Source of the DNA: Clostridiales bacterium
GTDB taxonomy: Bacteria > Bacillota > Clostridia > Christensenellales > UBA1242
DNA length: 53,818 nt
Direction: 5' to 3'
Assembly (NCBI GenBank): GCA_918241715.1
Contig: CAKJYB010000022.1
Coordinates: 1 to 53,818 of the forward strand
Part shown: positions 1 through 53,818 of the stretch, piece after piece
Layout of the letters: the number at the start of each line of letters is the position of its first letter
How positions within the stretch are numbered: the stretch's first letter is position 1
Position numbers and translations under genes: made by a program
Notes under the pieces: model-generated
The model's input: the letters and a program-made list of their open reading frames with translations, nothing else
Told to the model about the DNA's origin: nothing
The model's database searches: none

Positions 1-235
1 ACTCTGGTTCATGTCCAAAAATCTGTGCAATCTTTATTTTTTCTTCGTCAGTTGTAAGTGTCAAAAATCCGGTTTTCTTTGGGCTATGAGCCATTGCTCT
101 GGCCGAAAGCATCTCTGTTATGGTTGCGTCTGCACCAAAAGAAGAACATAGTGCCCTAAAGCCTACGTCTGTTACTCCTGCCATTGGTGCAAGAATAAGT
201 GGATTTTCTGAAAAATCTAAGTCTTTTATTTTCAT
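1..235 (-). CDS. dus: tRNA-dihydrouridine synthase, N-terminal fragment (gene runs off the left window edge)
   Basis: Reverse-strand translation from the ATG at 233-235 reads MKIKDLDFSENPLILAPMAGVTDVGFRALCSSFGADATITEMLSARAM... This is the conserved Dus N-terminus with the APMAGVTD motif. It is absent from the ORF track because it is truncated by the window edge. Confidence 0.85.
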   Translation of the reverse strand, partial: MKIKDLDFSENPLILAPMAGVTDVGFRALCSSFGADATITEMLSARAMAHSPKKTGFLTLTTDEEKIKIAQIFGHEPE

Positions 236-241
236 ATTGTG

Positions 242-270
242 ATTCTAGCATATTTTCTTCTTTTTGGCAA
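242..270 (-). promoter_or_regulatory. sigA-type promoter of dus: -35 TTGCCA, 17-nt spacer, extended -10 TGCTAGAAT; ATG starts 7 nt after the -10 (leaderless geometry)
   Basis: Reverse complement of 233-270 is TTGCCA-aaaagaagaaaatatgc-TAGAAT-cacaat-ATG. There is no purine-rich Shine-Dalgarno between the -10 box and the ATG. Confidence 0.55.
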
Positions 271-271
271 A

Positions 272-292
272 GAAAAAGCCGACAATGTCGGC
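272..292 (-). terminator. Rho-independent terminator after the HU gene
   Basis: GCCGAC (278-283) / GTCGGC (287-292) form a hairpin with a 3-nt loop. The A-run at 273-277 gives a T-run on the minus strand, 4 nt after the HU stop codon. Confidence 0.6.
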
Positions 293-295
293 AGT

Positions 296-568
296 TTAAC
301 TTATTGCATACTTAAAATTGTCATAACTTTTAAAGTTTACAAGTTTCTTTGGTTTGCAAATATAATAACGCTTTGTTTGTGGGTTTAAAAATTTCCTTGA
401 TTTTCTCTCTTGCAAAGAGAATTTTCCAAAGCTTCTTATGTTTACATTTCCACCCTTTGAGCACACTTCCAAAATGGCAAGTTTTAGCTCATTTAAAAAA
501 TTGTCGCAACTTTTCTTTGGCATGTTTGTTCTGCTTGAAAGCAGTCTTACAAATTCTGTTTTATTCAT
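296..568 (-). CDS. hup: HU/IHF-family nucleoid-associated DNA-binding protein (divergent)
   Basis: The 90-aa protein starts MNKTEFVRLLS... and contains SFGKFSLQERKSRKFLNPQTKRYYICKPKKLVNFK, which matches the HU beta-arm pattern (GFG.F....R.gRNPqT...i) with the intercalating Pro retained. SD GGGGGTG lies 4 nt upstream of the ATG. Confidence 0.85.
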   Translation of the reverse strand: MNKTEFVRLLSSRTNMPKKSCDNFLNELKLAILEVCSKGGNVNIRSFGKFSLQERKSRKFLNPQTKRYYICKPKKLVNFKSYDNFKYAIS

Positions 569-607
569 ATAGCACCCCCAACAAAATTTTTGTCTATATC
601 AAAATTT

Positions 608-2164
608 TTAAACATAGTTTTTCTTCTTTTTTGAAAACAATTTGATAAGATATGGAATGATAAAAATTCCATACACAACAACACCAACAAAAACAGAGAG
701 AACAAGGTTTACAACATTTCCAAAATAATCACATTTCAAAAAGCTGTAAACGGCAAAAAACATTGCTGTTGTTGCAAACAAAAGGTTGAAGATTTCGTTT
801 AAACTTACAGAAAAATCTGCTTTCTTTTTCAGCTTCAAAACAGAGCAAAAACAGACAAACCCAGAAAGCGCTATATTCCCAAAAACAAGAGCAAAAACAT
901 TGATTGCTCCAACACCAGAAAGCGCTATTGTAATCACAACTTTTAGAAGTGCCCCAATCGCCGTTGTTTTCAGCACAAAACCAAATTCTCCACACGCCTG
1001 CAAAAGCATGACAAAATACTGCATGATTGCAGTAAAAATAATCGAAAAACTCCCATACAGCATAAGGTCAAAAGTCAGCCCCAAAAACTCACTTTCAACG
1101 CTTGTGTAAAAGATCGGCAAAAGGCTTTTGGAGATTGCCACAAGGCCAAGTGTTGTTGGCAAAATTAAAACAAGCAAAATTTTTAGCCCCTTTTCCACAA
1201 GACCTTTCTTTGCTGTGCCTTTTGATATGATGTAAGAAACATTTGGCAACATGGCTGTTGTTATTGCAACAGAAATAATCAATGGAAAATTAAGTATCGC
1301 CCCAACGACACCACTCTGCAATCCAAACAATTTTGTTGAAAGTTGCGTTGTAAGCCCAGAAGAAACCAATCTTTTGACAACAACAAGACCATCAATAGCG
1401 TTGGCAAGTGGAATTGTTGCTGTGGAAAGCACCAACAAAAAGTTTGTTCTGTCAAACTCTCTCTTTGCAGGTCTGGAATCCATCTCTGTCAAATATCTTT
1501 CTTTTTTGCAAAGATACCAAACAAACAACATAACCAAAGTCAAAACTTCACTTAAAACAATCCCCAAAAACGCACCAAAGACACCACTTTCAACTCCGTA
1601 TTTTCCAAAGATATAGGCAAATAAAAGTCCAAAGGCAAATTTAATCACTTGCTCTACAATTTGACTTGTTGCCGTTGGAAGCATGTTTTCGTACCCCTGA
1701 AAATAGCCCCTTAGTGCCGCAATTATTGCTCCGGTCGGAAGCAAAACAACAAAAAGCATATAACTTCTGTTGGATAAAATTCCCTGCAAAACAGAAATCT
1801 TTTTCCAAAAAACAAAAAACGCCAAACCAACCAAAAGTCCTACCAAAAGTCCAACAAAAACAGCTCTTAAAAGATAGACTTTTATCTTGCCATATTCACG
1901 CTTTGCCCTTGCAGAGCCAATGAGTTTTGAAAGAGAAATTGTCATTCCACCACAAGTCGCCACCAAAGCAAACGTGTAAAGTGCCATAATAAGCTGAAAA
2001 ACTCCAATCCCTTCCAATCCTAAAAGGTTTGTCAGTGGCAGTCTGAAAAATGCGCCAAGAAACTTGCAAACAATGCCACTTCCCAACAAAAACAGGGCCC
2101 CAAGACCCAAATTTGAGTGTTCTTTTTCCAAAATAAAGACCCCTTTTTCCCCTATTTTTGCCAT
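608..2164 (-). CDS. MOP-superfamily flippase (MurJ / SpoVB / YabM-like polysaccharide or lipid II flippase)
   Basis: 518-aa polytopic membrane protein with roughly 14 hydrophobic helices. The N-terminus GAFFRLPLTNLLGLEGIGVFQLIMALY is typical of the MurJ/SpoVB family. SD AGGGAG lies 6 nt upstream of the ATG. Confidence 0.8.
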   Translation of the reverse strand: MAKIGEKGVFILEKEHSNLGLGALFLLGSGIVCKFLGAFFRLPLTNLLGLEGIGVFQLIMALYTFALVATCGGMTISLSKLIGSARAKREYGKIKVYLLRAVFVGLLVGLLVGLAFFVFWKKISVLQGILSNRSYMLFVVLLPTGAIIAALRGYFQGYENMLPTATSQIVEQVIKFAFGLLFAYIFGKYGVESGVFGAFLGIVLSEVLTLVMLFVWYLCKKERYLTEMDSRPAKREFDRTNFLLVLSTATIPLANAIDGLVVVKRLVSSGLTTQLSTKLFGLQSGVVGAILNFPLIISVAITTAMLPNVSYIISKGTAKKGLVEKGLKILLVLILPTTLGLVAISKSLLPIFYTSVESEFLGLTFDLMLYGSFSIIFTAIMQYFVMLLQACGEFGFVLKTTAIGALLKVVITIALSGVGAINVFALVFGNIALSGFVCFCSVLKLKKKADFSVSLNEIFNLLFATTAMFFAVYSFLKCDYFGNVVNLVLSVFVGVVVYGIFIIPYLIKLFSKKKKNYV

Positions 2165-2188
2165 GTTGGACTCCCTTTATGCCAAAAT

Positions 2189-2217
2189 ATTTTACAAAAA
2201 GGTATTTACAAAGTAAA
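2189..2217 (-). promoter_or_regulatory. Candidate promoter of the flippase gene (-35 TTTACT, 17 nt, -10 TAAAAT)
   Basis: Reverse complement of 2189-2217 is TTTACT-N17-TAAAAT, which would leave a leader of about 20 nt containing the SD. It sits back-to-back with the plus-strand promoter at 2205-2233. Confidence 0.4.
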
Positions 2218-2233
2218 AAAATCATGCTATAAT
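2205..2233 (+). promoter_or_regulatory. sigA-type promoter of the 2264-2902 gene (-35 TTTACA, 17 nt, -10 TATAAT)
   Basis: TTTACA at 2205-2210 and TATAAT at 2228-2233 are separated by an exact 17-nt spacer. AGGAG SD is at 2252-2256 and the ATG at 2264. Confidence 0.6.
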
Positions 2234-2263
2234 CAACTACGAATATATAAAAGGAGAAAGCCT

Positions 2264-2902
2264 ATGAGTAGCACACCGAAAACAATTACGTTCACTCTGC
2301 CACCTTTACCAACCGGTGAAGCAACCGTTGATTTGAACAGGTATTACACTGACATTGATTACAGAAACACAATCAACAATGACCCTGCTGTTGATAGCAT
2401 CTTATCTTCTCTTAAAGCAGTTAAAAAATCTCTTTGGAAGAATTTTCTTCAAGAAGATGCTGTCATAAAAAACTATTTTAAAAACGCTGGTGACAGAAAT
2501 GTTAATGAAGGCTTTAAAGGCGCACTTTCAAAAGTTTGTGTAAATGATATATTTGCTTTCTACACAAAATTTGTAAGATATTCTGTAGATTTGTTCTTGG
2601 CAACAGGATCAATCGAACTTTTGAACCCAAACGTTTTCAACAGAAGTCTGTTGACAGCAAGAAGAGATGATTTAAAAACTCTTATATATTTCCCATCTTA
2701 CGCCTTCCCTGCAGCAAAGAAAACTATTTCTGCATTAGAAGCAATAAAGGCTTCTGGGAACAACTTGGTAAGTTATGATAGTAAGGGCAAACCAGTATCA
2801 CTTAGTGAAGAACTTCCTTCAGCATTTAATGATGTTGAAGATACTTACAGCAGAAACGTTCTTCAAGGAAGAACAATCAACCTTGATGGTGAAGGTAAAT
2901 AA
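2264..2902 (+). CDS. Hypothetical cytoplasmic protein (212 aa), no family recognised
   Basis: Start chosen at Met50 of track ORF 2117-2902 (MSSTPKTITF...), because AAGGAG lies 7 nt upstream and a consensus promoter precedes it. It has no signal peptide and is followed by its own terminator. Confidence 0.7.
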   Translation: MSSTPKTITFTLPPLPTGEATVDLNRYYTDIDYRNTINNDPAVDSILSSLKAVKKSLWKNFLQEDAVIKNYFKNAGDRNVNEGFKGALSKVCVNDIFAFYTKFVRYSVDLFLATGSIELLNPNVFNRSLLTARRDDLKTLIYFPSYAFPAAKKTISALEAIKASGNNLVSYDSKGKPVSLSEELPSAFNDVEDTYSRNVLQGRTINLDGEGK

Positions 2903-2935
2903 AAAAGAAGATAACAATTTATCTTCTTTTTTTTA
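2903..2935. terminator. Bidirectional rho-independent terminator between convergent genes
   Basis: AAGAAGATAA (2905-2914) and TTATCTTCTT (2919-2928) form a perfect 10-bp stem with loop CAAT. An A-run flanks one side and a T-run (to 2934) the other. Confidence 0.75.
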
Positions 2936-4360
2936 TTATCCACCAATGCTTAACCCCTCTTCATTGTCCATTTCTCTTTCAATTTCTTTATCAGAATCTT
3001 TGTTTATTTCCTTTTCTTTTTCTTCGCTCTCCTCGTCTACAAATCTGTCACTTTCTTCCCCTAAAACTTTTTCTTTTTCTTCGCTCTCCTCATTTATGAT
3101 TTGATCATTTTCGTCTTCGAGGTCAACAATTTTTACTTCCATCTCTTCATCATCTTCATCAGAATCTAATATTATAGGTTTCGCATGTGATTGATTTTCT
3201 TCCGTTTCTGGTTTTCTGTTCATTACAGGTATTTTTGTTCCCTTATGCAAAGGGTTTACATCAACTGGCTCTGATTCTCTCCTAAAGCTATCTATCTTGG
3301 CATTTTCTCTTGGTGGAGCAAGTAAAACCCCTCCACCACCTTTTTTCTTGTCGTCTTTCTTTGGTTTGTCCTTGTCACCTTTACCTTTGCCACCCTTGCC
3401 GGCATCTTTCTTTTTGGCTGGTTTCTTTTTGGCTTTGGTTTCTTCTTTTTTCTTGGCATCCGGCTTCTTTGGCTCAAGCGTGTCTCTTGGCTCAACTCTT
3501 CTTATCACGTCAATTCCACGTGCTCTGTTTAAAGATTCGATATAACTTCTTATCACTTCTGGACTGCTTGCAAGGATTGATTCCAAAAGTCCGGGATATT
3601 TGAGCATAAGCCCATCTAAAATGAGTTTAAGTCTTGTATAATCTTGTGCAATTCCTGGAAATTTTTCAAAAAGTTTTTCGTAAATTGATCTATACCCTGC
3701 CTTGACTTCAAAGCCGTTTTCTCCAAAAGCGTCAAGCATGTCAAGATATTTTAAAAGATAAATCTGAGCCCAGATATCAAAGAGCTCTTTATACATGTTT
3801 TCTTCTCTTTCAAAGTCTGCAAAAAGTTTGAAGAACAAATTGTCATTTCCAATCTCAACAGGCTCTTTCAAAACGTTCCATTCCAAAAGTGCGTTTTGTT
3901 CAAACATTGGAGAATACATTTCAACAAGTTTTCCGATCTCTTGTTTATGAACAATTGATTCTTCTGCACGTCTTTCGGTCTCCACAATTCTGATTGTTGC
4001 CGTGCAATAAGTCTCCACAATGTCAAGATCAATTTCAAAATTCAAAACATGATTTCCAACTTTTGTGCTTGCATAAACTATGTTGTTTTCTTTCAAATCC
4101 AAGTGCTTTGGAAGAGACAAAAGCGCTTCCAAAATCTTTGTGTCCTTTATGGAGTATTTTCCGTCAGAAGAAAATTCTCCCAAAAGTCCATCACGGAGTT
4201 TTACTTGGTAGAAATAAATCTCATAAAATTTGTCTCTAAGTTTCTTTACGTCAACGTCTTCTTTTTTCTCTTCTGCAGGCTTGTCTGGAGTGTTGCCTTC
4301 TGCAGTTGCGTAAAGAATATCAAAAATATCTTTCATGCCCTTATTATACAACGCAGACAT
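2936..4360 (-). CDS. Hypothetical protein with a ~300-aa globular N-domain, a Lys/Gly-rich basic linker and a strongly acidic C-terminal tail (alternative start at 4336)
   Basis: 474-aa ORF. The basic tract is KKPDAKKKEETKAKKKPAKKKDAGKGGKGKGDKDKPKKDDKKKGGGG. The tail is rich in D/E with a duplicated EESEEKEK. Neither Met1 (4360) nor Met9 (4336) has an SD, but Met9 sits 6 nt after a consensus -10 (see the promoter feature at 4343-4371). Confidence 0.7.
   Translation of the reverse strand: MSALYNKGMKDIFDILYATAEGNTPDKPAEEKKEDVDVKKLRDKFYEIYFYQVKLRDGLLGEFSSDGKYSIKDTKILEALLSLPKHLDLKENNIVYASTKVGNHVLNFEIDLDIVETYCTATIRIVETERRAEESIVHKQEIGKLVEMYSPMFEQNALLEWNVLKEPVEIGNDNLFFKLFADFEREENMYKELFDIWAQIYLLKYLDMLDAFGENGFEVKAGYRSIYEKLFEKFPGIAQDYTRLKLILDGLMLKYPGLLESILASSPEVIRSYIESLNRARGIDVIRRVEPRDTLEPKKPDAKKKEETKAKKKPAKKKDAGKGGKGKGDKDKPKKDDKKKGGGGVLLAPPRENAKIDSFRRESEPVDVNPLHKGTKIPVMNRKPETEENQSHAKPIILDSDEDDEEMEVKIVDLEDENDQIINEESEEKEKVLGEESDRFVDEESEEKEKEINKDSDKEIEREMDNEEGLSIGG
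3012..3091 (-). repeat. Exact 23-nt direct repeat (in-frame duplication, 57-nt period) inside the acidic tail
   Basis: ttttctttttcttcgctctcctc occurs at 3012-3034 and again at 3069-3091. It encodes EESEEKEK twice, 19 codons apart. Confidence 0.9.
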
Positions 4361-4371
4361 CTTTTTTGCAA
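4343..4371 (-). promoter_or_regulatory. sigA-type promoter (-35 TTGCAA, 17 nt, -10 TATAAT) placing Met9 of the Lys/Glu-rich ORF 7 nt after the -10
   Basis: Reverse complement of 4334-4371 is TTGCAA-aaaagatgtctgcgttg-TATAAT-aagggc-ATG. Confidence 0.5.
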
Positions 4372-4381
4372 CACAAAAAAA

Positions 4382-4696
4382 TTACTTTTTTAAAAAAGTA
4401 ACGCAAAGTGGCTTTTCTTTGATGTCATTCAAAGTTATTCCATTTGCAACACACTTTCCGTTGTCATTAAAAAGACAATGTGCCTTGCAATCAATGTCAA
4501 GCGTTTTGGAATCTCTCTGTGGAGCATAAATTGGTGGGTCGTTTGAAAAAATCTTTTTTGTTTTATCCACCACCAATTTGTTTTTGTCCAACTGGTATTG
4601 CTCACATTCGCAATTTTTCTTAATCAAAATTCCCTTTGCCTTGCAAGTGTATCTGTCATTGTAGACACAACTTGTTTTTCTACATCTTATATCCAT
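4382..4696 (-). CDS. DUF1540-type small Cys-rich protein (two Cys-motif repeats)
   Basis: MDIRCRKTSCVYNDRYTCKAKGILI...CECEQY and CKAHCLFNDNGKCVANGITL...PLCVTF match the duplicated C-x2-C-x-YN...C-x-A..I pattern of DUF1540. I start it at 4696 (SD GGGAG 5 nt upstream) rather than the track start 4774, which would overlap the rplI SD and promoter. Confidence 0.75.
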   Translation of the reverse strand: MDIRCRKTSCVYNDRYTCKAKGILIKKNCECEQYQLDKNKLVVDKTKKIFSNDPPIYAPQRDSKTLDIDCKAHCLFNDNGKCVANGITLNDIKEKPLCVTFLKK

Positions 4697-4727
4697 ATCA
4701 GTCTCCCACCAAATTGTTGGCTTTATG

Positions 4728-4757
4728 TTGACAAAATAAACTCTTTTGTTGTAAACT
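4728..4757 (+). promoter_or_regulatory. Candidate rplI promoter (-35 TTGACA, 18 nt, -10 TAAACT)
   Basis: TTGACA at 4728-4733 and TAAACT at 4752-4757. AAGGAG SD is at 4766-4771. Confidence 0.4.
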
Positions 4758-4776
4758 TTTTCTATAAGGAGCAAAT

Positions 4777-5220
4777 ATGAAAGTAGTTTTACTTAAAGAC
4801 GTAAAAGGCACAGGAAAGAAAGGAGAAGTAAAGGAAGTTTCAGATGGATTCGCAAAAAACTTTCTTCTTAAAAACGGAAGTGCAAAAATTGCAGACACAA
4901 GTGCATTGAATGAAAACAAATTTCAAAATGATGCAGCAAAATACCACAAACATCAAGAATTTTTAAGAGCACAAGAACTTGCAAAAAAGATTGACGGCAA
5001 AACAATCAAATTTGCCATCAAGTGTGGTGCAAACGGAAAGGCCTTTGGCTCAATAACCAGCAAAGAAATTTCTGAAGAATTTGAAAAGATGGGGATTTCA
5101 ATTGACAAGAAAAAAATTGACCTTAAAGATCCTATAAGAAATTCTGGCTCTTACAGCGTTGTTGCAAAAGTTTACCCTGAAGTTTCTGCAAAATTTAACG
5201 TAATTGTTGAAGCAAACTAA
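4777..5220 (+). CDS. rplI: 50S ribosomal protein L9
   Basis: [34 protein letters not shown]... is the canonical L9 N-terminus. The protein is 147 aa and has an AAGGAG SD. Confidence 0.95.
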
Positions 5221-5252
5221 AAAAACAGCCCAGCAAAACTGCTGGGTTTTTT
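5219..5252. terminator. Bidirectional rho-independent terminator (rplI on the plus strand; rsmA / small ORF on the minus strand)
   Basis: CCCAGC (5229-5234) / GCTGGG (5241-5246) form the stem. An A7 run (5219-5225) and a T6 run (5247-5252) flank it. Confidence 0.75.
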
Positions 5253-5400
5253 AATTCTTTCTTTTTCCCAAAAGGGAGTTGAGAGAACAAGAAATTTGGT
5301 TGACAAACCTTATCAAATCACAAAGTTCTTCCTTGTCAAGTCCACAGGCAAGTTGCATGGCAATTGATGTTGCAAACAAAATTTCTTCTTCGTCCGTCAT
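5251..5400 (-). CDS. Possible 49-aa small protein (resembles small clostridial DUF6774-like helical proteins)
   Basis: This is the Met56 sub-ORF of track ORF 5251-5565: MTDEEEILFATSIAMQLACGLDKEELCDLIRFVNQISCSLNSLLGKRKN. The upstream part of the track ORF overlaps rsmA out of frame. There is no SD, but a promoter-like TTGTCA-N18-TATATA ends 5 nt before the ATG. Confidence 0.4.
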   Translation of the reverse strand: MTDEEEILFATSIAMQLACGLDKEELCDLIRFVNQISCSLNSLLGKRKN

Positions 5401-5405
5401 GTGAT

Positions 5406-5435
5406 TATATATTAAATTATGCCAAAAATTGACAA
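5406..5435 (-). promoter_or_regulatory. Candidate promoter for the 49-aa ORF (-35 TTGTCA, 18 nt, -10 TATATA)
   Basis: Reverse complement of 5398-5435 is TTGTCA-N18-TATATA-atcac-ATG. The alternative -10 TATAAT would need a 20-nt spacer. Confidence 0.3.
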
Positions 5436-5440
5436 GAATC

Positions 5441-6223
5441 CTATTTCGTGTTGCATTTTTTGTACAATTCAACAAACTCTTCAAGCGACAACGCTTCTGC
5501 CCTTTTTGCAAGAGTTTTTTCGTCAAGTTTGTTTTTGATCTCTTCTTTTTGATAAATCTTTCCAAGATTGTTTAGAAGAGTTTTTCTTTTCATTGCAAAG
5601 CAATTTTGAACAAACTTTAAAAATTCTTCGTCATCGACACCATCAAATTTCTTTCTGTCAATGTCTATGTGCAAGATTGCAGAGTCAACATTTGGTTGTG
5701 GAAAAAACATCTGTCTTTTTACAATTCTTGTAATCTTGCTTTCTCCATAAAATTTTGCCAAGACCGACAAACTTCCATAATCTTTTTCTCCGGTCTGTGC
5801 ACAAATTCTCTCTGCAACTTCTTTTTGGACCATAATGGTCAAACTTTCAAGTTTTTTTGATTTAAACAATTTCATGATTATCGGTGTGGTTATGTAATAA
5901 GGCAAATTTGCCACAACCTTAAATTTTGACTTAAACATCTTTTCAACGTCTGCCATGTCAAAATCCATAAAATCACCAAACACAAATTTTGTGTTTTTCA
6001 AGCCAAGACTTTCCAACTTGTCCTGCAAATCTTTGTCAATCTCAAATGACACAACCTTTTTTGCCTTTTCGTCAAGCACACTTGTCAAACTTCCTGCACC
6101 TGCGCCAATTTCCAAAACTTCCGTGTCTTTTGTTATCCCTGCATCATCTGCAATGGCATTTAAAAGATTTTTATCACTCAAAAAATTTTGACCATATTTC
6201 TTTTTAAAAACAAATTCACTCAT
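5441..6223 (-). CDS. rsmA: 16S rRNA (adenine1518/1519-N6)-dimethyltransferase
   Basis: KKKYGQNFLSDKNLLNAIADDAGITKDTEVLEIGAGAGSLT and ANLPYYITTPI are KsgA/RsmA signatures. The start overlaps the tatD stop by 4 nt (ATGA). Confidence 0.95.
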   Translation of the reverse strand: MSEFVFKKKYGQNFLSDKNLLNAIADDAGITKDTEVLEIGAGAGSLTSVLDEKAKKVVSFEIDKDLQDKLESLGLKNTKFVFGDFMDFDMADVEKMFKSKFKVVANLPYYITTPIIMKLFKSKKLESLTIMVQKEVAERICAQTGEKDYGSLSVLAKFYGESKITRIVKRQMFFPQPNVDSAILHIDIDRKKFDGVDDEEFLKFVQNCFAMKRKTLLNNLGKIYQKEEIKNKLDEKTLAKRAEALSLEEFVELYKKCNTK

Positions 6224-6981
6224 ATTCCAAACAACCTTTTTGCGTTTTGTGTTGTGATGGAAGCAATCTCTTCCATCGAAACGCCTTTTATTTTTGCAAT
6301 CACGTCAGCCGTGTAAACAACGTTTTTAGGTTCGTTTCTCTGTCCCCTAAATGGCTCTGGAGTCATATAAGGACAATCCGTTTCAAGCAAAATTCTGTCA
6401 AGTGGAATTTGCCTTACAAGTTCCACAACGTTTTTTGCGTTTTTAAACGTAACAAGTCCACCAAACGAAAACGAAAATCCAAGTTTCATTAAAATTTCTG
6501 CACTTTCAAAACTTCCACTAAAGCAGTGCATCAAACTTTGTTTTTTGACTTTGTGTTGTATCAAAATTTCAATCGTGTCGCCAATTGAATCTCTTGTGTG
6601 AACAACAATCGGTTTTGAAAGTCTGTTTGCCATTTCAATTTGTTCGACAAAAAGTTTTTTCTGTTCTTCTTTGTTGTCCTTTGTGTAGTGATAGTCAAGA
6701 CCAATTTCTCCAATTGCCACAACTTTCTTTTCTCTTGCAAGTTTTTCAATTTCTTCAAGGCCTTTTGGGTCTGCTTCCTCAACGTTTTCTGGGTGAAATC
6801 CAACATTTGCATACACAATATCATATTGTTTTGAAAATTCCACTGCCCTTTGGGACGAAGAAAGATTGCAAGAAGCACAAATGCTTGCAACAACACCTGC
6901 CTGTTTTGCTCTTTCAACAACCTGAAAAACATCATCAAATTTTTCGTCTGTTATATGTCCGTGTGCGTCAACAAATTCCAT
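6220..6981 (-). CDS. tatD: TatD-family metal-dependent hydrolase/DNase
   Basis: The MEFVDAHGHI N-terminus (DxHxH), GFHPENV, GEIGLDYHY, VHTRDS and ETDCPYMTP are canonical TatD/YabD motifs. Confidence 0.93.
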   Translation of the reverse strand: MEFVDAHGHITDEKFDDVFQVVERAKQAGVVASICASCNLSSSQRAVEFSKQYDIVYANVGFHPENVEEADPKGLEEIEKLAREKKVVAIGEIGLDYHYTKDNKEEQKKLFVEQIEMANRLSKPIVVHTRDSIGDTIEILIQHKVKKQSLMHCFSGSFESAEILMKLGFSFSFGGLVTFKNAKNVVELVRQIPLDRILLETDCPYMTPEPFRGQRNEPKNVVYTADVIAKIKGVSMEEIASITTQNAKRLFGI

Positions 6982-6987
6982 AAAAAA

Positions 6988-7017
6988 ATTATAGCAAATT
7001 TTTCAAAATCAAGTCAA
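6988..7017 (-). promoter_or_regulatory. sigA-type promoter of tatD-rsmA: -35 TTGACT, 18 nt, extended -10 TGCTATAAT; ATG 7 nt after the -10 (leaderless geometry)
   Basis: Reverse complement of 6979-7017 is TTGACT-N18(ending TGC)-TATAAT-tttttt-ATG. The six intervening bases are all T, so an SD is impossible. Confidence 0.6.
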
Positions 7018-7067
7018 CATCTGCTTGGTTATTTCTTTTTTGGGACAAGTTTGCATAAATAACTATT

Positions 7068-7643
7068 GTGAACATATTTTGGCTTTTGATGATGCTCTCC
7101 AGCATTCTGGTCCTTTTGATAACAAACCCTGCCGGCATACTGACAGAGATGATTTCTGCGTCAACCAAAGCATTAAATTTGTGCTTGCAACTTTGTGCAA
7201 TTTATGCCGTCTGGCTTGGAATTTTGCAACTTGTTGATGCAAGTGGATTGAGTGAAAAACTTGCAAAACTTTTGCGTCCTTTCATTAAATGGCTTTTCAG
7301 GGTTGATGACGTTGAAACGCAAAAAGCAATTGCCCTAAACCTTTCAGCAAACATTCTTGGACTTGGAAATGCAGCAACTCCAATGGGAATAAATGCCATG
7401 CAAAAACTTGACGACGGAACAGGAACAGCAAACTTTGCAATGATAATGCTTATTGTTGTAAATGCAACTTCCATACAACTTTTGCCCACAACAATAATTG
7501 GACTTCGCACAAGTGCAGGTTCGACAAATCCGGCAGATATAATTTTTCCAACTCTTATCACAACTTTTATCACAACGGCACTTGGAATTGTTCTTGTAAA
7601 GGCAATAGACAAAATAAAGGAAAGAAAAAATGAACAATCTTAA
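7068..7643 (+). CDS. spmA: Spore maturation protein A-like nucleoside-recognition-domain membrane protein
   Basis: 191-aa polytopic protein. MNIFWLLMMLSSILVLLI... and GLGNAATPMGINAM are typical of SpmA. It has a GTG start with no obvious SD. Confidence 0.8.
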   Translation: MNIFWLLMMLSSILVLLITNPAGILTEMISASTKALNLCLQLCAIYAVWLGILQLVDASGLSEKLAKLLRPFIKWLFRVDDVETQKAIALNLSANILGLGNAATPMGINAMQKLDDGTGTANFAMIMLIVVNATSIQLLPTTIIGLRTSAGSTNPADIIFPTLITTFITTALGIVLVKAIDKIKERKNEQS

Positions 7644-8145
7644 CGCCATTCTTCTTCCCATAATCTTTCTTTCTGTTTTCGTCTATTGCATCATAAAAAA
7701 AGTAAACACTTACGACAATTTTGTAAAAGGTGCAAAAGGTGCAATATCTCTTGTTGTTGAAATCTTTCCTTATATTGCGTCAATTTTGATTGCCGTGGCT
7801 CTTTTAAGACTCAGTGGCATAACAGCATTTTTGACAAAAATGTTCTCTCCGTTTTTCAATCTTTTGGGAATCCCCACAGAACTCTGCGAACTTGTCATGC
7901 TTCGCCCTTTCACCGGAAGTGGTGGTTATGGAATTTTGGAAAACATCTTCAAAACCTATGGTGCAGACAGCTATATTTCAAGATGTGCCTGCGTGATTAT
8001 GGGATGCAGTGAAACCATTTTTTATGTCGCCACAATCTATATTTCAAAAACAAAAGTCAAAAGACTTTTATATGCCATTCCGGTTGCACTTTTTTGCTCT
8101 TTTGTCGGAACAATTGTCGCCTGTCTTGTTTGCAAAGTGTTTTAA
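7630..8145 (+). CDS. spmB: Spore maturation protein B-like membrane protein
   Basis: 171-aa protein that overlaps spmA by 14 nt. RPFTGSGGYGILENIFKTYGADSYISRCA is the SpmB pattern. Confidence 0.8.
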   Translation: MNNLNAILLPIIFLSVFVYCIIKKVNTYDNFVKGAKGAISLVVEIFPYIASILIAVALLRLSGITAFLTKMFSPFFNLLGIPTELCELVMLRPFTGSGGYGILENIFKTYGADSYISRCACVIMGCSETIFYVATIYISKTKVKRLLYAIPVALFCSFVGTIVACLVCKVF

Positions 8146-8176
8146 AAAAAATCACTTCTTCCTAAAGTGATTTTTT
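8144..8176. terminator. Bidirectional terminator between spmB and the convergent methyltransferase gene
   Basis: ATCACTT (8151-8157) / AAGTGAT (8165-8171) form a 7-bp stem, flanked by an A7 run and a T6 run. The right arm overlaps the last codons of the minus-strand gene. Confidence 0.55.
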
Positions 8177-8893
8177 ATAGTTTTTTGTTTTTAAATCTTC
8201 CAAATAATTGCCATTTTCTTCATTCGTAATCAAATTTTTGTAAACTTTGACTCCATTTTTTGCATTTTTGACGGCTTTCAAAACAACCAACTTGACTTTG
8301 CCTTTTCCATTTTCTGTAAAGAAAAGTTCCTTTACAATAAGGTTGTTTTTTTGACACAAGGCAATAAGTTCTGCGCTTCTTTCTGCCAAATAGCAACAAT
8401 AAAAACTTCCATTGTTTTTTAATAGTTTTGCAGATGTTTCAACAAACTCACCAAGCGGCAAACAAACTTCTTCTCTTGCAATCTTTCTTGACAAAGTTTG
8501 CTCAAAATTTGTCTCTTTAAAATATGGTGGATTTGAAAAGACAACATCAACGCTTTCTTTCTTTAAATACTTTTCAAAGTTTTGCACTTTATCGCAAACA
8601 AGTTTTATTTTGTCTTCAAGTTTGTTTAGTTTTATGTTTTTTTCGCAAAGGTTTTGCATCTCTTTTTGAATTTCAAAAGCATAAATCTTTTCAAGTGGCA
8701 TTTTTGCCTGCAGAAGAATTGAAATAACTCCACTCCCTGCACCAATTTCAACACAGACATCTTGTTTTTTTGTTTTTACAAAATTTGCAAGCACAACGCT
8801 GTCAGAAGAAAACGCATAAAGATTTTTGTCTTGGATAATCTTAAGCCCATCACATTGTAAATCTTCCATTCTTTCTGTTGGTTTTAATTTCAT
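8162..8893 (-). CDS. SAM-dependent N6-adenine methyltransferase, YabB/YfiC (tRNA1-Val m6A37)-like
   Basis: VEIGAGSGVISILL (SAM motif I) and VFSNPPYFK (NPPY motif). It occupies the same position as B. subtilis yabB downstream of holB-yaaT. AAGGAAG SD; overlaps the ricT stop by 4 nt. Confidence 0.85.
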   Translation of the reverse strand: MKLKPTERMEDLQCDGLKIIQDKNLYAFSSDSVVLANFVKTKKQDVCVEIGAGSGVISILLQAKMPLEKIYAFEIQKEMQNLCEKNIKLNKLEDKIKLVCDKVQNFEKYLKKESVDVVFSNPPYFKETNFEQTLSRKIAREEVCLPLGEFVETSAKLLKNNGSFYCCYLAERSAELIALCQKNNLIVKELFFTENGKGKVKLVVLKAVKNAKNGVKVYKNLITNEENGNYLEDLKTKNYKKSL

Positions 8894-9711
8894 TTTTCTT
8901 CCTTTTTGAATGTGATTTCTGCAAGTGGATAAGTTTTGATTTCGCTTTCTTCTCCACGCACAAATTTTACGTCAACTTCACGTTTTAAAAGATCATTGAA
9001 GACAACAACCCCTTTGCCATCTTTTGTTGAAACTTGAGAGTTTACTTTTGGCATTTCTTTGATTGCTTCTTGATATATAGGATTTTCATAGGCAAGGCAA
9101 CACATAAGTTTCCCACAAAGTCCACTGATACTTGCAGGATTAAGTGAAAGGTTTTGATTTTTTGCCATCTTCATGGAAACATGTTCAAGCTCTCCCAAAC
9201 TCTGAACACAACAGCAAATTTTTCCACATGGGCCAATTCCACCCAAAAGTCTTACTTCATCACGACTTCCAACTTGTCTAAGTTCAACTTTCTTTTTCAA
9301 AACGACAGCAAGTTTTTTTACAAGTTCTCTAAAGTCCACTCTGTTTTCTGCTGTAAAACTGATTATATATCTTGAATTGTCATAACTTGCTTCAACTTTG
9401 ATAATTTTCATTTCAAGTTTTTCTTCTCTTGCAAGTCTTTTTACTTCAAGATAATGTTTTTCTGCTTCTTTGTCGTATTCCTGTGCCTTTTCAACCATTT
9501 CTTTTGACGCTTTCTTTAAAACTTTTTTAAGTGGTGAAACAAGCGTGCTTGAATCAATCTCTTCCTTTCCAGAAAAAACTTTTCCAAGGTCTGCCCCTTT
9601 TTCTGTGTCAACGACAACATCGTCTCCAACTTTCAACTCAAGCCCGTTTGGGTCAAAAGAATACACGTTGTTGCTCCCCTTAAATTTTATCCCAACAACT
9701 TCTATTTGCAT
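8890..9711 (-). CDS. ricT: PSP1-domain protein RicT/YaaT (stage 0 sporulation / RNase Y specificity complex component)
   Basis: The N-terminus VVGIKFKGSNNVYSFDPNGLELKVGDDVVVDTEKGADLGKV and the Cys cluster GPCGKICCC...LCGKLMCCLAYE are hallmark YaaT/PSP1 features. Confidence 0.9.
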   Translation of the reverse strand: MQIEVVGIKFKGSNNVYSFDPNGLELKVGDDVVVDTEKGADLGKVFSGKEEIDSSTLVSPLKKVLKKASKEMVEKAQEYDKEAEKHYLEVKRLAREEKLEMKIIKVEASYDNSRYIISFTAENRVDFRELVKKLAVVLKKKVELRQVGSRDEVRLLGGIGPCGKICCCVQSLGELEHVSMKMAKNQNLSLNPASISGLCGKLMCCLAYENPIYQEAIKEMPKVNSQVSTKDGKGVVVFNDLLKREVDVKFVRGEESEIKTYPLAEITFKKEEK

Positions 9712-10658
9712 AAGTATTTTACCTCCAACATTCTCATAAGGAAATTGTCAATTAAAACCGAAAAGTTTGCATTAAATTCAAGTTTTTCTCTCAAAGACAA
9801 AATAAGTTTTGATATTTCGCAGAGAGCTTCTATTGAATACTCCGGCTCAACGTCCTTAAGCTCTCTCAAAAAAGGCGTAAGTTTGCACAACGCTTCACTT
9901 TCACATTTAATTTTTATGACATCTTCAATGCAAAGAGAAAGCACTTGTACAATCAACTCAAAGTTTTGAATATAGCCAGAAACGCCTTTTGAATATTTTA
10001 AAACATCTTTGCTTGACTTCATTTTTGTAAACAATTCTACCGAAAAATTTACAATCGGCTTCAAATTTTCGTTGTTTTCAAGCTCAAAAGTCTTTCCAAT
10101 ATATCCACCACCCAAAATCCTTGCAAGTTCGTTTGAACTAAACTTTTCAATATCTTCTTTGGAAAGTGGTGCTATTTTTATTTTTTCACAACGGCTTCTT
10201 ATCGTTGGCAAAACCCTTGCTTCATTTTTTGCGCTTATCAAAAAGAAAACATTTTTTGGTGGCTCTTCCAAAATTTTTAAAAGTTTGTTTTGTGCTTCTT
10301 CAGTTGAAACATCAATATTGTTTACAACAAAAATCTTGTATGGCAAATTTACCGGTTTGATGTATGCTTCTGCAACAATGTCGTTTGAATCTGCCACCAA
10401 CAATTTTTCATTGTTCTTTGGATAAGTTTTTACGTCCAAATCAACGCCACTTTCAACCCTAAAAAATTCTGCGCTGTTTTCGTCAAACAAATCAAACATT
10501 TTGTATTCAAGAAGAAGTGCCGTCATTGTCAAAACTTTTTTGCTTGTGTATTCGTCTTCACACAAAAACATAATGGAGTTTGAAAGAGTGTTTTTTTCTT
10601 TCTTCTCCACCAAATTTTTAAAAAAATCTTGGTTTTTTATTGTTTCGACAAATCCCAT
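9702..10658 (-). CDS. holB: DNA polymerase III delta-prime subunit (divergent, degenerate P-loop)
   Basis: KLLKILEEPPKNVFFLISAKNEARVLPTIRSRCEKIKIAPLS carries the clamp-loader sensor motifs (LEEPP, TIxSRC). The holB-yaaT-yabB order is conserved. Confidence 0.85.
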   Translation of the reverse strand: MGFVETIKNQDFFKNLVEKKEKNTLSNSIMFLCEDEYTSKKVLTMTALLLEYKMFDLFDENSAEFFRVESGVDLDVKTYPKNNEKLLVADSNDIVAEAYIKPVNLPYKIFVVNNIDVSTEEAQNKLLKILEEPPKNVFFLISAKNEARVLPTIRSRCEKIKIAPLSKEDIEKFSSNELARILGGGYIGKTFELENNENLKPIVNFSVELFTKMKSSKDVLKYSKGVSGYIQNFELIVQVLSLCIEDVIKIKCESEALCKLTPFLRELKDVEPEYSIEALCEISKLILSLREKLEFNANFSVLIDNFLMRMLEVKYLCK

Positions 10659-10664
10659 ATACTG

Positions 10665-10693
10665 ATTTTATCATAATTGCGTCCAAAAAGCAA
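10665..10693 (-). promoter_or_regulatory. sigA-type promoter of holB-ricT-methyltransferase: -35 TTGCTT, 17 nt, extended -10 TGATAAAAT; ATG 7 nt after the -10 (leaderless geometry)
   Basis: Reverse complement of 10656-10693 is TTGCTT-N17(ending TGA)-TAAAAT-cagtat-ATG. No SD is present. Confidence 0.55.
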
Positions 10694-10718
10694 AAAAATT
10701 GCATTATTCAAAATGCAA
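10692..10718 (-). terminator. Weak rho-independent terminator at the end of the ATPase gene, fused to the holB promoter
   Basis: On the minus strand TTGCATT-ttgaat-AATGCAA (7-bp stem, 10699-10718) is followed by T7. The stem includes the last codons (KKLHFE*), and the T-run runs into the -35 TTGCTT. Confidence 0.4.
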
Positions 10719-13310
10719 TTTCTTTTTTAAACATCTTTTCTCTATCAGTTTGTAAACTTCTCCTATAAAAACTATTGAAACAGACAAAACAAAAACAATA
10801 AACCAACAGAATGGCGAAAGATTTTCAAGCGACAGAATTTTTCCAAAATTCGTTGTTGCCAAAAACAGAAGCATTCCAAAACCAAAAATCAGAGAAAAAT
10901 TTAAAAACTTGTTTTTAAAAGGGTTTGTTTTAAAACAGCACTCCTTTGTCCTTGCAGTAAACATAAAGAAAAGTTGCAACAAGTTTAGTGTGTAAAAGCC
11001 CATTGTCATTGCCACGCTTTCCCCTTGAAGTTTCAAGCCAACAAAATATGCCGTCATTGTAAGAATTGTCTGTGCAAACCCCAAAACAAAAATGCTTACG
11101 CCGTTTCTTCCGGAAAGAAGCCCCCTGTTTTTGTCTCTGGCCCTTTGCGTCATAATGTTCTTTTCGACCGGCTCTGTTCCAAGTGCGACTGCCGGCAAAG
11201 TGTCAGTGATAAGGTTTACAAACAAAATCTGTGCTGGCAAAAGAAAGGTTTTCCCCGGCAAGAAAATTGTGATAAAAAACAAAGCCAAAATCTCTGCCAT
11301 ATTTGCAGAAAAAAGATATTTGATTGTCTTTTGAATATTGCTGTATATCTTTCTTCCTTCTCTTACAGCAACAACAATTGTGGCAAAATTGTCGTCGGTA
11401 ATCAAAATGTCTGCAACGTCTTTTGTAACGTCCGTTCCACTCTTGCCCATGCCAATTCCGATGTCGGCTTTTTTCATGCTTGGTGCGTCGTTTACTCCGT
11501 CTCCGGTCATGGCAACAACGTGTCCGTTTTTCTTTAGTGCTTGCACAATCCTTGCCTTGTGAGTTGGACTGACTCTTGCAAAAACATTTTTCACTTTGAC
11601 AAGTTCTCCCAGTTCTTCATCACTGACAAGGTCAAGTTCTCTTCCAGAGACAACTTGACTTTCTTCACTGGCAATTCCAACCTTTCTTGCAACAGCAAGA
11701 GCCGTGTCTTTGAAGTCTCCTGTTATCATAATCGGTCTCATTCCGGCCTTTTTGCACGTTTCAACAGCATCAAAAATTTCTTTTCTTGGTGGATCAAAAA
11801 TTCCACAAATTCCTTGAAAAATCAAATTTTCTTCTTCAATATCTTGACACTTTTTGTATGCAAACGCCATCACCCTAAGAGCATGACTACACATGATTTT
11901 GTTTTGCAAAATTATCTTTTGTTTTGTGTTTTCGTCAAGATTAAAAACTTTCCCATCTCTTGCGTAAAACGTACATCTTTGCAAAATTTTGTCAAGAGCC
12001 CCTTTGACAAAACACACCATTTCACCATCAACAACATTTAATGTCGACATCATTTTTCTTTCTGAAGAAAAAGGGTTTTCTTTTACCCTGCAAAAAACGC
12101 TTTCCGTCTCTTCTTTTAAAACATGATTTTTTCTTGCAAAATCCAAAAGTGCAATTTCTGTTGCACTGCCAATATACCCACTTTTACCCTGCTGTGCGTT
12201 GTTGCAAAGAGCCATATTATACACAAAAAACTTGTTTGGAATGCAATTTTTGTCAAAACAGAACACTTTTTCTACTTTCATTTTGTTTTGCGTGATTGTC
12301 CCTGTTTTGTCCGAACAAATCACATCACAGGCACCAAGAGTTTCCACAGCGTGCATGTTTTTTACAATGGCTTTTTGCTTTGAAAGTTTTGCTATCCCAA
12401 GGCTCATTATGATTGTTATCACTGCAGGCAAACTCTCCGGAATTGCCGCAACAGAAATTGCGACAGCAGTCAAAAACGCCTGCAAGACAGAGTTTGGATT
12501 TGAAATAATCTCCAAAACAAAGGTTATTCCCGCAATAAGCAAAATTGCATACGTCAAAAACTTTCCAACTTTTTGAATGTCTTTTTGAAGTGGCGTTTGC
12601 TCCACTTTTGTCTCTTTTATGCTCTGCGCAATTTTTCCAAGTTCTGTTTGTGTCCCAAGTGCAACAACAACTCCCGTTGCGTTTCCACTTTCTACAACGC
12701 TTCCAGAAAACGCCATGTTTTTCTGTTCTGCAAGGACGATATTTTTTCCATGCAACTCTTCACAAGTTTTTTCTACAGCATGGCTCTCTCCCGTAAGCAT
12801 TGATTCGTTGACTTTGAAGTTTGAACATTCAACAATCCTTAAATCTGCCGGAACAATACACCCAGCAGAAAGCCTTACAATATCACCCAAAACCAAATCT
12901 TCTGTGCTTATTTTTTCAACTCTTCCGTCTCTTACAACATAGGTCTCTGGGTGGGTCATGTTTTTCAAACTCTCAATGGCCTTTTCGCTTTTTCTTTCTT
13001 GCAACGCACCAAAAGTTGCGTTTACAAAAACAATCCCAAGTATTATAAGCCCATCGACAATTTCGCCGGAAGATTTTTCAATCAATCCAACAACTATCGA
13101 CAGGACACTGGAAACAAGCAAAACCACAACCATCAAATCTTTGATTTGGGTAAGAAATTTTTTGAAAAAAGATTGTCTTTTTTGTGGCTTTATCTTGTAT
13201 TTTTCTGCTTCCAATCTTCTTTCTTTTGCCAAAAGCGCAGAAAGTCCTTTTTGTGATGTTTCAAATTCGATTAAACATTGTTTGACGCTTTGAGAATAAT
13301 ATTCTTTCAC
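10704..13310 (-). CDS. Cation-translocating P-type ATPase, Ca2+ (PMCA/SERCA, YloB-like) type
   Basis: 868 aa. Motifs seen: LTGES, ICSDKTGTITQNKM (phosphorylation site), IPESLPAV, MITGDFKDTA and TGDGVNDAPSMKKADIGIGMG. GTG start with AGGAG SD 5 nt upstream. Confidence 0.95.
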   Translation of the reverse strand: MKEYYSQSVKQCLIEFETSQKGLSALLAKERRLEAEKYKIKPQKRQSFFKKFLTQIKDLMVVVLLVSSVLSIVVGLIEKSSGEIVDGLIILGIVFVNATFGALQERKSEKAIESLKNMTHPETYVVRDGRVEKISTEDLVLGDIVRLSAGCIVPADLRIVECSNFKVNESMLTGESHAVEKTCEELHGKNIVLAEQKNMAFSGSVVESGNATGVVVALGTQTELGKIAQSIKETKVEQTPLQKDIQKVGKFLTYAILLIAGITFVLEIISNPNSVLQAFLTAVAISVAAIPESLPAVITIIMSLGIAKLSKQKAIVKNMHAVETLGACDVICSDKTGTITQNKMKVEKVFCFDKNCIPNKFFVYNMALCNNAQQGKSGYIGSATEIALLDFARKNHVLKEETESVFCRVKENPFSSERKMMSTLNVVDGEMVCFVKGALDKILQRCTFYARDGKVFNLDENTKQKIILQNKIMCSHALRVMAFAYKKCQDIEEENLIFQGICGIFDPPRKEIFDAVETCKKAGMRPIMITGDFKDTALAVARKVGIASEESQVVSGRELDLVSDEELGELVKVKNVFARVSPTHKARIVQALKKNGHVVAMTGDGVNDAPSMKKADIGIGMGKSGTDVTKDVADILITDDNFATIVVAVREGRKIYSNIQKTIKYLFSANMAEILALFFITIFLPGKTFLLPAQILFVNLITDTLPAVALGTEPVEKNIMTQRARDKNRGLLSGRNGVSIFVLGFAQTILTMTAYFVGLKLQGESVAMTMGFYTLNLLQLFFMFTARTKECCFKTNPFKNKFLNFSLIFGFGMLLFLATTNFGKILSLENLSPFCWFIVFVLSVSIVFIGEVYKLIEKRCLKKKLHFE

Positions 13311-13368
13311 AACAACTCCTGCTTTAAGTTATTTGAAGCAAAAGTTTAATATAACATTTCGACAAAAT

Positions 13369-14127
13369 TTACAGAACAAACAGACTTAGTATTGAAATAA
13401 AAAGCAGATAAACCGAAAACCATTTTAAGTTTGCCTTTTGTGTCAACTTTACCATTGTTTTTATGGCAAAAACCCCCACAAAAAACGCCGAAACAAAAGA
13501 AACAATAATTCCTGCAACGGAGAGTGAAATTGTCTGTTTTTGGCTGACAAATTCAAAAATTTCCATAAACATTGAAAGAACAATGATTGGTAGAGAAAGA
13601 AGAAACGAAAACTGCGTTGTCTCCGTCTTGTCTCTTTCACAAAAAAGACCGGCACCTATCGTTGCTCCAGATCGTGAAATTCCCGGAAAGACAGCAAACC
13701 CTTGAGCAACGCCAATCCAAAATGCTGACCGAAAATCAATTGGTTTTTGAGATTTTCTTTTTGACATTTTTTCTGACAAAAACAGAAAAACAGCAGAAAA
13801 AAGAAAGCAAAACGGAAGAATGTTTCCCCCAAATGACATTTTGATAAAAGGCAAAAGAATTATAACGATAACACATGTCGGTATTGTTGCAATATACAAA
13901 TTTAAGGTCTGTTTTGAAAAGGGATTTTTAACAAGTTTCCAAATGGTTTTTCTAAACACCACAACCACAGAAAGAAGTGTCGCAACATGCAATAGAATGC
14001 TCAAAAACATGTTTTCTTCAAGCCCAAAAATTTTTGAAAACAAGACAAGATGCCCAGAAGAAGATACGGGCAAAAATTCAGTCAAGCCCTGCAACACTCC
14101 AAGAAAAAACAAAGCAAGGATTTCCAT
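13369..14127 (-). CDS. uppP: Undecaprenyl-diphosphate phosphatase
   Basis: GVLQGLTEFLPVSSSGHLVL and PGISRSGATI are the two UppP/BacA signature motifs. 252 aa, AAGGAG SD. Confidence 0.95.
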   Translation of the reverse strand: MEILALFFLGVLQGLTEFLPVSSSGHLVLFSKIFGLEENMFLSILLHVATLLSVVVVFRKTIWKLVKNPFSKQTLNLYIATIPTCVIVIILLPFIKMSFGGNILPFCFLFSAVFLFLSEKMSKRKSQKPIDFRSAFWIGVAQGFAVFPGISRSGATIGAGLFCERDKTETTQFSFLLSLPIIVLSMFMEIFEFVSQKQTISLSVAGIIVSFVSAFFVGVFAIKTMVKLTQKANLKWFSVYLLFISILSLFVL

Positions 14128-14170
14128 ATGTTCTCCTTGCTTTATTTATATTTGTTTTTGTTTGTAAATA

Positions 14171-17100
14171 TTATTTTACAGACATTTTTTCCATACGCTT
14201 TTTGTTTCTCTTAGCAATATAGATGATTGTGATTGCTGTTCCTGTCAAAGCCAAAACGGCAGCACCAATGAGATACCAATACCAAACTTCAGCTTTGCCA
14301 CCTTCAATCACGGCTCTTTCTCCAATCACACCAAACAATCCGTCATAACTTGTATCTACATACAAATATGGGTTGTAAATTGCCGTAACCTGATGTTTGT
14401 TGAAATTGAAACGTCCGTTAAAGGCGTGTTCGATTGTTCCGATTGGCGTCCAGAATTCTGCCCCAATCTTTAAATCTTTCTTCAAAACATAACTTGCTTC
14501 GCTATAGTATTCTCCATACAAATTTTTTGCTCCGGAGTTTACTTTTTGCATCACAAACACAAGTTCTTCCACGCTGGAAATCTCATAAGGGTTTCTCTTT
14601 GTTCCTTCTCCTTCAAGGTTTACTTCAACAACTTTTTCTTCCCAAAGAAGTCTTCTAAACATAACTTGAAGTCTCAAAGTTCCCACAACTTGATTTTCTT
14701 CAATATATTCTGTTGTAAGTGAGATTTTTCCTTTGTCATAGAATGGCATAAGGTCGATTTCTCTTTCTCCAATTCCAATGACAATCGTGTCGATTGAATA
14801 TCTTGGATTTACTTCAAATCCAATTGTCATGTCTTGTCCACGATCCATTCTAAACATGTTTGTTCTGCGTGAATTGTACAACACAAATCCTGCCAAGTTT
14901 ACGTTGTCGGCATCAACTGCATTCAAGCCCTTTTGTTCTTCAACAAAATCTCTATTTACATAAATTGCCATGATTTCGTTTTGGAAGTTTGGAAGAAGTC
15001 TTATGTAGTGGTTTTCTGACATTTCTGGAGAAATTGTAAGTTCGAAATAATACTTTCCGTCAGCATATCTTGTGTGTCTTACGTCGTCTCTGTTCCAAAG
15101 TGCAGCAAACCCACCATCAATTTCAACTGCAAAGGTAACCACGTCTCCAACTTTCACTTCGATTTCGTTGAGAAGAATTGTAAAGACGTTTCTTATCTTT
15201 GAGCCGATTCTAAACGAACGTGAAGTGTTGTTGATTGATGTCGCAATTGCAGACATGATTTGTCCATGTGTATAGTCATAAGGCACTTCATTTCCAAGAG
15301 AATCCTGACTTGTAAACTTGATTGTTACATAGTCCCCTTGCAAATTCATAACAAAAGTTGTTTTTGCTGTCACATAGAGTCTGTCCCACTCTGGCGCAAT
15401 CGAACTTCTGCCACTTGTGATGTTGTTCCATCTTACAAATGTGTAGCCTTCTTTTGGAACAGCTCTAAGCATGAATGGGATTGTTGAATCAACATAACCT
15501 GCTCTCAAAAGAGCTTCTGCTTGTGTGTCTTTTGTCTCTTGGACAATATCGTAGTATCCTTCACCACCATAGACAACAACGTCAATCTTTACGTAGTAAA
15601 CAACTTGAATGTTTACTTCAACAATTGCGTCAAGTTCGTTTGTTACCCAAGGAACTGATGTCTGGCTTGTAGAAACTGGTTTCAGCACTTCGCCATTCTT
15701 GTTCTTTTGTGAAATCACAAACTTATAGAACTTGTATCCGTCCATTTCTGGCGCCGTGATGTTTATTGAAGTGTTGAATGCAACTTCAATATAGTATGGA
15801 GAATCCTTGTAGAACCAAGAATTTGTATAATCAACACCTTCAACCATGTCTTGTGCTGTGATAAGTGTTGGCACAGATGGAACAAGAGTGAAGATTATTC
15901 TTGTCTTAAGGTATGACCAATATAGGAAGATGGAAATTTCCATATCTCCTGTTTGTTCGTTTATACGTGCGTTTGTTGTAAGTTTGTAAGTAGAACTTCC
16001 GATATCATAATAATATCCTGTGTCTTGCCACAAAAGTGATGGAAGTCCGTCAGAATTGATGTATCTTACGCCTGCACCATTTTCATAACTGAAGAAGCCT
16101 TCGTAGGTGTATCCTTGCTTGTTGAGTTTAAGGTTGAGTTTTCCACCTGCATAAACAAGTCTGTCGTCATAGACAGAAATGTTTCCTTCATTTGTCTTGT
16201 TTACATTTATGAGTTTGCTGTATTCAACATTTCTGATTGTCGCAAGAACGCTTCCGTCTTCAACAAGGTGAACGACATATCTTCTTGGAGTTATCACAAC
16301 CCTGATTGTTGCTTCTTCAAAATAGTCTGCAACAACAAATGTTATCACTCCCATATATCCCGTTGTGTAAATGTCCATCTCTTCAAACGCAACACTGCTT
16401 GCAACAACAAGTCCACTTTCGTCAACAAACTGAATGTTGTCTGGGTCAATAAGATATCCCATGTCGATATATGCGTAAATCTTGAATGAACTATCTGTGT
16501 AAGCAGACATTTCGATTGTTGAATATCCAATACCTGAAGAGAACACTTTTCTTGGTTCTGCTGTTTCATAATTGAATGCTCCACCATCAACAGAGTCTTC
16601 TTCGACAGCAAAATCAATGCTTATCTTGTTGAGTGTTGGTCTAAACAAAACTGAGATTTCGCAATTCTCTCCACCAACAACGCCAACAATTTTGTAAATT
16701 GCATCGCCATCGTCTGCATCAGCTATTCTTGAAACGTTCATATTTTCGTTTTCAAATGCAATTCCATAGAAGACAAATCCTGCTCTTTCAAGTTTTGCCC
16801 TGATAAAGATTTCTTCTCCTGTGCATGCAATAATTGTAAATTCTTTGTTGTTTACAAGTTCTCCGTCAGTATAGTCGTCCAAACTATAGTGAACTCTTGT
16901 TCCTTCAACATAGCCATATTCGTTTACGTCAGCACCTTCTCCGTCAACAAGTTTGATTGATCCAACATTTCTGTTTTCTTCTCTCTCTCCTTCAACGTCG
17001 ATTTCTGTCTTTACAAAGACTCTTGAGCTCAATGCTCTTACAACCATATATATAGTGATTTCTGTTTGCTCTTCGTCAAGTCCCAATGTGGAGATATTTA

Positions 17101-20100
17101 TATAACCCCTTGAATTTCCATCGTCTTTTGAAAGGTAAACAAAGTCTTCGCCATTTTTATATCCGTGTCCATAGAATCTATATCCTACAGGTGTATCATA
17201 ATATATGTTTTTGCTGGAGCCATAGTAAATGCTTGTCTTTGTTATACTCTTTGTCTTTTCTTCGTCTTCAAAATATTCTTCTCCAACGTTTTCAATTTCG
17301 TCGTAGTGCGTTTCCAGCATTTCAGGGTCCATATATTCGCTGTAAAGTGTGTAGTAGTTCAAGGTCTTCAATGTTACGTTGATTTTGATTGCAGAGAATA
17401 TTGCATAAATCGTTTCGTCGTCTTCAATTGTATATGTTGTGTTTCTGTCGTTGCTAAATACAATCGTTCCGTTTTTGCTCCAACCAGCAAAGTTGTAAAT
17501 CACATTTGAAGAAACAAATGCAAGTTCTATTTCTTCTCCAAATTCTTTTGTGATTGTCATTGTGTTGTTGTCTGCAATTTTTACTCTGTTTTGTTCTTCA
17601 AAAACTTGTTGCTTGCTGTCGTTGATGGATATAACTTCAAGCGTGATTGTATAACTTTCTATTTCTTCTTCAAAAGTTATTTCTCCATCAATCAAAATGT
17701 TTGAAATGGTGATTTCATAATATTTTTCTTCAAGTATTGTTGTCTCTTGAATATCAACGTCATATCCACTTTGTGTTTGATACGTTCCAACTCTGTAGCC
17801 GTGTTTGTATTTTACAACAAACGTCAAATCTTCTCCTGTTGGAACTTCGATTGAAATGTCTTCAAAGTTGTAATAGTTTCTCTCTTGATATACAAAAGAT
17901 TCAATATTTTCTGGGTTTTCAAATCCAACTGCAACATAGTGTTTGTCTTCCTGTGTTTCAAATGTAAATGCAACATTTCCAAGAATTCCAGAAATTTCAA
18001 GTGTCAACACTCCACCGGTCAAATCTTCGTCAATGTCAAGTGTGTCAACAGAAACGCTGTATCCACTTATCAAATAGCCTGTTGCGCCGTGAACAACCAT
18101 TCTTATTGTTCTGCCGGTTTCAACAGCAAATCTGTTTGCTGAAATTATGATTTCTTCTTCACCTTCTGTTATGTCATAGGCTTGAACAACTCCAACATTT
18201 TCACCGGAGTAAACAACAATGTTTTCGTCTGCCCTTGCTCTGATTGTGTAAGAATAATCTCTGCCAGGCATAATCACAACAAAGTAAATTTGTTCTCCCC
18301 TTGTGTAAGACGAAATCTCTTCTGGAAGTTCGCTTGCACTTGGAATGTGATATCCGTTGTTTGCTTTCACAATAAATGTGAGTGTTTCGTTGAATTGAAG
18401 TTCTGTTTCGTAAGAAGTAATTTCTTGCTCTTCAAACTCCATTGTTCCGTTTTCGATTTCAAGAGTAAGTGTGAAACTTGCAATCTCCCATCTTGCTGTA
18501 AGTGTGTGGGTGTTTGTTGTCGCCATCACATCACTTCCAATCACTCTCTGTCCGTTGTAGTTATACCAGCCCAAGAAGTTGTATCCTTCTCTTTCTGGTG
18601 TTTCAACCCAACCGGCTGAAGTGTTGTATGCACTTTCAAATGCAACTGCAATATTTTCTGTCAAGTCGTTGTAGCCATAATTGAGTGTTACCACAACCCC
18701 AACAGATTCAAAGTTTGGCGTCAAAGTCAAAACTTGATCGTTTTCTCCAACAACCAAATCTTGCAAAACAACATCTTCAAATTGTTCTGGCAAATATGTT
18801 GTTCCGGCTATGGTGATAGAATTTAATACATAACCAACTCTTTCAAGTCCAACATCTTCAAGTGAAGTCTCTCCAAGTTCAAAATAATTTGTCGTCCAAA
18901 TAATTTTTCCTTCGTCTTCAACAAATCCATCAATGTTTGTGCTTGTGTTTTCTGGGTCTGTTGTTGGGATTTCCACTCTCACGCTTTGAGCTTTAAATCT
19001 TACAACAATGTTGTAGCTCTTTGTCATTTTTGAAATTGTAAGTGTTGCTGTTGCTCCATCTCTTGTTACATTTACGAACATCGCCCCAGCCGTGTCATAT
19101 TTGTATCCTTCGTCTGCATCATAGAATCCAACATATGTGCAGTGTTCAAGTGGTGTTGCAAGAATTGAAACTTCTCTGTTGTATCCTGAAACAATCGTTC
19201 CGGCTCTGTCGATAACTTCTCCACCACTCTCTGCCGTTCCATAAGCAGCAGTTCTGCCATTTTCGTCTGCAATTCTTACATTTATTGAATATTCAACTTC
19301 TGACCAATCGGCTGTGAATGTAATAATTGGGTTTTCGTTTTCAAGATAATACATTCCCGCAATATTGTCTGTATCATCTCTCATAAGTTTGTTTAGAAGT
19401 GAAACTGAAGCAGCGTTGTTTCCAACATAGAAATCGAAAATTTCGTTTTCGTATGCTGTTTTAAGCAACAATTCTTCTGCAAGAGCACTTAAGAATTCGT
19501 ATTTTTGAGAATTTTCTTCCACGTTTGTAAACCTAAGCATCCAAGCCTTAAACGTATAACCTGTATAGCCTGAAAGTGATGTTGGGAAGTTTTCTATAAA
19601 CATTGTATCATTTTCGTATGAGTTTGATGTGATGTAAGAAATTGACACAAATGGGAATGCAAGTTTTGTTATGGTCTTGATTCCTGCAATTTCTGTGTTG
19701 GAGTGAACTGCCGTGCTTCCGTTTGCATTGTAGTCAAATCTTAAAGATACAACAATTGGTTCAATAACACCATAACTCCAATTTGTAATTCTGTAGTTGT
19801 CTGCATCTGCTCCACCAAGGGTTAATTCAACTTCAATCGTGTTTCCTATGTCATAAGAAGCATATTCGGCGCTTTCCAAATATACTGCATCTCCAGTCAA
19901 AACACCATCAAGAGCAAACTTGTCAACTCCACCTTCTTGAATTGAGCAGTTTGTGTTTCCATCATATTTCTTTGTAAACGCTTCTCCCAAGGTGCCTGAA
20001 GTTGCTGTGTAAGAAATGTCTTTCTTTGAAACTACAACTTTTGCTTCATTTGAATAAACAAGTTTCTCAACACCATCAACATTGAATGTTGGGCTGAAGT

Positions 20101-23100
20101 CTTTTATGTCGGTTGAGACTTCTATTCTATATTCTCCAACTTTGGCCTTGTTTGCTGTCGAAGTTTGTTCTCCAACAACGTGCAATCTGATGTCAATTCT
20201 TGTCATGTCATAGCCGGTCAAATCAATTTCTTCGTCGTATGTATAATCAAATGACAAGGTATAATCTTCTCCATAAACGATTCTTACAGAGTTGATGTAA
20301 ATCTTCATTTCGGCTTTTTCAATTGTTCCGTTTACCTGTGTTTCATCTGCAGTTAAAGTCAAAATTTGATAGTTTGAAACAACTTCATTTTCTCCAACAA
20401 GTTCTGCTTGAACAACATAGTTTTGTCCAACATACCTTGCTCTTTCAGCATTTTTGAAGAATTCAATCTTAAGTCCAACTTCTTCGCCGTCAACAACTCC
20501 GTCAACAAGTTCGTCTGCATCTTCATAAATGTAAATTGCATCTTTGTTGTCGAATGTTCTTGTGATTGTCTCTTCTTTAAATCTAAGTTCCTTTGGATTT
20601 ATCACAATGTTGTTGTAAACCTGACCAGTCTTCATGAGTGAGACATTATAGTTTTCTGCTTGAGCACTTTCGCACAAATATCTGTATATTCCAACATTTT
20701 TTACTTCTTCTTCTGCAAAACTTAAAACCGAAGTCAAATTTTGAAGAGTTTTTGCTGTTTTTACATATTTGCTTCCGTCATAAATGTAAGTGTTTAATGC
20801 AAACATTTTTTCGTTTGCTCCATCTGTGATAACCAATTTGTATTCGTCAGAAACTTTTCTTACTTGCAATTGGTTGTAGATGTTTCCATCATAAGCAAAT
20901 GCAACACTTTCTGCTGTCGAACTTGTGATTTCTTCTTCGTTTGAAAGGAGTAAGAACACAACAACTGAAGATTTTGTGATTCTATACATTCCGTCGCTGT
21001 TATCTGTTGTAGAACTAATCACAAAGTTTGGATCTGTTGTTGTGCTTGACAAAGCCCTATAGAATCCAACGTTCAATCCGTTTTGTCTTGTTACCTGAAG
21101 AACAACATCTTCAAAAATTGGTGTACGATATGTATAGTTGAATGTGTTTGGATTTGTTTCACCATATTCTACAGAAACAACTCCACTTGTTTCAAACACA
21201 ACATCAAGTGCATATTTTGAAACAACAAGTTTTACAGAGTTGTCAAATGTAAGATTGTAGTTGTCAGAACTTCCTGTCATTTGCAAACTATATTGCCCTG
21301 CAAACAAATAGTTCCATTGTGTGCTGTATGTTGCGCCAACAATTGTAAACTCAATATTATATTCGCTTGTGCCAACTTTGTTGTCTCCACAATAAACGCT
21401 AAACTGCAACGTGCTTGTGTTTGACAAATCTCCATAGGTATATTGAAGATTGTCAATTGTTACTACGGCAGTTTGTTTTGTTATGTCTCCCGTCATTGAA
21501 GCGCTTGAAAGTTGATAATTTCCTGCATCCTCCCCAACAAGTGAAAGTGAGATATTTTTGTTTGTTCCAACATTTGCATTTTCAAATCTTGCAACAATTG
21601 AAACGTCGTCTTCTCCAACTTTTTCTGCAAAAGTTGTGATAGTGTAATTCATGTTTCCGTCATAAATTTTTGAAACTGACAAGTTTGAAACATTTATCGC
21701 TTTCTTTTCAATTTCAAAGTTGTAATCTTGTTTAAAGATAATTATTGGATAAGAATTTGACCTTGTGTAAATTGCAAGTTTGTTTGTTCCTGCAGTTGTA
21801 AATTCTGTCTGTCTTATCTCTTGCCCCTGTCCATCTCTTGCTGGGCTGTATACTTCAATTTCGCTGAAATCTGATATTGTGATTTGTGTTGACTCCTCCC
21901 AGAATGTCAAGGCAGAAGTGTATGTGTTTGCTCCATTTGAAATTTCAAATGTTTGCGTTGAAAGATTTACAGAAAACTCATATTCGCTTCCGTTGTATGT
22001 TTGTGTCAAAATTCCAGTATTTACAATTCTTGCTTCAACAATATTGTTGTTTGCCAAAATTTCAAGACCTTCATTTGTTGGAACAGAAACCAAAACGCTT
22101 CCGTTTGCAAATGATGTCGTCTCTGGTTGAAGATTATAGAAGTGGTCGGCAATAAGTTGTGATGGGTTTGTAATTCCATAAGTATAATAACTTAAAGTGA
22201 TTGAATCCCCCGTCTCACTTATTGTCATTGGAACATCAACATAATTGTCTGTTCTGGTTGCAGGAGCAACAACCTTAAATGCCCCTTTGTTTAAGTTTTT
22301 AACAACGTTGAGAGGTGCCACTTGAATTTGTGGCTCTGTGATTGAAACGTCAAAATCTTCAAACGTTGCAGAAACATCAATTGTGTACGTTCCCACATAC
22401 AGACAGCCAGCTGTGTTTGCTTGTGCCAAACTTGGAAGAGCATATGAAATGGTGTATCTCTCTTCGTTTAATAAGTTTGTAACATTCTGTCCGTTTGCAT
22501 AAAGCACAATGCTTTGCAAAAGTGATTCAAAATTGTTTTCTCTTACTTCACCATAAACATAACTTGCTTTTGTTGTTGCAATTGTTCCTGTTGCAGAAAG
22601 TTTTGAAATGGTTGCTGTCGTTGATGGTGCGCTAAGTTCATAGTTTGCGATGTTTTCTTCTCCAGTTCCAACAACGTTCAACAAAACGTTTACGCTTGGG
22701 TTTGCGTAAGGTGATTCGTATGTTGCAAGAATATAAACATCTTCATAATTTTCAATTGATGGAATGACATCTCCGTTTAAATCAATATAAGCAATTGTCT
22801 TTCCATCATACACCTTGTCAAGATTGAAAGTTTCTACATCAAGTTCTTGCTTTTTGATTGTAAATTGATATCCGGTTTCAAATCTTATTGTTGTATAGTA
22901 ATTTGAAATCTGTTGTCCAAGATTGAATGTGTATGCATAAACGCCACAATCAATTGCGTGTGCAATATCAACTGAGTTGTTGAAGTATGGTGTTATGTCT
23001 GATACCTTTGTCTTGAGAATGTTTAAGATTGTAGAATTTGTTATTTCTTTTTGATTTGCAACGTCGTAGAGTTTGAGTTGGATATCTTTTATCTTTGTTT

Positions 23101-26100
23101 CGCCGTTGAAGATTTGCAACTTAAACGAATCTGTAAGTGCAATTGTGTATCCATCTGGGTTGTAAACAACTTCAAGGTTTTCTCTTGTTGAAGCATCAGT
23201 TTCGTAAGAAAGTTTGATTTCTCCAGCGCATGAAATTGTAAATGTTCCAACAACAATTGTTGTGTCTGGTGTTGAATTTTCAAAAATCACATCTTCACCA
23301 CAAACAATCGTGTAGTTTCCTTTGCTTTGAGAAGCCACATCTTTCAAATACAATCTGTATTCTCCAATATCTTCTCCGGCCTGTCTTGAAAATTCTATTT
23401 CAAGTTCTTCAAATCCCGTGCTGAATGTCTGCTTTATGTCTTCATTGTCTCCGTTGAAATACTTTCCTTTTGGAGAAATTTCTCCGTCAATATCAAGCAC
23501 AAATGGAGTGATTTCAAACACAAAGTCAAAATCAAGTTCTGTTCCACTTTCAACAACATAATAGTCTGTGTTGTAGGAAAGGTGTATTGAATATTGTCCA
23601 ACATTTACCATTTCGTCAACAACATTTCCACCCTTGGTTGTTTCTGCACTCAAAACGTCGTCTGTTGTAAAGAACACTTCTTCCATGTCAGGGAGTTGAT
23701 AGTATTCTCCCGTCTCATTATTGTATCTCAAATATCTTACATCAATTGTCCAATCTTGAGAGTGGTTATAACTATCATAAATTGCTGTATCTTCTCCAAC
23801 AAGTTCTATCTGTGTGATTTTGTGTGGCATCAAGTTTATTGTAAATTCAACCACAGCATCTTCTGCGTCTGTTGGGTTTGGAACAACATTTTTAAATCTT
23901 TCTTTTACTTTGGCAGAAATCGTCAAAGAATATTCTCCACTATCTGTTGTGATACCACCATTTTCAAGAGACAAATTTTCTCCTTCAGAAACAATTTGTG
24001 TGCCTTTCTTCCATACGTAAGTGTATGTAAACAAGTCGTTGCTTTTGTTTGTTATGGAAACAATTTCTTCCATGCTGTATTGATAAAGCGTTCCAACTTG
24101 CAAGTTTATTGTCTCAACTTTTTGTTCTGTCAAAATGTCCCCAATTTTCCAAACAACATCAAGTTCCAGTCTTGCATGCTTTTCAGTCAAACCCTTAAAC
24201 GTGTCTGATGGTCCTGTAAAGAGTGTTGTATAGTCAATTGCAACGCCCGTTGTGTCTTTAAGATTGAATGTAACAAATTCAAATCCACCTTCGTTTGGAA
24301 TAAACAAATCGTCTATAGTCGAAACCCCAAGTTTCAAAACGGATCTCTCAACAGAACGTGTTGGATAATCTTCTGGGAAGTTTAGATTGTATACCACTTC
24401 AACCAAATCTGTAAATGTTGCATAGTAGTTTACTTCCGTCTCTTTATCTTCGTTCATTTCGATTCCGTTTGTAAGAATGTCAAATCCACCATTTTCTTCA
24501 AATGGTCCATCAACATCTCTAAGTATGGTGTCTGACCACTTGTGGAATCTTATGTTTTCTGTGATATATTTTGTGGTCAAAACAACTGAAATACGTTTTA
24601 CAACCTTGTGTGCAAAAATCGATACATTGTTGTCGTTGTTGTGAACAATTTTAAAGAGAACCATTCCACCAGCCGACACTCTGTATTCTTTTTCTTCAAG
24701 GAAGTCGTCGCTTCTCTCCTGCTTCCACTTTGTTGGATCGGTTTGTGCTGAAGGATCGCTTCCGGTATAGTAAGCAACCCCAATAATTCTGAGAAGATTT
24801 TGCGCAACATCTGTGCTTATTTCCGTAGATGTTCTTTGCCCTTGACTTGTTGTAAGGTATTGTGCAGAAATGTTTACTCTATAGAAATCTTTTGTTGAAA
24901 GAATCTTATAGATGTCATTTTTGTCTGCAAGCACTTTAAATCTGTCAGAAACAAATTGATATTCGTTTCCAACCTTTCTGTAAATATCCACATTTGAATA
25001 ATACAAAACATTTTCCACGCCAAATGCTGTGTAGTCTGTATCAACTCTTCCAGATCCACCATTTGATGTGTAAAGTTTTGCTTTCATAAACAAATCGTCA
25101 GTGATTTGATAATAAGTCTGTCCTTCAACAGCTTCAGCTTCATTTCTTCCAACAAACCATTCAATGTCTGCACAAGAAAGAGTTTCGTCATAGTAAGAAT
25201 AGCCACTAGACTCTGAATTTGCAACTTGAAGAATTTGTGGCAAGATATATATTGAAGCGATTTCAAAATATGTGTTTCCATTTTCGTCTTCTAAAAGGCT
25301 GTAGTTGTTTAATGTCTCTTCACTTGCAGAGAAATAGATGTATAATTCTGCAGTTGAATTTGCTTCAATTCCACTTGCATTTCCATTTATTTTTACAGAA
25401 GAAATTGAAAGTTCACTTCTTATCTTTGAATCAGAAACATCTCCATCAACACTCTTAAATTTGAATGCTGATGTATAGTCAGAGATATCTCTTCTTTTTC
25501 CATTGTCTGTGTAAATATATGAAGAAACAAATCTTAAATTAGAGATTGTTCTTTCGGCATCTTCTTGATGTGCATCATAATATGTTTGATAATCTGAATA
25601 TTTCCAATTTTTGTATGTGAGATAATCTGCATCAACAAGTTGATTATAGAATTTTAGCATTACAAATTTGTAGATGTTTTCGTCGCTTGCTGAATTTGCT
25701 GTGTTGTCATGATCTCTTATATAATCAGCAAAATTTTCAATGTTTGTAAAGGCTTGAATTGTCTGATATTCTGCGTCTGAAACAAGCCCTTTCATTATAT
25801 TTTTTACGCTTGCAAGTTTTACAAGATTTTCGTCAATAGATGCTTCCGTGTCAATTGATGCTTTCAACACTCCTACACTGAATGTGTGGATTTCTTCAAT
25901 TATTGTTCCACAATTATAATATTCTGCATTGTCTTCTACAACAATCTTAAATGTCTTTGTGTAAACTCCGGCATCTCTTACAGAAAATTCTGTTTCTTCT
26001 TCGTCGTTGAGATACATTGTAAGTGTTGCATGTAGTTCGTCTGAAATTGTTATTTCAAGCAATCCTGACGCTGAATTGAAAGCAACGTTTTGATATCCGT

Positions 26101-29100
26101 TATATACAAAACTGCTTCCCTCTGTCGTAAGAAAACTTCCAACATAAACAAGTTGGCTTTCTGCAGTATATTTCAATTCTTCAATTTGGCTTTCAAATGA
26201 AATGCTGTAATCACCATCAAATTCCCAAGCAACATACAAGTTGAGATTTGGTTCGTCCGTCTGTGTCAAATCACATGTTTCAATATATTGATCAAAGATT
26301 GTGTCTTCTGCTATTTGGTTTCTTCCGGCAATTTCTGTGCTGTTTGCATATATTCCCAAAAATCTGAAATCTTTTCTTGTTGGAATTCTGTTTGTTGCAT
26401 AGTCGGCATAGATGTTTGCAAAGGTTGAATCATAGACGATGTCATAGTCTTCATACCCTTCACCTTCCGTCTTTCTTACGCCATTTTTATAATAAACGTT
26501 TGCGCTGTTTTGATATACTCTGACTTTGTAGTGTCTTGCTTCCCAAACGGCAACAAGTGTGATTTCTCCATCATAGATATATTTTCCGTCCGCATCAAAA
26601 TAGTCGCCTTCACAAAATACGAATTCGCTTCCGTCTTTTTCAATCACGTAAGGTCCAAGTGGAGATTCTTCGTCAACATACAATTTCCAACCAAGCAAAT
26701 CATAGCCGACACGATCAACCTGTGGAATGTTTGGCAAAGTTTGGTCAAAGAAAACATTGACAACGTTGCTGCTTCCCGGTGCAAACGTTCCATCGTTTGC
26801 ATTGAAGTTTATATTATAGTTGTTTGCACTCCATCTGAAATAAATGTGCACAACATTCTTGTCGTCTCCTTCGTCATGGACGCTTTCAAAAATGTCATTT
26901 CCAAGCAAAATGTTGTTGTCAAACAACACAACTTCTTGCCCGTTGTTGCCCGTGTATGCCATAAACTCTGTTTGTGCAAGCTCTCTGTATCCCGTTCTTC
27001 TGCTAAAATGTTCTCTAAGGTTAAATCCTGCATCAGAACTTCCAAAACTTGATATATCGGTTATATCAACTTCTTCTCCAAAACGAGAAGTATATTTGGT
27101 CAAAGATGCAAAAGCTCCTGTATTGTTTGTTGTCTCTTGGTTTTCTGTGTTGTAAACATGGCCGTTTCTTCCATCTCCATATTCATTTAAAAGTCCTGTT
27201 CCAGAGTGGAAAACAAGGGTGATTTCTTTTCTTACAACAACTGGCACAAGATAGTATGATTGAGAAACTCTTCCTTGATATTCGTATGCCCTTTGAGTCA
27301 TTCTGTCAACAAGGAAATTGAAGTTATAACTTGCCAAAACATCTTCGCTTTCCCAATAGTCATGGTTGGCATCATACCTTACTGGAACAACTTCCCCCTC
27401 ATCGTTTACACAATAGATTCTATAGCCGGCGTATTCGTATCCGGCCGCATTTTCTCCTGTAAGTGCTGTTATTGAAACGCCTTTGTATGCAGTGTTTTCA
27501 AGTCCTATAGTATATGTATATTGATTTGGGCTCAAACCAGAAACGCCCGATTCAATGCCAAGCTCTTGATATGTTGCAATCTGTCCATTTGACTTGTCCC
27601 AAATTTGATTTTGATAAAGTTCAAAATTGATCACTTTTCTTGTAAAGACTGAACGCACGTTCATTACAAAATCTGCACATTCACACGCAATAAACATGTC
27701 AGAATAAACAAATTCAAGTGTCGTCGATGTGTCATCATACTCAACGATTTGTATTGCGTTTGTTCTGTTACCATTTACAACTTCAAACCATCTCAAGAAA
27801 TATGCGTGATTTGGTGCTACAACTTTCACTCTGATTTTTGAATTGAATGCAAACTTGTTGCTTGCCCTGTTGTCCGTATATGCCGTCCCCGTTGAAACGC
27901 CCGTTGGTCTTGTATAATAATCAAACGTTTTTGCATTTTCTTCGTCCCAAACCATGACCCCATCAACTTCTTTTTGTGAAATTATTTCCATGTCAGTATA
28001 TTTCATTGTTTGGGTGTTTAAGATTCCATCAATTGTTGTATTAAAATTGATGTCGTATTTTACTTCTTCGCAGACAATTCTTACAATGTATCTTGCTGCA
28101 GGGAAACTTGTATCGTAATTAAACGAAATCTCATTTATGTTGTTTTGCGTGTCAAAAGTCCCCGGGTCGTCAAGTCCGTTTATTTCATATTGACTGCTTT
28201 CGTCTCCCCCTTCAGGAATTTCTTTTGCAGGGTTTATGAAGAAAACTTGATTGTTGAGATATACGCTATTTGGTCTGTCTGCGTCCTGTTTAAACCTGTA
28301 ATATTCCGATGGGTTAACTACAAACTTGAATGTTCCTGCCTGCTCAACATCATACATTGTGTGTTCTGCAACAATTGTTGGTGCATTTTCCAAAATCTTT
28401 TTGTAGCCGGTGATATTTCCTTCTCCATCTTTTTCTTCCAAAACAAATTCAAATGACAAGTCAACGATTGTCGCTTTGCTTGAAATGGAATAATCTTTGT
28501 TTGAATATTCCACTGCACCTGTAAAAACTGCATATCCTTTTGAATTGTTTGTTTGTCCTGCACTGGTTACTGGAATAATAGTTGCAGAATACCTGTTTGC
28601 TGGTACGTCTTCGTCGTGATCCTTATCAATCCTTTTTCGTAGCCCACCTTGTATGGAAATCGTGTCTCTTATATCTTTTGCCATGGCTATAAACACAAAA
28701 TCTTGATTGTAGAAATATTGGAACGAATACTTTGCATTTCCATCTTCTATAGTTTTTACAATTTTTACAATTGTGTCTTGAATGGAAGTTGACAAAACTC
28801 TTCCATTAGCCCCTATTTGTGGTGAGCTGTTTAACAGATAGACAGCTCTCAGCCCGTCTCCATCGTCTGAAAACAGATAATTTCTCTCACCAAAAGAAAC
28901 GATGTTGTCAGCATTTTCTGAAAAATTTGTGATTGAAAGATTTTCAAATGCGTTGTCATTTGAAATCAATCTCAAGGTGTCAAAATTAAATCCAACATAC
29001 CTTTCGTCTTCACCGGAGAATGTTATTCCATATTCTTCCCCGTATATACTTACCTTTTTGCCAACAACATCATATTTTGGTCCAATGGCAAAATTAAAAT

Positions 29101-32100
29101 CACCTGAAAGGGTTAAGTCTTTTTCATATTCGTCTCTTTCAATTGTGATATTGCAAGAATAGTCGTCCGACAAATTTAAAAATGCCAATTTGTTGAGTTT
29201 ATCTATTCTTGAAACAGGAAGAGAAATCTCATCTTCCGAAAAGTTGCTTCCAACAAGTTCTTTTACTTTTGCTTCTCCAAAATCACCATAATCATCTTCG
29301 TTAAAATAAACACCCTGTATATGATAGCCTTCCTTGAGAGCAAAATTGAGTCTCAAAAAGTTTTCCATCCTGTCGCTATACTTTGTGTTGAAACGAATAA
29401 CAATCTTATTTCCAGAAAGTTGCGCTGTAAATTTATTCCCTGAGTTGTCAGTTGTGCTTTCATATTTTTGCAAATAAATTGAATCCATGTTTAAAACTTC
29501 AGAGAAATTAAACTTGTTCTTTGCTGCATAATCTCTGCTTTCGACGTCCGAACTCTTGTTTAAATTGATTGTGAACGTATAGTTTTCTTCAGTTGTTCCC
29601 GTCCATTTTACATAAATATTTTTATGCGTTTGTCCATCGGCAAGATTCATTCTGTCGTCAATTCTAAGTGCTTTGGAAAAATTTCCATTGCTGAAAGATG
29701 TGTAATAGCTTGCAGTATAATTTTCTCTTGCCTGCGACGTTATCTCTGGCCATACTTCGGTTAAGATGTCGTCATAGCCGAATGTTCTTTCTTCATAGAC
29801 TTCTGTTGTTGCAAAACCAGCATACACTTCATATTCATTTTTTACAATTCTTACATCAACATTTCTCTCTTCATATTGTGCAGTAAACACCAACTCATTG
29901 AGAGTTATTTCTTCTTTTCTCAAAGGCAACTCAAATGCAATTGTGTCAACAGAAACTTCTGTGTTTTCTGCCGTTTTATAGCTTTTAAGATAATATCCTT
30001 CGTTGACAATATAGTTTGCAACTGAGATTTTTGGATTTATTTCTTGTGGGGATCTTGTTGGCAAAACCAAGTTTTCAAAAGATGTGGCATTTTGAACTTT
30101 GTATTGGCTTCCATCTTTTTTCAAAAGAGTTTGATATTGTCCGTAAATATACTTGCTGGTTTGACTAGTGTTATCATAATAATAAATTCTTCCACCATTT
30201 ACATTTGTTTCTACAACATATCCTTCTGGTGTGTAAACATTAAAACATACATCTTCAACTTTTCCTTCAATGTTGGCCTTTCCAAAATAAACATGTAAGC
30301 TGTTGTTTTCAACATGTCCAACAGGAGTTTCATAGTCTGTTGTGCAGTTTACAAGATAAGTTGATGCAACAACATTTCCAATGATAGCCCCTTTCCTAAC
30401 CGAACTTCCGTCAGAAAGATATTTGACGTTTTTAACATTCAAGTTTTTAATGACAGCACTGGAAGTTGACCCAAAAACACCAAAGTTTTCAACACCAAAG
30501 TCGCTTTGGTGAGAACTTACAAGGCCATAAATCGTGTATCCGTTTCCGTCAAAGACTCCGGCAAATCCAACAATTGGTTGCCATGCTCTTTCGGAAAGAT
30601 CAATGTCGTTTTGAAGAGAAAAATATTTCCCTAATGTAGAAGACATCTTTCTTACCAATGTCAAGTCTCCAACAGAATAAATTCTGTAAGGATCATACTT
30701 TTTTCCACTTCCGAGCAAGTTGGTTGCAGTGGATTGTGCGTTTACATCGCTGTCGGCCGTTTCGTCCAAGAATTTGAGATATGGCATAGAGCTGTTTACT
30801 GATGCTGAAATATCCCAAGTGTTTTCAAAATCCCATATTGTGTTTGGGTTGTTCCCCCAAAGTTTTTTGTTTGCATAAAATCCTTTTGTCTTTGCCCAAT
30901 CAACAATCTCTTTTACTCCATAATTGCTTGAAGTGTAAAGAGTTTGGTCATAGACCCTGTTTAGCAACACGTCATTTTCAACTGAATAATAAAGGAAGCC
31001 GCCACTTACAACATCACCAATTGTTTGTCCTATGCTCCTTGTTGCACCCTTTACCACTCCGGTATTAAACGAATTTTTTATTGCAAAGTTGTCCATTCCA
31101 CCAATAAACCCGACAAGCCCACATCTGTAATTATCTCCGTTTACTTCTCCGGCGTTGTAGGAATTGTTAAGTTCATTTTTCTTGTTTACTCCCGTCTTTG
31201 TCTGTGTCTCTGATCTTCCAATAATTCCACCAACACTTGAAATAGACCCCTGCACTGAAGAAATCTTTGCAGTGTTGTAAACATTTGTCAACTTGACACC
31301 TGTTGGGTTTTGTGCCAACCACCCAACAATACCACCAATGTATCCTTTTGTATGATTTGTAATCTCTCCATCAAAAGAAGCGTTGTCAATTGAAACGCCA
31401 ATAAATTCTCCAACGATACCACCGACACATGAAAGTTCTGCCGTGCCGTTTCCATCTATGTAAACGCTGGATTTAAGGTTTGATATTTTTGTGTTTACGT
31501 TTCTCTTTCCGTTGGAATCTGGATTAGGAGAAGAAACGGTTCCAATCACACCACCAACGTTTTGATAATTCCCAGATGCAGAAAGATTCATCTTTCCTGA
31601 TACAGAACAATATCTAACGGCTTCACAACCAGCCCCCGTAGCCGTCGATGCAACTCTACCAACAAGTCCACCAACATTGTTTGCCTTTCCTGTTATGTTT
31701 ATGTTTCTAAGGTTTAAGTTTAAAATCGTTCCACCTGCTCCAGAAATAGAACCAAACAAACCGGCATTGTTAAAATTGCCTGAAACATTTAGGTTGTAAA
31801 TATAGTGCCCGTTTCCGTTGAACGTTCCTTGAAAATATCTGTTGTCAACATTTGCAATAGGAGTCCATGCATGACCACCAAGGTCCACGTCTGTTTCCAA
31901 ATGAATTGTCTTTCCACTATAAGATTCTTGTCCGTTTACAGCGTTTACACTTTGAGCAAACTTAACAAATCCTTTTGCCGTGTATATGTAATAGTCGTTT
32001 CCAGATTTGTAAAAGTCTGTATCTGAAACATCTCCAACAGAACTGCCGTCCCACAATTTGTCGCCAGAAAGAGATGTCGTCTCTTCTCCTGCAGCAGAAA

Positions 32101-32203
32101 CAACACTATAATCTGTTTTCGACTTTTCAACACCCAAAAGACCAAGCAAACTGCAAAGTCCAAAGGTAAGGGCAAACAACGCCAACAATCCTTTTCTTTT
32201 CAT
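14171..32203 (-). CDS. Giant (~6,010 aa) mosaic cell-surface protein: signal peptide, GLUG-type beta-helix modules, Flg_new-like and MBG-like repeat arrays, C-terminal TM tail anchor
   Basis: An uninterrupted 18-kb frame in AT-rich DNA. Start set at Met10 of the track ORF (MKRKGLLALFALTFGLCSLLG...) because AAGGAG lies 6 nt upstream. Motifs are detailed in the sub-features below. No LPXTG, SLH or HExxH was seen by eye. Confidence 0.9.
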   Translation of the reverse strand: MKRKGLLALFALTFGLCSLLGLLGVEKSKTDYSVVSAAGEETTSLSGDKLWDGSSVGDVSDTDFYKSGNDYYIYTAKGFVKFAQSVNAVNGQESYSGKTIHLETDVDLGGHAWTPIANVDNRYFQGTFNGNGHYIYNLNVSGNFNNAGLFGSISGAGGTILNLNLRNINITGKANNVGGLVGRVASTATGAGCEAVRYCSVSGKMNLSASGNYQNVGGVIGTVSSPNPDSNGKRNVNTKISNLKSSVYIDGNGTAELSCVGGIVGEFIGVSIDNASFDGEITNHTKGYIGGIVGWLAQNPTGVKLTNVYNTAKISSVQGSISSVGGIIGRSETQTKTGVNKKNELNNSYNAGEVNGDNYRCGLVGFIGGMDNFAIKNSFNTGVVKGATRSIGQTIGDVVSGGFLYYSVENDVLLNRVYDQTLYTSSNYGVKEIVDWAKTKGFYANKKLWGNNPNTIWDFENTWDISASVNSSMPYLKFLDETADSDVNAQSTATNLLGSGKKYDPYRIYSVGDLTLVRKMSSTLGKYFSLQNDIDLSERAWQPIVGFAGVFDGNGYTIYGLVSSHQSDFGVENFGVFGSTSSAVIKNLNVKNVKYLSDGSSVRKGAIIGNVVASTYLVNCTTDYETPVGHVENNSLHVYFGKANIEGKVEDVCFNVYTPEGYVVETNVNGGRIYYYDNTSQTSKYIYGQYQTLLKKDGSQYKVQNATSFENLVLPTRSPQEINPKISVANYIVNEGYYLKSYKTAENTEVSVDTIAFELPLRKEEITLNELVFTAQYEERNVDVRIVKNEYEVYAGFATTEVYEERTFGYDDILTEVWPEITSQARENYTASYYTSFSNGNFSKALRIDDRMNLADGQTHKNIYVKWTGTTEENYTFTINLNKSSDVESRDYAAKNKFNFSEVLNMDSIYLQKYESTTDNSGNKFTAQLSGNKIVIRFNTKYSDRMENFLRLNFALKEGYHIQGVYFNEDDYGDFGEAKVKELVGSNFSEDEISLPVSRIDKLNKLAFLNLSDDYSCNITIERDEYEKDLTLSGDFNFAIGPKYDVVGKKVSIYGEEYGITFSGEDERYVGFNFDTLRLISNDNAFENLSITNFSENADNIVSFGERNYLFSDDGDGLRAVYLLNSSPQIGANGRVLSTSIQDTIVKIVKTIEDGNAKYSFQYFYNQDFVFIAMAKDIRDTISIQGGLRKRIDKDHDEDVPANRYSATIIPVTSAGQTNNSKGYAVFTGAVEYSNKDYSISSKATIVDLSFEFVLEEKDGEGNITGYKKILENAPTIVAEHTMYDVEQAGTFKFVVNPSEYYRFKQDADRPNSVYLNNQVFFINPAKEIPEGGDESSQYEINGLDDPGTFDTQNNINEISFNYDTSFPAARYIVRIVCEEVKYDINFNTTIDGILNTQTMKYTDMEIISQKEVDGVMVWDEENAKTFDYYTRPTGVSTGTAYTDNRASNKFAFNSKIRVKVVAPNHAYFLRWFEVVNGNRTNAIQIVEYDDTSTTLEFVYSDMFIACECADFVMNVRSVFTRKVINFELYQNQIWDKSNGQIATYQELGIESGVSGLSPNQYTYTIGLENTAYKGVSITALTGENAAGYEYAGYRIYCVNDEGEVVPVRYDANHDYWESEDVLASYNFNFLVDRMTQRAYEYQGRVSQSYYLVPVVVRKEITLVFHSGTGLLNEYGDGRNGHVYNTENQETTNNTGAFASLTKYTSRFGEEVDITDISSFGSSDAGFNLREHFSRRTGYRELAQTEFMAYTGNNGQEVVLFDNNILLGNDIFESVHDEGDDKNVVHIYFRWSANNYNINFNANDGTFAPGSSNVVNVFFDQTLPNIPQVDRVGYDLLGWKLYVDEESPLGPYVIEKDGSEFVFCEGDYFDADGKYIYDGEITLVAVWEARHYKVRVYQNSANVYYKNGVRKTEGEGYEDYDIVYDSTFANIYADYATNRIPTRKDFRFLGIYANSTEIAGRNQIAEDTIFDQYIETCDLTQTDEPNLNLYVAWEFDGDYSISFESQIEELKYTAESQLVYVGSFLTTEGSSFVYNGYQNVAFNSASGLLEITISDELHATLTMYLNDEEETEFSVRDAGVYTKTFKIVVEDNAEYYNCGTIIEEIHTFSVGVLKASIDTEASIDENLVKLASVKNIMKGLVSDAEYQTIQAFTNIENFADYIRDHDNTANSASDENIYKFVMLKFYNQLVDADYLTYKNWKYSDYQTYYDAHQEDAERTISNLRFVSSYIYTDNGKRRDISDYTSAFKFKSVDGDVSDSKIRSELSISSVKINGNASGIEANSTAELYIYFSASEETLNNYSLLEDENGNTYFEIASIYILPQILQVANSESSGYSYYDETLSCADIEWFVGRNEAEAVEGQTYYQITDDLFMKAKLYTSNGGSGRVDTDYTAFGVENVLYYSNVDIYRKVGNEYQFVSDRFKVLADKNDIYKILSTKDFYRVNISAQYLTTSQGQRTSTEISTDVAQNLLRIIGVAYYTGSDPSAQTDPTKWKQERSDDFLEEKEYRVSAGGMVLFKIVHNNDNNVSIFAHKVVKRISVVLTTKYITENIRFHKWSDTILRDVDGPFEENGGFDILTNGIEMNEDKETEVNYYATFTDLVEVVYNLNFPEDYPTRSVERSVLKLGVSTIDDLFIPNEGGFEFVTFNLKDTTGVAIDYTTLFTGPSDTFKGLTEKHARLELDVVWKIGDILTEQKVETINLQVGTLYQYSMEEIVSITNKSNDLFTYTYVWKKGTQIVSEGENLSLENGGITTDSGEYSLTISAKVKERFKNVVPNPTDAEDAVVEFTINLMPHKITQIELVGEDTAIYDSYNHSQDWTIDVRYLRYNNETGEYYQLPDMEEVFFTTDDVLSAETTKGGNVVDEMVNVGQYSIHLSYNTDYYVVESGTELDFDFVFEITPFVLDIDGEISPKGKYFNGDNEDIKQTFSTGFEELEIEFSRQAGEDIGEYRLYLKDVASQSKGNYTIVCGEDVIFENSTPDTTIVVGTFTISCAGEIKLSYETDASTRENLEVVYNPDGYTIALTDSFKLQIFNGETKIKDIQLKLYDVANQKEITNSTILNILKTKVSDITPYFNNSVDIAHAIDCGVYAYTFNLGQQISNYYTTIRFETGYQFTIKKQELDVETFNLDKVYDGKTIAYIDLNGDVIPSIENYEDVYILATYESPYANPSVNVLLNVVGTGEENIANYELSAPSTTATISKLSATGTIATTKASYVYGEVRENNFESLLQSIVLYANGQNVTNLLNEERYTISYALPSLAQANTAGCLYVGTYTIDVSATFEDFDVSITEPQIQVAPLNVVKNLNKGAFKVVAPATRTDNYVDVPMTISETGDSITLSYYTYGITNPSQLIADHFYNLQPETTSFANGSVLVSVPTNEGLEILANNNIVEARIVNTGILTQTYNGSEYEFSVNLSTQTFEISNGANTYTSALTFWEESTQITISDFSEIEVYSPARDGQGQEIRQTEFTTAGTNKLAIYTRSNSYPIIIFKQDYNFEIEKKAINVSNLSVSKIYDGNMNYTITTFAEKVGEDDVSIVARFENANVGTNKNISLSLVGEDAGNYQLSSASMTGDITKQTAVVTIDNLQYTYGDLSNTSTLQFSVYCGDNKVGTSEYNIEFTIVGATYSTQWNYLFAGQYSLQMTGSSDNYNLTFDNSVKLVVSKYALDVVFETSGVVSVEYGETNPNTFNYTYRTPIFEDVVLQVTRQNGLNVGFYRALSSTTTDPNFVISSTTDNSDGMYRITKSSVVVFLLLSNEEEITSSTAESVAFAYDGNIYNQLQVRKVSDEYKLVITDGANEKMFALNTYIYDGSKYVKTAKTLQNLTSVLSFAEEEVKNVGIYRYLCESAQAENYNVSLMKTGQVYNNIVINPKELRFKEETITRTFDNKDAIYIYEDADELVDGVVDGEEVGLKIEFFKNAERARYVGQNYVVQAELVGENEVVSNYQILTLTADETQVNGTIEKAEMKIYINSVRIVYGEDYTLSFDYTYDEEIDLTGYDMTRIDIRLHVVGEQTSTANKAKVGEYRIEVSTDIKDFSPTFNVDGVEKLVYSNEAKVVVSKKDISYTATSGTLGEAFTKKYDGNTNCSIQEGGVDKFALDGVLTGDAVYLESAEYASYDIGNTIEVELTLGGADADNYRITNWSYGVIEPIVVSLRFDYNANGSTAVHSNTEIAGIKTITKLAFPFVSISYITSNSYENDTMFIENFPTSLSGYTGYTFKAWMLRFTNVEENSQKYEFLSALAEELLLKTAYENEIFDFYVGNNAASVSLLNKLMRDDTDNIAGMYYLENENPIITFTADWSEVEYSINVRIADENGRTAAYGTAESGGEVIDRAGTIVSGYNREVSILATPLEHCTYVGFYDADEGYKYDTAGAMFVNVTRDGATATLTISKMTKSYNIVVRFKAQSVRVEIPTTDPENTSTNIDGFVEDEGKIIWTTNYFELGETSLEDVGLERVGYVLNSITIAGTTYLPEQFEDVVLQDLVVGENDQVLTLTPNFESVGVVVTLNYGYNDLTENIAVAFESAYNTSAGWVETPEREGYNFLGWYNYNGQRVIGSDVMATTNTHTLTARWEIASFTLTLEIENGTMEFEEQEITSYETELQFNETLTFIVKANNGYHIPSASELPEEISSYTRGEQIYFVVIMPGRDYSYTIRARADENIVVYSGENVGVVQAYDITEGEEEIIISANRFAVETGRTIRMVVHGATGYLISGYSVSVDTLDIDEDLTGGVLTLEISGILGNVAFTFETQEDKHYVAVGFENPENIESFVYQERNYYNFEDISIEVPTGEDLTFVVKYKHGYRVGTYQTQSGYDVDIQETTILEEKYYEITISNILIDGEITFEEEIESYTITLEVISINDSKQQVFEEQNRVKIADNNTMTITKEFGEEIELAFVSSNVIYNFAGWSKNGTIVFSNDRNTTYTIEDDETIYAIFSAIKINVTLKTLNYYTLYSEYMDPEMLETHYDEIENVGEEYFEDEEKTKSITKTSIYYGSSKNIYYDTPVGYRFYGHGYKNGEDFVYLSKDDGNSRGYINISTLGLDEEQTEITIYMVVRALSSRVFVKTEIDVEGEREENRNVGSIKLVDGEGADVNEYGYVEGTRVHYSLDDYTDGELVNNKEFTIIACTGEEIFIRAKLERAGFVFYGIAFENENMNVSRIADADDGDAIYKIVGVVGGENCEISVLFRPTLNKISIDFAVEEDSVDGGAFNYETAEPRKVFSSGIGYSTIEMSAYTDSSFKIYAYIDMGYLIDPDNIQFVDESGLVVASSVAFEEMDIYTTGYMGVITFVVADYFEEATIRVVITPRRYVVHLVEDGSVLATIRNVEYSKLINVNKTNEGNISVYDDRLVYAGGKLNLKLNKQGYTYEGFFSYENGAGVRYINSDGLPSLLWQDTGYYYDIGSSTYKLTTNARINEQTGDMEISIFLYWSYLKTRIIFTLVPSVPTLITAQDMVEGVDYTNSWFYKDSPYYIEVAFNTSINITAPEMDGYKFYKFVISQKNKNGEVLKPVSTSQTSVPWVTNELDAIVEVNIQVVYYVKIDVVVYGGEGYYDIVQETKDTQAEALLRAGYVDSTIPFMLRAVPKEGYTFVRWNNITSGRSSIAPEWDRLYVTAKTTFVMNLQGDYVTIKFTSQDSLGNEVPYDYTHGQIMSAIATSINNTSRSFRIGSKIRNVFTILLNEIEVKVGDVVTFAVEIDGGFAALWNRDDVRHTRYADGKYYFELTISPEMSENHYIRLLPNFQNEIMAIYVNRDFVEEQKGLNAVDADNVNLAGFVLYNSRRTNMFRMDRGQDMTIGFEVNPRYSIDTIVIGIGEREIDLMPFYDKGKISLTTEYIEENQVVGTLRLQVMFRRLLWEEKVVEVNLEGEGTKRNPYEISSVEELVFVMQKVNSGAKNLYGEYYSEASYVLKKDLKIGAEFWTPIGTIEHAFNGRFNFNKHQVTAIYNPYLYVDTSYDGLFGVIGERAVIEGGKAEVWYWYLIGAAVLALTGTAITIIYIAKRNKKRMEKMSVK
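14213..14287 (-). other. C-terminal transmembrane helix of the giant protein, followed by a 13-aa basic tail (14174-14212)
   Basis: VWYWYLIGAAVLALTGTAITIIYIA followed by KRNKKRMEKMSVK-stop. This is the only hydrophobic segment apart from the N-terminal signal. Confidence 0.8.
14288..14615 (-). other. Membrane-proximal GLUG-like cap module
   Basis: EGEGTKRNPYEISSVEELVFVMQKV...DLKIGAEFWTPIGTIEHAFNGRFNFNKHQVTAIYN...YDGLFGVIGERAVIEGG has the same G-x-G-x3-PY-x-I / W-x-PIG / F-x-G-x-F-x-GNGH-like / GLFG pattern as the N-terminal modules. Confidence 0.6.
14620..19740 (-). repeat. Array of Listeria-Bacteroides (Flg_new / InlB B-repeat)-like modules, mostly degenerate
   Basis: A GY-x-[FILV]-x-G-[WFY] signature recurs about every 80-110 aa. 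Examples: REGYNFLGWYNY...TLTARWE, YNFAGWSKNG...IYAIFSA, NNGYHIPS, ATGYLISGYS, KHGYRVGTYQ, PVGYRFYGHGY, RAGFVFYGIAF, KQGYTYEGFFSY...FLYWS, MDGYKFYKFV, KEGYTFVRWNN. Boundaries are approximate. Confidence 0.5.
18485..18705 (-). other. Clean Flg_new (Listeria-Bacteroides repeat) module
   Basis: VVVTLNYGYNDLTENIAVAFESAYNTSAGWVETPEREGYNFLGWYNYNGQRVIGSDVMATTNTHTLTARWE. Confidence 0.7.
19750..23520 (-). repeat. Array of MBG-type (YDG ... NY-x-L/I) beta modules
   Basis: Examples: LDKVYDGKTIAYIDLNG...GEENIANYELSAPSTTATISK (about 22597-22862); VSKIYDGNMNYTIT...NANVGTNKNISLSLVGEDAGNYQLSSASMTGDITK (about 21470-21715); FTKKYDGNTNCSI...GGADADNYRITNWSYGVIEP (about 19750-20035). Degenerate copies include KYFNGDNE...GNYTIV and RTFDNKDA...VSNYQIL. 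Confidence 0.6.
26545..26830 (-). other. Clean Flg_new (Listeria-Bacteroides repeat) module
   Basis: NYNINFNANDGTFAPGSSNVVNVFFDQTLPNIPQVDRVGYDLLGWKLYVDE...GEITLVAVWEA. Confidence 0.7.
30290..31950 (-). other. N-terminal region with two GLUG-motif beta-helix modules
   Basis: Module 1: KTIHLETDVDLGGHAWTPIANVDNRYFQGTFNGNGHYIYNLNV..NAGLFGSISGAGG...NVGGLVGRVAS...NVGGVIGTV...CVGGIVGEF...YIGGIVGWL...SVGGIIGRS...RCGLVGFIGG. Module 2: GSGKKYDPYRIYSVGDLTLV...RAWQPIVGFAGVFDGNGYTIYGL...NFGVFGSTSSAVIKNLNVKNV...KGAIIGNV. Confidence 0.7.
32132..32203 (-). other. N-terminal Sec-type signal peptide / anchor of the giant protein
   Basis: MKRKGLLALFALTFGLCSLLGLLG has a basic n-region plus a hydrophobic core. 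FGLC is not a canonical lipobox. Confidence 0.65.
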
Positions 32204-32234
32204 GGAAGACTCCTTGACACAATATGTCATTATT

Positions 32235-32264
32235 ATTTTACAATAAAAAAAAGAATTTAAGCAA
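32235..32264 (-). promoter_or_regulatory. Candidate promoter of the 18-kb gene (-35 TTGCTT, 18 nt, -10 TAAAAT)
   Basis: Reverse complement of 32235-32264 is TTGCTT-N18-TAAAAT. This would give a leader of about 25 nt containing AAGGAG. Several alternatives exist in this very AT-rich region. Confidence 0.35.
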
Positions 32265-32278
32265 ACAAAAATAAAAAA

Positions 32279-32303
32279 ATATATATATTTTTAATATATA
32301 TAT
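32279..32303. repeat. Perfect TA-only inverted repeat (AT)5-TTTTA-(AT)5 upstream of the giant gene
   Basis: atatatatat (32279-32288), tttta, atatatatat (32294-32303). It lies 15 nt upstream of the candidate -35. Confidence 0.9.
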
Positions 32304-32402
32304 CGAAAATGGTTTTTGCACGTAAAAATCGAACAAAAACAATTTTTGTTTTTATTTTTTATAATATTTTTAAAAATTTGATTTCGGATTTAATTTTTTA
32401 AT

Positions 32403-32441
32403 AAAAAAGCAGATTTTTTATTTTAAAATCTGCGTTTTTTT
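32403..32441. terminator. Rho-independent terminator after trpS (structurally bidirectional)
   Basis: GCAGATTTT (32409-32417) / AAAATCTGC (32425-32433) form a 9-bp stem with a 7-nt loop, flanked by an A6 run and a T7 run. It sits 16 nt beyond the trpS stop on the minus strand. Confidence 0.75.
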
Positions 32442-32456
32442 CTTCTTTTATTGGAC

Positions 32457-33512
32457 TTATTTCAAAAACTTTGTGTAGTCAATTCCCATAGCATTTTTCA
32501 TTCTTTCAAGTGTTTTTGCTGCGTGCTGTCTTGCCTTTTTACCATTCTCAAAGAGCATATTGTAGATTTTGTCTACATTCTTTTCCAATTCTTTTCTTCT
32601 TTCTCTTATTGGTGCTAAAAGCTCTTGAAGAACATTGTTTAAAAACATTTTTATCTTTACGTCGCCAAGGCCACCTTTTTTGTAGTGAGCTTTAAGTTCG
32701 TCAAGATTTTTGTATTCCGGCAAGTATTTTTTGAAACTCTCTTCTGTTGCAAATGCTTCCAAGTACTCAAAAACAACATTTCCTTTCACCTGACCAGGAT
32801 CTGACACCTTTATATGATTTGGATCGGTGTATGCACTCATAACCTTTTGCTTTATCACTTCAGGTTCATCTTTGAGATAAATGCAGTTTCCTGCAGACTT
32901 GCTCATTTTCAGTTTTCCGTCAAGCCCAACCAATCTTGCTTGATTTTTTGTTTCTGGAAGCACTGATTTTGGTTCCACCAAAACCTTCTCTCCATACGTA
33001 GAATTGAAACTTCTGGCAATTTCTCTTGCCTGCTCCAACATCGGCTCCTGATCTTCTCCAACAGGAATGATGTTTGCGTCAAAAGCCAAAATGTCTGCAG
33101 CCTGACTTATTGGATAACACATAAATCCAACGGGCATCGAATTTGAAAACCCACGTTGTTTTATTTCTTCTTTTATTGTTGGATTTCTGTTTAATCTTGC
33201 AACAGAAACCAAATTCATAAAGTACATTGTTATTTCGGAAAGTTCCGGAACTTGCGATTGAATAAAAATGTTTACTTTTTCTGGGTCTATCCCAGCTGAA
33301 AGATAGTCAATTGCAACTTGAATGATATTATTTTTTACTTTGTCAACTTTGTCGGCATTGTCCGTAAGCGCTTGCGTGTCAGCAATCATGATGTAAAATT
33401 TGTCATAACCACCTTTTTCTTGCAACTTTAGACGATTGGAAATTGAACCAACGTAATGTCCAATATGGAGATTTCCTGTAGGTCTGTCTCCTGTCAATAT
33501 CACATTTTTCAT
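32457..33512 (-). CDS. trpS: Tryptophan--tRNA ligase
   Basis: MKNVILTGDRPTGNLHIGHYVG (HIGH motif) and KMSKSAGN (KMSKS motif). Start moved to Met12 of the track ORF because AAGGAG lies 8 nt upstream. Confidence 0.95.
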   Translation of the reverse strand: MKNVILTGDRPTGNLHIGHYVGSISNRLKLQEKGGYDKFYIMIADTQALTDNADKVDKVKNNIIQVAIDYLSAGIDPEKVNIFIQSQVPELSEITMYFMNLVSVARLNRNPTIKEEIKQRGFSNSMPVGFMCYPISQAADILAFDANIIPVGEDQEPMLEQAREIARSFNSTYGEKVLVEPKSVLPETKNQARLVGLDGKLKMSKSAGNCIYLKDEPEVIKQKVMSAYTDPNHIKVSDPGQVKGNVVFEYLEAFATEESFKKYLPEYKNLDELKAHYKKGGLGDVKIKMFLNNVLQELLAPIRERRKELEKNVDKIYNMLFENGKKARQHAAKTLERMKNAMGIDYTKFLK

Positions 33513-33558
33513 AGTTTTTCTCCTTAAAATCATCAAAAATTGCAATCGGAATCAATTT

Positions 33559-35190
33559 TTATGCAAATTGAGACATTCTTTCCAAAACTTCTTTCTCTCC
33601 AAGAAGAGTCATTATTTCATACAAATCTGGAGAATTTTTTCTTCCAGTAATTGCAATTCTGACATATTCGCAAACCTTTGCAACGTTTCCCTTATACTTT
33701 TCAGGATTTTGCTTATAATCTGCGTTGTTTGTGGCATAGCCAAGTTTGTCTGCCATTTCTTTTATTTTTTCAAACCAAACATCTTTGTTTGAAAGATTGA
33801 GATATTTTTTGTATTCTCTAAGCACTTCTTTAAATTTTTCTTCTTCAGTTTGGTCTATTTCAAAACTCTTTGGTTTTCCAAACATATAATCGAAAACATC
33901 AAAAAACATGCTCCACTTGTAAATATCTTTTCTTGGCTTTGGTTTTTCTCTGTCAATATTTAAAACTTTTGTAACGTATTCTTTGTCTTTTACAAGATAA
34001 TCAACGTTTTCCAAAGAGTTTTCTCTTGCCCAAGCCAAAAGCTCCTGATAGCACTTTTCTGCTGGGTATCTTGAGATAATCTCTTTTGACACATCATTTA
34101 ACTTTATTGTGTCAAAAATAGGCGTATTTGCCGTGATTTTAAATCCATTAAATGGAAATTCCATAATATCTGCTGTTGGGTTGGCTTTACGCCAATTTTC
34201 AAAGTTTGAATTGATAAGGTTCATCAAATATTCAACAACAGCCTGTTTATCATAACCTTCAACGTCAAAGTGTCTCATGTCGGCTTCTGGGTGCTTACGC
34301 TTTGAAATTTTGTTTTTGTTTCCTTTTTCGTTGAGTTTGTAAATAAGTGGTGAATGGATATATTTTGGTTGCTTAAATCCCAATGCTTCAAAAATCTCTT
34401 TGTGAAGTGGGTATGATGGAAGCCACTCTTCTCCACGAACAACAACATTCGTCCCCATAAGTGTATCATCTACGGCATGGGCAAAGTGGTATGTTGGCAT
34501 CAAGTCATTTTTCAAAAGAATTGCGTCAACGCTGTTTGCAACCATTTCAACTTCACCTTTTGCGCAGTCGTTAAACTTAATCTTGTCAACACCATTCCCT
34601 GCAGACTTCAAACGAATCGCAAACTTTTTGCCTTCTTTCAAATTCTTTTCAATTTGTTCGATTGTTAAATGACGGCAAACGTTTTTATCTTCGTTTATTC
34701 CCGTTTCAAACTTCTTTTCTCTGCTTTCTTTTACGTCGCTAAGACCTTCTGTCTTTCTGCAAAAACATGGAAAAGCCTTGCCTTCTGCAACAAGTTTTTT
34801 TGCATACGCTTTGTAAATTTCTTTTCTTTCGCTTTGATAATATGGTCCATAATTGCCAATTGTTACTCCACCCTTAAGTTCGTATTCATCTGGCAAAAAA
34901 CCATAGGAAGTCAAAGTCCCAAGAATGATTGCACTTGCTCCTGCAACTTCTCTCTTTTGGTCGGTGTCTTCAATTCTTAAATAAAAAACTCCACCACTTC
35001 TTTTTGCGATATTATAATCAATAAGTGCCTGAAAAAATCCACCAAGATGCATAAATCCTGTTGGGCTTGGTGCAAAACGTGTTACATATGCACCTTCTGG
35101 CAAATTTCTTTTTGGGTATTTCTTCTCAATTTCTTCAACAGAAAGTTTGTTGTCTGGAAACAACAATTCTGCCAATTTTTTGTAATCCAT
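33559..35190 (-). CDS. gltX: Glutamate--tRNA ligase (long, 543-aa form)
   Basis: RFAPSPTGFMHLGGFFQALIDY (HIGH-type motif), YLRIEDTDQKRE and KISKRKH (KMSKS-type motif). AGGAG SD. Confidence 0.9.
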   Translation of the reverse strand: MDYKKLAELLFPDNKLSVEEIEKKYPKRNLPEGAYVTRFAPSPTGFMHLGGFFQALIDYNIAKRSGGVFYLRIEDTDQKREVAGASAIILGTLTSYGFLPDEYELKGGVTIGNYGPYYQSERKEIYKAYAKKLVAEGKAFPCFCRKTEGLSDVKESREKKFETGINEDKNVCRHLTIEQIEKNLKEGKKFAIRLKSAGNGVDKIKFNDCAKGEVEMVANSVDAILLKNDLMPTYHFAHAVDDTLMGTNVVVRGEEWLPSYPLHKEIFEALGFKQPKYIHSPLIYKLNEKGNKNKISKRKHPEADMRHFDVEGYDKQAVVEYLMNLINSNFENWRKANPTADIMEFPFNGFKITANTPIFDTIKLNDVSKEIISRYPAEKCYQELLAWARENSLENVDYLVKDKEYVTKVLNIDREKPKPRKDIYKWSMFFDVFDYMFGKPKSFEIDQTEEEKFKEVLREYKKYLNLSNKDVWFEKIKEMADKLGYATNNADYKQNPEKYKGNVAKVCEYVRIAITGRKNSPDLYEIMTLLGEKEVLERMSQFA

Positions 35191-35198
35191 TTTTTCTC

Positions 35199-36293
35199 CT
35201 AACTAACAATTGTAAGACCTTTTACCATGTTTACAAAGCCTGGTAAAGTTATCTTTAAAAACTGCTCTATTTTTGCAAAATCAATTTTTGCCATCTCATT
35301 TTTCTTGGCATATTTGTCAATGCTTGCATCATAATACTTTACAATATCTGCAATATTCAAGTCTTTGAGTGCCTTATAATAATTCTCTGCTTCTTCAAAA
35401 AATTCTTCTGTTCTGTTTAAAAGGGTTTTAACTTCTTGTGAGCTCAAGTGCTTGTAGTTTGTCTCTTCTGACTTTTCTACAATATTTGTTTTGTATTCGC
35501 CAAATCTCTTCTCTATCAAGGAAACAATGGCATCAAGATCTTCACTTCTACCTTTGTAAATATTCCACAAAATCTTTGTTGAAATTTCTTGAATCATAAA
35601 ATTGTTGTAAACTGGAAGCAACTTTGCTTGAATGTATTTTTTTATTGTCCCCTTGTTGTCTCCCGCATTTTTTATTGTTTTTTGTATCTCTGTCATTTCA
35701 ACAACTTTTGCAAGAGATTTTGACAAATTTATGTTTTTGTTTACAAGGTTTCCAAACTCTTTTTTGAGTGTCATAAGCTGGTATTCGTCTGATTCTTCTG
35801 AAAGCGCCGTTTCACCATTAAATTTTTGAAAATAGTTGTTTACTTGTTTTAATTTTTTTACAAAAACCTTTATTTCGGCAGTGTATTTTTCAATGTTGTC
35901 ATTTAAAACTTTTAATTGGTTTTTTACATCTTTGCTTATTTCTTTGTCTTTAATATTGTCAATAATAAGATCTTTGTTGTCGTCTATATAAGAACTTGAG
36001 ATATTTAAAAGGACAACGTATTTTTCGGTAAGTTCTTTATATTCTTTGTATTTATCTTCTTCGCTATTTATATATCCTTGTAAAACACTTCCGTAAGAAA
36101 CCCAATATTTGCCACTAGAACTTGGATTGCTATAATTCGTAAATACTTCGTCATATTTTTTGTATGTTGAATCCAATGTGCTGAAAGACGCCTTGACATC
36201 TTTTATGCTGGTGCCACATCCTGCCATTGTTATACTTGAAAAAATTGCAAAGATTGTTAAAAACAAGCTCAATATTAAGCCTTTCTTCTTCAT
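35199..36293 (-). CDS. Hypothetical lipoprotein, helical and Lys/Glu/Asn-rich (364 aa)
   Basis: MKKKGLILSLFLTIFAIFSSITMAGCGTS is a signal peptide with lipobox MAGC. AGGGGGA SD. It ends only 8 nt before gltX. No family recognised. Confidence 0.75.
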   Translation of the reverse strand: MKKKGLILSLFLTIFAIFSSITMAGCGTSIKDVKASFSTLDSTYKKYDEVFTNYSNPSSSGKYWVSYGSVLQGYINSEEDKYKEYKELTEKYVVLLNISSSYIDDNKDLIIDNIKDKEISKDVKNQLKVLNDNIEKYTAEIKVFVKKLKQVNNYFQKFNGETALSEESDEYQLMTLKKEFGNLVNKNINLSKSLAKVVEMTEIQKTIKNAGDNKGTIKKYIQAKLLPVYNNFMIQEISTKILWNIYKGRSEDLDAIVSLIEKRFGEYKTNIVEKSEETNYKHLSSQEVKTLLNRTEEFFEEAENYYKALKDLNIADIVKYYDASIDKYAKKNEMAKIDFAKIEQFLKITLPGFVNMVKGLTIVS

Positions 36294-36302
36294 GTTTCCC
36301 CC

Positions 36303-37142
36303 TTACAAATCCCCGTCAATGAAAGTAGAATAATAGCTACTATCTGCGCCGTTTGTTTTTATGTCTTTAACTTTGTTCTTTTTTTCTTCTGTTGTGTATT
36401 GGTATGCAATAATTTCTTTCTCTGCATACACAATCCCATCTCCATCTTCTACAAAATATTTTTCTGTAAACTTCAAAAAGTCGTCTCCAACATCTTCTGT
36501 TGTAAGTTTTGTTTTTACATCTTTTGAAAGGTTTTTAATTCCCAAGAAGATTATGTCAGAATAATCATTGTTGAGCAGATTTGATTTTACGCTGTTTTGA
36601 TAAATTTTTGCACAAATATTGAAAGCGTCGATTGTCTTGGAAAGGAAATTTTTCATGTCTCCCTTTACATCTTCCCATGCTCTCTCTTCCCAGTAAGCAT
36701 CTCCAGAAGTCTTTTTGTTGTTTTCTTTTATCCTTTTGATAAGGCCGTCAACATATTTTTGTGCACTCTTAAGAGCATCTTGGACATCTTTTCTGTTGTC
36801 TTTGTAGTATTTTGTGTATTCCATAAAGTTGATTTCTCTGTTGAAGAAATCAGCAACATACAAATATCCTTCATAAGCGCTTTTAATATTATTTACTTCG
36901 TTTCTTTTTTCATTGTCAGTAAGCGTAGATGAAAGTTTTTCAAGGTAAGACTTTATTTGGTTGTGGTCAGAAGATGCAGAATTTGATGCTTTCAAATATC
37001 CCGTCGTAACATAATCGTTTACACTTTCTGCAAGAGCTGACGTATCTTTCTTTTTGAAAAGCGTAAAGAAAACCACGCCAAGTATTGCGGCCAAAACAAC
37101 AATTATTATTGTTATAAACAAAACTTTTCTGCCACCTTTCAT
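36303..37142 (-). CDS. Hypothetical N-terminally membrane-anchored helical protein (279 aa)
   Basis: MKGGRKVLFITIIIVVLAAILGVVFFTLFKKK is a single N-terminal TM helix. AAGGAG SD. It starts 23 nt after dnaB. Its composition resembles the neighbouring lipoprotein. Confidence 0.75.
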   Translation of the reverse strand: MKGGRKVLFITIIIVVLAAILGVVFFTLFKKKDTSALAESVNDYVTTGYLKASNSASSDHNQIKSYLEKLSSTLTDNEKRNEVNNIKSAYEGYLYVADFFNREINFMEYTKYYKDNRKDVQDALKSAQKYVDGLIKRIKENNKKTSGDAYWEERAWEDVKGDMKNFLSKTIDAFNICAKIYQNSVKSNLLNNDYSDIIFLGIKNLSKDVKTKLTTEDVGDDFLKFTEKYFVEDGDGIVYAEKEIIAYQYTTEEKKNKVKDIKTNGADSSYYSTFIDGDL

Positions 37143-37165
37143 GTTTTTCTCCTTTTTCGGGTTTT

Positions 37166-38515
37166 TTATTGAATCTGCACTTTTTCGTCAAAGTTAAGGA
37201 AAGTTGTGTATTCTCCAACCCACTTCAATTTTATTTCTCCCGTCTTTCCACTTCTATGTTTTGCAATAATCAAATAAACCGTTCCTGGTTCTTCTGTTAT
37301 CTGAACATCGTTGTATCTTTCTGGATTGTAAAGGAACAAAACAATATCGGCGTCTTGTTCGATAGAACCAGATTCACGAAGATCTGAAAGCACAGGCTTA
37401 TGATCTTCTCTAAGGTCAACAGCACGATTGAGCTGTGAAAGCAAAATGATTGGAACGTTAAGTTCTTTTGCGGCAACTTTCAATGTTCTTGTGATAGCGC
37501 TGACTTCGTTTGTTCTGGACTCTTGAGTTTTTGTCCCCATTGTCATAAGTTGAAGATAGTCAATAACAATAAGGTCAAGCCCTTCCGTCATTTTAAGTTT
37601 TCTACATTTTGAAATAATGTCAAAAGGTGTAACCATTGAAGAGTCGTTTACAAAGAAGAAACTTTGTGCCAACTTTTTGTTTGCCGTCCAAATTCTCTTC
37701 CATTCGTCATTGTCCATGCTTCCGTTTAAGATGTGTCCCATGTCAACTTTTGCAACAGATGCAAGAGATCTTATCATAAGTTGTTCTGAAGACATTTCAA
37801 GGTCAAAAACGGCAACTTTCTTTCCTTCTTCAAGGGCTGCATGCTCTGCAATATTCATGGCAAAAGATGTCTTTCCAACACCAGGACGAGCAGCAACCAT
37901 AATCAAATCACTCTTTTGAAGTCCGTTTGTGATTGCGTCAAATTCTTTGTATCCTGTTGGAATTCCACGAAGTTTTCCTTTATTTTCTGCGATTTCAGAA
38001 ATTTGATTTAAAACTCTTGTCAAAACACCTTCTTTCTTTCCAACAAGTTCCAAATCAGAAGCTGTTTCTTTTTGAGACAAATCAAAAATTTTCTTTTCTG
38101 CAACCTGCATTGCATGTTCGCCATCTTCAGCTTCAAAGGCAGTCTTTATTATCTCTTGAGATTCTGTGATAAGTTTTCTTCTTGTTGCCATGTTTTTCAC
38201 AATTTCAAGATAGTGAGAAAAGTTTGCAGCAGATGGAACGGCATTTGTAAGATATGTTACATAGTCAATTCCACCAACCTTTTCAAGTCTTTTGTCAACT
38301 TCAAGTTGGTTTGTAAGCGTAACAAAATCAACAGGAATGTTTTTCATTGAGATTTTTAACATGCTGTCGTAAATGTCTTTGTGAGATTCTGCATAAAAAT
38401 CAGAAACGTCAATCTTTGAAAAAATATCTAGTTGTGCATCATTGTCAATCAAAATACAACCGAGCAACGCTTGCTCAGCTTCAAGGCTGTTTGGTAAAAT
38501 TTTATAATCTGCCAT
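37166..38515 (-). CDS. dnaB: Replicative DNA helicase
   Basis: LPNSLEAEQALLGCILIDNDA, Walker A ARPGVGKTSFAMN, IVIDYLQLM and IILLSQLNR. 449 aa, AAGGAG SD. Confidence 0.97.
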   Translation of the reverse strand: MADYKILPNSLEAEQALLGCILIDNDAQLDIFSKIDVSDFYAESHKDIYDSMLKISMKNIPVDFVTLTNQLEVDKRLEKVGGIDYVTYLTNAVPSAANFSHYLEIVKNMATRRKLITESQEIIKTAFEAEDGEHAMQVAEKKIFDLSQKETASDLELVGKKEGVLTRVLNQISEIAENKGKLRGIPTGYKEFDAITNGLQKSDLIMVAARPGVGKTSFAMNIAEHAALEEGKKVAVFDLEMSSEQLMIRSLASVAKVDMGHILNGSMDNDEWKRIWTANKKLAQSFFFVNDSSMVTPFDIISKCRKLKMTEGLDLIVIDYLQLMTMGTKTQESRTNEVSAITRTLKVAAKELNVPIILLSQLNRAVDLREDHKPVLSDLRESGSIEQDADIVLFLYNPERYNDVQITEEPGTVYLIIAKHRSGKTGEIKLKWVGEYTTFLNFDEKVQIQ

Positions 38516-38526
38516 GGTCTTCTCCT

Positions 38527-38778
38527 TTAATCAGCAAATGGGTCTTTCTTTTTCTTCTTTCTTTCTTCTTTTCTTGCATCAAATTTTTCGTAAATAATCG
38601 TGTAAATTGCAAACAAGAAAAACATTATAATAACCAAAATCATAATGTTTACCCATTGTTTAACTCCACATGAAGCCAACACAACTTCGATGACAACAAT
38701 AGGCACAAGAACAATAAGGAAAAAGAGCCCCAATCTTGTTATTCTTTTCTTTAAAAGTTGCTTTTCCGAGTTTTTCAT
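38527..38778 (-). CDS. Small two-TM membrane protein (83 aa) heading the dnaB gene string
   Basis: MKNSEKQLLKKRITRLGLFFLIVLVPIVVIEVVLA...WVNIMILVIIMFFLFAIYTIIY...KKKKKDPFAD. Start placed at Met19 of the track ORF, because a consensus promoter ends 6 nt upstream of it. The stop is 11 nt before dnaB. Confidence 0.6.
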   Translation of the reverse strand: MKNSEKQLLKKRITRLGLFFLIVLVPIVVIEVVLASCGVKQWVNIMILVIIMFFLFAIYTIIYEKFDARKEERKKKKKDPFAD

Positions 38779-38784
38779 ATTTAA

Positions 38785-38813
38785 AGTATAACAACAAACC
38801 CGTTGTTTGTCAA
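38785..38813 (-). promoter_or_regulatory. Consensus sigA-type promoter (-35 TTGACA, 17 nt, -10 TATACT); ATG 7 nt after the -10 (leaderless geometry)
   Basis: Reverse complement of 38776-38813 is TTGACA-aacaacgggtttgttgt-TATACT-ttaaat-ATG. Confidence 0.6.
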
Positions 38814-38836
38814 TTTGAAAATAAAAAAACATATAA

Positions 38837-38850
38837 TATATAATTATATA
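38837..38850. repeat. 14-nt TA-only palindrome in the divergent promoter region
   Basis: tatataattatata is its own reverse complement. It lies 23 nt upstream of the -35 at 38808-38813 and 26 nt upstream of the plus-strand -35 at 38877. Confidence 0.85.
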
Positions 38851-38876
38851 TTTTTTAAAAAAGTTGAATTAAGTTA

Positions 38877-38905
38877 TTGACAAAAAGGTTTTGGTGTGCA
38901 AAAAT
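38877..38905 (+). promoter_or_regulatory. Candidate promoter of the ankyrin-repeat gene (-35 TTGACA, 17 nt, extended -10 TGCAAAAAT)
   Basis: TTGACA at 38877-38882 and AAAAAT at 38900-38905, preceded by TGC. SD GGTGGTG is at 38928-38934. Confidence 0.45.
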
Positions 38906-38939
38906 ATAAGAAATATTTTTGGTTTTAGGTGGTGAAAAA

Positions 38940-39935
38940 ATGGCTGACAAAAAGACAACACTTCTTCTTAGAGCATTAGAAAATGGAAATTTGAAAAGTG
39001 CAGAACGCTTACTTAAAAAAGGTGCAGATTTAAATGCGACATTTGATGGAGTTCCTGCACTCTTTAAAGCATATGGCATTGACCTTAAACATGACAATTT
39101 CAATGCAACAAGTTTTTTTATTGATAATGGTGCAGATTTAAACATTAAAGACAAAGATGGCAACACCCTTTTGCTTGTTTCTCTCGATTTAAATTATTTT
39201 GGAAATTCTGATAGCCAAGACAAAAGACTAGAAACTATAATTCGCATTTTAAAATTTTTGTATCGCAAAATTGCAACAGACAAAAATGTCAATTTTAACG
39301 CTGTTGGAAAAGATGGACGTTCTTTTGTTTCTAAGCTTTCTACAAGCGCTATTATCAACAAGAAAAGTCCTGCAAGATTGTACTGCCTTGTTTTGTTGTC
39401 AACGCTATTAAAAAATGGTGCAAGTGCAAATATCCCTTCTAGGGGTGGAAAGCTTCCACTTTATGCTGCTGTAACAGGAAAAGATTTTCTTTTGGCAGAA
39501 ATTCTTGCCCCATACACACTTCAAAACACAAATTATATTGTAGAGAATGGCAAGCTAGAAAACGACAGATTCTGGACATGGCAAATGCTCGGTGGAAACC
39601 AAATTGGAACAGCAGAAACATTTGTGGTCCTTGACAAGTTTAGAAACACAATCCTCTTGAAACTTGCAAACGAAGAAACAAAAACACCTTATACAACAGA
39701 CAGAACAAACAGAGACTTGGCTCTCTTTCAAGAATTGTTTGGCAAACTTCAACCAGAGCAAAAATGGGTTGACAAAGACCACGAAAGATACCTTGCATAT
39801 ATAAATCAAGCAAACACCTATGGAAAAGAAGTTGAAGAACAATTCCACACTCTTGCTCCACAAGCAAACATTCCAACTCTTAGACTTGAAGCTCTTGAAG
39901 CGACAAAGGTTGGCCCAGACGGAAATGGAAAATAA
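38940..39935 (+). CDS. Ankyrin-repeat protein (331 aa) with a non-ANK C-terminal ~130 aa
   Basis: LLRALENGNLKSAERLLKKGADLNA, FFIDNGADLNIKDKDGNTLLLVSL and LLKNGASANIPSRGGKLPLYAAVTGKDFLLAEILA fit the ANK consensus (G-x-TPLH-AA...LL..GA..N). No signal peptide. Start moved to MADKK behind the AGGTGGTG SD. Confidence 0.8.
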   Translation: MADKKTTLLLRALENGNLKSAERLLKKGADLNATFDGVPALFKAYGIDLKHDNFNATSFFIDNGADLNIKDKDGNTLLLVSLDLNYFGNSDSQDKRLETIIRILKFLYRKIATDKNVNFNAVGKDGRSFVSKLSTSAIINKKSPARLYCLVLLSTLLKNGASANIPSRGGKLPLYAAVTGKDFLLAEILAPYTLQNTNYIVENGKLENDRFWTWQMLGGNQIGTAETFVVLDKFRNTILLKLANEETKTPYTTDRTNRDLALFQELFGKLQPEQKWVDKDHERYLAYINQANTYGKEVEEQFHTLAPQANIPTLRLEALEATKVGPDGNGK

Positions 39936-39976
39936 TAAAAAACACTTTAGCGATTTTGCTAAAGTGCTTTTTTTTT
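39936..39976. terminator. Bidirectional rho-independent terminator between the ankyrin gene and typA
   Basis: CACTTTAGC (39943-39951) / GCTAAAGTG (39958-39966) form a 9-bp stem with a 6-nt loop, flanked by an A-run and a T9 run. Confidence 0.8.
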
Positions 39977-41804
39977 ATACTTCTCCCCTGAGCATCTTTC
40001 CACGTTCTCTAAGACGCATGTTGTGATCAAGAATAATTTTTCTGATTCTGATTGATTGTGGGGTGATTTCCAAATATTCATCGTCTCCCAAAAATTCAAT
40101 GCAATCTTCCAAACTCATAAGTCTTGGTGGTGTAAGTCTAAGAGCTTCATCAGAGCCAGAAGAACGGCAGTTTGAAAGGTGTTTTTCTTTACATACGTTG
40201 ACAACAATATCTCCACCCTTTGGATTGCTTCCAACAACCATTCCTGCATAAACTGGAGTCCCTGCACCGATAAAGAGTTCTCCCCTTTCTTGTGCGTTGA
40301 AAAGTCCATAGACAATGGCTTTTCCTTCTTCGTGAGCAATCAAAGATCCACATTCACGACGATTGATTTCGCCCTTGTATGGTTCATAATCATAGAAGAT
40401 TGAGTTTATGATACCTTCTCCACGTGTGTCTGTAAGATACTCTGACTTAAACCCAAAAAGTCCACGTGATGGAACCAAAAATTCCATTCTCATTCTGTTT
40501 CCTTTTGGTGTCATTCCTTGGAGTTCTCCCTTTCTTACTCCCATCTTGTTCATAACCGTTCCTACGCAGTCTTCAGGAACATCAAGGAAAACTCTGTCGA
40601 TAGGCTCACACTTTACTCCGTCAATTTCTTTGATCAAAACTTTTGGTTGGCTTACTTGAAATTCGTAGCCATCTCTACGCATGTTTTCAATCAAAATTGA
40701 AAGGTGCATTTCACCCCTTCCACAAACCTTAAATTTATCTGCAGTATCTCCATCAGAAACTCTCAAAGACAAATCTTTTACAGCTTCCTTGTAAAGTCTT
40801 TCTCTTATATGACGTGATGTAACAAACTTTCCTTCTCTGCCAGCAAATGGGCTGTCGTTTACCATAAATGTCATTTCAACGCTTGGCTCTGCAATTTTTA
40901 CAAATTCAATTGGCTCAACAGCAGTTTCGTCGCAAATTGTGTCTCCTATTTGGACATTTTCGATTCCGGCAACACAGACAATTTCTCCTGCACTTGCTGA
41001 CTCAACGGGAACTCTCTTCAACCCCTCATAAACAAACAAACTTACAATTTTTGCCTTTTGTTTTTTGTCTGGCTCATGATAGTTGCAAACAATAATATTT
41101 TGTCCAACTTTGATTGTTCCCCTGTCAATTTTTCCAACGGCAAGTTTTCCAACATAGTCGTTGTGTTCTGCAGAAGAAATCAAAAGTTTAAGTGGCTCTT
41201 GTGGATTTCCTTGTGGTGCTGGAATGTGCTTTATGATTGTTTCAAAAAGTGGTTTCATGTCTTTTCCAACAACATCTGGATCTGTAGAAGAAACACCTGT
41301 TCTTGCAGAAGCAAAAACAAATGGAGAATCCAATTGTTCGTCGTCAGCATCAAGCTCCAGGAAAAGCTCCAAAACTTCGTCAATAACTTCTTTAATTCTT
41401 GCGTCTGGTCTGTCAATCTTGTTTACGACAACAACAACTTTAAGTTTGAGTGCAAGAGCTTTTTCCAAAACAAATCTTGTTTGTGGCATTGGTCCTTCAA
41501 AAGCATCAACAACAAGCAAAACTCCGTCAACCATCTTCAAAACTCTTTCAACTTCTCCACCAAAGTCTGCGTGTCCTGGGGTGTCAACAACGTTTATTTT
41601 TACTCCATTATAAAAGCAAGAAGTATTTTTTGACAAAATCGTAATACCCCTTTCTCTTTCAATGGCGTTTGAATCCATAACTCTGTCTTCAACAACCTGA
41701 TTTTCTCTAAAAACGTTTCCTTGCTTCAAAAGCTCATTAACCAATGATGTCTTTCCATGGTCAACGTGAGCAATAATCGCAATGTTTCTGATATTGTTTT
41801 CCAT
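39975..41804 (-). CDS. typA: Translational GTPase TypA/BipA
   Basis: [24 protein letters not shown] (G1), [14 protein letters not shown] (G3) and NKIDR (G4). 609 aa, with the BipA-specific C-terminal domain. Confidence 0.97.
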
Positions 41805-41836
41805 TTTTTCTTTTCCTTTTTATCTATAACTTGCTT

Positions 41837-41866
41837 ATTGTAGCACATTTAAGATAAAAAAGACAA
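41837..41866 (-). promoter_or_regulatory. typA promoter (-35 TTGTCT, 18 nt, extended -10 TGCTACAAT) with a normal ~30-nt SD-containing leader
   Basis: Reverse complement of 41837-41866 is TTGTCT-N18(ending TGC)-TACAAT. AAAGGAAAAG SD precedes the ATG at 41804. Confidence 0.5.
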
Positions 41867-41882
41867 TAGAAAAAAATGCCTT

Positions 41883-42749
41883 TTACAAGATTTTTCTTGT
41901 TTTTTCTTTCTTTTTCTCTTCTCTTTTTGCAATAAGAAGAGCAACTCCCGTCCCAATCAAAACCAAAACAAGAGTCAAAATGTAAATTGCCCCTTTGTTT
42001 AGGTTTGTTGTCCAAAACGTGATTTTTTCTCCATTTTCAATCTCTGCAATTGATTTTGAAAAAACGTTGTGATGGAAGCCGTTTTCGTCATACATATCTT
42101 CCGACATAAGAGTTTTTGATTTTGATGCAAAGTCGTAAATATAAGTGGCGCCATCTAAATTTTTTAAGACCAACTCTTTTTTCTCTTCCAAAATATCACA
42201 TTCTTTGCACCAAGACAAAATTGCCAAGTTGCAGACTGATTTAAAATTTTCTGCAGATTCTTTTGTCGAAATTGGAAAATCGGTTTCTAGGTAGGTTTTT
42301 TGCAAAAATAGACCCTTTGTCTTTCGTTTTGTCTGTGTTGTTTTGTCTCCCGTCTCTTTTGTCTCAAAAAATGCCTTTTGGGCTTCAACGTTAGCAAAAG
42401 AAATTGTAAATCCTATTCCATCAATGTCGACATAATATAGACAAGGCCCAACACTGACGCCGTCAATCTCTTTGTCTTTGTTTGCCTTTTGAAGTGCGTT
42501 TACATAAACGGAAAGATAGAATTTGTATGTTGCAAATTCTTTTTCTGAAAAGTTGTTTTTGACAAATTCTGTGTTGACAGGAAAGATATAAGACACAAAA
42601 ATTTTGTTTTCGGCATCAATTTTTCTTACAATTCTAAAAGAATTCTTCTCAAGTGCGTTTGTTTTTGCACAAGCAATATTTTCTTCTTTAAATCCCCCAA
42701 GACAGACAAATGTCAGCAACAAAAAAAGAGTATAAATAGTTTTCTTCAT
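41883..42749 (-). CDS. Hypothetical exported protein with signal peptide and C-terminal TM tail anchor (288 aa)
   Basis: MKKTIYTLFLLLTFVCLGGF... at the N-terminus. The C-terminus is GAIYILTLVLVLIGTGVALLIAKREEKKKEKTRKIL (TM helix plus KR tail). It starts 29 nt after the stop of the 3,637-aa gene. No clear SD. Confidence 0.75.
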   Translation of the reverse strand: MKKTIYTLFLLLTFVCLGGFKEENIACAKTNALEKNSFRIVRKIDAENKIFVSYIFPVNTEFVKNNFSEKEFATYKFYLSVYVNALQKANKDKEIDGVSVGPCLYYVDIDGIGFTISFANVEAQKAFFETKETGDKTTQTKRKTKGLFLQKTYLETDFPISTKESAENFKSVCNLAILSWCKECDILEEKKELVLKNLDGATYIYDFASKSKTLMSEDMYDENGFHHNVFSKSIAEIENGEKITFWTTNLNKGAIYILTLVLVLIGTGVALLIAKREEKKKEKTRKIL

Positions 42750-42778
42750 AGTCTATTTATACTCTCTTTCTTTTTTGA

Positions 42779-45700
42779 TTATTCAGCAGCTACGTAAATT
42801 TCTCCCTGTCTGATTATTCCAACTCCGGTGCCAGCTGTCGTTTGTTCAACATAGTTATAGTTGTGGTTTGTGTTGTCTAATGTTCCGTCATTGTGAGCAA
42901 CAATTCCTGCAAAGTATGCAAGCCAGTCGTCTCCATCAATTGCCTGTGCAGTCATAAGTGTATAGTTTTGGCAATTTCTGATTGTGGAGTTTTCCATGTT
43001 GATTGTTGCAACGCCAGATACTTTTATTTCGACCGTTTTATCTTCTCCCAAAACTTTAAACGTTGTTGAAACTCCTGAAGTTCCAATCACGCAGTTTTCA
43101 ACTCTTGCATAGTTTACCGAAACGATACCTGCAATGCAGTTTCTTTGAGAGTTTCCATAGGTGTTTACAATCATGTCTGCTGTGTTGTGGCAGTTTGTGA
43201 TAACTGCAGAACCACCAATGTTGATTGAAACAAGTCCTGCATACAACATGTCAATTTCTCCACCAGCAATATTTCCTTGCAAGTTTGTTGAGAAGTTTAC
43301 AAGGTTTACGTTGTCGATTTGTCCGTTGTTTGTGATTGCAAGGCCGGCAAACAATGAGTTTTTGGAAATTGTCCCGGACTCCTTGTTGTAAGTTATGTCA
43401 AGGTCAATGTTCTTTATCACTGCTCCGTCAGCAAGTTTTTCAAACAAGGCAATACCCTTTGCAAACCTGTCTGTTGTGCTTGAAAGGTGTCTGTCAATAA
43501 TGATTTCTGAAGAAAGATTGCCAATGTCGATTGCAGTATAAGTAATCTTATAGTTTCCGGTATTGTTTGCATATCTTCCATCAATCACGCCACCAAATTC
43601 ATTTCCAAACAACATTCCAGAGAAGTTGTCAAGTGTGATGTCGTCGATAAGTTTGAAGTAGAACACGCTTTCTTCCGTGATTTGAGATCCGTTTTCAACG
43701 TATTCAGTCCAATCTATATCTTTCTTCATACGCATTGAAAGATTCATAAATTGTTGTTTTGTTTTGATGTAGTATGGTTTGTTTTCTGTTCCGTCTGAAA
43801 CAAGATTTCCACCAGCTTGATTGTTGAGATTTTCAAACAAGTTGAATTCAACGGAATAGATTTTTTCTCCAGGAACATTTTCTATATAGAATCTTGTCTC
43901 TGCCGATTGAATGTTTGTTGGGCCAAGTTTGATTCTGAGTCTAAGTTCAACTTGAGTGTCAATCAATGTTGGTTTGAAGTGATTTTGAAGTGTTGTGTAT
44001 GTTCTTGTTATACCAGCATCTTTGTATTTTACTTCAACAATATATGTTGGTCCAATTGCATCTGTTTTTGCAATTCTATAAAGTTTTGTTGTTTCAACTT
44101 CTTCGACCTTTACGTCGGCTTCAATCACAACTTCTGATCCAATTTCTTCAACAATTGTATACAACGTTCCGGCTGAGAGTGTTGCGTCTCCAATTTCGGT
44201 ATAACTGGATCCGTCAACTTCAACTTCTACGGCTTCAACGCTTGATTGAATTGAATATTTGCCATCATATTCCCATTCAAATTGTTGAATGTTTGGATCC
44301 CATGCAATAAGTCCGTCCCATTGTGCACGTTGCAAAACAATGTCTTCTGTCTGGTCAGAATAAAGGTGTCCACTTGCCGTTGTAATTGCTTTCATAATCA
44401 CTTGTTGAGATCCGTCCGTTATTGTGATAATTCCGGCAATATTGCTTCCTGTTGGCAATGTTTCTACATCCCCTGACAAGATATAGAGCAATGTTTTTGT
44501 CCTTGTAAATATGATGTCTTCTACTTCCAATCCCGTCCTGTCTTCAAGGTTTGTCTCTATCGTCAAATTGATGTCTTGATATCTTGCAAAGTATGCCGAA
44601 ATATCAAGGATTTCAATTGAAGAATTTGTTGTTGATGTGATTGCAAAGTCTTCTTCTGTGATTGTTTTAAGTTTTGTTATTTCAACTTCTGCGCCATAAG
44701 ATCTTATGATATGTTTTGTATCATCAAGTCTTGTTGCATAGATTGTAAGAGTTTGAGCACCCTCACTGATTTGTCCAAAGTTTTCGTTGAACGTGATAAA
44801 GAATTTTGTTCCAACAATGTTGTTGTCTCCGTCTCTTACATATTCTGTATCGTTTGAAACAACACATTCTCCTTCGACTTCTTCCAATGCTTCGTCGACA
44901 ACTGCAAATTGATATTCTTGAAGCAAGTCATAGTCGATATCTGCTTGTCCGTCCACAACAAATTCCCAAACAAGTTTTCCGTTTGAAACTCTTGCGTTTT
45001 CAACTTTTTGTGTTCTTTCAATTTCGTTTAAGCTGTTTGCTTCACTCATCAAAACGTAGGTGTTTGTCTCTTTGTATTGAACATTTCCAAAGGCATATCC
45101 ACCTTCAACAAGTGGAAGACAATCGTCTTCACTCAATCCTTCTGGAATTTCTGCACCAACTTTCATTGCAAAGGCTTTTACGCTTGCTTTGAGATATTTT
45201 ACATCAGCATCACTTGCAGACTCTGCAACGTTGGAGAAGTCAAACAAGAGTTTTGTTGTGTAGAAGTATTGAATTGAATCAAGGATTGTTTCTGTTTGTC
45301 CAATGCTTGTGTTTGATACTTTATATTTTGCAACTGCAACTCTATAAACGACGTCAACGTCTGGATTGAGAATTAAGTCGCTTCCTTCCTGCTCTGTTCT
45401 GCCTTCAACAGCATTCCAAGAGAGCATTCCGTTTGTAATTCCTATTCCGTCTGCCATATCCATCATTCTTGCATTTGTTTCTTTGTATTCACTTGAAACA
45501 ATCATTCTCTTCAAGGATTTTACGCCATCTTCCATTCCGTAAATTGTTTTGATGTAATAGTCAGCACCTTCTTGGAAGAATCCAAATTCTGCCGTTGATC
45601 CAATTGAAGAAACATAGAATTTAGCTGCATTGTTTTCTGTTTCTCTATAGCCATAATCTGCATCGTGTTCGTCAAGATCATTTACTCCCGTTTCATACAA

Positions 45701-48700
45701 TACAGGTTTTGATGCTTGATGTGTGTCTGTGATTGACATATAAGAATTTGATGTTGAAACATCATTATAAACTCTGTAAGTAAAGAGTGGTGAAGATGAG
45801 AATCCGTCCAAAAGTTTTTCTCTGTTTGCGCTGTCGTTGATTGACAAATAACCTTTGTTGTTTTGAACTACAGGCATAACAAGTTTGTATACATCTTCTA
45901 TTCTGTAGATTTCACTATCAACACCAATTGCGTTTCCGTTGATTTCTCCAATTGTAATAAATTGGATATAATCATACATACCGCTTCCACCATTTTCAAT
46001 GTTGAAACTTAAAGATCTCAAACTTCCGTCCAAAACTTCAACTTGTTCTGTCAAGCTGTCGTTTCTCTTATAGACAACAGTTGTGTTTTTGTTTGCTTGG
46101 GTCGTCCATGTAAAGATACCATTTTCGATTCCAAAGTTTTCTCCCATTCCATAGAGTGTGAGTTTGAAATATTCTGATTTGCTTGATGCCGTGATGTCGT
46201 TTCCAACAGCATACAACTCCATGCTGTAAGAACCCTTTGTAATTTCGTCTCCATAAACTCCAAGAAGAGAGTCGTTGTTGTGGTGATTGATGTAGAACAT
46301 CAAATAATTTCCATCAACTTGAATATTTCCGTTTTCGTCGGTTTCATAAACTGAAACAGAATTTACATTTTCTGAATCAAGCATTCTCAAGCTATATGTG
46401 TTTACAAGTTTTTGAATTGTAAAGATCATTGAAGTTCCCACATCGTTGTAAACTTTAAGAACATAATCTTCTGTTGTTTGTTGTGCGTATGTATCGTCAT
46501 ACAAATAACTCTTTCTAAGAATAATCTTATAGTGATTTACAGCCATTGAAGATGTTGTTTCTCTGACCGGTCTTACGCTTGGCTCCTGTCCAACATAAAC
46601 AACATTTTCGCCGTTTGTGTTGCTGAATTGATACCAATAAGAATTGAGTGTTTTGTTTCCACCAACCATGCAGTATTCAAGAGAGTATCTTCCAAGTTGA
46701 ATTGCTTCAAAGTAATCATCAAAAATCTTTCCTACACTTGCAACACCATGATTGCCGTTTTTCATAAGTTCCTTAAACTTTGTAAGGTTGCTTACAATTT
46801 GCGTCTCTCCAATCTTGGAAATCAAAATGTCAATCTTATCTTCAAGTGTTGGGTCAATATCAAAGATGTTTGAAACCAAATCTTTTGCGTTTACTTCAAC
46901 ACTCTTGATTGTTGTGGTTGAACCTTCTTCTTGAGTAAATTTAAATCTGATTTTTATCTTGTCTTGAACAAGGTCTGCAATAGTAAATGTAAATGGATAG
47001 TTGTAAGTCTTTGCAACAAATTCTCTTGCCTTTGGAGCAGTTATGTCTTCAACTGCTGAAAGTTTTTGTATAAAGTCTCCGTTTGATTCCCATTCAAAAT
47101 AGAATTTTCCGTTCTGCAAAACAAGTGGTGATTTTATCATGTTTTTTGTCACCTTTACAGGTTCACCATCTTCGGACACATAAACAAGTGCCGATGGCAA
47201 AACGTTTGGATCTTCGTTTACTGCTTGAATTGCAATATAGTATGCCTTGTTTTGTCCAACAAAGTCTGTTGCAGTAAATCTTTCGTCTTCAACTTCAAAT
47301 CTTGTAAAGTCGTCTCCCATTTCTCCATCAACAAGTTCTTCAACAAAGTATACATAATATTTGTCGTCTGTTTGAGAACTATGTGTCCAAGAAAGTTGTC
47401 CTGAAGAAAGGTTTAATCTTCTTATATTTTCAACTCTGTCAAATTCAAGATAATCGTCTGTTGCTGACAACCAGTTTGAAATTCTGATTTGTCCAAGACT
47501 TGTTATTTGAAGAGTTGCAATATCAACTCTAAAATGTCCAAACTGCTCTTTAAGCAATTCTGTCTGTTCAAAGAGTTTTGTAAGGTTGATTATGTAAGAG
47601 TTTGCTCCTTGATAATAATCAGAAGTAAGGTCTGTAACGTATGTCGTAACAACTTCGTCTTCTTCGTTGATAACTCTCACAAACACACCCGTAAAGAAAT
47701 ACGTTCCACTTGGCTTGTCAAGGAAGATGTGTGCTGTTGCATAATCTGTCTTGAAGTCAGAGCCCGGTGTCTGTTCGTATTTTTCAACTTTGTCATATCC
47801 ACAACTTTCAACGTATGTAAATTGATATGATACTGAGGAATTTGTGATGTAGTTTGTTTCTTCTGAAAGTGGCTCTTGATATGCCCAGAAGTAAAGTGTT
47901 ACATTTCCGTATGGTGTGTCGCCATATTCTGTTGAAAGAATGTCCAAAAGTTTTTGTCCGGAAATTCTGTAAACAGCTTGAACGTCAACATCTCTTACGT
48001 GTTGCACTTCAATTTCACTAACTTGTCCGTTTTTAAGTGCGTCTTCTGAAACACCAAAGAAGATTGTGTCAAATCCATCTTTTCTGATGGTCAACGCAAG
48101 TCCATCGGTAATTCCAAGGTCAATTCCAACAGACTCAATTGCAACTCCCATTTCAAACTTAAACATCTTGTCTGCCGTTGTAAACACTGCAGAATCAAGA
48201 ATGAAGTCTGAGCTTGTTGAACTCCCAGAGATATTCCCCAAAACAAGAATTTCAAGGTTTACCTTTGCACCAACATTAAGTTCTGCTCCCAAGAAACTTG
48301 CATCAATCTTAAGTTGGTTTGTTTCAGCTTCCACAATTGTCCATGGAGAGCATGTGATTGCTTCTTGTGATCCGTTTACAAATCTGTAAAGATATTTTGT
48401 TCCTGCAACTACATCAATAGTTACAATGCCATATTCGTTTACTGCAACATCTTCAACAGAATTTCTGTTTCCTTTGATTGTTGCATTAAACACATATTCT
48501 GTTGAATTGTTTGCGTTTGCATTTTGTCCAATTGCAGAAATTCCGATTCTTACGTCCAAGTCGTTTGGTATGCTACTTATTTCTCCGTAAGCAACAACTT
48601 TTGAGAAATTCTTTCCAAAAATATCAAGCGTTGTGTGAGAATTTCCTGTAAGTTGTGTTCTGAAAATCACACGATCATCTTCGTCATACATTTTCAAAAC

Positions 48701-51700
48701 ATACCCAGAAGCACTTGCTATTTGCGTCCATTGAAGAGTTACTTCTGAAAGGTCCGTTGTGTCTCTTGATATAGACACGCTTGTCACTGGGTCGATTCTG
48801 TCAAGCACAAAGTTTATTGTGTTTGGAACAGATTGAACGTAGTTTCTTTCTGTTGCATAAAGTTTTAAGTCATAACTTCCGTTTTCCCATGATGTGTCAA
48901 ATTCAAAGAAGAACTTGTCGTCTCTATAACTTACTTCATAAACAGAAGACAAGTATTCAACAACATACATAGTTGATGTTCTGTTTAAATCTTCGTCAAT
49001 TTCAAAACCTGCAGAAGTGTTTGTTATGTTTGCAACTTTGACAGAACTCAAAACATTGTATTCTGCACTTTCCATATATTCTGCGCAAGCCAAGTGGTAA
49101 ACTTTGTTTGAATCGTCAGCCGAACTTTTTGTTGTGATTGCAACTTTGATTTTTCCACCATCTGAAAGGTTTGTCGCAATAAAATCTGCAAGAGAATATT
49201 CCACCCTGTTTGTTATGTCTGCAACAGGAATTGCAAGGTATTCCGTTATTACTTCGGTTTCTCCTGCCTTTGTGTATGTAATTTTTGCAACAAGGCCACC
49301 ATCAATCAAGTCGGTGTGGCTTTCGTCAATTCCCACAACAATCTTTTGTGTATATTTTCTGTCAACAGCTTCAAATTCTACACTTGTGATTTTTGCAGCA
49401 CGAACAACATTTACGCTTCCCATTGAAGATGGAATGTCCGTTTCGCTAAGTGCAAAAATTTTGATTGTTGCTTGTGCCCCAAAGGCAATCTTGTTGTTGT
49501 ATACGTCGCTTGTGATTGTGTATGTATAAACCCCGTCTGCCTTTGTGATGTTTGTTGTTGCAAGAACATCATTATTTAAGAGAATTCTAAATTTTCCATT
49601 GTTGTCATAATTTCCTGTAAATTTTACAACAATGTCTGGTTCGTTTGCCTTTGACAAATCATTTTCGTCGTCAAACGCCAAAGAACTTATCACTGGCGTT
49701 GTGAGTTTTTTGATTGTAAGTGGTGAGTTGTATTCAAAGTAGTTTGCTTCTGTGTTTCCGTTTTCAAGTTGTTGCGCTAAGGCATAATAAACGTTTCCAC
49801 CTGCAACAACTTCATATGTTTCAAGGAAAGCATAGACAACAATGTCAATATTTCCTTCTTTCAATGCCGAAATCGTTGTGTAAAGTTGGGTGTTTGTGCT
49901 GAAGTTTAATGAATGTTCCGTTGTTGTGTAAACAGCAACATTTTCTCCGTCATTAAACATCACTGCATATTTAAGTTTTGAAAGCCCAACGCCTTCTGCA
50001 AATTCGTCCCAAGAAAGTATGTTGCTTGCATATGATACAACAACTGATGCAGGAGCAAGTGTGGACATGTTTGTAAGTGTCCAGTTCTTTGTTTCGCTGT
50101 CAAGATATGACGTCGTCATGTCTCCACTTGTCAAACCTTTCTTCCCAACAACTTTAAGGCTGATTGTTCCGTTTCCAGAAACGTCAATCTTTCCTGTTGT
50201 GTTGTGGTCGTTTGCTCCAACCAAAACATAATCTACAAAGCCTTGTTCTTCTGCTTTGATTTGATATTCAAGTTTTCCGTCAAACTCTCCACCAGAAATC
50301 ATTTTGATTTTGTTGATAGAATCAAGTTTGTAAATTCTTATTGTGTTTGAATTGTTGGAATCCATATAATATGGATTTTCTGCAACAACATAGAATGAAT
50401 AATATGTTGACAAATCAAATTCTGAAAGAGAATAAGATGCCGTTGTTGCACCAGAAATTGGCCCACCATATTCTTCTCCGTTTACATACATTTGATATGT
50501 TGTGTGTGCTGCAGCAGCTGTGCTTGTTGCAACTTCTTCCCAATTGAATATGATGTTTGCCCCTGAAAGTTGATATTCAATTTCTGGGCTTGACATTTTT
50601 TCAACTTTTGCAACTTTCTTGCTTGCATCTGCTTTGAGTGTTGCATATTGTGAAACAAGTTTGTCAACATTTGTGTTTGGCATAGAATAGATTGCAAAGC
50701 CATAGTCAACAGCGTTGTTGTAAGCATGATTTATTTCACTGTTTTCTGCATTTTTAAGAAGATTTACAATTCCGTCTATGTCTATTGTTGCAACACCAGA
50801 AATTGTTTCAACAAAATCATTTGTGTCGCTGAGAGTTTCTTCTGTGTCTTCATAAATTGCAACAACATCTTCTGTCAAAACAACTTTTATGTTTTCAACA
50901 ACATTGTTTGAATTTCTGCACAAAACATTTATTGTATAACCAGATGTTCTAACAGATTCTGCGTTTTCAACAATCAATTTTCCGTCTTCATATTCAAAGT
51001 TTGACAATGTTCCAAGTCTTGTAAATGTAAGATTGCTTACTTCGCTGTCAAGGAAGATTTTGTGGTCTTCAATTCCAAAATATTCTCCTGTCTTTGTTGA
51101 ACCATAATATTTGAAACTTAAATCAATTGTAGAGTATCCAGTCAAGTCAAAACTTGCAGTCCTTGCTGATGCACTTCCTGCGCAGTTGTTTTCGTCTGCT
51201 GTTTCCCAGAGTTTTACTCCCTTTGCGTTCTCCACTGCTTCAATATGAAGTTTTTGCTCTGTGTTTGAAGTGTCAACATTGTAATATCTGTCCACAACAA
51301 AAGTCCAGTCATCAATCGACACGTCTGCTTTTGTTATTTGTGGAAGTTTCTTTATTGTCAAATTGTAGTCGTCAGAATCCAAATACAAATCACCATCGTT
51401 TGAATGAGCAGTAATTGCAACTACGTATGTCTTTGACGTGTCCATAAATGTCTGCGTGAGTGTGTATTTGCTTGTCTGTCCGGCAACAACAGAATTTGTA
51501 ATTCTAAATGTGTCTATTGCAATTTCAAAGCTGTCAACATTTTCTGTGTTTTCAACTTCCAAATAATACTTTTCTTCTACGGCATCATAACCAAACTTAA
51601 CTTGCCCTACTTCAAGTTGAACGGCAACACAAACAAGCGCTTTAAGGGCCTGTGTTGCAGAAATATAAACGTTTTCATTTCCAGACAAAGCATAAACTTC

Positions 51701-53692
51701 TACATAATAATAGCCCTCTTCGTCAAAGTCGTATCTGTTTTCGTCAACAACTTGTTCGTCAACTTCAAGACCTGTTGTGTCAATGTCTGTTGAGCCAGAA
51801 TCGTATGTAGCCTTGTCAATCTTGTATGCAAGAACTCTGTAAGACCCAACATTTTCGTCTTCCGTCCATGTGCAGAACATGTCTGTATTTTGTCTTGCAA
51901 CCATTTCAGGAACATCAAGTTCTGTCAAGGTCTTTTCAAAAGAAGAGTTTATTGTTGTGCTGTCGTTGTTTGTTTTTGCAACAATTTTTGTTGTTATCAC
52001 TCCGTCTTGCATGTATGTTCTCAAAACATCTTCAATCTTTCCCGTAAGTTCAATAACAACATTGTTTTCACCAACTGATACGCTGTAATATGTTTGTGCA
52101 AGTTTTCTATATTCTTCTCCGTCCAAAACATACATTTCATATTTTGTGGCATTTTCAATCTTTGCAAGAGTAAATGTTGACTTGTCGTTTGCGTAAGCGT
52201 GCATCACGTTTACAATATGAGCAAGTTTGTTTACTTGAATTTCATCTGTAGCATCAGAGTTGATTGCAAAAACAACATCATCTCCAGAAGTATAACTTTC
52301 ATTGTTTGGAATGTGTCTTCCTGATATTGTGTAAACGCCAACTTGAGAAAGTTCCAATGTGAGATTCTTTCTTGTAACACCAGAAGAGAATCCTTCTTTT
52401 CTTACACTTGTTCCAGAAACGTCCATGATTATACTTGTTTCGTATGGAGTTGTGCTTCTTGCAACAAATCCCCACGTGTTGGAGTTTTCTTCGTTGTTGT
52501 TTGCTCCGGTGATTGTCATTGGAGCAAGTTTGTAAAGATTTTCTACCTTTGCAGAACTGCTCTTGAAATAATATCCTTCAATAGGGTGAGCAATTATTTC
52601 TACGCTAAAGAGCCCTGCATCAATTCCATCAAACGTAAGTTCTATATCTTCGGCTTCAGTTGTCAACGTTCTTGTTTCAACGTTTTCATTTGCTGAAATT
52701 TTGATTTCATAATTTAATATATGTTCTTCATTTCTAAAGCAAACTCTTCCACCAAGATCTTCGTCAAAAGAATATTCTGCCGTCGGTGCAGAAAGTTTTA
52801 AAACTTGCACTTCTTCACTTCTTGTTGGAAGTTTTTCTCCAGCCAAATCATAGCAAACAACTTCAATTGCGTGTGACCCACCTTCAGCGTTTGTCATATA
52901 TTCTGCAATATTTGCAGTTGTTGCTGAAAGGAAATCTCCAAGGACTACTCCGTCCAAAGAAACTTTGTATCTTGCATTTTCAACTCCTTCCCATGTCAAC
53001 GTTCCGTCGTTTGTCCACTCTATATCTTCAGCAAGGATTTGTGGCATTGCGCCATAGTAGAATGTGATTTCTTCTGATTGTTCACTTGAATCAAAGTATC
53101 CTTTTCCAACAGCAGAAACTTTGAGTTTGTAAATTCCAAATTCTGTTGGAACATATTTGTTTGTAGAAACCGTTGTGTCTATTTCTCTTTCTCCGGTAGG
53201 CTCTCCATCTCTGGAAGAAACAAGGGTGAGATTTCCAAAAACTTTGTATTGTGAAGCAATTGTTGGTGCTTCGTCATCTTGATAGAAATCAGAAACAACA
53301 TTCCATGTAAACTCTCCATTTTCTGAAAGGAGTTTTCCGTTTTCGTCAACGTTAAATCCTGTAGGAACGGAGAATGTGTCTTTTACGACAATATGTAATT
53401 TTGCCAAAACGTTTGAGCTGTATGTTGCATAAAGATATGTTGCGCCTTTGTTTTCTGCTCTGACAACGTTTCCTTCAACAGAAACAATTGTCTTGTCTTC
53501 ACTCTTGACAACAACATTTTTTATATTTCCACTGACCTTGAGATAGTCTTTCAAATTTATCGTTTCACCAACAGATAAAAGTTCTTCACTTGTGGTGAAG
53601 TCGGCTTTTGGACTTCTGCCAGAGCAGGCAACAAGTGTTGTTCCCAGCACAATGAGCAGAAGAGACATAATCATTAAACGAAACTTTTTCAT
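42779..53692 (-). CDS. Giant (3,637 aa) surface lipoprotein: lipobox signal, Big_2-like domain, long FN3/Ig-like module array, C-terminal GLUG-type beta-helix
   Basis: An uninterrupted 10.9-kb frame with AGGAG SD 6 nt upstream of the ATG at 53692. MKKFRLMIMSLLLIVLGTTLVACSG has lipobox LVAC. Module signatures are listed in the sub-features and findings. No C-terminal TM and no LPXTG. Confidence 0.9.
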   Translation of the reverse strand: MKKFRLMIMSLLLIVLGTTLVACSGRSPKADFTTSEELLSVGETINLKDYLKVSGNIKNVVVKSEDKTIVSVEGNVVRAENKGATYLYATYSSNVLAKLHIVVKDTFSVPTGFNVDENGKLLSENGEFTWNVVSDFYQDDEAPTIASQYKVFGNLTLVSSRDGEPTGEREIDTTVSTNKYVPTEFGIYKLKVSAVGKGYFDSSEQSEEITFYYGAMPQILAEDIEWTNDGTLTWEGVENARYKVSLDGVVLGDFLSATTANIAEYMTNAEGGSHAIEVVCYDLAGEKLPTRSEEVQVLKLSAPTAEYSFDEDLGGRVCFRNEEHILNYEIKISANENVETRTLTTEAEDIELTFDGIDAGLFSVEIIAHPIEGYYFKSSSAKVENLYKLAPMTITGANNNEENSNTWGFVARSTTPYETSIIMDVSGTSVRKEGFSSGVTRKNLTLELSQVGVYTISGRHIPNNESYTSGDDVVFAINSDATDEIQVNKLAHIVNVMHAYANDKSTFTLAKIENATKYEMYVLDGEEYRKLAQTYYSVSVGENNVVIELTGKIEDVLRTYMQDGVITTKIVAKTNNDSTTINSSFEKTLTELDVPEMVARQNTDMFCTWTEDENVGSYRVLAYKIDKATYDSGSTDIDTTGLEVDEQVVDENRYDFDEEGYYYVEVYALSGNENVYISATQALKALVCVAVQLEVGQVKFGYDAVEEKYYLEVENTENVDSFEIAIDTFRITNSVVAGQTSKYTLTQTFMDTSKTYVVAITAHSNDGDLYLDSDDYNLTIKKLPQITKADVSIDDWTFVVDRYYNVDTSNTEQKLHIEAVENAKGVKLWETADENNCAGSASARTASFDLTGYSTIDLSFKYYGSTKTGEYFGIEDHKIFLDSEVSNLTFTRLGTLSNFEYEDGKLIVENAESVRTSGYTINVLCRNSNNVVENIKVVLTEDVVAIYEDTEETLSDTNDFVETISGVATIDIDGIVNLLKNAENSEINHAYNNAVDYGFAIYSMPNTNVDKLVSQYATLKADASKKVAKVEKMSSPEIEYQLSGANIIFNWEEVATSTAAAAHTTYQMYVNGEEYGGPISGATTASYSLSEFDLSTYYSFYVVAENPYYMDSNNSNTIRIYKLDSINKIKMISGGEFDGKLEYQIKAEEQGFVDYVLVGANDHNTTGKIDVSGNGTISLKVVGKKGLTSGDMTTSYLDSETKNWTLTNMSTLAPASVVVSYASNILSWDEFAEGVGLSKLKYAVMFNDGENVAVYTTTEHSLNFSTNTQLYTTISALKEGNIDIVVYAFLETYEVVAGGNVYYALAQQLENGNTEANYFEYNSPLTIKKLTTPVISSLAFDDENDLSKANEPDIVVKFTGNYDNNGKFRILLNNDVLATTNITKADGVYTYTITSDVYNNKIAFGAQATIKIFALSETDIPSSMGSVNVVRAAKITSVEFEAVDRKYTQKIVVGIDESHTDLIDGGLVAKITYTKAGETEVITEYLAIPVADITNRVEYSLADFIATNLSDGGKIKVAITTKSSADDSNKVYHLACAEYMESAEYNVLSSVKVANITNTSAGFEIDEDLNRTSTMYVVEYLSSVYEVSYRDDKFFFEFDTSWENGSYDLKLYATERNYVQSVPNTINFVLDRIDPVTSVSISRDTTDLSEVTLQWTQIASASGYVLKMYDEDDRVIFRTQLTGNSHTTLDIFGKNFSKVVAYGEISSIPNDLDVRIGISAIGQNANANNSTEYVFNATIKGNRNSVEDVAVNEYGIVTIDVVAGTKYLYRFVNGSQEAITCSPWTIVEAETNQLKIDASFLGAELNVGAKVNLEILVLGNISGSSTSSDFILDSAVFTTADKMFKFEMGVAIESVGIDLGITDGLALTIRKDGFDTIFFGVSEDALKNGQVSEIEVQHVRDVDVQAVYRISGQKLLDILSTEYGDTPYGNVTLYFWAYQEPLSEETNYITNSSVSYQFTYVESCGYDKVEKYEQTPGSDFKTDYATAHIFLDKPSGTYFFTGVFVRVINEEDEVVTTYVTDLTSDYYQGANSYIINLTKLFEQTELLKEQFGHFRVDIATLQITSLGQIRISNWLSATDDYLEFDRVENIRRLNLSSGQLSWTHSSQTDDKYYVYFVEELVDGEMGDDFTRFEVEDERFTATDFVGQNKAYYIAIQAVNEDPNVLPSALVYVSEDGEPVKVTKNMIKSPLVLQNGKFYFEWESNGDFIQKLSAVEDITAPKAREFVAKTYNYPFTFTIADLVQDKIKIRFKFTQEEGSTTTIKSVEVNAKDLVSNIFDIDPTLEDKIDILISKIGETQIVSNLTKFKELMKNGNHGVASVGKIFDDYFEAIQLGRYSLEYCMVGGNKTLNSYWYQFSNTNGENVVYVGQEPSVRPVRETTSSMAVNHYKIILRKSYLYDDTYAQQTTEDYVLKVYNDVGTSMIFTIQKLVNTYSLRMLDSENVNSVSVYETDENGNIQVDGNYLMFYINHHNNDSLLGVYGDEITKGSYSMELYAVGNDITASSKSEYFKLTLYGMGENFGIENGIFTWTTQANKNTTVVYKRNDSLTEQVEVLDGSLRSLSFNIENGGSGMYDYIQFITIGEINGNAIGVDSEIYRIEDVYKLVMPVVQNNKGYLSINDSANREKLLDGFSSSPLFTYRVYNDVSTSNSYMSITDTHQASKPVLYETGVNDLDEHDADYGYRETENNAAKFYVSSIGSTAEFGFFQEGADYYIKTIYGMEDGVKSLKRMIVSSEYKETNARMMDMADGIGITNGMLSWNAVEGRTEQEGSDLILNPDVDVVYRVAVAKYKVSNTSIGQTETILDSIQYFYTTKLLFDFSNVAESASDADVKYLKASVKAFAMKVGAEIPEGLSEDDCLPLVEGGYAFGNVQYKETNTYVLMSEANSLNEIERTQKVENARVSNGKLVWEFVVDGQADIDYDLLQEYQFAVVDEALEEVEGECVVSNDTEYVRDGDNNIVGTKFFITFNENFGQISEGAQTLTIYATRLDDTKHIIRSYGAEVEITKLKTITEEDFAITSTTNSSIEILDISAYFARYQDINLTIETNLEDRTGLEVEDIIFTRTKTLLYILSGDVETLPTGSNIAGIITITDGSQQVIMKAITTASGHLYSDQTEDIVLQRAQWDGLIAWDPNIQQFEWEYDGKYSIQSSVEAVEVEVDGSSYTEIGDATLSAGTLYTIVEEIGSEVVIEADVKVEEVETTKLYRIAKTDAIGPTYIVEVKYKDAGITRTYTTLQNHFKPTLIDTQVELRLRIKLGPTNIQSAETRFYIENVPGEKIYSVEFNLFENLNNQAGGNLVSDGTENKPYYIKTKQQFMNLSMRMKKDIDWTEYVENGSQITEESVFYFKLIDDITLDNFSGMLFGNEFGGVIDGRYANNTGNYKITYTAIDIGNLSSEIIIDRHLSSTTDRFAKGIALFEKLADGAVIKNIDLDITYNKESGTISKNSLFAGLAITNNGQIDNVNLVNFSTNLQGNIAGGEIDMLYAGLVSINIGGSAVITNCHNTADMIVNTYGNSQRNCIAGIVSVNYARVENCVIGTSGVSTTFKVLGEDKTVEIKVSGVATINMENSTIRNCQNYTLMTAQAIDGDDWLAYFAGIVAHNDGTLDNTNHNYNYVEQTTAGTGVGIIRQGEIYVAAE
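42782..43815 (-). other. C-terminal GLUG-type / right-handed beta-helix-like domain of the 3,637-aa protein
   Basis: GTENKPYYIKTKQQFMNLSMRM...FKLIDDITLDNFSGMLFGNEFGGVIDGRYANNTGNYKITY..., then periodic turns FAGLAITNNGQIDNVNLVNF, LYAGLVSINIGGSAVITNCHN, IAGIVSVNYARVENC and FAGIVAHNDGTLDN. Confidence 0.6.
53405..53605 (-). other. Big_2-like (bacterial Ig-like group 2) domain
   Basis: LLSVGETINLKDYLKVSGNIKNVVVKSEDKTIVSVEGNVVRAENKGATYLYATY fits the Big_2 pattern (L.vG.t..L......n..v.w.Ssd..iatV...G.v.a...G.a.i.a). Confidence 0.6.
53624..53692 (-). other. Lipoprotein signal peptide (Cys23 lipidation site)
   Basis: MKKFRLMIMSLLLIVLGTTLVA|CSGRS: basic n-region, hydrophobic core and L-V-A-C lipobox. 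Confidence 0.8.
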
Positions 53693-53742
53693 AACAACTC
53701 CTAAAACGTTTTGGAAAATATGTCCATCTTATAGTCAAAATT

Positions 53743-53772
53743 ATTTTATCACTTAACACATCTTTTTATCAA
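53743..53772 (-). promoter_or_regulatory. Candidate promoter of the 10.9-kb gene (-35 TTGATA, 18 nt, extended -10 TGATAAAAT)
   Basis: Reverse complement of 53743-53772 is TTGATA-N18(ending TGA)-TAAAAT. It would give a leader of about 45 nt with AGGAG. Confidence 0.4.
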
Positions 53773-53818
53773 ATAAAAACAAATAAAAAACAAAAAATTA
53801 TTTATTATATAAATAAAT

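Follow-up and report, generated by a model that had tools for sequence, protein, structure and literature searches.

Predicted leaderless mRNAs at five operon heads in an uncultured low-GC Clostridia lineage

Leaderless systems described in other bacteria

The leaderless mechanism is already known in Actinobacteria, Deinococcus, Lactococcus and Mycoplasma, and GeneMarkS-2 models it as group C. In Mycobacterium tuberculosis the -10 element of leaderless genes lies 6-8 nt from the start (PMC6028130), and across bacteria the TANNNT of leaderless genes is found from about 12 nt before the start, low-GC Firmicutes also showing a TG peak (PMC3160421). The geometry analyzed in this study, found in a window of 53,818 nt (the whole stretch of DNA analyzed) from an uncultured gut Clostridiales bacterium, equals the leaderless geometry measured elsewhere, and this agreement is counted as support.

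Comparison with Actinobacteria (M. tuberculosis and M. smegmatis; Cortes 2013, PMC3898074; Shell 2015, PMC4633059) and group C (PMC6028130) revealed the same -10 TANNNT 6-8 nt before the first start codon of the operon, the same absence of a Shine-Dalgarno (SD) site, SD-led initiation at the remaining genes and a sizeable leaderless share of operons. They differ in being high-GC, in having a weak or absent -35 element and in accepting GTG, whereas the window combines a GC content of 36% with a full -35 and a TGn-extended -10, and the signal is found for ATG only. Group C includes 3.4% of Firmicutes genomes (PMC6028130), and its code-11 genomes are reportedly almost all high-GC (bioRxiv 10.1101/2022.07.25.500264). 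In Deinococcus-Thermus (de Groot 2014, PMC4007540; PMC12340547) a -10 motif likewise abuts the ORF and acts as promoter, and expression depends on a specific distance between motif and start. However, this is another phylum with high GC, 30-60% of its mRNAs are leaderless and the arrangement was verified experimentally, whereas here it is predicted from sequence.

Among the Firmicutes, Lactococcus/Streptococcus, Oenococcus/Leuconostoc and Mycoplasma are rich in leaderless genes, and shares between a few percent and about 17-18% of genes are reported for low-GC members (PMC3160421). In these AT-rich members of the same phylum a TGnTAtAAT-type box begins about 12 nt ahead of the start codon (Zheng et al. 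2011, PMC3160421), as found here, but they are Bacilli or Mollicutes; the Firmicutes signal of that survey came mainly from these two clades, with none described for Clostridia. The -35 element seems dispensable in Lactococcus but is well conserved in the present sites (54 of 62). Mapped Clostridia (C. difficile, PMC7438776; C. phytofermentans, PMC5171806; solventogenic clostridia, PMC9045289) share the class, the sigma-A consensus and strong SD sites with the present lineage, but leaderless transcripts are rare in them: 15 genes in C. difficile, about 4% in C. phytofermentans and 2-3% in solventogenic clostridia. Apparent leaderless starts in C. phytofermentans usually coexist with upstream start sites and the genes keep their RBS (PMC5171806), whereas about 28% of the operon heads in the window, leaderless by sequence, lack both. 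The preliminary description had called such a frequency unusual for Firmicutes; this holds against the mapped Clostridia (2-4% of transcripts, or the 15 genes of C. difficile), although leaderless-rich members of the phylum are already known.

Five promoter-start sites in the window

The five sites of the preliminary description read exactly as described; all lie on the minus strand and SD is absent at each of them. A total of 10 matches to TTGNNN-N16-18-TANNNT-N6-ATG were found on both strands of the window, compared with a mean of 2.9 (sd 1.9, maximum 8) in 100 dinucleotide-preserving shuffles. Long ORFs (78 to 466 codons) are opened only by the five claimed copies, all of which are heads of transcription units; the other five copies open ORFs of at most 14 codons. 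A generic promoter scan gave 36 sites against 31.6 expected, so single consensus matches carry little meaning. AGGAG-type sites are present, as claimed, at the genes named in contrast (rplI, uppP, gltX, dnaB, trpS and both giant ORFs), and in the gene at 2265-2902 a 31-nt gap containing AGGAG separates TGcTATAAT from the ATG. The start codons of the five sites are correct: the Pfam domains that were recognized begin within residues 4-14, and further support is given below for each gene. The first 40 nt of the leaderless ORFs are weakly structured.

The dus site (233-270, minus strand) consists of -35 TTGCCA (270-265), N17, TGc (250-248), -10 TAGAAT (247-242), the spacer cacaat (241-236) and ATG (235-233). 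The tRNA dihydrouridine synthase gene (1-235, minus strand) is represented by its 5' part and runs off the window; its Pfam domain (PF01207) starts from residue 14, and APMAGVTD begins at residue 16, as previously claimed. The -10 box itself contains an in-frame TAG (-12), and no upstream start is present. Directly before the promoter, the upstream HU gene ends in an intrinsic terminator (278-292, minus strand; fold -9.5 kcal/mol, z = -4.0, then UUUUUCUUU), and dus therefore forms its own transcription unit. TGnTAnnAT-N6-ATG is kept in all six close-clade orthologues.

The tatD site (6979-7017, minus strand) has -35 TTGACT (7017-7012), N18, TGc, -10 TATAAT (6993-6988), the spacer tttttt and ATG (6981-6979). 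It heads the tatD-rsmA operon (5441-6981, minus strand; Pfam TatD_DNase, 3.7e-87, and RrnaAD, 7.5e-62), in which the tatD stop and the rsmA start share the sequence ATGA (6220-6223). An in-frame TGA lies at -24 of the ATG without any start upstream, and DAHGH does begin at residue 5 of TatD. The gene is separated from the divergent spmA by 86 nt, within which the site lies. Of the 14 closest orthologues, 13 keep its geometry (N6 or N7).

The holB site (10656-10693, minus strand) comprises -35 TTGCTT (10693-10688), N17, TGa, -10 TAAAAT (10670-10665), the spacer cagtat and ATG (10658-10656). It opens the holB-ricT(PSP1)-methyltransferase operon (8162-10658, minus strand), with Pfam domains for DNA polymerase III delta' (holB), PSP1 (ricT) and methyltransferase; the downstream genes rely on GGAGG or AAGGAA sites and on stop/start codons that overlap. 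The upstream P-type ATPase gene ends in an intrinsic terminator (10692-10725, minus strand; fold -13.2 kcal/mol, z = -3.7, then U7) whose U-tract runs into the holB -35. The earlier statement that holB has no alternative Met is true upstream, because an in-frame TAA (-12) lies inside its own -10 box, and is not true downstream, where an in-frame Met occurs at residue 30 (TTG at 16, GTG at 17). The layout is kept in all 12 orthologues, down to 40% identity and in 11 as TGnTAnnnT-N6-ATG; the start is always ATG and SD is found in none. Leaderless holB extends across a wider range of relatives than leaderless tatD.

Two of the five starts are not longest-ORF starts, and both are backed by relatives against the public gene calls. 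The Lys/Glu-rich ORF has its site at 4334-4371 (minus strand; -35 TTGCAA 4371-4366, N17, -10 TATAAT 4348-4343, spacer aagggc, ATG 4336-4334) and encodes a protein of 466 aa from the leaderless ATG (2936-4336, minus strand), of a family conserved in 10 clade genomes; a Pfam search with this protein gave no match. In the longest ORF this start is Met9. The public gene call uses an ATG at 4360 (474 aa) that is not conserved in relatives, whereas TTGCAA-N17-TATAAT-N6-ATG occurs in 8-9 relatives, in which the same ATG is the first of the ORF. Only about 45 nt separate the ORF from a co-directional gene ahead of it, and the intervening hairpin (-3.2 kcal/mol) is no different from shuffles; read-through transcripts may therefore exist in addition to leaderless ones.

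The fifth site (38776-38813, minus strand) has -35 TTGACA (38813-38808), N17, TGt, -10 TATACT (38790-38785), the spacer ttaaat and ATG (38778-38776), and precedes the gene of a small membrane protein, of 83 aa when counted from the leaderless ATG (its Met19), and dnaB (Pfam DnaB) with its own AAGGAG site (37166-38778, minus strand). Gene callers on contigs of relatives also give 83 aa. The leaderless layout of this gene is found in 4 of 8 genomes, with L082, L083 and L087 having the same geometry; in L084, L085, L086 and L088 the promoter is kept, but it is followed by a 20-37 nt leader with SD. Both tatD and the small gene face divergent neighbours across short intergenic regions of 86 and about 160 nt, with no co-directional upstream gene, and no other consensus promoter was found ahead of either gene in these regions.

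The three weaker sites of the preliminary description are possible leaderless starts. The spmA candidate (7054-7070, plus strand) has CATAAATA (7054-7061), the spacer actatt and GTG (7068-7070); 18 relatives show GTCTTTTT...CATAnAnn-N5-start with ATG as start, and the promoter is not sigma-A-like. The 49-aa ORF candidate (5398-5435, minus strand) has TTGTCA (5435-5430), an AT-rich -10-like box and ATG (5400-5398); it is conserved in 12 relatives as AATATAAA(A/T)-N3-5-ATG without SD, and its spacing is not fixed. The 288-aa ORF candidate (42747-42761, minus strand) has TATAAA (42761-42756), the spacer tagact and ATG (42749-42747); AAAGAGTATAAATA is conserved in seven relatives, three of them GTG-started, and no -35 is present.

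Distance signal and composition of the sites in relatives

The plot of -10-to-start distances proposed in the preliminary description, run on about 0.4 Mb of clade DNA, gave the expected spike at 6-7 nt. For the 15 closest genomes (228 ORFs), with starts set by an unbiased first-ATG rule, TANNNT occurred 37 times at d=6 and about 7 times at other distances; TGnTANNNT occurred 24 times at d=6 and three times at d=7, against 0-2 elsewhere. No spike was found in 720 ORFs of more distant Clostridia (Oscillospirales-type, similar composition). Leaderless matches numbered 46, against 4 and 1 at decoy distances. Orthologous sites are non-independent observations: 41 of the 46 matches come from five orthologous families, and the signal is carried by only about five conserved families and three single, unrelated genes of relatives (L008 4252-5484, L010 6718-7689, L013 15996-17081). 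Of the 48 non-syntenic families with at least 150 aa, 3 are leaderless, and the leaderless share in the sample is roughly 6-18% of genes; given the 3 of 48, the share in the window may exceed the genome-wide share.

Counts at d=6 and d=7 were 51 and 11 for ATG, 4 and 8 for GTG and 10 and 15 for TTG, the latter two codons being at background. Across 62 unique leaderless sites, -35 TTG at 17 ± 1 nt was found in 54 and the TG extension in 45. A pyrimidine stands at -1 in 56 of the 62, compared with 126 of 213 SD-led starts (p = 1.5e-6), and the sequence of the 6-nt spacer varies freely between orthologues. None of the leaderless tatD, holB and small-protein orthologues has an SD-like site, whereas leadered ones (four of the small protein that keep this promoter, and distant tatD) always have one.

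Interpretation and rival readings

RNA polymerase normally starts 7 nt past the -10 and prefers a purine after a pyrimidine; the transcript at such sites is therefore expected to begin with the A of AUG. We consider it probable that the five sites are sigma-A-type promoters starting transcription there, with SD-free leaderless translation, and that this is a heritable feature of the clade. They would be promoters of the housekeeping sigma factor (-35 TTGnnn, 17 ± 1 nt spacer, -10 TAnnnT, usually TGn-extended) whose -10 box ends exactly 6 nt, or in some relatives 7 nt, before the ATG. The mRNA would have neither 5' UTR nor SD, and its 5'-terminal AUG would be bound directly by a ribosome carrying initiator tRNA. 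The downstream genes rsmA, ricT, methyltransferase and dnaB would be translated in the usual way via their own SD or overlapping stop/start codons. We infer this start position and mode of ribosome loading, also claimed previously, from orthologue geometry, the either/or of SD and leaderless layout, the ATG restriction and the -1 pyrimidine; the in-frame stops in or just before the promoter point the same way, as do the terminators or divergent genes that precede it.

The pattern could also be a by-product of AT-rich intergenic DNA and start-codon choice, as TANNNT-like hexamers are common at 36% GC, the generic scan gave 36 sites against 31.6, and Met9 and Met19 are not longest-ORF starts. 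This reading is contradicted by the shuffles (10 observed against 2.9 ± 1.9, with all five long-ORF cases at transcription-unit heads), by the decoys (46 against 4 and 1), by the first-ATG spike, which is restricted to d=6 and missing at neighbouring distances and in distant relatives, by the relatives, which independently fix Met9 and Met19, and by the in-frame stops, which rule out longer dus, tatD and holB; we give it hardly any credence. It is improbable, too, that the main translation comes from leadered or polycistronic transcripts by an SD-independent start (AT-rich unstructured region, S1 loading or 70S re-initiation), the -10-like box being an AT-rich enhancer or secondary promoter. 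Weak structure in the first 40 nt would also suit such internal initiation, the Lys/Glu-rich ORF follows its co-directional neighbour at about 45 nt with a weak hairpin (-3.2 kcal/mol), and putative leaderless starts in C. phytofermentans generally have another start site upstream (PMC5171806). However, an enhancer would not need a -35 (54/62), a TG (45/62), a fixed 6-7 nt, a -1 pyrimidine or ATG only. Strong terminators stand directly before dus and holB, tatD and the small gene lack a co-directional upstream gene or other consensus promoter, and leaders in relatives carry SD wherever present.

It is possible, though we doubt it, that the leaderless promoters are real and peculiar to a few conserved housekeeping operons instead of being a genome-wide property of the lineage. 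The concentration of 41 of 46 matches in five families and the 3 of 48 among non-syntenic families fit this view, and the wider range of leaderless holB suggests gene-specific histories. Against it, three more unrelated genes in relatives have the same geometry, even 6% of genes exceeds the 2-4% of transcripts in mapped Clostridia (PMC9045289, PMC5171806), and the leader has been gained or lost at one gene within a genus-level group, from which it follows that leaderless mRNAs would be handled routinely by the machinery of the cell.

Overall, our analysis suggests that the five sites very probably give rise to true leaderless mRNAs. The leaderless arrangement would be a heritable, selected feature of an uncultured low-GC Clostridia clade related to Candidatus Caccovivens, in which leaderless starts would coexist with strong SD-led initiation and, at single genes, interconvert with a promoter followed by a short leader and SD. 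The novelty lies in the lineage, related to Candidatus Caccovivens and of 36% GC, and not in the mechanism; the leaderless layout appears to be commoner here than in other studied Clostridia.

Promoter geometry at five minus-strand genes

Analysis of the minus strand reproduced exactly the five promoter sequences that the preliminary description had read in front of dus (233-270), a Lys/Glu-rich ORF (4334-4371), tatD (6979-7017), holB (10656-10693) and a small membrane protein gene (38776-38813). A complete promoter (-10 box TANNNT, with a -35 element at 17 ± 1 nt and/or a TG) is present at all five sites, the -10 box carries a TGn extension at four of them, and six nucleotides separate it from the ATG (cacaat at dus, aagggc at the Lys/Glu-rich ORF, tttttt at tatD, cagtat at holB and ttaaat at the small-protein gene). 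The window holds 10 matches to TTGNNN-N16-18-TANNNT-N6-ATG, against a mean of 2.9 ± 1.9 and a maximum of 8 in 100 dinucleotide-preserving shuffles. Exactly the five claimed copies open ORFs of at least 78 codons; the other five open 14 codons at most.

The Shine-Dalgarno (SD) sequence, described as missing from these sites, was found at none of them, and no SD-like core was detected in any of the leaderless orthologues of tatD, holB and the small-protein gene. AGGAG-type sites are present, as had been stated by way of contrast, at rplI, uppP, gltX, dnaB, trpS and both giant ORFs, and another precedes a plus-strand gene at 2265-2902. This gene encodes 212 aa with no Pfam match, and its near-consensus extended promoter (TTTACA-N17-TGcTATAAT, region 2205-2267) lies 31 nt from the ATG, with the AGGAG inside that interval and an implied 5' UTR of ~24 nt. 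It represents an internal control, indicating that leadered genes here do have an SD. A scan of the whole window against Rfam gave no matches, and hence no riboswitch or leader RNA accounts for the absent SD sites.

The window has a GC content of 36% and is transcribed almost wholly leftwards. Its genes are a partial dus (1-235), HU and a polysaccharide-biosynthesis gene; the Lys/Glu-rich ORF, which belongs to no family, a DUF1540 gene and rplI; tatD-rsmA, with spmA-spmB on the plus strand; holB-PSP1(ricT)-methyltransferase, a P-type ATPase gene and uppP; two giant ORFs, trpS and gltX; and the small membrane protein gene followed by dnaB, an ankyrin-repeat gene, a BipA-type GTPase gene and a 288-aa ORF. 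Pfam agrees with the gene names proposed earlier, and the BipA-type identity was taken from domains found in orthologues on related contigs. No Pfam match above curated thresholds was obtained for the Lys/Glu-rich protein, the small protein, a 49-aa ORF or the 288-aa ORF. Both giant ORFs (14171-32230 and 42779-53692, minus strand; ~6000 and 3637 aa) are preceded by strong SD sites, and their N-termini resemble signal peptides. Homologues in relatives give faint Flg_new/Flg_new_2 repeat matches, and a role as surface proteins is therefore probable. The real start of the 6019-codon giant ORF is the SD-led ATG at 32203 rather than the first ATG at 32230.

The ankyrin-repeat gene (38940-39935, plus strand; Ank_4, 1.4e-11) diverges from the small-protein/dnaB operon. 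Its slot is variable, since relatives hold there an ankyrin gene (contig L083), an HTH gene (contig L087) or nothing. The divergent intergenic region also contains, upstream of the small-protein promoter, a perfect palindrome of A and T only (38823-38856; AAAAAAUAUAUAAU...AUUAUAUAUUAUAUGUUUUUU; -8.9 kcal/mol, z = -3.0).

In the usual numbering the -10 hexamer occupies positions -12 to -7, so that with a gap of six nucleotides +1 would be the A of the ATG. The five promoters would be bound by sigma-A RNA polymerase, and the mRNA would begin with AUG and be translated by the leaderless route. Downstream cistrons would rely on their own SD sites or on overlapping stop and start codons, for example ATGA at 6220-6223 and a GGAGG within the 3' end of holB. 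The geometry is present and under selection; from it we infer a transcription start on or near the ATG and the mode of ribosome loading. The leaderless route is established in Actinobacteria, Deinococcus-Thermus and some Firmicutes (PMC3898074, PMC4633059, PMC4007540, PMC3160421, PMC9031893).

An additional route to these starts, read-through from the upstream gene, could plausibly operate only at the Lys/Glu-rich ORF, where the upstream hairpin is weak and the status as head of a transcription unit is less clear than at the other four. A terminator hairpin of -9.5 kcal/mol followed by a U-tract lies between HU and the dus promoter, and a 14-bp hairpin (-13.2 kcal/mol) followed by U7 at the 3' end of the ATPase gene reaches into the holB -35 element. 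The gene tatD is divergent from spmA, with a common region of 86 nt, and the small-protein gene is divergent from the ankyrin-repeat gene. Taken with conservation and the population-level tests, the geometry lends good in silico support to the leaderless interpretation offered in the preliminary description, and we consider it likely that the five operons are transcribed as leaderless mRNAs.

Conservation of the layout in orthologues and across the clade

The nearest relatives of the contig are metagenome-assembled genomes (MAGs) of uncultured Clostridia, with Candidatus Caccovivens as the closest named one. A TatD scan with one genome per species gave 80 loci, among which the block from dus to uppP is syntenic throughout in the closest ~15; for the small membrane protein, seven contigs were obtained by protein search through DnaB homologues. 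Conservation among orthologues is the strongest evidence. At holB the layout is kept in all 12 orthologues, down to 40% protein identity, all with ATG and none with an SD, and the six spacer bases vary freely. TGnTAnnnT-N6-ATG was recognized by eye in 11 of the 12; the script scored locus L012 on the adjacent hexamer. The layout is likewise kept in six of six dus orthologues, all of the close clade, and in 13 of the 14 closest relatives for tatD, with N6 or N7 spacing; TTGCAA-N17-TATAAT-N6-ATG precedes the Lys/Glu-rich ORF in 8-9 relatives.

More distant tatD genes have either a promoter, a leader and GGAG, or coupling to an upstream metG. In many Acutalibacteraceae/Oscillospiraceae relatives (loci L016-L080) tatD has neither SD nor promoter and begins within, or a few nucleotides past, the end of the upstream gene (…CCCGGTACAAAAATCAGATG). 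This arrangement indicates translational coupling, with metG as the probable partner.

The small-protein gene occurs in two forms. Four of the eight sequences (the window and contigs L082, L083 and L087) have the layout TTGACA-N17-TGtTATAxT-N6-ATG. The other four (L084, L085, L086 and L088) share the promoter and the protein N-terminus with the leaderless forms and have 20-37 nt from the -10 box to the start, containing AAAGGA, GGAG, GGGAG or GGGG; one of these starts is GTG. The orthologues are therefore either without leader and SD and begin with ATG, or have a leader with SD, and no intermediate form was seen in the window and the seven contigs. This gene thus offers a clean natural series for the interconversion of leaderless and SD-led initiation.

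The preliminary description had called for the distance from -10 box to start codon to be plotted genome-wide; the plot was made on a sample of the clade and revealed a spike at 6-7 nt. Using an unbiased start rule (first ATG, non-overlapping ORFs of at least 90 codons), TANNNT was found at 6 nt 37 times, versus ~7 at other distances, in 228 ORFs from the 15 closest genomes, and TGnTANNNT 24 times at 6 nt and three times at 7 nt, versus 0-2 elsewhere. The spike is absent from 720 ORFs of Oscillospirales-type and other distant relatives. When candidate starts were allowed, the geometry was found in 46 of 453 ORFs, with decoy distances giving 4 and 1.

The 62 unique sites comprise 51 with N6 and 11 with N7. 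A -35 TTG at 16-18 nt is present in 54 of them, 36 of these having a 17-nt spacer, and a TGn extension in 45. A pyrimidine occupies position -1 at 56 of the 62 leaderless sites versus 126 of 213 SD-led starts (p = 1.5e-6), as would follow from transcription initiating on the A of the ATG. A Fisher test on start-codon usage was discarded as circular, the leaderless sites having been searched with ATG only, and start-codon preference was judged instead by an unbiased distance histogram for ATG, GTG and TTG. The spike at 6 and 7 nt appears only for ATG (51 and 11), with background counts for GTG (4 and 8) and TTG (10 and 15), which supports a preference for a 5'-terminal AUG. The first 40 nt of the leaderless ORFs fold significantly weakly; this is compatible with leaderless initiation and not specific to it, weak structure at starts being general.

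Start codons, annotation and boxes adjoining other starts

Orthologue N-termini align at the promoter-adjacent ATG. An in-frame stop lies 12 nt upstream of the ATG of dus and of holB, within the -10 box, and 24 nt upstream of that of tatD; no alternative upstream starts were found for these three genes, and their Pfam domains begin at residues 14 (dus), 10 (holB) and 4 (tatD). The statement that holB has no alternative Met stands for the upstream side and not for the coding sequence, where a Met occurs at residue 30. The proposed starts of the Lys/Glu-rich ORF (Met9) and the small protein (Met19) lie inside the longest ORF. In relatives no ATG of the ORF precedes the equivalent one, and the upstream extension does not occur; the longest-ORF starts at ATG 4360 and ATG 38832 were rejected as not conserved among relatives.

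In the public annotation of this contig the Lys/Glu-rich protein (2936-4360) has 474 aa and the small protein (38527-38832) 101 aa. Relatives point to 466 and 83 aa, respectively, and to GTG 7068 for spmA (7068-7643), which was called in truncated form from a downstream ATG (184 aa). Judging from the alignments, the longer public forms (474 and 101 aa) are probably wrong. Gene callers without a model of leaderless starts misplace starts in this lineage.

Three weaker candidates, spmA, the 49-aa ORF and the 288-aa ORF, have no SD and a -10-like box adjoining the start. Upstream of spmA (7030-7070, plus strand, in the window; loci L001-L018 and L030), GTCTTTTT, ~13 nt and CATA(A/C)A(T/A)(A/T) precede the start, an arrangement kept in 18 relatives. 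The distance from the CATAnAnn box to the start is 5 nt in 15 of the 18, and the start is ATG in the relatives and GTG at the aligned codon in the window. This box bears little resemblance to a sigma-A -10 element. The mother-cell-type -10 consensus is CATAcAnT (B. subtilis sigma-E), and we take the spmA box to resemble the sigma-E/K (mother-cell) consensus; spmA may thus possibly have a candidate mother-cell sporulation promoter abutting its start. Candidate sporulation-sigma promoters may possibly lie at the 49-aa and 288-aa ORFs as well.

The 49-aa ORF (5251-5400, minus strand; MTDEEEILFATSIAMQLACGLDKEEL...) is conserved in at least 10 relatives at 54-65% identity and has two more distant matches; in 12 relatives it is preceded by AATATAAA(A/T)-N3-5-ATG without SD. 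The public protein calls of the contig do not include it, which makes it a probable unannotated small protein. At the 288-aa ORF (42747-42775, minus strand) the motif AAAGAGTATAAATA lies 4 nt before the ATG or GTG and is nearly invariant in eight genomes (the window and contigs L082-L088); the start is GTG in three relatives, and there is no -35 element. The motif sits between a giant ORF and the lipoprotein-like 288-aa ORF and matches no canonical SD or promoter.

Frequency of the layout and comparison with other bacteria

Leaderless starts account for five of ~18 operon heads (28%) and five of ~27 genes in the window. In the clade sample, most members are leaderless in five of 29 conserved families with at least three members, as against only three of the 48 non-syntenic families that reach 150 aa, so that 6-18% of genes is a fair estimate of the share. 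In 20 of the 29 conserved families, at least 75% of members have an SD-like core of 4 nt or more, and strong AGGAG/GGAGG sites were also seen at genes other than the leaderless ones. The lineage resembles GeneMarkS-2 group C in this respect, the remaining genes, including internal operon genes, using SD-type ribosome-binding sites.

In group C genomes, 25-50% of operons have a -10 motif localised 6-8 nt before the start, and 36 of 1064 Firmicutes genomes were placed in this group (PMC6028130). Nearly all group C genomes that use the standard code are high in GC (bioRxiv 10.1101/2022.07.25.500264). The mean for Firmicutes in which a signal can be detected is 4.2% of genes (range 2.4-16.6%), and the signal is found mainly in Lactobacillales and Mycoplasma (PMC3160421); mapped Clostridia have 2-4% leaderless transcripts, with 15 genes in C. 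difficile (PMC9045289, PMC5171806, PMC7438776). No literature tying leaderless initiation to this group was found. The lineage is a new and somewhat unexpected host of a mechanism that is itself already known.

A broader reading, held tentatively and more readily doubted than accepted, is that a family-level clade of uncultured, low-GC gut Clostridia around Candidatus Caccovivens has independently acquired a reliance on leaderless initiation near the level of Actinobacteria (about a quarter of operons). Genes of replication and RNA modification would be among those concerned, perhaps together with genes under sporulation sigma factors (spmA, the 49-aa ORF), with frequent switching between leaderless and SD-led initiation at single genes. 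With the mechanism established, the gain is incremental, its main practical value lying in start-codon annotation and the natural switching series; a low-GC Clostridia lineage with many leaderless housekeeping operons would also be relevant to expression design in gut anaerobes, and it would add to the leaderless-rich bacteria already known among Actinobacteria, Deinococcus-Thermus, some lactic acid bacteria and Mollicutes. If the broader reading is true, the class Clostridia would have its first described case of this kind, and group C genomes a rare low-GC, standard-code counterpart.

What the first reader, a model, noticed from the sequence alone, without database searches (positions are those of the whole stretch)
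14171..32203. 18-kb single gene: ~6,010-aa mosaic surface fibre anchored by a C-terminal tail anchor rather than LPXTG
**What the sequence shows**
- A single 18,033-nt reading frame with no stop codon, in AT-rich DNA where random frames close within tens of codons.
- From N- to C-terminus I read: a Sec-type signal; two cap-plus-GLUG beta-helix modules (G-x-G-x3-PY-x-I, W-x-PI, F-x-G-x-F-x-GNG-[HY]-x-I-x-[NG]-L, then periodic hGG[LIV][VI]G / GLFG turns); a first run of Flg_new-like modules; a helical-looking segment; about ten MBG-type YDG...NY modules; and a second long Flg_new-like array.
- The protein ends with a third GLUG-like cap placed directly before one TM helix and a KRNKKRMEK tail.

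**What is absent**
- I see no LPXTG, SLH, choline/cell-wall-binding repeats or HExxH.

**Why it matters**
- The building blocks are known from Firmicute adhesins. This combination and size, with a tail anchor and a membrane-proximal GLUG cap, does not correspond to any named adhesin family I know.
- It is the best candidate in the window for an undescribed surface system.
Basis: partly seen in the sequence, partly recalled or inferred. Interest (0 to 1): 0.85.

Follow-up and report, generated by a model that had tools for sequence, protein, structure and literature searches.

The report
Giant membrane-anchored surface fibre gene
This is a real 18-kb gene for a 6,010-residue cell-surface fibre held in the membrane by its tail; every close relative of this uncultured gut bacterium keeps it at the same chromosomal spot, it has never been studied, and it may be how these tiny-genome bacteria attach to partner cells or the host.

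Summary
An uninterrupted 18,033-nt reading frame lies at 14171-32203, on the minus strand. It has a Shine-Dalgarno site, a Sec-type signal, three cap domains, one C-terminal membrane helix and a basic tail. There is no LPXTG and no HExxH.

It is not an assembly artefact. There are no DNA repeats in the gene. About 40 representative proteins of 5,800-6,400 aa align with it end to end. Eight of them map to the same position downstream of gltX/trpS in related gut Clostridia genomes (probably family UBA1242, order Christensenellales).

- Cap, GLUG, YDG and InlB-type B-repeat modules are confirmed.
- The MBG assignment is weak.
- Roughly 2,000-2,500 residues match nothing known.

Conservation rises from the outer end to the membrane end. 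The stretch at aa 700-1800 is hypervariable.

Best reading: a type-I membrane-anchored fibre of about 670 kDa that holds GLUG beta-helix heads far from the cell, probably for attachment. It works like the staphylococcal giant protein Ebh, which also has a signal and a C-terminal TM and lacks LPXTG. It is not homologous to any characterised giant protein, and database homologues are labelled "hypothetical protein" or carry no name.

Verdict: new variant of a known kind; moderate-to-good interest.

The parts
14171..32203 (-). Complete coding sequence: 6,010 codons plus stop (stop codon at 14171-14173)
   Evidence: ORF list and translation. An identical 6,010-aa protein, P0225, is on record from an NCBI contig of 53,818 bp.
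32210..32215 (-). Shine-Dalgarno AAGGAG, 6 nt upstream of the ATG at 32203
   Evidence: Read directly from the upstream sequence.
32409..32433 (-). Terminator-like hairpin plus T-run that ends the upstream tRNA-synthetase gene. About 200 nt of AT-rich spacer with promoter-like sites follows.
   Evidence: Terminator scan: 2 sites found against 0.1 expected.
32093..32203 (-). Signal peptide, aa 1-37: MKRK, a 20-residue hydrophobic core, and a V-S-A|A site
   Evidence: Hydropathy scan. Orthologues share MK+K, a hydrophobic core and an A-x-A site at positions 30-37. The cleavage site is inferred; no signal-peptide predictor was run.
31679..32008 (-). Cap domain 1, aa 66-175
   Evidence: Orthologue cap profile 6e-17. 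HHalign probability 98-99.6%. Weak Peptidase_M26_N match in the window protein; matched in 6 of 18 orthologues.
30944..31678 (-). GLUG beta-helix 1, aa ~176-420 (periodic VGG[LIV]VG turns)
   Evidence: Glug 20.3 bits against a cutoff of 20.5. Glug matched in 12 of 18 orthologues, best E 9e-12. The family profile matches the IgA1-protease beta-helices 3n6z, 6xja and 6xjb.
30404..30721 (-). Cap domain 2, aa 495-600, followed by a short GLUG-like stretch. One of the best-conserved segments (45% identity).
   Evidence: 3n6z residues 40-116 align to this cap.
26804..30106 (-). Hypervariable region with no assigned domains, aa 700-1800 (12-21% identity, 11-28% gaps across the family)
   Evidence: Family alignment. 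No Pfam hit. Single-sequence AlphaFold2 gave pLDDT 29, which is uninformative.
26174..26806 (-). Two InlB-type B-repeat (Flg_new-like) modules, aa ~1800-2010
   Evidence: HHalign probability 87-97% against the Pfam-validated internal Flg_new module. GY..GW and ..A.W motifs read in the sequence.
23684..26173 (-). Unassigned region, aa 2011-2840, including the helical-looking stretch at ~2110-2260. Length is conserved across the family (<11% gaps).
   Evidence: No Pfam hit at E<=1. No HHalign match to the internal templates. Conservation.
19754..23683 (-). YDG/MBG stalk, aa 2841-4150. Four YDG domains (aa 3113-3208, 3495-3583, 3865-3963, 4055-4150), MBG_2-like modules (aa ~2841-3050, ~3561-3850) and unassigned beta modules between them.
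   Evidence: Pfam YDG 1.8e-12 and 6e-9; MBG_2 2e-4, below its cutoff. HMM iteration. HHalign. The same YDG positions appear in orthologues.
14924..19753 (-). Membrane-proximal stalk of B-repeat-like / Ig-like beta-sandwich modules, aa 4151-5760
   Evidence: Flg_new 29.5 bits and Flg_new_2 29.6 bits, both above cutoff. HHalign. Flg_new_2 matched in 10 of 13 orthologues. The AlphaFold2 model of aa 5390-6010 has pLDDT 87.5. Foldseek returns tandem Ig-like arrays such as pilins, SdrD and FN3.
15404..16003 (-). Most conserved block of the whole protein, aa 5401-5600 (57% and 44% identity across 33 relatives)
   Evidence: Family alignment. Invariant columns listed.
14288..14620 (-). Cap domain 3, aa 5862-5972, ending in ...YDGLFGVIG. 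The short EGGKAE segment at its C-terminal end leads straight into the membrane helix.
   Evidence: Cap profile 3.7e-19. tblastn cross-hits to orthologues' N-terminal caps. HHalign probability 97-99.7%. Present in all relatives.
14213..14287 (-). Single transmembrane helix, aa 5973-5997 (VWYWYLIGAAVLALTGTAITIIYIA)
   Evidence: Hydropathy. AlphaFold2 models a helix over residues 585-620 of the model. A W-[YW] start is present in 31 of 33 relatives.
14174..14212 (-). Cytoplasmic basic tail, aa 5998-6010 (KRNKKRMEKMSVK)
   Evidence: The family tail is always 12-15 aa: a K/R run followed by RE(E/K)L(A/S)xK, with median net charge +6.

Best explanation
**What it is.** A genuine, intact core-genome gene of an uncultured gut Clostridia bacterium, most likely of the reduced-genome family UBA1242 in the Christensenellales. 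It encodes a cell-surface fibre of about 670 kDa.

**Shown by computation**
- An N-terminal Sec-type signal.
- A single C-terminal membrane helix followed by a 13-residue basic tail. By the positive-inside rule this gives a type-I topology, with about 5,935 residues outside the cell.
- The outer (N-terminal) end carries two cap-plus-GLUG beta-helix heads homologous to the N-terminal domain of streptococcal IgA1 proteases, but there is no protease domain.
- The rest is a stalk of beta-sandwich modules (InlB-type B-repeats, YDG/MBG and unassigned modules).
- A third cap domain sits directly on the membrane helix.
- The whole plan, including the length of 5.8-6.4 thousand residues, is kept in about 40 relatives at the same locus. 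The sequence diverges fast, most of all in the distal third.

**Inferred**
- The protein stands out from the cell as a fibre roughly 150-250 nm long. This assumes about 4 nm per 100-residue Ig-like module.
- Its membrane-proximal, best-conserved modules cross the cell wall.
- Its variable distal part and GLUG heads contact something external. Candidates are a partner microbe, host mucus or epithelium, or food particles. The fibre would tether a bacterium that is predicted to depend on other cells for metabolites.
For: **The gene is real**
- Open frame and ribosome-binding site.
- No DNA repeats in the gene.
- An identical protein was called independently in a public record.
- 33 colinear full-length relatives of 5,819-6,411 aa, plus 19 recovered by a second search.

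**Core locus**
- The gene order giant lipoprotein - 288-aa tail-anchored protein - bipA - dnaB - two small surface proteins - gltX - (trpS) - this gene is found in about 38 species-level genomes.
- Eight full-length proteins map exactly to those loci.

**Surface topology**
- Only two hydrophobic segments.
- The signal, TM and K/R tail are conserved.
- The ectodomain is acidic, pI 4.4.

**Head domain**
- PDB profile hits to 3n6z, 6xja, 6xjb and 7uvk.
- GLUG in 12 of 18 orthologous N-termini and Peptidase_M26_N in 6 of 18.

**Stalk**
- Pfam YDG, Flg_new and Flg_new_2.
- A confident AlphaFold2 model of aa 5390-6010 (pLDDT 87.5) whose Foldseek matches are pilins, SdrD and FN3-type tandem Ig arrays.

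**Exposure-type evolution**
- Identity is 12-21% at aa 700-1800 and 44-57% at aa 5400-5600.
- The same gradient is seen against the closest relative.
- BipA is 84-90% identical in the same genomes.

**Lifestyle context**
- UBA1242 genomes are mostly under 1 Mbp, lack standard transporters, and are predicted to be partner-dependent (PMC12306168).
- Ca. Caccovivens, whose locus L022 is syntenic, belongs to UBA1242 (PMC8035907).
Against: - There is no expression, localisation or binding data of any kind.
- No ligand-binding domain with a known specificity was found.
- About 2,000-2,500 residues have no assignable fold, so other activities cannot be excluded.
- The signal-peptide cleavage site and the TM topology rest on hydropathy and alignment, not on a dedicated predictor.
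- The family-level taxonomy of this particular contig is inferred from BipA identity (86-90%) and synteny, not from a genome-wide placement.
- The genome size of this organism is unknown.
- A conserved length and a core-genome position would fit a structural or envelope role just as well.
Confidence: 0.6

Rival explanations
1. An envelope-structural or protective fibre rather than an adhesin. In this reading the protein acts like Ebh as a spacer or scaffold, or forms a dense brush that shields the cell. It would set cell size or envelope integrity, or keep phages, antibodies such as IgA, and complement-like factors away from the membrane.
For: - Core-genome position among housekeeping genes, and presence in every close relative examined.
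- Length is tightly conserved at 5.8-6.4 thousand aa, with few gaps over aa 2000-6010.
- Same anchoring logic as Ebh (PMC4856396). That paper cites Ebh as a determinant of cell size and complement resistance.
- The head domain is homologous to the non-catalytic N-terminal domain of IgA1 proteases.
- No recognisable lectin or binding module was found.
Against: - The distal third evolves much faster than the rest. This is more typical of a part that interacts with a changing external target, or that is itself a target.
- It shares no sequence homology with Ebh repeats: no FIVAR, GA or DUF1542 hits.
- A shield and an adhesin are not mutually exclusive.
Confidence: 0.25
2. A fibre that carries a hidden enzyme or toxin domain in the unassigned regions (aa ~600-1720 or ~2000-2840). 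It would be used to open or digest the envelope of a prey or partner cell, as proposed for giant proteins of Omnitrophota.
For: - About 2,000-2,500 residues have no Pfam match and no match to the internal domain templates.
- The region aa 2000-2840 is length-conserved and includes a helical-looking segment.
- Giant proteins of predatory ultra-small bacteria revealed such domains only after structure prediction (bioRxiv 10.1101/2023.11.21.568195).
- The organism is predicted to take metabolites from other cells.
Against: - No catalytic motif or family was detected: no HExxH, and nothing in Pfam or NCBIfam.
- The one unassigned stretch that could be modelled with confidence, aa 5641-5760 inside the model of aa 5390-6010, folded as ordinary beta-sandwich modules.
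- The most variable region (aa 700-1800) is too poorly conserved for an active site.
Confidence: 0.1
3. An assembly artefact, a chimera of several genes, or a decaying pseudogene.
For: - The contig comes from a metagenome assembly.
- Giant modular genes are classic sites of mis-assembly.
- One related locus (L031) shows a stop after 427 codons.
Against: - There are no repeats that could be collapsed.
- Composition is uniform across the gene and its flanks.
- More than 40 independently assembled relatives have the same length, the same module order, and signals at both ends.
Confidence: 0.01

Closest known systems
Ebh / Embp (Staphylococcus giant surface proteins)
   Same: - Giant Firmicute surface protein with an N-terminal secretion signal and a C-terminal transmembrane domain.
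- Explicitly lacks LPXTG (PMC4856396).
- Same working principle: a membrane-anchored fibre that must cross the wall.
   Different: - No sequence homology. Ebh is built from helical FIVAR/GA-type repeats.
- This protein is built from GLUG beta-helices, YDG/MBG modules and B-repeat beta-sandwiches.
- Cap domains at both ends are specific to this family.
Streptococcal IgA1 proteases / Zmp family (Peptidase M26; PDB 6xja, 6xjb, 7jgj, 7uvk; 3n6z)
   Same: The cap plus GLUG beta-helix is homologous to their N-terminal domain (profile E-values 7e-22 to 4e-13; Peptidase_M26_N and Glug hits).
   Different: - No catalytic M26 domain and no HExxH.
- No LPXTG.
- The beta-helix module is present twice, plus a third isolated cap.
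- The protein is three to five times longer.
Generic GLUG / Flg_new / YDG multi-domain surface proteins of gut Firmicutes and Bacteroidota (about 1,000-2,000 aa)
   Same: They share the same building blocks. Hundreds of such proteins match the head domain.
   Different: - They match only the cap/GLUG part, aa 1-620 and 5853-5967.
- They end in other anchors (dockerin, SLH, copper-amine-oxidase-like, or the T9SS PF18962 signal).
- None is colinear beyond the head.
Giant1-5 of Apilactobacillus kunkeei
   Same: - Several 3,000-8,000-aa extracellular proteins take up a large share (6%) of a small 1.5-Mb Firmicute genome.
- They have a signal peptide, an N-terminal beta-solenoid and a long imperfect-repeat stalk (PMC12863079).
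   Different: - The A. kunkeei proteins have no TM. They attach through C-terminal SH3b-like/DUF5776 domains and are largely alpha-helical.
- They are not homologous to this protein.
Giant proteins of Omnitrophota and other ultra-small or episymbiotic bacteria
   Same: Very large surface-exposed proteins in small cells with partner-dependent lifestyles, proposed to act in attachment (bioRxiv 10.1101/2023.11.21.568195).
   Different: - Those proteins exceed 10,000-85,000 aa, have many TM helices and carry SecA-like and enzymatic domains.
- This one has a single TM and no detected enzyme domain.

Membership tests
GLUG-motif proteins (Pfam PF07581) | Sequence scores at or above the Pfam gathering cutoff (20.5 bits) | tested here: inconclusive
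   The window protein scores 15.0, 19.1 or 20.3 bits depending on the slice, always just under the cutoff. 12 of 18 orthologous N-termini match at E<=0.01, best 9e-12.
GLUG-motif proteins (Pfam PF07581) | Homology of the cap plus beta-helix to GLUG proteins of known structure | tested here: met
   The family profile hits 3n6z at 7e-22 and 6xjb at 6.4e-19. Database homologues of aa 1-620 carry PF07581 and PF05342.
IgA1-specific metalloprotease M26 / Zmp | Catalytic zinc-metalloprotease domain with HExxH | tested here: not met
   No HExxH anywhere in the 6,010 aa. No catalytic M26 domain hit.
IgA1-specific metalloprotease M26 / Zmp | N-terminal region (Peptidase_M26_N, PF05342) | tested here: inconclusive
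   18 bits against a cutoff of 27.7 in the window protein. Matched in 6 of 18 orthologues, best 3.8e-7.
Sortase-anchored LPXTG wall proteins | LPXTG (or a variant) immediately before the C-terminal hydrophobic segment and basic tail | tested here: not met
   No such motif in the last 1,300 residues. No NCBIfam LPXTG-anchor hit. The 33 relatives also lack it. Whether the genome encodes a sortase could not be tested.
YDG domain (PF18657) | Score above the gathering cutoff (25 bits) | tested here: met
   64, 47.7, 37.6 and 36.4 bits. Four modules found by HMM iteration.
MBG / MBG_2 domains (PF17883, PF18676) | Score above the gathering cutoffs (23.3 and 25 bits) | tested here: not met
   MBG 15.5 bits and MBG_2 22.3 bits. 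MBG_2 is recorded for two relatives. Internal profile-profile matches reach 95-100%.
InlB-type B-repeat (Flg_new PF09479, Flg_new_2 PF18998) | Score above the gathering cutoffs (27 and 23.6 bits) | tested here: met
   29.5 and 29.6 bits. Flg_new_2 matched in 10 of 13 orthologous C-termini. The number of modules is uncertain, because my own module HMM was over-fitted.
Ebh/Embp-type giant proteins | Signal peptide plus a C-terminal TM, without LPXTG | tested here: met
   Ebh features are taken from PMC4856396.
Ebh/Embp-type giant proteins | FIVAR / GA / DUF1542 repeat content (sequence homology) | tested here: not met
   None of these families appears in any Pfam scan of the protein.
Known C-terminal sorting signals (NCBIfam *-CTERM models) | Score above the model cutoff on the last 57-156 residues | tested here: not met
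   The best hit is GG_III-CTERM NF041738 at 16.5 bits against a cutoff of 22.
Bacterial lipoproteins | Lipobox [LVI][ASTVI][GAS]C at the end of the signal peptide | tested here: not met
   The signal region reads ...TFGLCSLLG. The position before Cys is Leu, so it does not fit. The neighbouring 3,637-aa giant protein does have a fitting lipobox, LVAC.

The most novel reading that the evidence does not exclude
This protein family, together with the neighbouring 3,637-aa giant lipoprotein, is the attachment apparatus of UBA1242-type bacteria. It would be a length-calibrated tether of about 0.2 micrometres by which a Firmicute with a genome under 1 Mbp lives as an episymbiont or parasite on other gut microbes or on the host.

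The invariant C-terminal unit would then be a previously undescribed anchoring or sorting module, not a passive stop-transfer sequence. That unit consists of a cap domain, a helix that starts with W-Y, and a fixed tail of 12-15 residues ending RE(E/K)L(A/S)xK.
Probability: 0.2. Interest if true: 0.8.

Novelty: new variant of a known kind. Interest (0 to 1): 0.55.

Why it matters
UBA1242 bacteria are widespread in animal and human guts. They have never been cultured. They have been linked negatively to chicken growth (PMC13155120). From metabolism alone they are predicted to depend on other cells (PMC12306168), but nobody has pointed to the molecules that would mediate such contact.

An 18-kb gene would be about 1-3% of a genome of the published UBA1242 size range (0.67-1.6 Mbp). 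This gene is kept at one core locus in every close relative, is exposed on the surface, and evolves fastest at its tip. It is therefore an obvious candidate.

It offers concrete handles for experiment:
- an antigen for FISH or immunogold labelling and for cell sorting;
- a marker for metaproteomics;
- a defined head domain for binding screens.

It also adds a Clostridia example to the recurring link between small genomes and giant surface proteins.

Tried and rejected
**Searches that failed or misled**
2. Queries of 1,200 aa and 700 aa returned only generic GLUG proteins of about 1,000-2,000 aa. This wrongly suggested that no full-length homologue exists. The listed hits never exceeded about 1.75 times the query length. 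A 3,700-aa query and the exhaustive HMMER search then found the family.
3. A genome-collection scan with the C-terminal 1,000 aa found nothing, because the back-translated patterns are too strict for a protein this divergent. The exact BipA protein was not on record in the contig index.

**Analyses that gave nothing usable**
4. A single-sequence AlphaFold2 run on aa 620-1810 gave pLDDT 29, which is useless.
5. BLASTP of the protein against itself, and phmmer from single modules, detect no internal repeats. The modules are too divergent.
6. My iterated 'B-repeat' HMM reported 16-17 modules in the window protein but barely recognises orthologues. It is over-fitted, and I do not rely on its count.
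7. A PDB profile search with the C-terminal 621 aa found nothing.
8. Foldseek on the C-terminal model gives only generic tandem Ig-like arrays with low TM-scores and no functional clue.
9. NCBIfam scans for a known C-terminal sorting signal stayed below cutoff.

**Readings considered and rejected**
- Lipoprotein anchoring of this protein: there is no lipobox.
- An IgA protease: there is no catalytic domain.
- A phage or plasmid origin: the flanks are housekeeping genes in conserved order.
Full report
**1. The observation**

The window contains one stop-free frame on the minus strand, 14171..32230. Translation gives 6,019 codons from the first ATG.

The region is 35-39% G+C, like its flanks. 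Stops are therefore expected about every 14 codons, and an 18-kb open frame cannot be chance. A terminator-like hairpin ends the upstream tRNA-synthetase gene at 32433-32409. It is followed by about 200 nt of AT-rich spacer. No terminator separates the stop codon from bacA, 43 nt downstream.

There are no tandem repeats or long direct repeats inside the gene. The usual cause of mis-assembly in modular genes is therefore absent.

**2. Anatomy**

*Membrane segments.* Hydropathy finds just two hydrophobic segments. One is the N-terminal signal: MKRK, a 20-residue core, and V-S-A|A at position 37. The other is aa 5973-5997, followed by KRNKKRMEKMSVK.

*Caps.* Three cap domains are confirmed with a profile built from orthologues: aa 66-175, 495-600 and 5862-5972. 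tblastn cross-hits and HHalign agree.

*GLUG.* Pfam places the window's GLUG motif just under cutoff, at 20.3 vs 20.5 bits. Twelve of 18 orthologous N-termini match GLUG and six match Peptidase_M26_N. The family profile matches solved structures of IgA1-protease N-terminal beta-helices: 3n6z at 7e-22, 6xja/6xjb/7jgj at about 7e-19, and 7uvk/7uvl at about 4e-13.

*Stalk domains.* Pfam confirms YDG, Flg_new and Flg_new_2 above cutoff. MBG and MBG_2 stay below cutoff. Four YDG domains lie at aa 3113, 3495, 3865 and 4055.

*Profile-profile map.* I compared slices of the family alignment with Pfam-validated internal templates. The map is:
- Flg_new-like at aa 1721-2050, 4401-4690, 4841-5010 and 5441-5730, with weaker signals elsewhere in aa 4200-5200.
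- MBG_2-like at aa 2841-3050 and 3561-3850.
- No assignment for aa ~600-1720, 2000-2840, 3200-3400, 4920-5440 and 5640-5760.

*Other properties.* There is no HExxH and no LPXTG. The ectodomain is 667 kDa with pI 4.4.

*Structure.* An AlphaFold2 model of aa 5390-6010, built with 13 family sequences, is confident (pLDDT 87.5). It shows a chain of beta-sandwich modules, the cap, a short low-confidence linker and a long helix. Foldseek returns pilins, SdrD B-domains, FN3 and MG arrays, which are generic Ig-like stalk folds.

**3. Where it comes from**

The flanking genes are housekeeping genes:
- Downstream: bacA, a P-type ATPase, holB, a PSP1-domain protein and a methyltransferase.
- Upstream: a class-I W/Y tRNA synthetase, gltX, dnaB and bipA.

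BipA finds relatives of 79-90% identity in 80 species-representative genomes. All are uncultured gut Clostridia from rabbit, deer, mouse, human and chicken, labelled Clostridia, Catabacter, Christensenella or Candidatus Caccovivens. Ca. Caccovivens is GTDB genus UBA11517, family UBA1242, order Christensenellales (PMC8035907).

UBA1242 genomes are mostly under 1 Mbp, lack many biosynthetic pathways and standard transporters, and are predicted to be obligate symbionts or parasites (PMC12306168). They are counted among the 'genome-reduced specialists' of the chicken caecum (PMC13155120). Placing this contig in or next to UBA1242 is an inference from BipA identity and synteny.

**4. Relatives of the giant gene**

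*Synteny.* In about 38 of the 80 loci the order is: giant lipoprotein - 288-aa tail-anchored protein - bipA - small TM protein - dnaB - N-anchored protein - lipoprotein - gltX - (trpS) - giant gene. The syntenic ORFs start with the same kind of signal peptide. They run off the fetched DNA without a stop after 560-1,470 codons.

*Exhaustive search.* An HMMER search with the C-terminal 1,200 aa found 793 hits. These include:
- About 40 cluster representatives of 5,800-6,416 aa, aligned colinearly to their very last residue.
- One protein identical to the window protein (P0225; NCBI; contig of 53,818 bp, which is the window itself).
- A more distant set of 4,347-4,740 aa.

*Second search.* A word-based search with a 3,700-aa query returned 19 full-length homologues at 30-54% identity and 99-100% coverage.

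*Mapping and annotation.* Eight full-length proteins map at about 99-100% identity to the syntenic ORFs of L009, L016, L017, L019, L021, L029, L033 and L037. The only name attached to any of them is 'hypothetical protein' (MBE7075551.1). Literature searches found no description.

**5. What is conserved**

*Overall.* A 33-sequence alignment is colinear. Global identity to the window protein is 25-40%, median 31%. BipA is 84-90% identical, and DnaB, GltX and TrpS mostly 65-80%, in the same genomes.

*Along the length.* Conservation is uneven:
- 39-45% in caps 1 and 2.
- 12-21%, with many gaps, at aa 700-1800.
- 21-38%, with few gaps, at aa 2000-5300.
- A peak of 57% and 44% at aa 5401-5600.
- 42% in cap 3.

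The same rise from distal to proximal is seen against the closest relative.

*The C-terminal unit.* Every member ends the same way:
- a cap ending ...Y(N/G)GLFGVLG;
- a linker of about 10 residues;
- an uncharged run that starts W-[YW] in 31 of 33 members;
- a tail of 12-15 residues with 5-7 K/R, then RE(E/K)L(A/S)xK.

The distant relatives of 4.3-4.7 thousand aa keep one N-terminal cap, one or two YDG domains, the C-terminal cap, the TM and the basic tail. 'Cap at both ends plus tail anchor' is therefore the signature of the wider family.

**6. Mechanism**

*Shown by computation.* The protein has a Sec-type signal, a single C-terminal TM and a positively charged tail. By the positive-inside rule this gives a type-I topology with about 5,935 residues outside the cell.

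*Inferred.*
- At roughly 4 nm per 100-residue Ig-like module, the ectodomain would reach about 150-250 nm.
- The best-conserved block lies four to six modules from the membrane, which is about where a Gram-positive wall would be crossed.
- The hypervariable region and the GLUG heads are at the far end. That pattern is expected for parts that meet a changing external partner or are themselves under attack.

I therefore favour an attachment fibre (confidence 0.6 for the whole statement; about 0.85 for 'real, surface-anchored fibre').

*Rivals.*
- An Ebh-like structural or shielding role (0.25).
- A hidden enzyme in the unassigned regions (0.1).
- An artefact (0.01).

**7. Comparison with known systems**

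It works like Ebh, which has a signal plus a TM and no LPXTG (PMC4856396). It shares none of Ebh's repeats.

Its head is homologous to the non-catalytic N-terminal domain of M26 IgA1 proteases, but the catalytic domain is absent. It should not be filed as a protease.

It shares building blocks with many GLUG/Flg_new/YDG proteins of 1-2 thousand aa, but those align only to the head.

A. kunkeei Giant1-5 are a lifestyle parallel: giant proteins taking up 6% of a 1.5-Mb genome. They have no TM, are mostly helical and use SH3b-like wall binding (PMC12863079).

Omnitrophota giants are far larger, have many TM helices and carry enzymes.

**8. Verdict**

The finding is real.

What is new is the family itself. 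It is a conserved surface protein of about 6,000 aa with caps at both ends and a tail anchor. It sits at a core locus of a reduced-genome gut lineage, next to a second giant surface gene, and it is entirely uncharacterised. I rate it a new variant of a known kind, interest 0.55.

Noticed in passing
window 42779-53692 (- strand): A second giant gene of 3,637 aa with a classic lipoprotein signal (MKKF...LVAC|S) and no Pfam hit at all. Syntenic orthologues (25-36% identity over about 3,000 aa) lie upstream of bipA in about 35 related genomes. Its last ~350 residues look like a cap followed by GLUG-like turns, supported only by weak HMM hits (1.5e-4 and 7e-3). It may therefore be a mirror image of the main protein: lipid anchor at the N-terminus, beta-helix head at the far C-terminal end.
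   Followed up: partly
window 41883-42749 (- strand): A 288-aa protein with a signal peptide, a C-terminal TM helix and a KREEKKKEKTRKIL tail. This is the same tail-anchor design in miniature. It has no Pfam hit and always lies between the giant lipoprotein gene and bipA in relatives (27-48% identity).
   Followed up: partly
window 35199-36293 and 36303-37142 (- strand): Two fast-evolving surface proteins with no Pfam hit: a 364-aa lipoprotein (..MAGC) and a 279-aa N-terminally anchored protein. Both are Lys/Glu-rich. They always sit between dnaB and gltX in relatives at only 22-38% identity. In total, five rapidly diverging envelope genes are interleaved with highly conserved housekeeping genes in this 45-kb stretch.
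   Followed up: partly
window 38919-39935 (+ strand): An ankyrin-repeat ORF (338 aa from a TTG start; Ank_4 1.5e-11) on the opposite strand between bipA and the small TM gene. None of the 80 related loci has a counterpart, and most close relatives have only about 30-300 bp there. It looks like a lineage-specific insertion.
   Followed up: partly
window 14174-14287 (- strand) and the C-termini of P0227-P0263: The family's cytoplasmic tail has a fixed length (12-15 aa) and a conserved ending, RE(E/K)L(A/S)xK, after the K/R run. The helix begins W-[YW] in 31 of 33 members. That is more order than a plain stop-transfer signal needs. No known sorting-signal model fits; the best is GG_III-CTERM, below its cutoff.
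   Followed up: partly
window 32150-32170 (- strand); loci L003, L007, L011, L016 and others: The hydrophobic core of the signal peptide often carries F-G-x-C-G (FGLCS in the window protein). It is not a canonical lipobox, and several relatives lack the Cys. Its significance is unknown.
   Followed up: no
L031:12316-13630: The syntenic orthologue in this rabbit-gut MAG has a stop after 427 codons, close to the contig end. This could be a pseudogene, a strain-level truncation or an assembly error.
   Followed up: no
L002, L010 and L013, about 17300-18400: Where trpS sits in the window, these genomes carry a class-I W/Y-type synthetase that is only about 33-35% identical (others are 70-80%). This suggests a different paralogue, perhaps tyrS, at the same position. 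Several other genomes (for example L015, L019, L020) have no such gene between gltX and the giant gene.
   Followed up: no
P0275, P0277-P0279, P0282, P0284, P0285 (not in the window): A sister group of proteins of 4,347-4,740 aa has one N-terminal cap, one or two YDG domains, a C-terminal cap, a TM and an RKKRKKKLEQLANS-type tail. None of them matches the bipA loci that were fetched, so their genomic context and host lineage are unknown.
   Followed up: partly

What the first reader, a model, noticed from the sequence alone, without database searches (positions are those of the whole stretch)
14171..53692. Two giant genes share one cap-plus-GLUG module in opposite membrane topologies and occupy ~54% of a housekeeping region
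**What the sequence shows**
- The same module type occurs four times. It starts with G-x-G/E-x3-PY-x-I-x3-x-[QEDL]-[LF], followed by GLFG / hGGhhG turns.
- Two copies are at the N-terminus of the 6,010-aa protein: ...KTIHLETDVDL... and GSGKKYDPYRIYSVGDL.
- One copy is next to its C-terminal membrane anchor: GTKRNPYEISSVEEL.
- One copy is at the C-terminal tip of the lipoprotein: GTENKPYYIKTKQQF.

**Inference**
- Because one protein is anchored by its C-terminus and the other by its N-terminus, both would display a GLUG-type module at the membrane-distal end. The larger protein additionally has one at the base.
- The two genes are only ~10.6 kb apart, on the same strand, and are separated only by core genes (trpS...typA). 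There are no mobile-element hallmarks.
- This looks like a chromosomally fixed pair of surface fibres, possibly cooperating or self-interacting through the shared module, rather than horizontally acquired cargo.
Basis: inference. Interest (0 to 1): 0.7.

Follow-up and report, generated by a model that had tools for sequence, protein, structure and literature searches.

The report
Two giant GLUG-tipped surface proteins
Two very large, vertically inherited cell-surface proteins of an uncultured spore-forming Clostridia lineage each carry a common "GLUG" beta-helix binding head at the end far from the membrane; the shared head is a widespread domain, not a sign that the two proteins work together.

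Summary
The window is a whole 53,818-bp contig. It carries a 6,010-aa protein (g1: signal peptide, C-terminal membrane helix) and a 3,637-aa lipoprotein (g2), 10.5 kb apart on the same strand. Together they make up 53.8% of the contig.

- **Four modules.** A cap HMM finds exactly four cap-plus-beta-helix modules: g1 74-208, 498-635 and 5864-5976, and g2 3296-3432.
- **Homology.** The three g1 copies match each other by BLAST (1e-7 to 3e-13). The g2 copy matches only at profile level (hhalign 6e-14 to 8e-13; shuffled controls 0.14-0.73).
- **Fold.** An AF2 model of the g2 module (pLDDT 86.5) best matches GLUG / IgA1-protease N-terminal beta-helices (3n6z, 7uvk, 6xja).
- **Origin.** Composition is native. 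The g2-typA-dnaB-gltX-trpS-g1 order recurs in three other genomes. One distant relative has g2 but no g1 there.
- **No special link.** The module is generic: 293 GLUG proteins from many phyla match, usually with 2-3 caps each. g2's cap is no closer to g1's caps (ranks 30, 52 and 87 of 87) than to foreign ones.

Best reading: two surface fibres with ligand-binding GLUG heads at the far end. Cooperation through the shared module has no support. This is a new member of a known kind, of modest interest.

The parts
14171..32203 (-). g1: 6,010-aa giant protein (signal peptide ... C-terminal TM anchor). An alternative upstream ATG lies at 32230.
   Evidence: ORF, translation. The exact 6,010-aa product is in the NCBI-derived collection. 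Orthologues are in L001, L002, L009 (5,923 aa) and P0166.
32123..32203 (-). g1 N-terminal signal-peptide-like segment (MKRKGLLALFALTFGLCSLLGLLG...). Cleavage is inferred, not tested.
   Evidence: Hydrophobic segment 4-27. Orthologues have the same n/h-region followed by AXA-like sites.
30881..32011 (-). M1: cap (31607-32011) plus a long GLUG beta-helix with GLFG, GGLVG, GGVIG, GGIVG x2 and GGIIG turns.
   Evidence: Pfam Glug 1.6e-5, 25.4 bits against a 20.5 cut-off. Weak Peptidase_M26_N hit. Cap HMM 1e-39. Turn motifs.
30251..30739 (-). M2: second cap (GSGKKYDPYRIYSVGDL) plus a short beta-helix (GVFG).
   Evidence: BLASTP to M1 3e-13. Cap HMM 9e-35. The tandem M1+M2 head is typical of ~1,000-aa GLUG proteins, which cover up to 82% of the query.
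19784..21706 (-). g1 stalk region with two YDG domains (21497-21706, 19784-19984) and weak MBG hits.
   Evidence: Pfam YDG 1.8e-12 and 6.1e-9; MBG_2 2e-4. Internal repeat 3109-3229 / 3491-3602.
15308..18634 (-). g1 stalk region with Listeria-Bacteroides / InlB-B-type repeats (Flg_new, Flg_new_2).
   Evidence: Pfam Flg_new 1.6e-5 to 1.2e-4; Flg_new_2 6e-6 to 1.7e-4.
14303..14641 (-). M3: truncated module (cap GEGTKRNPYEISSVEEL plus about three rungs ending in GLFGVIG), lying directly against the TM helix.
   Evidence: BLASTP to M1 4e-9 and to M2 1e-7. Cap HMM 1.3e-28. Conserved in orthologue P0166.
14210..14278 (-). g1 C-terminal transmembrane helix, followed by the basic tail KRNKKRMEKMSVK.
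   Evidence: Hydropathy peak at 5976-5998. The same TM and tail are present in P0166. No LPxTG.
42779..53692 (-). g2: 3,637-aa giant lipoprotein. It belongs to a colinear, length-conserved family (3,531-4,041 aa).
   Evidence: No Pfam domain reaches its gathering cut-off anywhere in g2.
53627..53692 (-). g2 lipoprotein signal peptide with lipobox L-V-A-C (MKKFRLMIMSLLLIVLGTTLVAC).
   Evidence: Sequence. A lipobox is present in 24 of 28 full-length family members.
42782..43807 (-). M4: C-terminal cap (43397-43807, GTENKPYYIKTKQQF) plus a divergent GLUG-type right-handed beta-helix running to the last residues.
   Evidence: hhalign 8e-13 and 6e-14 against GLUG caps. AF2 pLDDT 86.5, pTM 0.88. Foldseek top hits 3n6z, 7uvk, 6xja and 6xjb. 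The M4 profile hits the 3n6z cap at E 0.0032.
41883..42749 (-). u288: small protein with a signal peptide and C-terminal TM anchor, 30 nt downstream of g2. Conserved partner position.
   Evidence: Topology. A 267-328-aa gene follows g2 in L001, L002, L004, L009, L011 and L012, and truncated or shorter ones follow it in L007, L008 and L010. No terminator-like site in the 30-nt gap between g2 and u288.
35199..37142 (-). u364 (lipoprotein, lipobox MAGC) and u279 (N-terminal TM anchor): lineage-specific envelope proteins between dnaB and gltX.
   Evidence: Alignment A2 with an invariant G-C lipobox. Topology. Present in L001, L002, L004, L009 and L012; absent in L011.
32457..41804 (-). Core block between the giants: trpS, gltX, dnaB, typA (plus the envelope genes above).
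   Evidence: NCBIfam equivalog hits: TIGR00233, TIGR00464, TIGR00665 and TIGR01394.

Best explanation
g1 and g2 are two vertically inherited, membrane-anchored fibrous surface proteins of an uncultured, apparently spore-forming Clostridia lineage. g2 is lipid-anchored at its N-terminus. It extends about 3,300 residues of non-repetitive, probably FN3/Ig-like stalk and ends in a GLUG-type right-handed beta-helix (M4). g1 is secreted through an N-terminal signal peptide and held by a C-terminal transmembrane helix. Its tandem GLUG head (M1+M2) therefore sits at the far end of a roughly 5,200-residue stalk containing YDG, MBG and Listeria-Bacteroides repeats, and a three-rung mini-module (M3) sits at the membrane. 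By analogy with the beta-helix of M26 IgA1 proteases, which binds the Fab of IgA1, the distal heads most likely act as ligand-binding (adhesive) tips. That the two proteins share the module reflects the wide use of this domain as a head on bacterial surface proteins, not a specific partnership.

Shown: the genes, modules, homology, fold of M4, anchoring signals, native composition and synteny. Inferred: signal-peptide cleavage, surface display, fibre shape and adhesive function.
For: **Modules and homology**
- Exactly four caps.
- BLAST links among M1-M3.
- Profile-profile link of M4 to GLUG caps at 6e-14 to 8e-13, with clean controls.
- Pfam Glug above its cut-off in M1.

**Fold of M4**
- AF2 model: pLDDT 86.5, pTM 0.88.
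- Best PDB matches are 3n6z (GLUG protein BACOVA_03286), 7uvk, 6xja and 6xjb (IgA1 proteases), probability 0.95-1.0. Generic beta-helices follow.
- The M4 profile hits only the 3n6z cap in PDB sequences.
- The IgA1P beta-helix binds IgA1 Fab and gates the active site (PMC7695701).

**Anchors**
- Lipobox in g2 and in 24 of 28 family members.
- C-terminal TM plus basic tail, conserved in P0166.
- No LPxTG and no HExxH in either protein.

**Stalk**
- YDG, MBG and Flg_new domains in g1.
- FN3-like W...Y signatures in g2.

**Native and fixed**
- GC3 and RSCU match the core genes.
- Same gene order in L001, L002 and L009.
- The g2 family is colinear, with a length CV of 3%.

**Lineage**
- SpoVB-like gene in the window; YabP and YabQ beside g2 in relatives.
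Against: - There is no expression, localisation or binding data.
- Signal-peptide cleavage of g1 is not testable here. If the peptide is not cleaved, g1 would be anchored at both ends.
- The g2 stalk has no recognised domain, so its fibre shape is an assumption.
- Foldseek TM-scores for M4 are modest (0.31-0.50) with large rmsd.
- The high, uniform conservation and fixed length of g2 fit a structural envelope role as well as an adhesin.
Confidence: 0.65

Rival explanations
1. One reading: the two fibres cooperate or self-associate through the shared cap/GLUG module (head-to-head or head-to-base contacts), which would explain why they are kept together.
For: Both giants keep the same relative position in four genomes. 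Both heads would be membrane-distal, and g1 has an extra basal module, M3, conserved in P0166.
Against: The module is generic: 293 hits, with 2-3 caps per protein in many phyla. M4 is not specifically related to g1's caps, which rank 30, 52 and 87 of 87; its best hit is a Sedimentisphaerales protein. BLAST of M4 against M1-M3 is not significant. A distant relative keeps g2 without g1 at the locus. No interaction test was possible.
Confidence: 0.08
2. The giants are structural envelope components (a spacer, sheath or S-layer-like fibre coat, possibly with u288, u279 and u364) rather than adhesins. The beta-helix ends would serve assembly or wall contact.
For: The g2 family is colinear over about 3,600 aa, with a length CV of 3% and no internal repeats. 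That is unlike repeat-variable adhesins. The genes sit in a fixed origin-proximal core position, with dnaA and dnaN about 8 kb away in L011. Three conserved small envelope proteins lie in the same block.
Against: No similarity to known S-layer or wall-binding domains: no SLH, CWB2 or LysM hits. GLUG heads elsewhere sit on ordinary surface proteins and on a protease that binds a host protein. The g1 stalk carries adhesin-type domains, YDG, MBG and Flg_new.
Confidence: 0.15
3. The beta-helix heads are enzymes (glycan lyase/hydrolase-type or protease-associated) carried on long tethers.
For: Weaker fold matches to GH136 lacto-N-biosidase, pectate lyases and phage tailspike depolymerases. The family name derives from IgA1 proteases.
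Against: Those matches have low probability (0.44 or less) and TM of about 0.3 or less. There is no HExxH motif and no M26 catalytic domain. The invariant M4 residues are structural: Gly, Asn, Phe, Ile and Cys ladders.
Confidence: 0.08
4. The giants are horizontally acquired cargo or an assembly artefact.
For: None found beyond their size and rapid divergence: 27-34% identity between orthologues against 76-77% for DnaB.
Against: Native GC3 and codon use. No tRNA, integrase or transposase. Orthologues occupy the same place in independent assemblies from different sources.
Confidence: 0.02

Closest known systems
GLUG-motif proteins (Pfam PF07581), exemplified by Bacteroides ovatus BACOVA_03286, PDB 3n6z
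   Same: The G-T-x3-P-Y-x-I cap followed by a helix and a right-handed beta-helix with G-rich turns. 3n6z is the best fold match and the only PDB sequence-profile match for M4. g1 residues 1-711 hit 293 such proteins, many with the same tandem two-cap head.
   Different: Known members found here are about 600-1,250 aa. In this window the head sits on stalks of 3,300 and 5,200 aa. In g2 it is at the C-terminus of a lipoprotein. M4 is too divergent for the Pfam model (E 0.73). M3 is a three-rung stub next to a TM helix.
N-terminal beta-helix domain of M26 IgA1 metalloproteases (S. pneumoniae 6xja/6xjb, G. haemolysans 7uvk; Pfam PF05342)
   Same: Fold matches with probability 0.95-1.0. Weak PF05342 hit in M1. 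That domain is a protein-binding (IgA1 Fab) module (PMC7695701).
   Different: No metalloprotease domain and no HExxH in either giant. No G5 domain. TM-scores are only 0.38-0.50.
Gram-positive fibrillar adhesins (stalk of beta-sandwich repeats plus a distal binding domain). Examples: S. aureus Ebh with a C-terminal membrane anchor (own knowledge) and L. reuteri SRRP with a beta-solenoid binding region (PDB 5nxk, a weak hit)
   Same: Overall logic: secretion signal, very long stalk, binding-type domain at the end away from the anchor. Adhesin-type YDG, MBG and Listeria-Bacteroides repeats in g1.
   Different: No LPxTG sortase signal. The stalks are non-repetitive in sequence. g2 has the inverse polarity: N-terminal lipid anchor and C-terminal head. 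Both genes are core, syntenic and length-conserved rather than variable.
Giant genes of Omnitrophota and other bacteria (bioRxiv 10.1101/2023.11.21.568195)
   Same: Large, poorly annotated, surface-implicated proteins found in metagenomes.
   Different: That study's headline giants exceed 30,000 aa, and its full-length ones carry many TM regions, most with SecA-like domains. g1 and g2 are 6,010 and 3,637 aa, with one or two hydrophobic segments only.

Membership tests
GLUG-motif beta-helix domain (PF07581 / head of GLUG proteins) | Match to the Pfam Glug model at or above its gathering score (20.5 bits) | tested here: inconclusive
   M1 alone scores 25.4 bits (passes). The 601-aa segment containing it scores 20.3 bits. 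M2 and M3 give no hit. M4 scores 10.8 bits, E 0.73.
GLUG-motif beta-helix domain (PF07581 / head of GLUG proteins) | Homology of the N-terminal cap (G-T-x3-P-Y-x-I, helix, first rungs) to caps of annotated GLUG proteins | tested here: met
   g1 1-711 hits 293 GLUG proteins, down to 1e-29. A profile of foreign caps against the M4 family gives hhalign 98.2%, 6e-14, with controls at 0.14-0.73. Cap HMM i-E is 5.6e-6 on g2.
GLUG-motif beta-helix domain (PF07581 / head of GLUG proteins) | Right-handed beta-helix fold resembling 3n6z / the IgA1P N-terminal domain | tested here: met
   Tested for M4 only. AF2 pLDDT 86.5. Foldseek rank 1-3 are 3n6z, 7uvk and 6xja, probability 0.95-1.0, TM 0.31-0.50.
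M26 IgA1-specific metalloendopeptidase | Zinc-binding HExxH catalytic domain (Peptidase_M26_C) | tested here: not met
   No HExxH in g1 or g2. No M26_C hit in any Pfam scan.
Bacterial lipoprotein (g2) | Basic n-region, hydrophobic h-region and lipobox [LVI][ASTVI][GAS]C within about 25 residues | tested here: met
   MKKFRLMIMSLLLIVLGTTLVAC. A lipobox is present in 24 of 28 full-length family members. Lipidation itself is not testable here.
C-terminally membrane-anchored surface protein (g1) | N-terminal secretion signal plus a single C-terminal TM helix followed by a basic cytoplasmic tail | tested here: met
   Hydrophobic segments at 4-27 and 5976-5998 only. TM and tail are conserved in P0166 at 46% identity. 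Signal peptidase cleavage was not tested.
Sortase-anchored (LPxTG) Gram-positive adhesin | C-terminal LPxTG motif before the hydrophobic segment | tested here: not met
   No LP.[TSA]G anywhere in g1 or g2.
Fibrillar adhesin (stalk of tandem beta-sandwich domains plus a distal adhesive domain) | Stalk made of recognised repeated stalk domains | tested here: inconclusive
   g1 has YDG x2, weak MBG, and Flg_new / Flg_new_2. g2 has no domain above cut-off, only fn3_2 at E 0.011 and eight FN3-like W...Y signatures. There is almost no internal sequence repetition.
Fibrillar adhesin (stalk of tandem beta-sandwich domains plus a distal adhesive domain) | Demonstrated binding of the distal domain to a ligand | not testable with these tools
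   Rests only on analogy to the IgA1P beta-helix, which binds IgA1 Fab.

The most novel reading that the evidence does not exclude
g2 (with its constant downstream partner u288) and g1 (with u279 and u364) form a lineage-specific, origin-proximal surface-fibre apparatus of an uncultured Clostridia clade. The strictly length-conserved, non-repetitive 3,600-aa lipoprotein would act as a molecular ruler or spacer. The GLUG heads, including the membrane-proximal M3 stub, would make defined head-to-head or head-to-base contacts that organise a fibre coat.
Probability: 0.07. Interest if true: 0.6.

Novelty: new member of a known kind. Interest (0 to 1): 0.3.

Why it matters
This defines an uncharacterised family of about 3,600-aa lipoproteins. 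At least 28 full-length clusters at 50% identity exist, and the first roughly 3,300 residues have no Pfam coverage. The family ends in a divergent GLUG beta-helix that current domain models miss. It is paired in several species with a roughly 6,000-aa GLUG-headed, C-terminally anchored protein.

For people who annotate gut or environmental Clostridia MAGs, it gives a usable label ("GLUG-headed surface fibre") and a conserved genomic marker: rluA-g2-u288-typA-dnaB. It also shows the GLUG head used at either end of a fibre.

It does not reveal a new mechanism. The suggestion of a cooperating pair is not backed by the data.

Tried and rejected
- **Word-indexed homologue search with M4:** nothing found. 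The exhaustive representative search was needed.
- **Single-sequence AF2 of M4:** useless, pLDDT 37. Repeated with a 21-sequence alignment.
- **PDB sequence searches with single M1 and M4:** no hits.
- **Whole-protein Pfam scans:** miss Glug even in g1. Modules had to be scanned alone.
- **Self-BLAST of whole giants:** uninformative because contained HSPs are culled. Redone with 250-aa chunks.
- **Exact look-ups of the window's DnaB and g2 in the gene-position index:** not on record.
- **Metagenome scan with a u364 alignment:** nothing found. The second scan with DnaB gave only a 4.6-kb fragment, L006.
- **Literature searches for GLUG:** almost nothing relevant.
- **Rfam and tRNA scans of the window:** empty.
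- **Rejected readings:** foreign origin; an M26 protease; a sortase-anchored adhesin; g1 as a lipoprotein, because the Cys in its h-region is preceded by L or V and is absent in L002.
Full report
**What is in the window**

The window is a complete 53,818-bp contig from an NCBI assembly. GC content is uniform at 0.33-0.39. GC skew is negative throughout on the plus strand, and nearly all genes lie on the minus strand.

Two ORFs dominate:
- g1 at 14171..32230, which the source calls from the Met at 32203 (6,010 aa).
- g2 at 42779..53692 (3,637 aa).

They are 10,549 bp apart.

Between them lie trpS, gltX, dnaB and typA, all with NCBIfam equivalog hits.
- u364, a lineage-specific lipoprotein with an invariant G-C lipobox.
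- u279, with an N-terminal TM helix.
- u288, with a signal peptide and C-terminal TM helix, 30 nt downstream of g2.
- A 101-aa ORF with two TM segments upstream of dnaB. Small ORFs of 83-88 aa occupy the same position in L004, L009 and L011.
- A plus-strand ankyrin-repeat ORF at 38919-39935, Ank_4 1.5e-11.

To the left are a spoVB-like gene, ksgA, tatD, a trmN-like gene, ricT, holB, a P-type Ca-ATPase and uppP. No tRNA, Rfam family or mobile-element gene was found.

**The four modules**

- Pairwise BLASTP links the three g1 copies: M1-M2 3e-13, M1-M3 4e-9, M2-M3 1e-7. It does not link the g2 copy, where E is 0.04-1.
- Pfam's Glug model passes its cut-off only in M1 (25.4 against 20.5 bits), with a weak Peptidase_M26_N hit. 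M4 scores E 0.73.
- Profile methods settle the M4 question. An alignment of M1-M3 plus their orthologues against the three M4 orthologues gives hhalign 94.7%, 6e-8.
- With 87 caps against 34 M4-family sequences, the result is 97.8%, 8e-13.
- Using only caps from foreign GLUG proteins, it is 98.2%, 6e-14. Reversed or column-shuffled controls give 0.14-0.73.
- A cap HMM finds exactly four caps in the two giants: g1 74-208, 498-635 and 5864-5976, and g2 3296-3432. The g2 hit has i-E 5.6e-6 and was not part of the training set.

**Fold of M4**

A single-sequence AF2 run failed with pLDDT 37. With a 21-sequence alignment of the g2 family (A1) the model reached pLDDT 86.5 and pTM 0.88. It shows a short N-terminal strand, a helix, and then a long run of short strands.

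Foldseek against the PDB ranks these first, with probability 0.95-1.0:
- 3n6z, Bacteroides ovatus BACOVA_03286, deposited as a "putative IgA1 protease".
- 7uvk, 6xja and 6xjb, the M26 IgA1 proteases.

Generic right-handed beta-helices (pectate lyases, tailspikes, SRRP) come next, at low probability. TM-scores are modest, 0.31-0.50.

The M4 family profile hits just one PDB sequence, 3n6z, at exactly the cap motif "LFEKGNGTDSKPYMIMNATQIRNM" (E 0.0032).

In S. pneumoniae IgA1 protease, this beta-helix binds the Fab of IgA1 and gates the active site (PMC7695701). It is therefore a protein-binding module in the one case where its role is known.

**How common the module is**

g1 residues 1-711 hit 293 proteins. 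Essentially all are 600-1,250-aa GLUG-motif proteins from Bacteroidales, Firmicutes, Planctomycetota and other groups. Many cover 73-82% of the query, so they have the same two-cap head. Among the 120 listed proteins there are 250 caps, mostly two or three per protein.

M4's cap is no closer to g1's caps than to foreign ones. The window's M3, M2 and M1 rank 30th, 52nd and 87th of 87, and the best hit is a Sedimentisphaerales protein. The two giants therefore use two independently diverged members of one widespread head domain. They do not share one module in any special sense.

**Topology**

- g2 begins MKKFRLMIMSLLLIVLGTTLVAC, a canonical lipobox. 24 of 28 full-length family members have one.
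- g1 has only two hydrophobic segments, at 4-27 and 5976-5998, the latter followed by KRNKKRMEKMSVK.
- The orthologue fragment P0166 (46% identity over 1,509 aa) keeps M3, the TM helix and the basic tail.
- Neither protein has LPxTG or HExxH.
AXA-like sites follow the h-region in all orthologues, but cleavage could not be tested.
- M3 is only a cap plus about three rungs, and it abuts the membrane.

**Stalks**

- g1 carries two YDG domains, weak MBG hits and Listeria-Bacteroides / InlB-B repeats.
- g2 has no domain above its Pfam cut-off. It has only FN3-like W...Y signatures, eight by regex.
- Chunked self-BLAST finds almost no internal repetition. In g1 only the caps and one YDG pair repeat. 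In g2 nothing does.

**The g2 family**

An exhaustive search with M4 found 41 representatives. About 32 of them are 3,500-4,040 aa with M4 at the extreme C-terminus.

The 28 full-length members have a mean length of 3,730 aa with a CV of 3%. They align colinearly with 6.6% gaps and about 30% mean identity to g2. The best-conserved stretches are 2301-2700 and 3301-3500, the latter lying in M4.

**Origin and synteny**

GC3 is 0.300 for g1 and 0.293 for g2, against 0.29-0.34 for core genes. RSCU correlation with the core is 0.97 and 0.96. There is no sign of foreign origin.

A DnaB-anchored scan of GTDB genomes found two relatives with 76-77% DnaB identity: MAGs labelled "uncultured Clostridia" and "uncultured Lachnospiraceae". 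Both have the order g2 homologue, u288, typA, dnaB, two unknowns, gltX, trpS, g1 homologue. The giants are only 27-34% identical to the window's.

The contig of the closest g2 relative (L009) shows the same order. It ends with a 5,923-aa gene carrying YDG and Flg_new hits, whose N-terminus has the M1 cap.

- L004 and L012 show the g2 side, with u279- and u364-like genes.
- L007, L008 and L010 show the conserved upstream genes yabP and rluA, with cvpA also upstream in L008.
- The most divergent member, L011, lies about 8 kb from dnaA and dnaN. It has g2, a 290-aa gene, typA, an 88-aa gene, dnaB and gltX. It then continues with SIMPL and nrdD, and has no u279, u364, trpS or g1.

g2 with u288 therefore looks like the older, wider unit. 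g1 with u279 and u364 accompanies it in a sub-lineage.

YabP and YabQ in relatives, and a SpoVB-like gene in the window, suggest a spore-forming Firmicute.

A terminator-like hairpin after trpS and a promoter-like site ahead of g1 suggest that g1 is its own transcription unit. No terminator-like site lies in the 30-nt gap between g2 and u288. Both are weak consensus evidence.

**Interpretation**

The best-supported reading is two membrane-anchored surface fibres with ligand-binding GLUG heads at their distal ends (confidence 0.65).

- Shown: genes, modules, homology, the fold of M4, anchor signals, native composition and synteny.
- Inferred: signal-peptide cleavage, display on the surface, fibre shape and adhesion.

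Rivals:
- A structural coat or spacer role (0.15). The fixed length and colinearity favour this.
- Enzymatic heads (0.08). There are only weak fold hits, no catalytic motif, and the invariant residues look structural.
- Horizontal acquisition or artefact (0.02).

**Comparison with known systems**

These proteins work like Gram-positive fibrillar adhesins, and their heads belong to the GLUG / IgA1-protease N-terminal beta-helix family. They are not M26 proteases and not sortase substrates.

The new elements are:
- the architecture: a GLUG head at the C-terminus of a 3,600-aa lipoprotein, and a three-rung stub beside a TM helix;
- the core, syntenic, length-conserved nature of the genes;
- the unannotated stalk sequence.

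At 3.6-6 thousand residues they are far below the >30,000-aa proteins discussed as "giant genes" (bioRxiv 10.1101/2023.11.21.568195).

**Verdict:** new member of a known kind, interest 0.3.

Noticed in passing
window 38919-39935 (+): A 338-aa ankyrin-repeat ORF (Ank_4 1.5e-11) on the opposite strand, between typA and the small membrane ORF/dnaB. No ORF of 150 aa or more lies in that interval in L001 or L002, and none is called there in L009 or L011 beyond the small 83-88-aa ORF. L004 (451 aa) and L012 (197 + 114 aa) have different inserts at the same place, so typA|dnaB looks like a small variable spot in an otherwise fixed block.
   Followed up: partly
window 41883-42749 (-): u288: a protein with a signal peptide and a C-terminal TM helix plus basic tail, with no family hit. 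It lies 30 nt downstream of g2, with no terminator-like site in that gap. A gene of this kind follows g2 in every related locus examined (267-328 aa where complete), including the distant L011. It is a candidate partner of g2.
   Followed up: partly
window 35199-37142 (-): u364 (lipoprotein, invariant G-C lipobox, mostly helical-looking sequence) and u279 (N-terminal TM anchor) sit between dnaB and gltX. They have no Pfam or NCBIfam hit. They are conserved in L001, L002, L004, L009 and L012 but absent in L011, the same genome that lacks g1 at this locus.
   Followed up: partly
window 14303-14641 (-): M3 is a truncated module (cap plus about three rungs) directly abutting the TM helix, and it is conserved in orthologue P0166. 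It is unclear whether such a short beta-helix stub is stable alone or needs a partner.
   Followed up: partly
window 42779-53692 (-) and P0001-P0037: The g2 family is strikingly length-conserved (3,531-4,041 aa, CV 3%) and colinear (6.6% gaps). It has no internal sequence repeats and no Pfam coverage over about 3,300 residues. The most conserved stretch apart from the head is residues 2301-2700.
   Followed up: partly
window 38527-38832 (-): A 101-aa ORF with two TM segments just upstream of dnaB. Small ORFs of 83-88 aa occupy the same position in L004, L009 and L011. It gives only weak BacA-like hits.
   Followed up: no
window 2936-4360 (-): A 474-aa ORF with no family hit. Its C-terminal half is extremely K/E/D-rich and low in complexity (for example KKKPAKKKDAGKGGKGKGDKDKPKKDDKKKGGGG).
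   Followed up: no
L011 373-3045; L004, L008-L012 upstream of g2: In relatives g2 lies next to yabP (with yabQ in L009), cvpA and an rluA-type pseudouridine synthase. In L011 it is about 8 kb from dnaA and dnaN. The locus is therefore origin-proximal in a sporulation-gene-bearing Firmicute. The uniformly negative GC skew of the window fits all genes lying on the leading strand.
   Followed up: partly

Follow-up and report, generated by a model that had tools for sequence, protein, structure and literature searches.

A predicted lipid-anchored surface fibre of about 400 kDa with an FN3-like stalk and a GLUG-type C-terminal beta-helix in gut Clostridia

The appendage protein GhpA of Aureispira (5,898 aa) contains 52 Ig-like repeats and forms a 240-nm appendage (bioRxiv 10.1101/2024.01.29.577165). 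The giant proteins of Apilactobacillus kunkeei comprise 3,000-8,000 aa, account for several percent of their small Firmicute genomes and represent fast-evolving positional homologues (PMC12863079). In IgA1 proteases, the N-terminal domain consists of a small subdomain ahead of a beta-helix, which gates the catalytic site and is no stand-alone adhesin (PMC7695701). The GTDB family UBA1242, in which Candidatus Caccovivens has been placed (PMC8035907), comprises genomes below 1 Mb with a predicted dependence on partners (PMC12306168). UBA1242 and similar gut lineages are without most biosynthetic pathways and standard transporters and have been proposed to live off partner cells. On partner contact, the published UBA1242 analysis names just 'hypothetical membrane-bound proteins' (PMC12306168). 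The gene described here was found on a stretch of 53,818 nucleotides, the window. It probably encodes a lipid-anchored surface fibre of about 400 kDa, with an FN3-like stalk and a beta-helix tip, acting as a long-reach adhesin or tether.

The open reading frame at 42779..53692 (-) is intact, starts with ATG and encodes 3,637 aa, exactly as described in an earlier note on this DNA. A Shine-Dalgarno sequence AGGAG (53698..53702, -) is separated from the ATG by a 5-nt spacer. About 50 nt 5' of the ATG lies a TG-extended site, TTGATA-18-TAAAAT (53743..53772, -), which is promoter-like by 10/12 consensus matches alone. The mature protein has a mass of about 402 kDa, is very acidic (pI 4.4) and is abundant in Thr, Ser and Asn. 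The exact protein (P0003 in a public library) is on record from a single contig of 53,818 bp, as long as the window. Self-comparison, as had been proposed, revealed no tandem repeats in the DNA of the gene, with short direct repeats at chance level, and no internal repeat in the protein at 1e-3 (BLASTP of the protein versus itself). Searches with the single fibre sequence against Pfam, NCBIfam, PHROGs and PDB sequences yielded no match, and in the hmmscan-type check Pfam fn3, Glug and Big_2 all stayed below threshold. A checked ortholog (P0005) carries no family annotation because sequence searches of Pfam, NCBIfam and the PDB do not see the family. The family is a near-blind spot of sequence libraries and is readable only through family alignment and structure prediction. 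A tblastn search of a phage collection with the tip gave no match, and Foldseek against viral structures returned generic FN3 tail proteins only.

An exhaustive homologue search in 1.84 billion representative proteins recovered 60 matches, 48 of them full length. These 48 relatives have 3,126-4,041 aa, share 22-43% identity and are collinear end to end. They originate from different hosts and assemblies, with many species and several host animals represented. Scanning GTDB genomes for a back-translated pattern of the fibre protein gave no match. The adjacent BipA gene led to related loci in metagenome-assembled genomes (MAGs) of gut Clostridia; in about 55 of these 80 loci, the fibre gene is located 5' of BipA and of a gene for a membrane protein of 270-290 aa. 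Identities of 22-43% for the fibre contrast with 80-90% for BipA, and dN/dS ratios of 0.06-0.17 with 0.01-0.045. Compared with housekeeping genes, the fibre protein changes at a several-fold higher rate, yet under purifying selection and with its full architecture kept. An assembly artefact or a decaying pseudogene, to which the record from one contig only might point, has a negligible chance: it is refuted for practical purposes by 48 independent relatives of similar length from different hosts and assemblies, by the kept synteny, by the dN/dS ratios and by DNA without repeats able to mis-assemble. The same observations uphold the proposal of the earlier note that this is an old, selected gene rather than the result of repeat expansion or misassembly.

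The co-conserved neighbour (41883..42749, -) starts 29 nt 3' of the fibre gene, and no terminator-like site was present in this gap. It encodes a protein of 288 aa with a signal peptide, an ectodomain of about 230 aa, a C-terminal transmembrane segment and a poly-Lys tail. This membrane protein is a candidate partner of the fibre. An 18-kb gene close by encodes a second giant surface protein of 6,019 aa, which showed no similarity to the fibre protein in BLASTP and in a search with the tip HMM.

Lipoprotein signals following the PROSITE PS51257-type rule carry K/R among residues 1-7, an h-region free of charges and the motif [LIVM..][AGS]C with its Cys at position 15-35. The lipobox pattern is [LVI][ASTVI][GAS]C, placed after a positively charged n-region and an uncharged h-region. 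The fibre N-terminus, MKKFRLMIMSLLLIVLGTTLVAC23, satisfies this rule. The signal peptide covers aa 1-22 (53627..53692, -), with the n-region MKKFR, the h-region L6-V21 and a helix at aa 5-20 in the AlphaFold2 (AF2) model. The lipobox L20-V21-A22-C23 (53624..53635, -) places Cys23 as the predicted lipidated residue 1 of the mature protein. Forty of the 48 full-length relatives satisfy the rule too. Six of the eight exceptions keep a lipobox-like Cys, in truncated gene calls or with the Cys inside the h-region, and C23 is invariant in alignment A6. The lipobox LVA|C and the N-terminal lipid anchor reported before are thus borne out by the rule and by the family. The equally claimed lack of a C-terminal transmembrane or sorting signal agrees with the absence of LPxTG, of LP.[TSA]G and of a C-terminal hydrophobic window; the signal peptide is the sole hydrophobic window of the protein. 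Neither lgt nor lspA is located within the 53.8-kb window. On sequence grounds, the fibre is predicted to be an N-terminally lipid-anchored protein. Release by signal peptidase I cleavage or shedding, e.g. as a soluble agglutinin, is quite improbable. The giant proteins of A. kunkeei occur in the supernatant as well as on cells (PMC12863079), and lipidation of the fibre is a prediction from sequence, which would suit a shed protein. Against this, the Cys at the lipobox position is kept in essentially all full-length relatives despite 22-43% identity, although a plain signal peptidase I signal has no need of it.

AF2 models cover aa 1-1200 and 2438-3637 at pLDDT values of 84.9 and 85.6, respectively, and are nearly all beta. 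Because the pTM is 0.40-0.55, the relative arrangement of the domains, extended or folded back, is left unfixed by these models. The first domain at aa 29-103 (53384..53608, -) is a small beta-sandwich by its AF2 strands. It had been described as Big_2-like, and membership in Big_2 (PF02368) is unproven: Pfam gave no match for aa 29-103, and profile A5 matched intimin in the PDB weakly, at E 0.25 only. The proximal stalk, aa 104-1185 (50138..53383, -), is supported by the AF2 model, by Foldseek and by profile self-similarity. As read from the strand list, about 11 FN3/Ig-like beta-sandwiches of about 90-100 aa each follow one another in it. In Foldseek searches of the PDB, the N-terminal model matched the GhpA neck (9flp_A, E 5e-21) and the GhpA base (9fly_A, E 2e-14), followed by contactin, ROS1/Sevenless and gp130.

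At E-values of 5e-11 to 1e-8, bacterial and human alpha-2-macroglobulins were also among the Foldseek matches of the N-terminal model, and bacterial alpha-2-macroglobulins are lipoproteins. A lipid-anchored protease trap, a chain of MG-type beta-sandwiches closing into a cage, is nevertheless very improbable. The CxEQ thioester motif is absent, which largely rules this reading out; the TM-scores of 0.07-0.09 indicate generic likeness of tandem beta-sandwiches, no alpha-2-macroglobulin family matched in Pfam or NCBIfam, and the fibre exceeds bacterial alpha-2-macroglobulins more than twofold in length. A thioester motif requires a Gln. The string 'LEYC...TLxSxWY' at about aa 2338-2352 was rejected as an internal-thioester domain (TED): the Cys lies outside the invariant or at least 90% conserved columns, the Gln is missing and the spacing is wrong.

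The middle region, aa 1201-2437 (46382..50092, -), lies outside the AF2 models and is described by sequence and profile evidence. In profile self-comparison, a signal of FN3-like modules was present at about aa 1200-1700 and 2040-2115 and absent at about aa 1700-2040 and 2100-2440. Weak matches of the family profile to solved FN3 domains occurred at profile positions 1030-1109, 1635-1712 and 2086-2156 (E 0.02-0.4). The best-conserved stretch of the protein, aa 2300-2700, overlaps the end of the middle region. Those parts of aa 1201-2437 without module signal could provide room for a different, functionally important domain. The distal stalk, aa 2438-3151 (44240..46381, -), consists of beta-sandwich modules that are FN3-like by fold (AF2 pLDDT 85.6). 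Foldseek matched it to tandem FN3 receptors and fibronectin at E 7e-8 to 1e-3; the matches of the two models together included gp130/OSMR and LAR.

Modules of about 95 aa are similar to each other in profile self-comparison, at 70-94% probability for the proximal stalk. All ten FN3/Ig-like motif strings quoted earlier are present in the translation. The strict regular expression [LIFVM]xW...Yx[VLIF] had nine matches compared to 2.8 ± 1.5 in 200 shuffles (maximum 8), a modest enrichment. Far stronger support for FN3-type motifs is given by the conservation of the motif Trp residues: among 13 relatives of 22-40% identity, W130, 234, 609, 1051, 2102, 2201, 2529, 2759, 2909 and 3140 are either invariant or conserved to at least 90%. 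Pfam fn3 (PF00041) did not match the fibre protein at E <= 1 and matched one of the 13 relatives at E 0.005. By fold, the modules are FN3-like, being tandem beta-sandwiches of about 90-100 aa (AF2 and Foldseek) with conserved W/Y positions. These positions were seen in the sequence, while their placement on strands (Trp on B, Tyr on C) is that of the FN3 definition and not read from the models. The tandem beta-sandwich stalk foreseen in the earlier note is present in both modelled parts, with FN3/Ig arrays as Foldseek matches. The whole stalk is best described as about 30 very diverged FN3/Ig-like modules and at least one non-repeat segment, seen in the models for aa 1-1200 and 2438-3637 and predicted for the remainder.

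Beyond the stalk, AF2 places a beta-rich subdomain at aa 3152-3297 (43802..44239, -), with the conserved motif P.YIVE.TY...R.YTTT..F.PTIIG. A helix cap follows at aa 3299-3323 (43724..43798, -), composed of a G-T-x-x-x-P-Y-x-I strand and a QFxN(I/L)xxRMxK helix in the AF2 model. The cap has G3301, Y3307, F3315 and R3321 as invariant residues and contains the PY motif at aa 3306-3307. Its profile matches residues 38-63 of 3n6z_A ('putative IgA1 protease') at E 7e-4. The beta-helix itself spans aa 3330-3601 (42890..43705, -). It was modelled as short-strand triads at pLDDT 85-98, with about 8-9 coils as counted from the strand list and an internal two-coil repeat at 95% probability. Five GLUG-like units are recognizable at aa 3449-3608 (42869..43348, -) with a period of 36-38 aa. 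The units, [AS]G[ILV][AV]..N....[ILV].N[CVT], start at aa 3449, 3485, 3521, 3559 and 3595.

Pfam Glug (PF07581) and Peptidase_M26_N (PF05342) had no matches on the fibre protein. Among 36 relatives, both appeared below threshold, Glug in 2/36 at 0.037 and M26_N in 1/36 at 0.038. With the C-terminal 388 aa as query, a word-indexed protein search yielded no match, and the C-terminal family profile found two distant helix-only proteins alone. An hhalign comparison of the C-terminal domain with a PF05342 protein resulted in 97.9% probability (E 4e-13, 285 columns). In Foldseek, the last ~340 aa matched the beta-helix of the N-terminal domain of the Streptococcus pneumoniae IgA1 protease, 6xja_P and 7uvl_P, at probability 1.0. 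The C-terminal PY cap and GLUG-like beta-helix of the earlier note are confirmed by these results together with the 3n6z cap match. As to the grouping of the helix, for which pectate-lyase-like folds had been named as the other option, profile comparison and fold indicate the GLUG/M26-N type, and no lyase family was found in sequence searches. Homology of the C-terminal helix to the GLUG/Peptidase_M26_N-type N-terminal beta-helix of Gram-positive IgA1 metalloproteases is thus supported. An identity as M26 IgA1-specific metalloprotease was rejected: HExxH occurs nowhere in the fibre protein, no protease domain follows the beta-helix, and the chain stops 4 residues past the C-terminal domain match. 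Since the helix of IgA1 proteases is a catalytic gate, the homology carries over no binding function.

Polysaccharide lyases and hydrolases account for many of the right-handed beta-helices. The fibre might hence present an enzyme, its helix being catalytic (pectate-lyase-like or glycan-cleaving) or part of a degradative machine and its stalk a spacer; conserved polar residues (R154, K157, E251, D344 and Q390 in alignment A1) and the finding of the homologous helix in a protease would fit. Such a function is unlikely, as the nearest detectable relatives are non-catalytic M26-N/GLUG helices, neither HExxH nor a protease domain is present, and sequence searches of Pfam, NCBIfam and the PDB matched no CAZyme or lyase family. 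The C-terminal domain is present in 48/48 full-length members, and in 38 of them at most 28 residues follow it. Identity at the tip (aa 3300-3500) is 0.33-0.34 compared to 0.16-0.25 in many stalk segments. This conservation and the collinearity of the entire architecture within the family argue against a non-specific coat or spacer, i.e. a dense acidic brush without specific ligand that wards off phages, host factors or immune effectors or keeps cells apart. The low pI and the Thr/Ser/Asn-rich composition of the mature protein, a rapid divergence as expected of an exposed antigenic surface and the unrelated 6,019-aa surface protein nearby leave this possibility a small chance.

In the preferred reading as a long-reach adhesin or tether, the protein would be exported by the Sec system. 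Cys23 would be lipidated and signal peptidase II would remove the signal peptide, and the N-terminus would therefore be held in the outer leaflet of the cytoplasmic membrane. If extended as in other Ig-repeat fibres, the stalk would measure about 100-150 nm, enough to traverse the wall and to reach far outside. The free end would carry the small beta subdomain and the ~300-aa beta-helix. As the distal working end, the helix would most probably bind a glycan or protein, putatively on a partner cell, in host mucus or on a food particle. Both the extension of the stalk and the role of the helix as ligand-binding tip we infer from the architecture.

The relatives are labelled as Christensenellales-type, one as Ca. 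Caccovivens. From these labels of related MAGs, the clade carrying the fibre gene appears to be a member of a family with very small genomes, and the bacterium with this fibre gene is most likely a UBA1242 member within the Christensenellales. The 10.9-kb fibre gene would occupy about 1% of a UBA1242-type genome, and about 3% together with the 18-kb giant gene, assuming a family-typical genome size. In most relatives examined, the fibre gene keeps its position, full length and terminal domain, which qualifies it as a concrete candidate contact device that can be tested. The fibre is a good candidate for an attachment device of UBA1242-type bacteria. A more specific proposal is tentative and has the lesser likelihood: an organelle by which gut Firmicutes with reduced genomes and an obligate dependence on partners (UBA1242) attach, in which a lipid-anchored tether of about 100 nm uses its conserved beta-helix tip to recognize a molecule on the surface of a partner bacterium or the host mucosa and the 288-aa protein acts as membrane-side partner. 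If this holds true, the fibre would functionally resemble the Aureispira grappling hook or the structures with which Patescibacteria and Mollicutes attach, and it would have been retained in biosynthesis-poor genomes because the lifestyle depends on it.

Among the known systems, the N-terminal model matched the structure of GhpA best. Like the fibre, GhpA is a giant appendage protein with dozens of diverged Ig-like beta-sandwich repeats and a specialised distal end. The likeness is one of fold only, and no sequence similarity was detected. GhpA has a C-terminal T9SS sorting domain to the outer membrane and an N-terminal adhesin-like hook and forms heptamers, whereas the fibre has an N-terminal lipobox anchor, a C-terminal special domain and relatives labelled Clostridia. 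As regards T9SS fibres such as GhpA and SprB, the C-terminus of the fibre protein is a beta-helix domain, and no Pfam family matched. The N-terminal domain of IgA1 metalloproteases (PF05342, PF07581; 6xja, 7uvl, 3n6z) has in common with the fibre a compact beta-helix of about 270-300 aa behind a small subdomain, the G-T-x-x-x-P-Y-x-I cap and GLUG-type repeats. Unlike these proteases, the fibre is without M26 catalytic domain, HExxH, G5 domains and LPxTG. Its beta-helix is located at the extreme C-terminus of the stalk, while that of the IgA1 metalloproteases lies ahead of the protease.

Giant1-5 of A. kunkeei and the serine-rich repeat adhesins (SRRPs) resemble the fibre in a long stalk with a distal beta-solenoid. 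Their beta-solenoid is N-terminal and an SH3b-like wall-binding domain is C-terminal; the stalks of Giant1-3 are alpha-helical. The fibre has the reversed polarity, a lipid anchor and an FN3-like stalk, and no sequence similarity is implied. MSCRAMM, SasG/Aap and Ebh proteins likewise hold a binding domain past the monoderm wall on a tandem beta-sandwich stalk. In these, the ligand-binding region is N-terminal, the LPxTG/TM anchor is C-terminal and DNA repeats are often near-identical. The fibre differs from such sortase-anchored adhesins in having no LPxTG/TM anchor and no DNA repeats and in its N-terminal lipid anchor. With its predicted N-terminal lipid anchor and its C-terminal beta-helix, the fibre has a polarity opposite to that usual among Gram-positive adhesins.

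The giant gene (42779..53692, minus strand) is one uninterrupted ORF of 3,637 aa with an ATG start, as the earlier note had described it. A Shine-Dalgarno sequence (AGGAG) lies 5 nt and a promoter-like site ~50 nt 5′ of the ATG. The DNA of the gene contains no tandem repeats and short direct repeats at chance level only, in agreement with the proposed lack of long exact nucleotide repeats. A BLASTP comparison of the protein with itself yielded no match at 1e-3. Searches with the single sequence against Pfam (E <= 1), NCBIfam, PHROGs and PDB sequences returned no meaningful match, so that the names Big_2, FN3 and GLUG, used in the earlier note, have no curated-model support at threshold.

The family was missed by a word-indexed protein search and by a pattern scan of GTDB genomes. 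It was reached with the neighbouring BipA as bait and by exhaustive phmmer. The bait yielded 80 loci in MAGs of uncultured gut Clostridia (BipA identity 80-90%) from human, rabbit, deer, mouse and other sources, with labels including Catabacter, Christensenella and Candidatus Caccovivens. About 55 of the 80 carry a relative of the giant protein directly upstream of the BipA region (tblastn). These syntenic relatives are 22-36% identical, and most extend beyond the 10-kb flank examined. No uninterrupted giant ORF is present at this position in about ten loci whose flank is complete. Against 1.84 billion representatives, the phmmer search with the C-terminal 1,200 aa gave 60 matches, of which 48 are full-length (3,126-4,041 aa). 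One match is the query itself, recorded on a single NCBI contig of 53,818 bp; as the window is equally long, it most likely represents that entire MAG contig. The 48 full-length proteins are collinear from end to end in a MAFFT alignment, with a mean identity to the query of 0.16-0.37 per 100-aa block. The architecture is therefore fixed and not a variable-number repeat array. The mature protein (~402 kDa) has a computed pI of 4.4, a value that would suit a non-specific acidic coat; for a fibre of this fixed architecture such a role is considered unlikely.

In closely related species pairs, the giant gene had a dN/dS of 0.06-0.17, compared with 0.01-0.045 in BipA. The giant gene evolves several-fold faster than the housekeeping gene, yet is clearly under purifying selection. 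An assembly artefact is excluded by the conserved, selected family and the repeat-free DNA, as are a recent expansion and a pseudogene; the earlier view of an old, selected gene holds. The related loci L064 and L068 differ by a dS of 0.96 in giant-gene fragments versus 0.28 in BipA (10001-11818), a more than 3-fold excess; in the other close pairs, the two genes have similar dS values. Allele exchange or replacement of the giant gene between lineages could account for it.

The N-terminus reads MKKFRLMIMSLLLIVLGTTLVAC23SG. Its positively charged n-region, h-region of 16 uncharged residues and lipobox L-V-A-C satisfy the PROSITE PS51257-type lipoprotein rule. The strict rule is passed by 40 of the 48 full-length members. 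Six of the eight exceptions retain a lipobox-like Cys (three truncated gene calls, three with the Cys in the h-region). In essentially all full-length members the lipobox Cys follows MKK by ~20-23 residues, and in an alignment of 13 sequences (mean column identity 36%) C23 is invariant. A plain SPase-I signal does not need a Cys at this position, and lipoprotein processing is therefore the best reading of the sequences, with acylation predicted. The giant gene is intact, conserved and selected, and its lipobox, noted earlier as canonical (LVA|C), is conserved across the family. A Kyte-Doolittle scan revealed no hydrophobic segment besides the signal peptide, and HExxH, LPxTG and CxEQ motifs were all absent in a motif scan, which bears out the earlier statement that a C-terminal TM or sorting signal is lacking. 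A second anchor is thus absent. Shedding of the protein is very improbable next to the conserved lipobox.

The first domain had been called Big_2-like. A profile of aa 24-112 matched intimin, a Big_2-type domain, at E 0.25 only, and Pfam Big_2 had no match on the giant protein. The name describes a resemblance, and membership in Big_2 is at most putative.

The stalk was modelled with AlphaFold2 from family alignments in two tiles, aa 1-1200 (mean pLDDT 84.9, pTM 0.40) and aa 2438-3637 (mean pLDDT 85.6, pTM 0.55). Both are nearly all beta. The N-terminal model shows the signal peptide as a helix (aa 5-20), followed by a small beta domain (aa 29-103) and ~11 beta-sandwich modules of ~90-100 aa each, as read by eye from the strand list. 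Foldseek against PDB placed cryo-EM structures of GhpA, the Aureispira grappling-hook protein, at the top (neck 9flp_A, E 5e-21; base 9fly_A, 2e-14). Lower matches were contactin, ROS1/Sevenless, gp130, OSMR, leptin receptors, fibronectin fragments and alpha-2-macroglobulins. An alpha-2-macroglobulin-like trap, which the last of these would recall, is extremely improbable, since the thioester motif is absent. The C-terminal model matched tandem FN3 receptors and fibronectin (E 7e-8 to 1e-3).

All ten FN3-like motif strings quoted in the earlier note were found in the translation. The strict W...Y pattern is modestly enriched only (9 matches versus 2.8 +/- 1.5 in shuffles), and its tryptophans vary little or not at all within the family. 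The full-length family profile gave six weak matches to PDB sequences (E 0.02-0.4); four are whole-domain alignments to solved FN3 domains at the marked W...Y positions. In 13 full-length relatives scanned singly, Ig-type matches were all sub-threshold: DUF4992 on FN3-like modules of five (22 bits, cut-off 29), Big_13 in two and fn3 in one (E 0.005). Profile-profile self-comparison detected module similarity at 65-95% probability in aa 120-1700 and also at ~aa 2040-2115, 2460-2620 and 2700-2785, and none at ~aa 1700-2040, 2100-2440 and 2760-3300. Models and Foldseek matches to FN3/Ig arrays thus show the predicted tandem beta-sandwich stalk, proposed earlier, for ~2/3 of the chain; for the rest (aa 1201-2437), FN3-like modules are inferred.

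In view of the low pTM, an extended conformation of the stalk is likewise inferred. GhpA comprises 5,898 aa and 52 Ig-like repeats over 240 nm (bioRxiv 10.1101/2024.01.29.577165), and by analogy an extended chain of the giant protein would measure on the order of 100-150 nm. Conservation is highest outside the tip, in aa 2300-2700 (identity 0.33-0.37), a stretch that overlaps the end of the unmodelled region. It contains the conserved motifs PFTFT, FDxxFExxQxGxYxLEYC and YLMFYLNxN. Its start, aa 2300-2437 (window positions 46382-46792 and upstream), carries no internal-repeat signal and may therefore be a distinct functional domain.

The last 470 aa were aligned for the window and 35 loci. The consensus runs FNLFxSGxGTxxNPYxIxNxxQFxNIAYRMxK ... 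GILFxGEFxGxIxGN ... LFE ... AGLAIxNxGxIxNVNL ... YSGxVSIN...IxNC ... VGGIxYTNYAxIxxC ... QVAGIxxTN...NCxN ... YIAGI. Its profile matched the cap motif of PDB 3n6z_A ('putative immunoglobulin A1 protease') at E 7e-4. Among the conserved polar residues of the tip are R3321, K3324 and several E, D and Q positions. An hhalign comparison with a 663-aa protein annotated PF05342 (Peptidase_M26_N) gave 97.9% probability (E 4e-13, 285 columns). In the AlphaFold2 model, a strand-helix cap (aa 3307-3320) precedes short-strand triads (pLDDT 85-98), read by eye as ~8-9 coils. Foldseek aligned the C-terminal model with the S. pneumoniae IgA1 protease (6xja_P, 7uvl_P) at probability 1.0 over ~530 columns. 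The N-terminal domain of that protease is described as a compact beta-helix to which a small subdomain is joined (PMC7695701), a layout matched here by a beta-rich subdomain (aa 3152-3297) and the helix. The tip also contains five GLUG-like units with a period of 36-38 aa and a two-coil internal repeat (95% probability); Pfam Glug and M26_N matched the tip family sub-threshold only. Profile comparison and predicted structure together show the terminal beta-helix, suspected earlier to be GLUG-like, to be homologous to the M26-N/GLUG helix.

An enzymatic tip would fit this homology to a protease, but is decidedly unlikely: no protease domain follows, no HExxH is present, and the protein ends 4 residues past the C-terminal domain match. 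This domain occurs in all 48 full-length members, in 38 of them ending <=28 residues from the C-terminus, and the protein's better-conserved parts include the tip core (aa 3300-3500). Ten distant full-length members, among them the library proteins P0047, P0050, P0052-P0054 and P0056-P0059, add an 85-120-aa module after the beta-helix, with tails like '...GYYLRIQ...ASIGR'. The distal end is thus not identical across the whole family.

Housekeeping genes surround the giant gene. On the coding strand it is followed downstream by genes for a 288-aa protein, BipA, DnaB, two unknown proteins, GltX and TrpS, and beyond TrpS by a second giant gene, BacA and a P-type ATPase. Upstream genes in an ortholog locus encode an ABC exporter pair, YabP, a pseudouridine synthase and a 156-aa protein. 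None of the neighbouring genes encodes a dedicated secretion system adjoining the giant gene, which is consistent with a Sec/lipoprotein route. The 288-aa ORF (41883-42749, minus strand) starts 29 nt past the stop of the giant gene, and no terminator-like site lies in the gap. Its product has a signal peptide, a ~230-aa ectodomain with no family match and a C-terminal TM with a poly-Lys tail; some relatives have a lipobox. In 38 related loci it is conserved alongside the giant gene (24-48% identity), and it is a candidate partner of the giant protein. Its 'WY'-TM-poly-Lys anchor is of the same style as that of the second giant protein (6,019 aa; 14171-32230, minus strand). The latter carries a signal peptide at the N-terminus and a TM with a KRNKKR tail at the C-terminus, so that its anchoring polarity is opposite to that of the 3,637-aa protein. 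Its C-terminal half contains YDG and Listeria-Bacteroides repeat (Flg_new, Flg_new_2) domains (Pfam), and BLASTP and the tip HMM detected no similarity between the two.

An ankyrin-repeat ORF of 338 aa (38919-39935, plus strand; TTG start; Ank_4 E 1.5e-11) sits between DnaB and BipA on the strand opposite to theirs. At this position the syntenic loci L007 and L081 lack an ankyrin-repeat gene, and L081 has a 65-aa ORF instead. Few free-living bacteria have ankyrin repeats, which are often tied to host association. Two ORFs between GltX and DnaB (364 and 279 aa; 35199-37142, minus strand) gave no significant family match, and L081 contains similar-sized ORFs (367 and 269 aa) after DnaB.

A locus with the syntenic giant gene (L022) is labelled Candidatus Caccovivens, which equals GTDB UBA11517 of the family UBA1242, Christensenellales (PMC8035907). 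The probable UBA1242 placement of this contig rests on such related-locus labels and the 80-90% BipA identity. Among GTDB species representatives, BipA identity reaches 90% at best, which leaves this species without a close representative there. UBA1242 genomes are mostly <1 Mb; standard transporters and the majority of biosynthetic pathways are missing from them, and an obligate dependence on partners is predicted (PMC12306168). If the placement holds, the giant gene takes up ~1% of the genome and both giant genes ~3%.

The giant protein would be exported by Sec, lipidated at Cys23 and retained at the cytoplasmic membrane, in its outer leaflet. The stalk, if extended, would cross the wall and project ~100 nm or more, presenting the beta-helix as a putative distal binding module. 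The fibre may serve as an adhesin or tether of long reach, with a partner cell or host mucus as a plausible target, and is a concrete candidate for the means by which reduced-genome gut Firmicutes make contact with their partners.

The giant protein belongs to an unannotated family that is specific to one clade of gut Clostridia. It would work like the giant Ig-repeat fibres GhpA/SprB and the Gram-positive MSCRAMM- and Ebh-type adhesins. Another likeness is to the Giant proteins of A. kunkeei, in which a terminal beta-solenoid also occurs (PMC12863079). The giant protein stands outside all these families, without detectable sequence similarity to them and without a T9SS-type, LPxTG or SH3b anchor. 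With the M26 IgA1 proteases it has a homologous domain in common, while their catalytic part is missing here. Compared with the known fibres its polarity is reversed, the predicted lipid anchor being N-terminal and the helix C-terminal.
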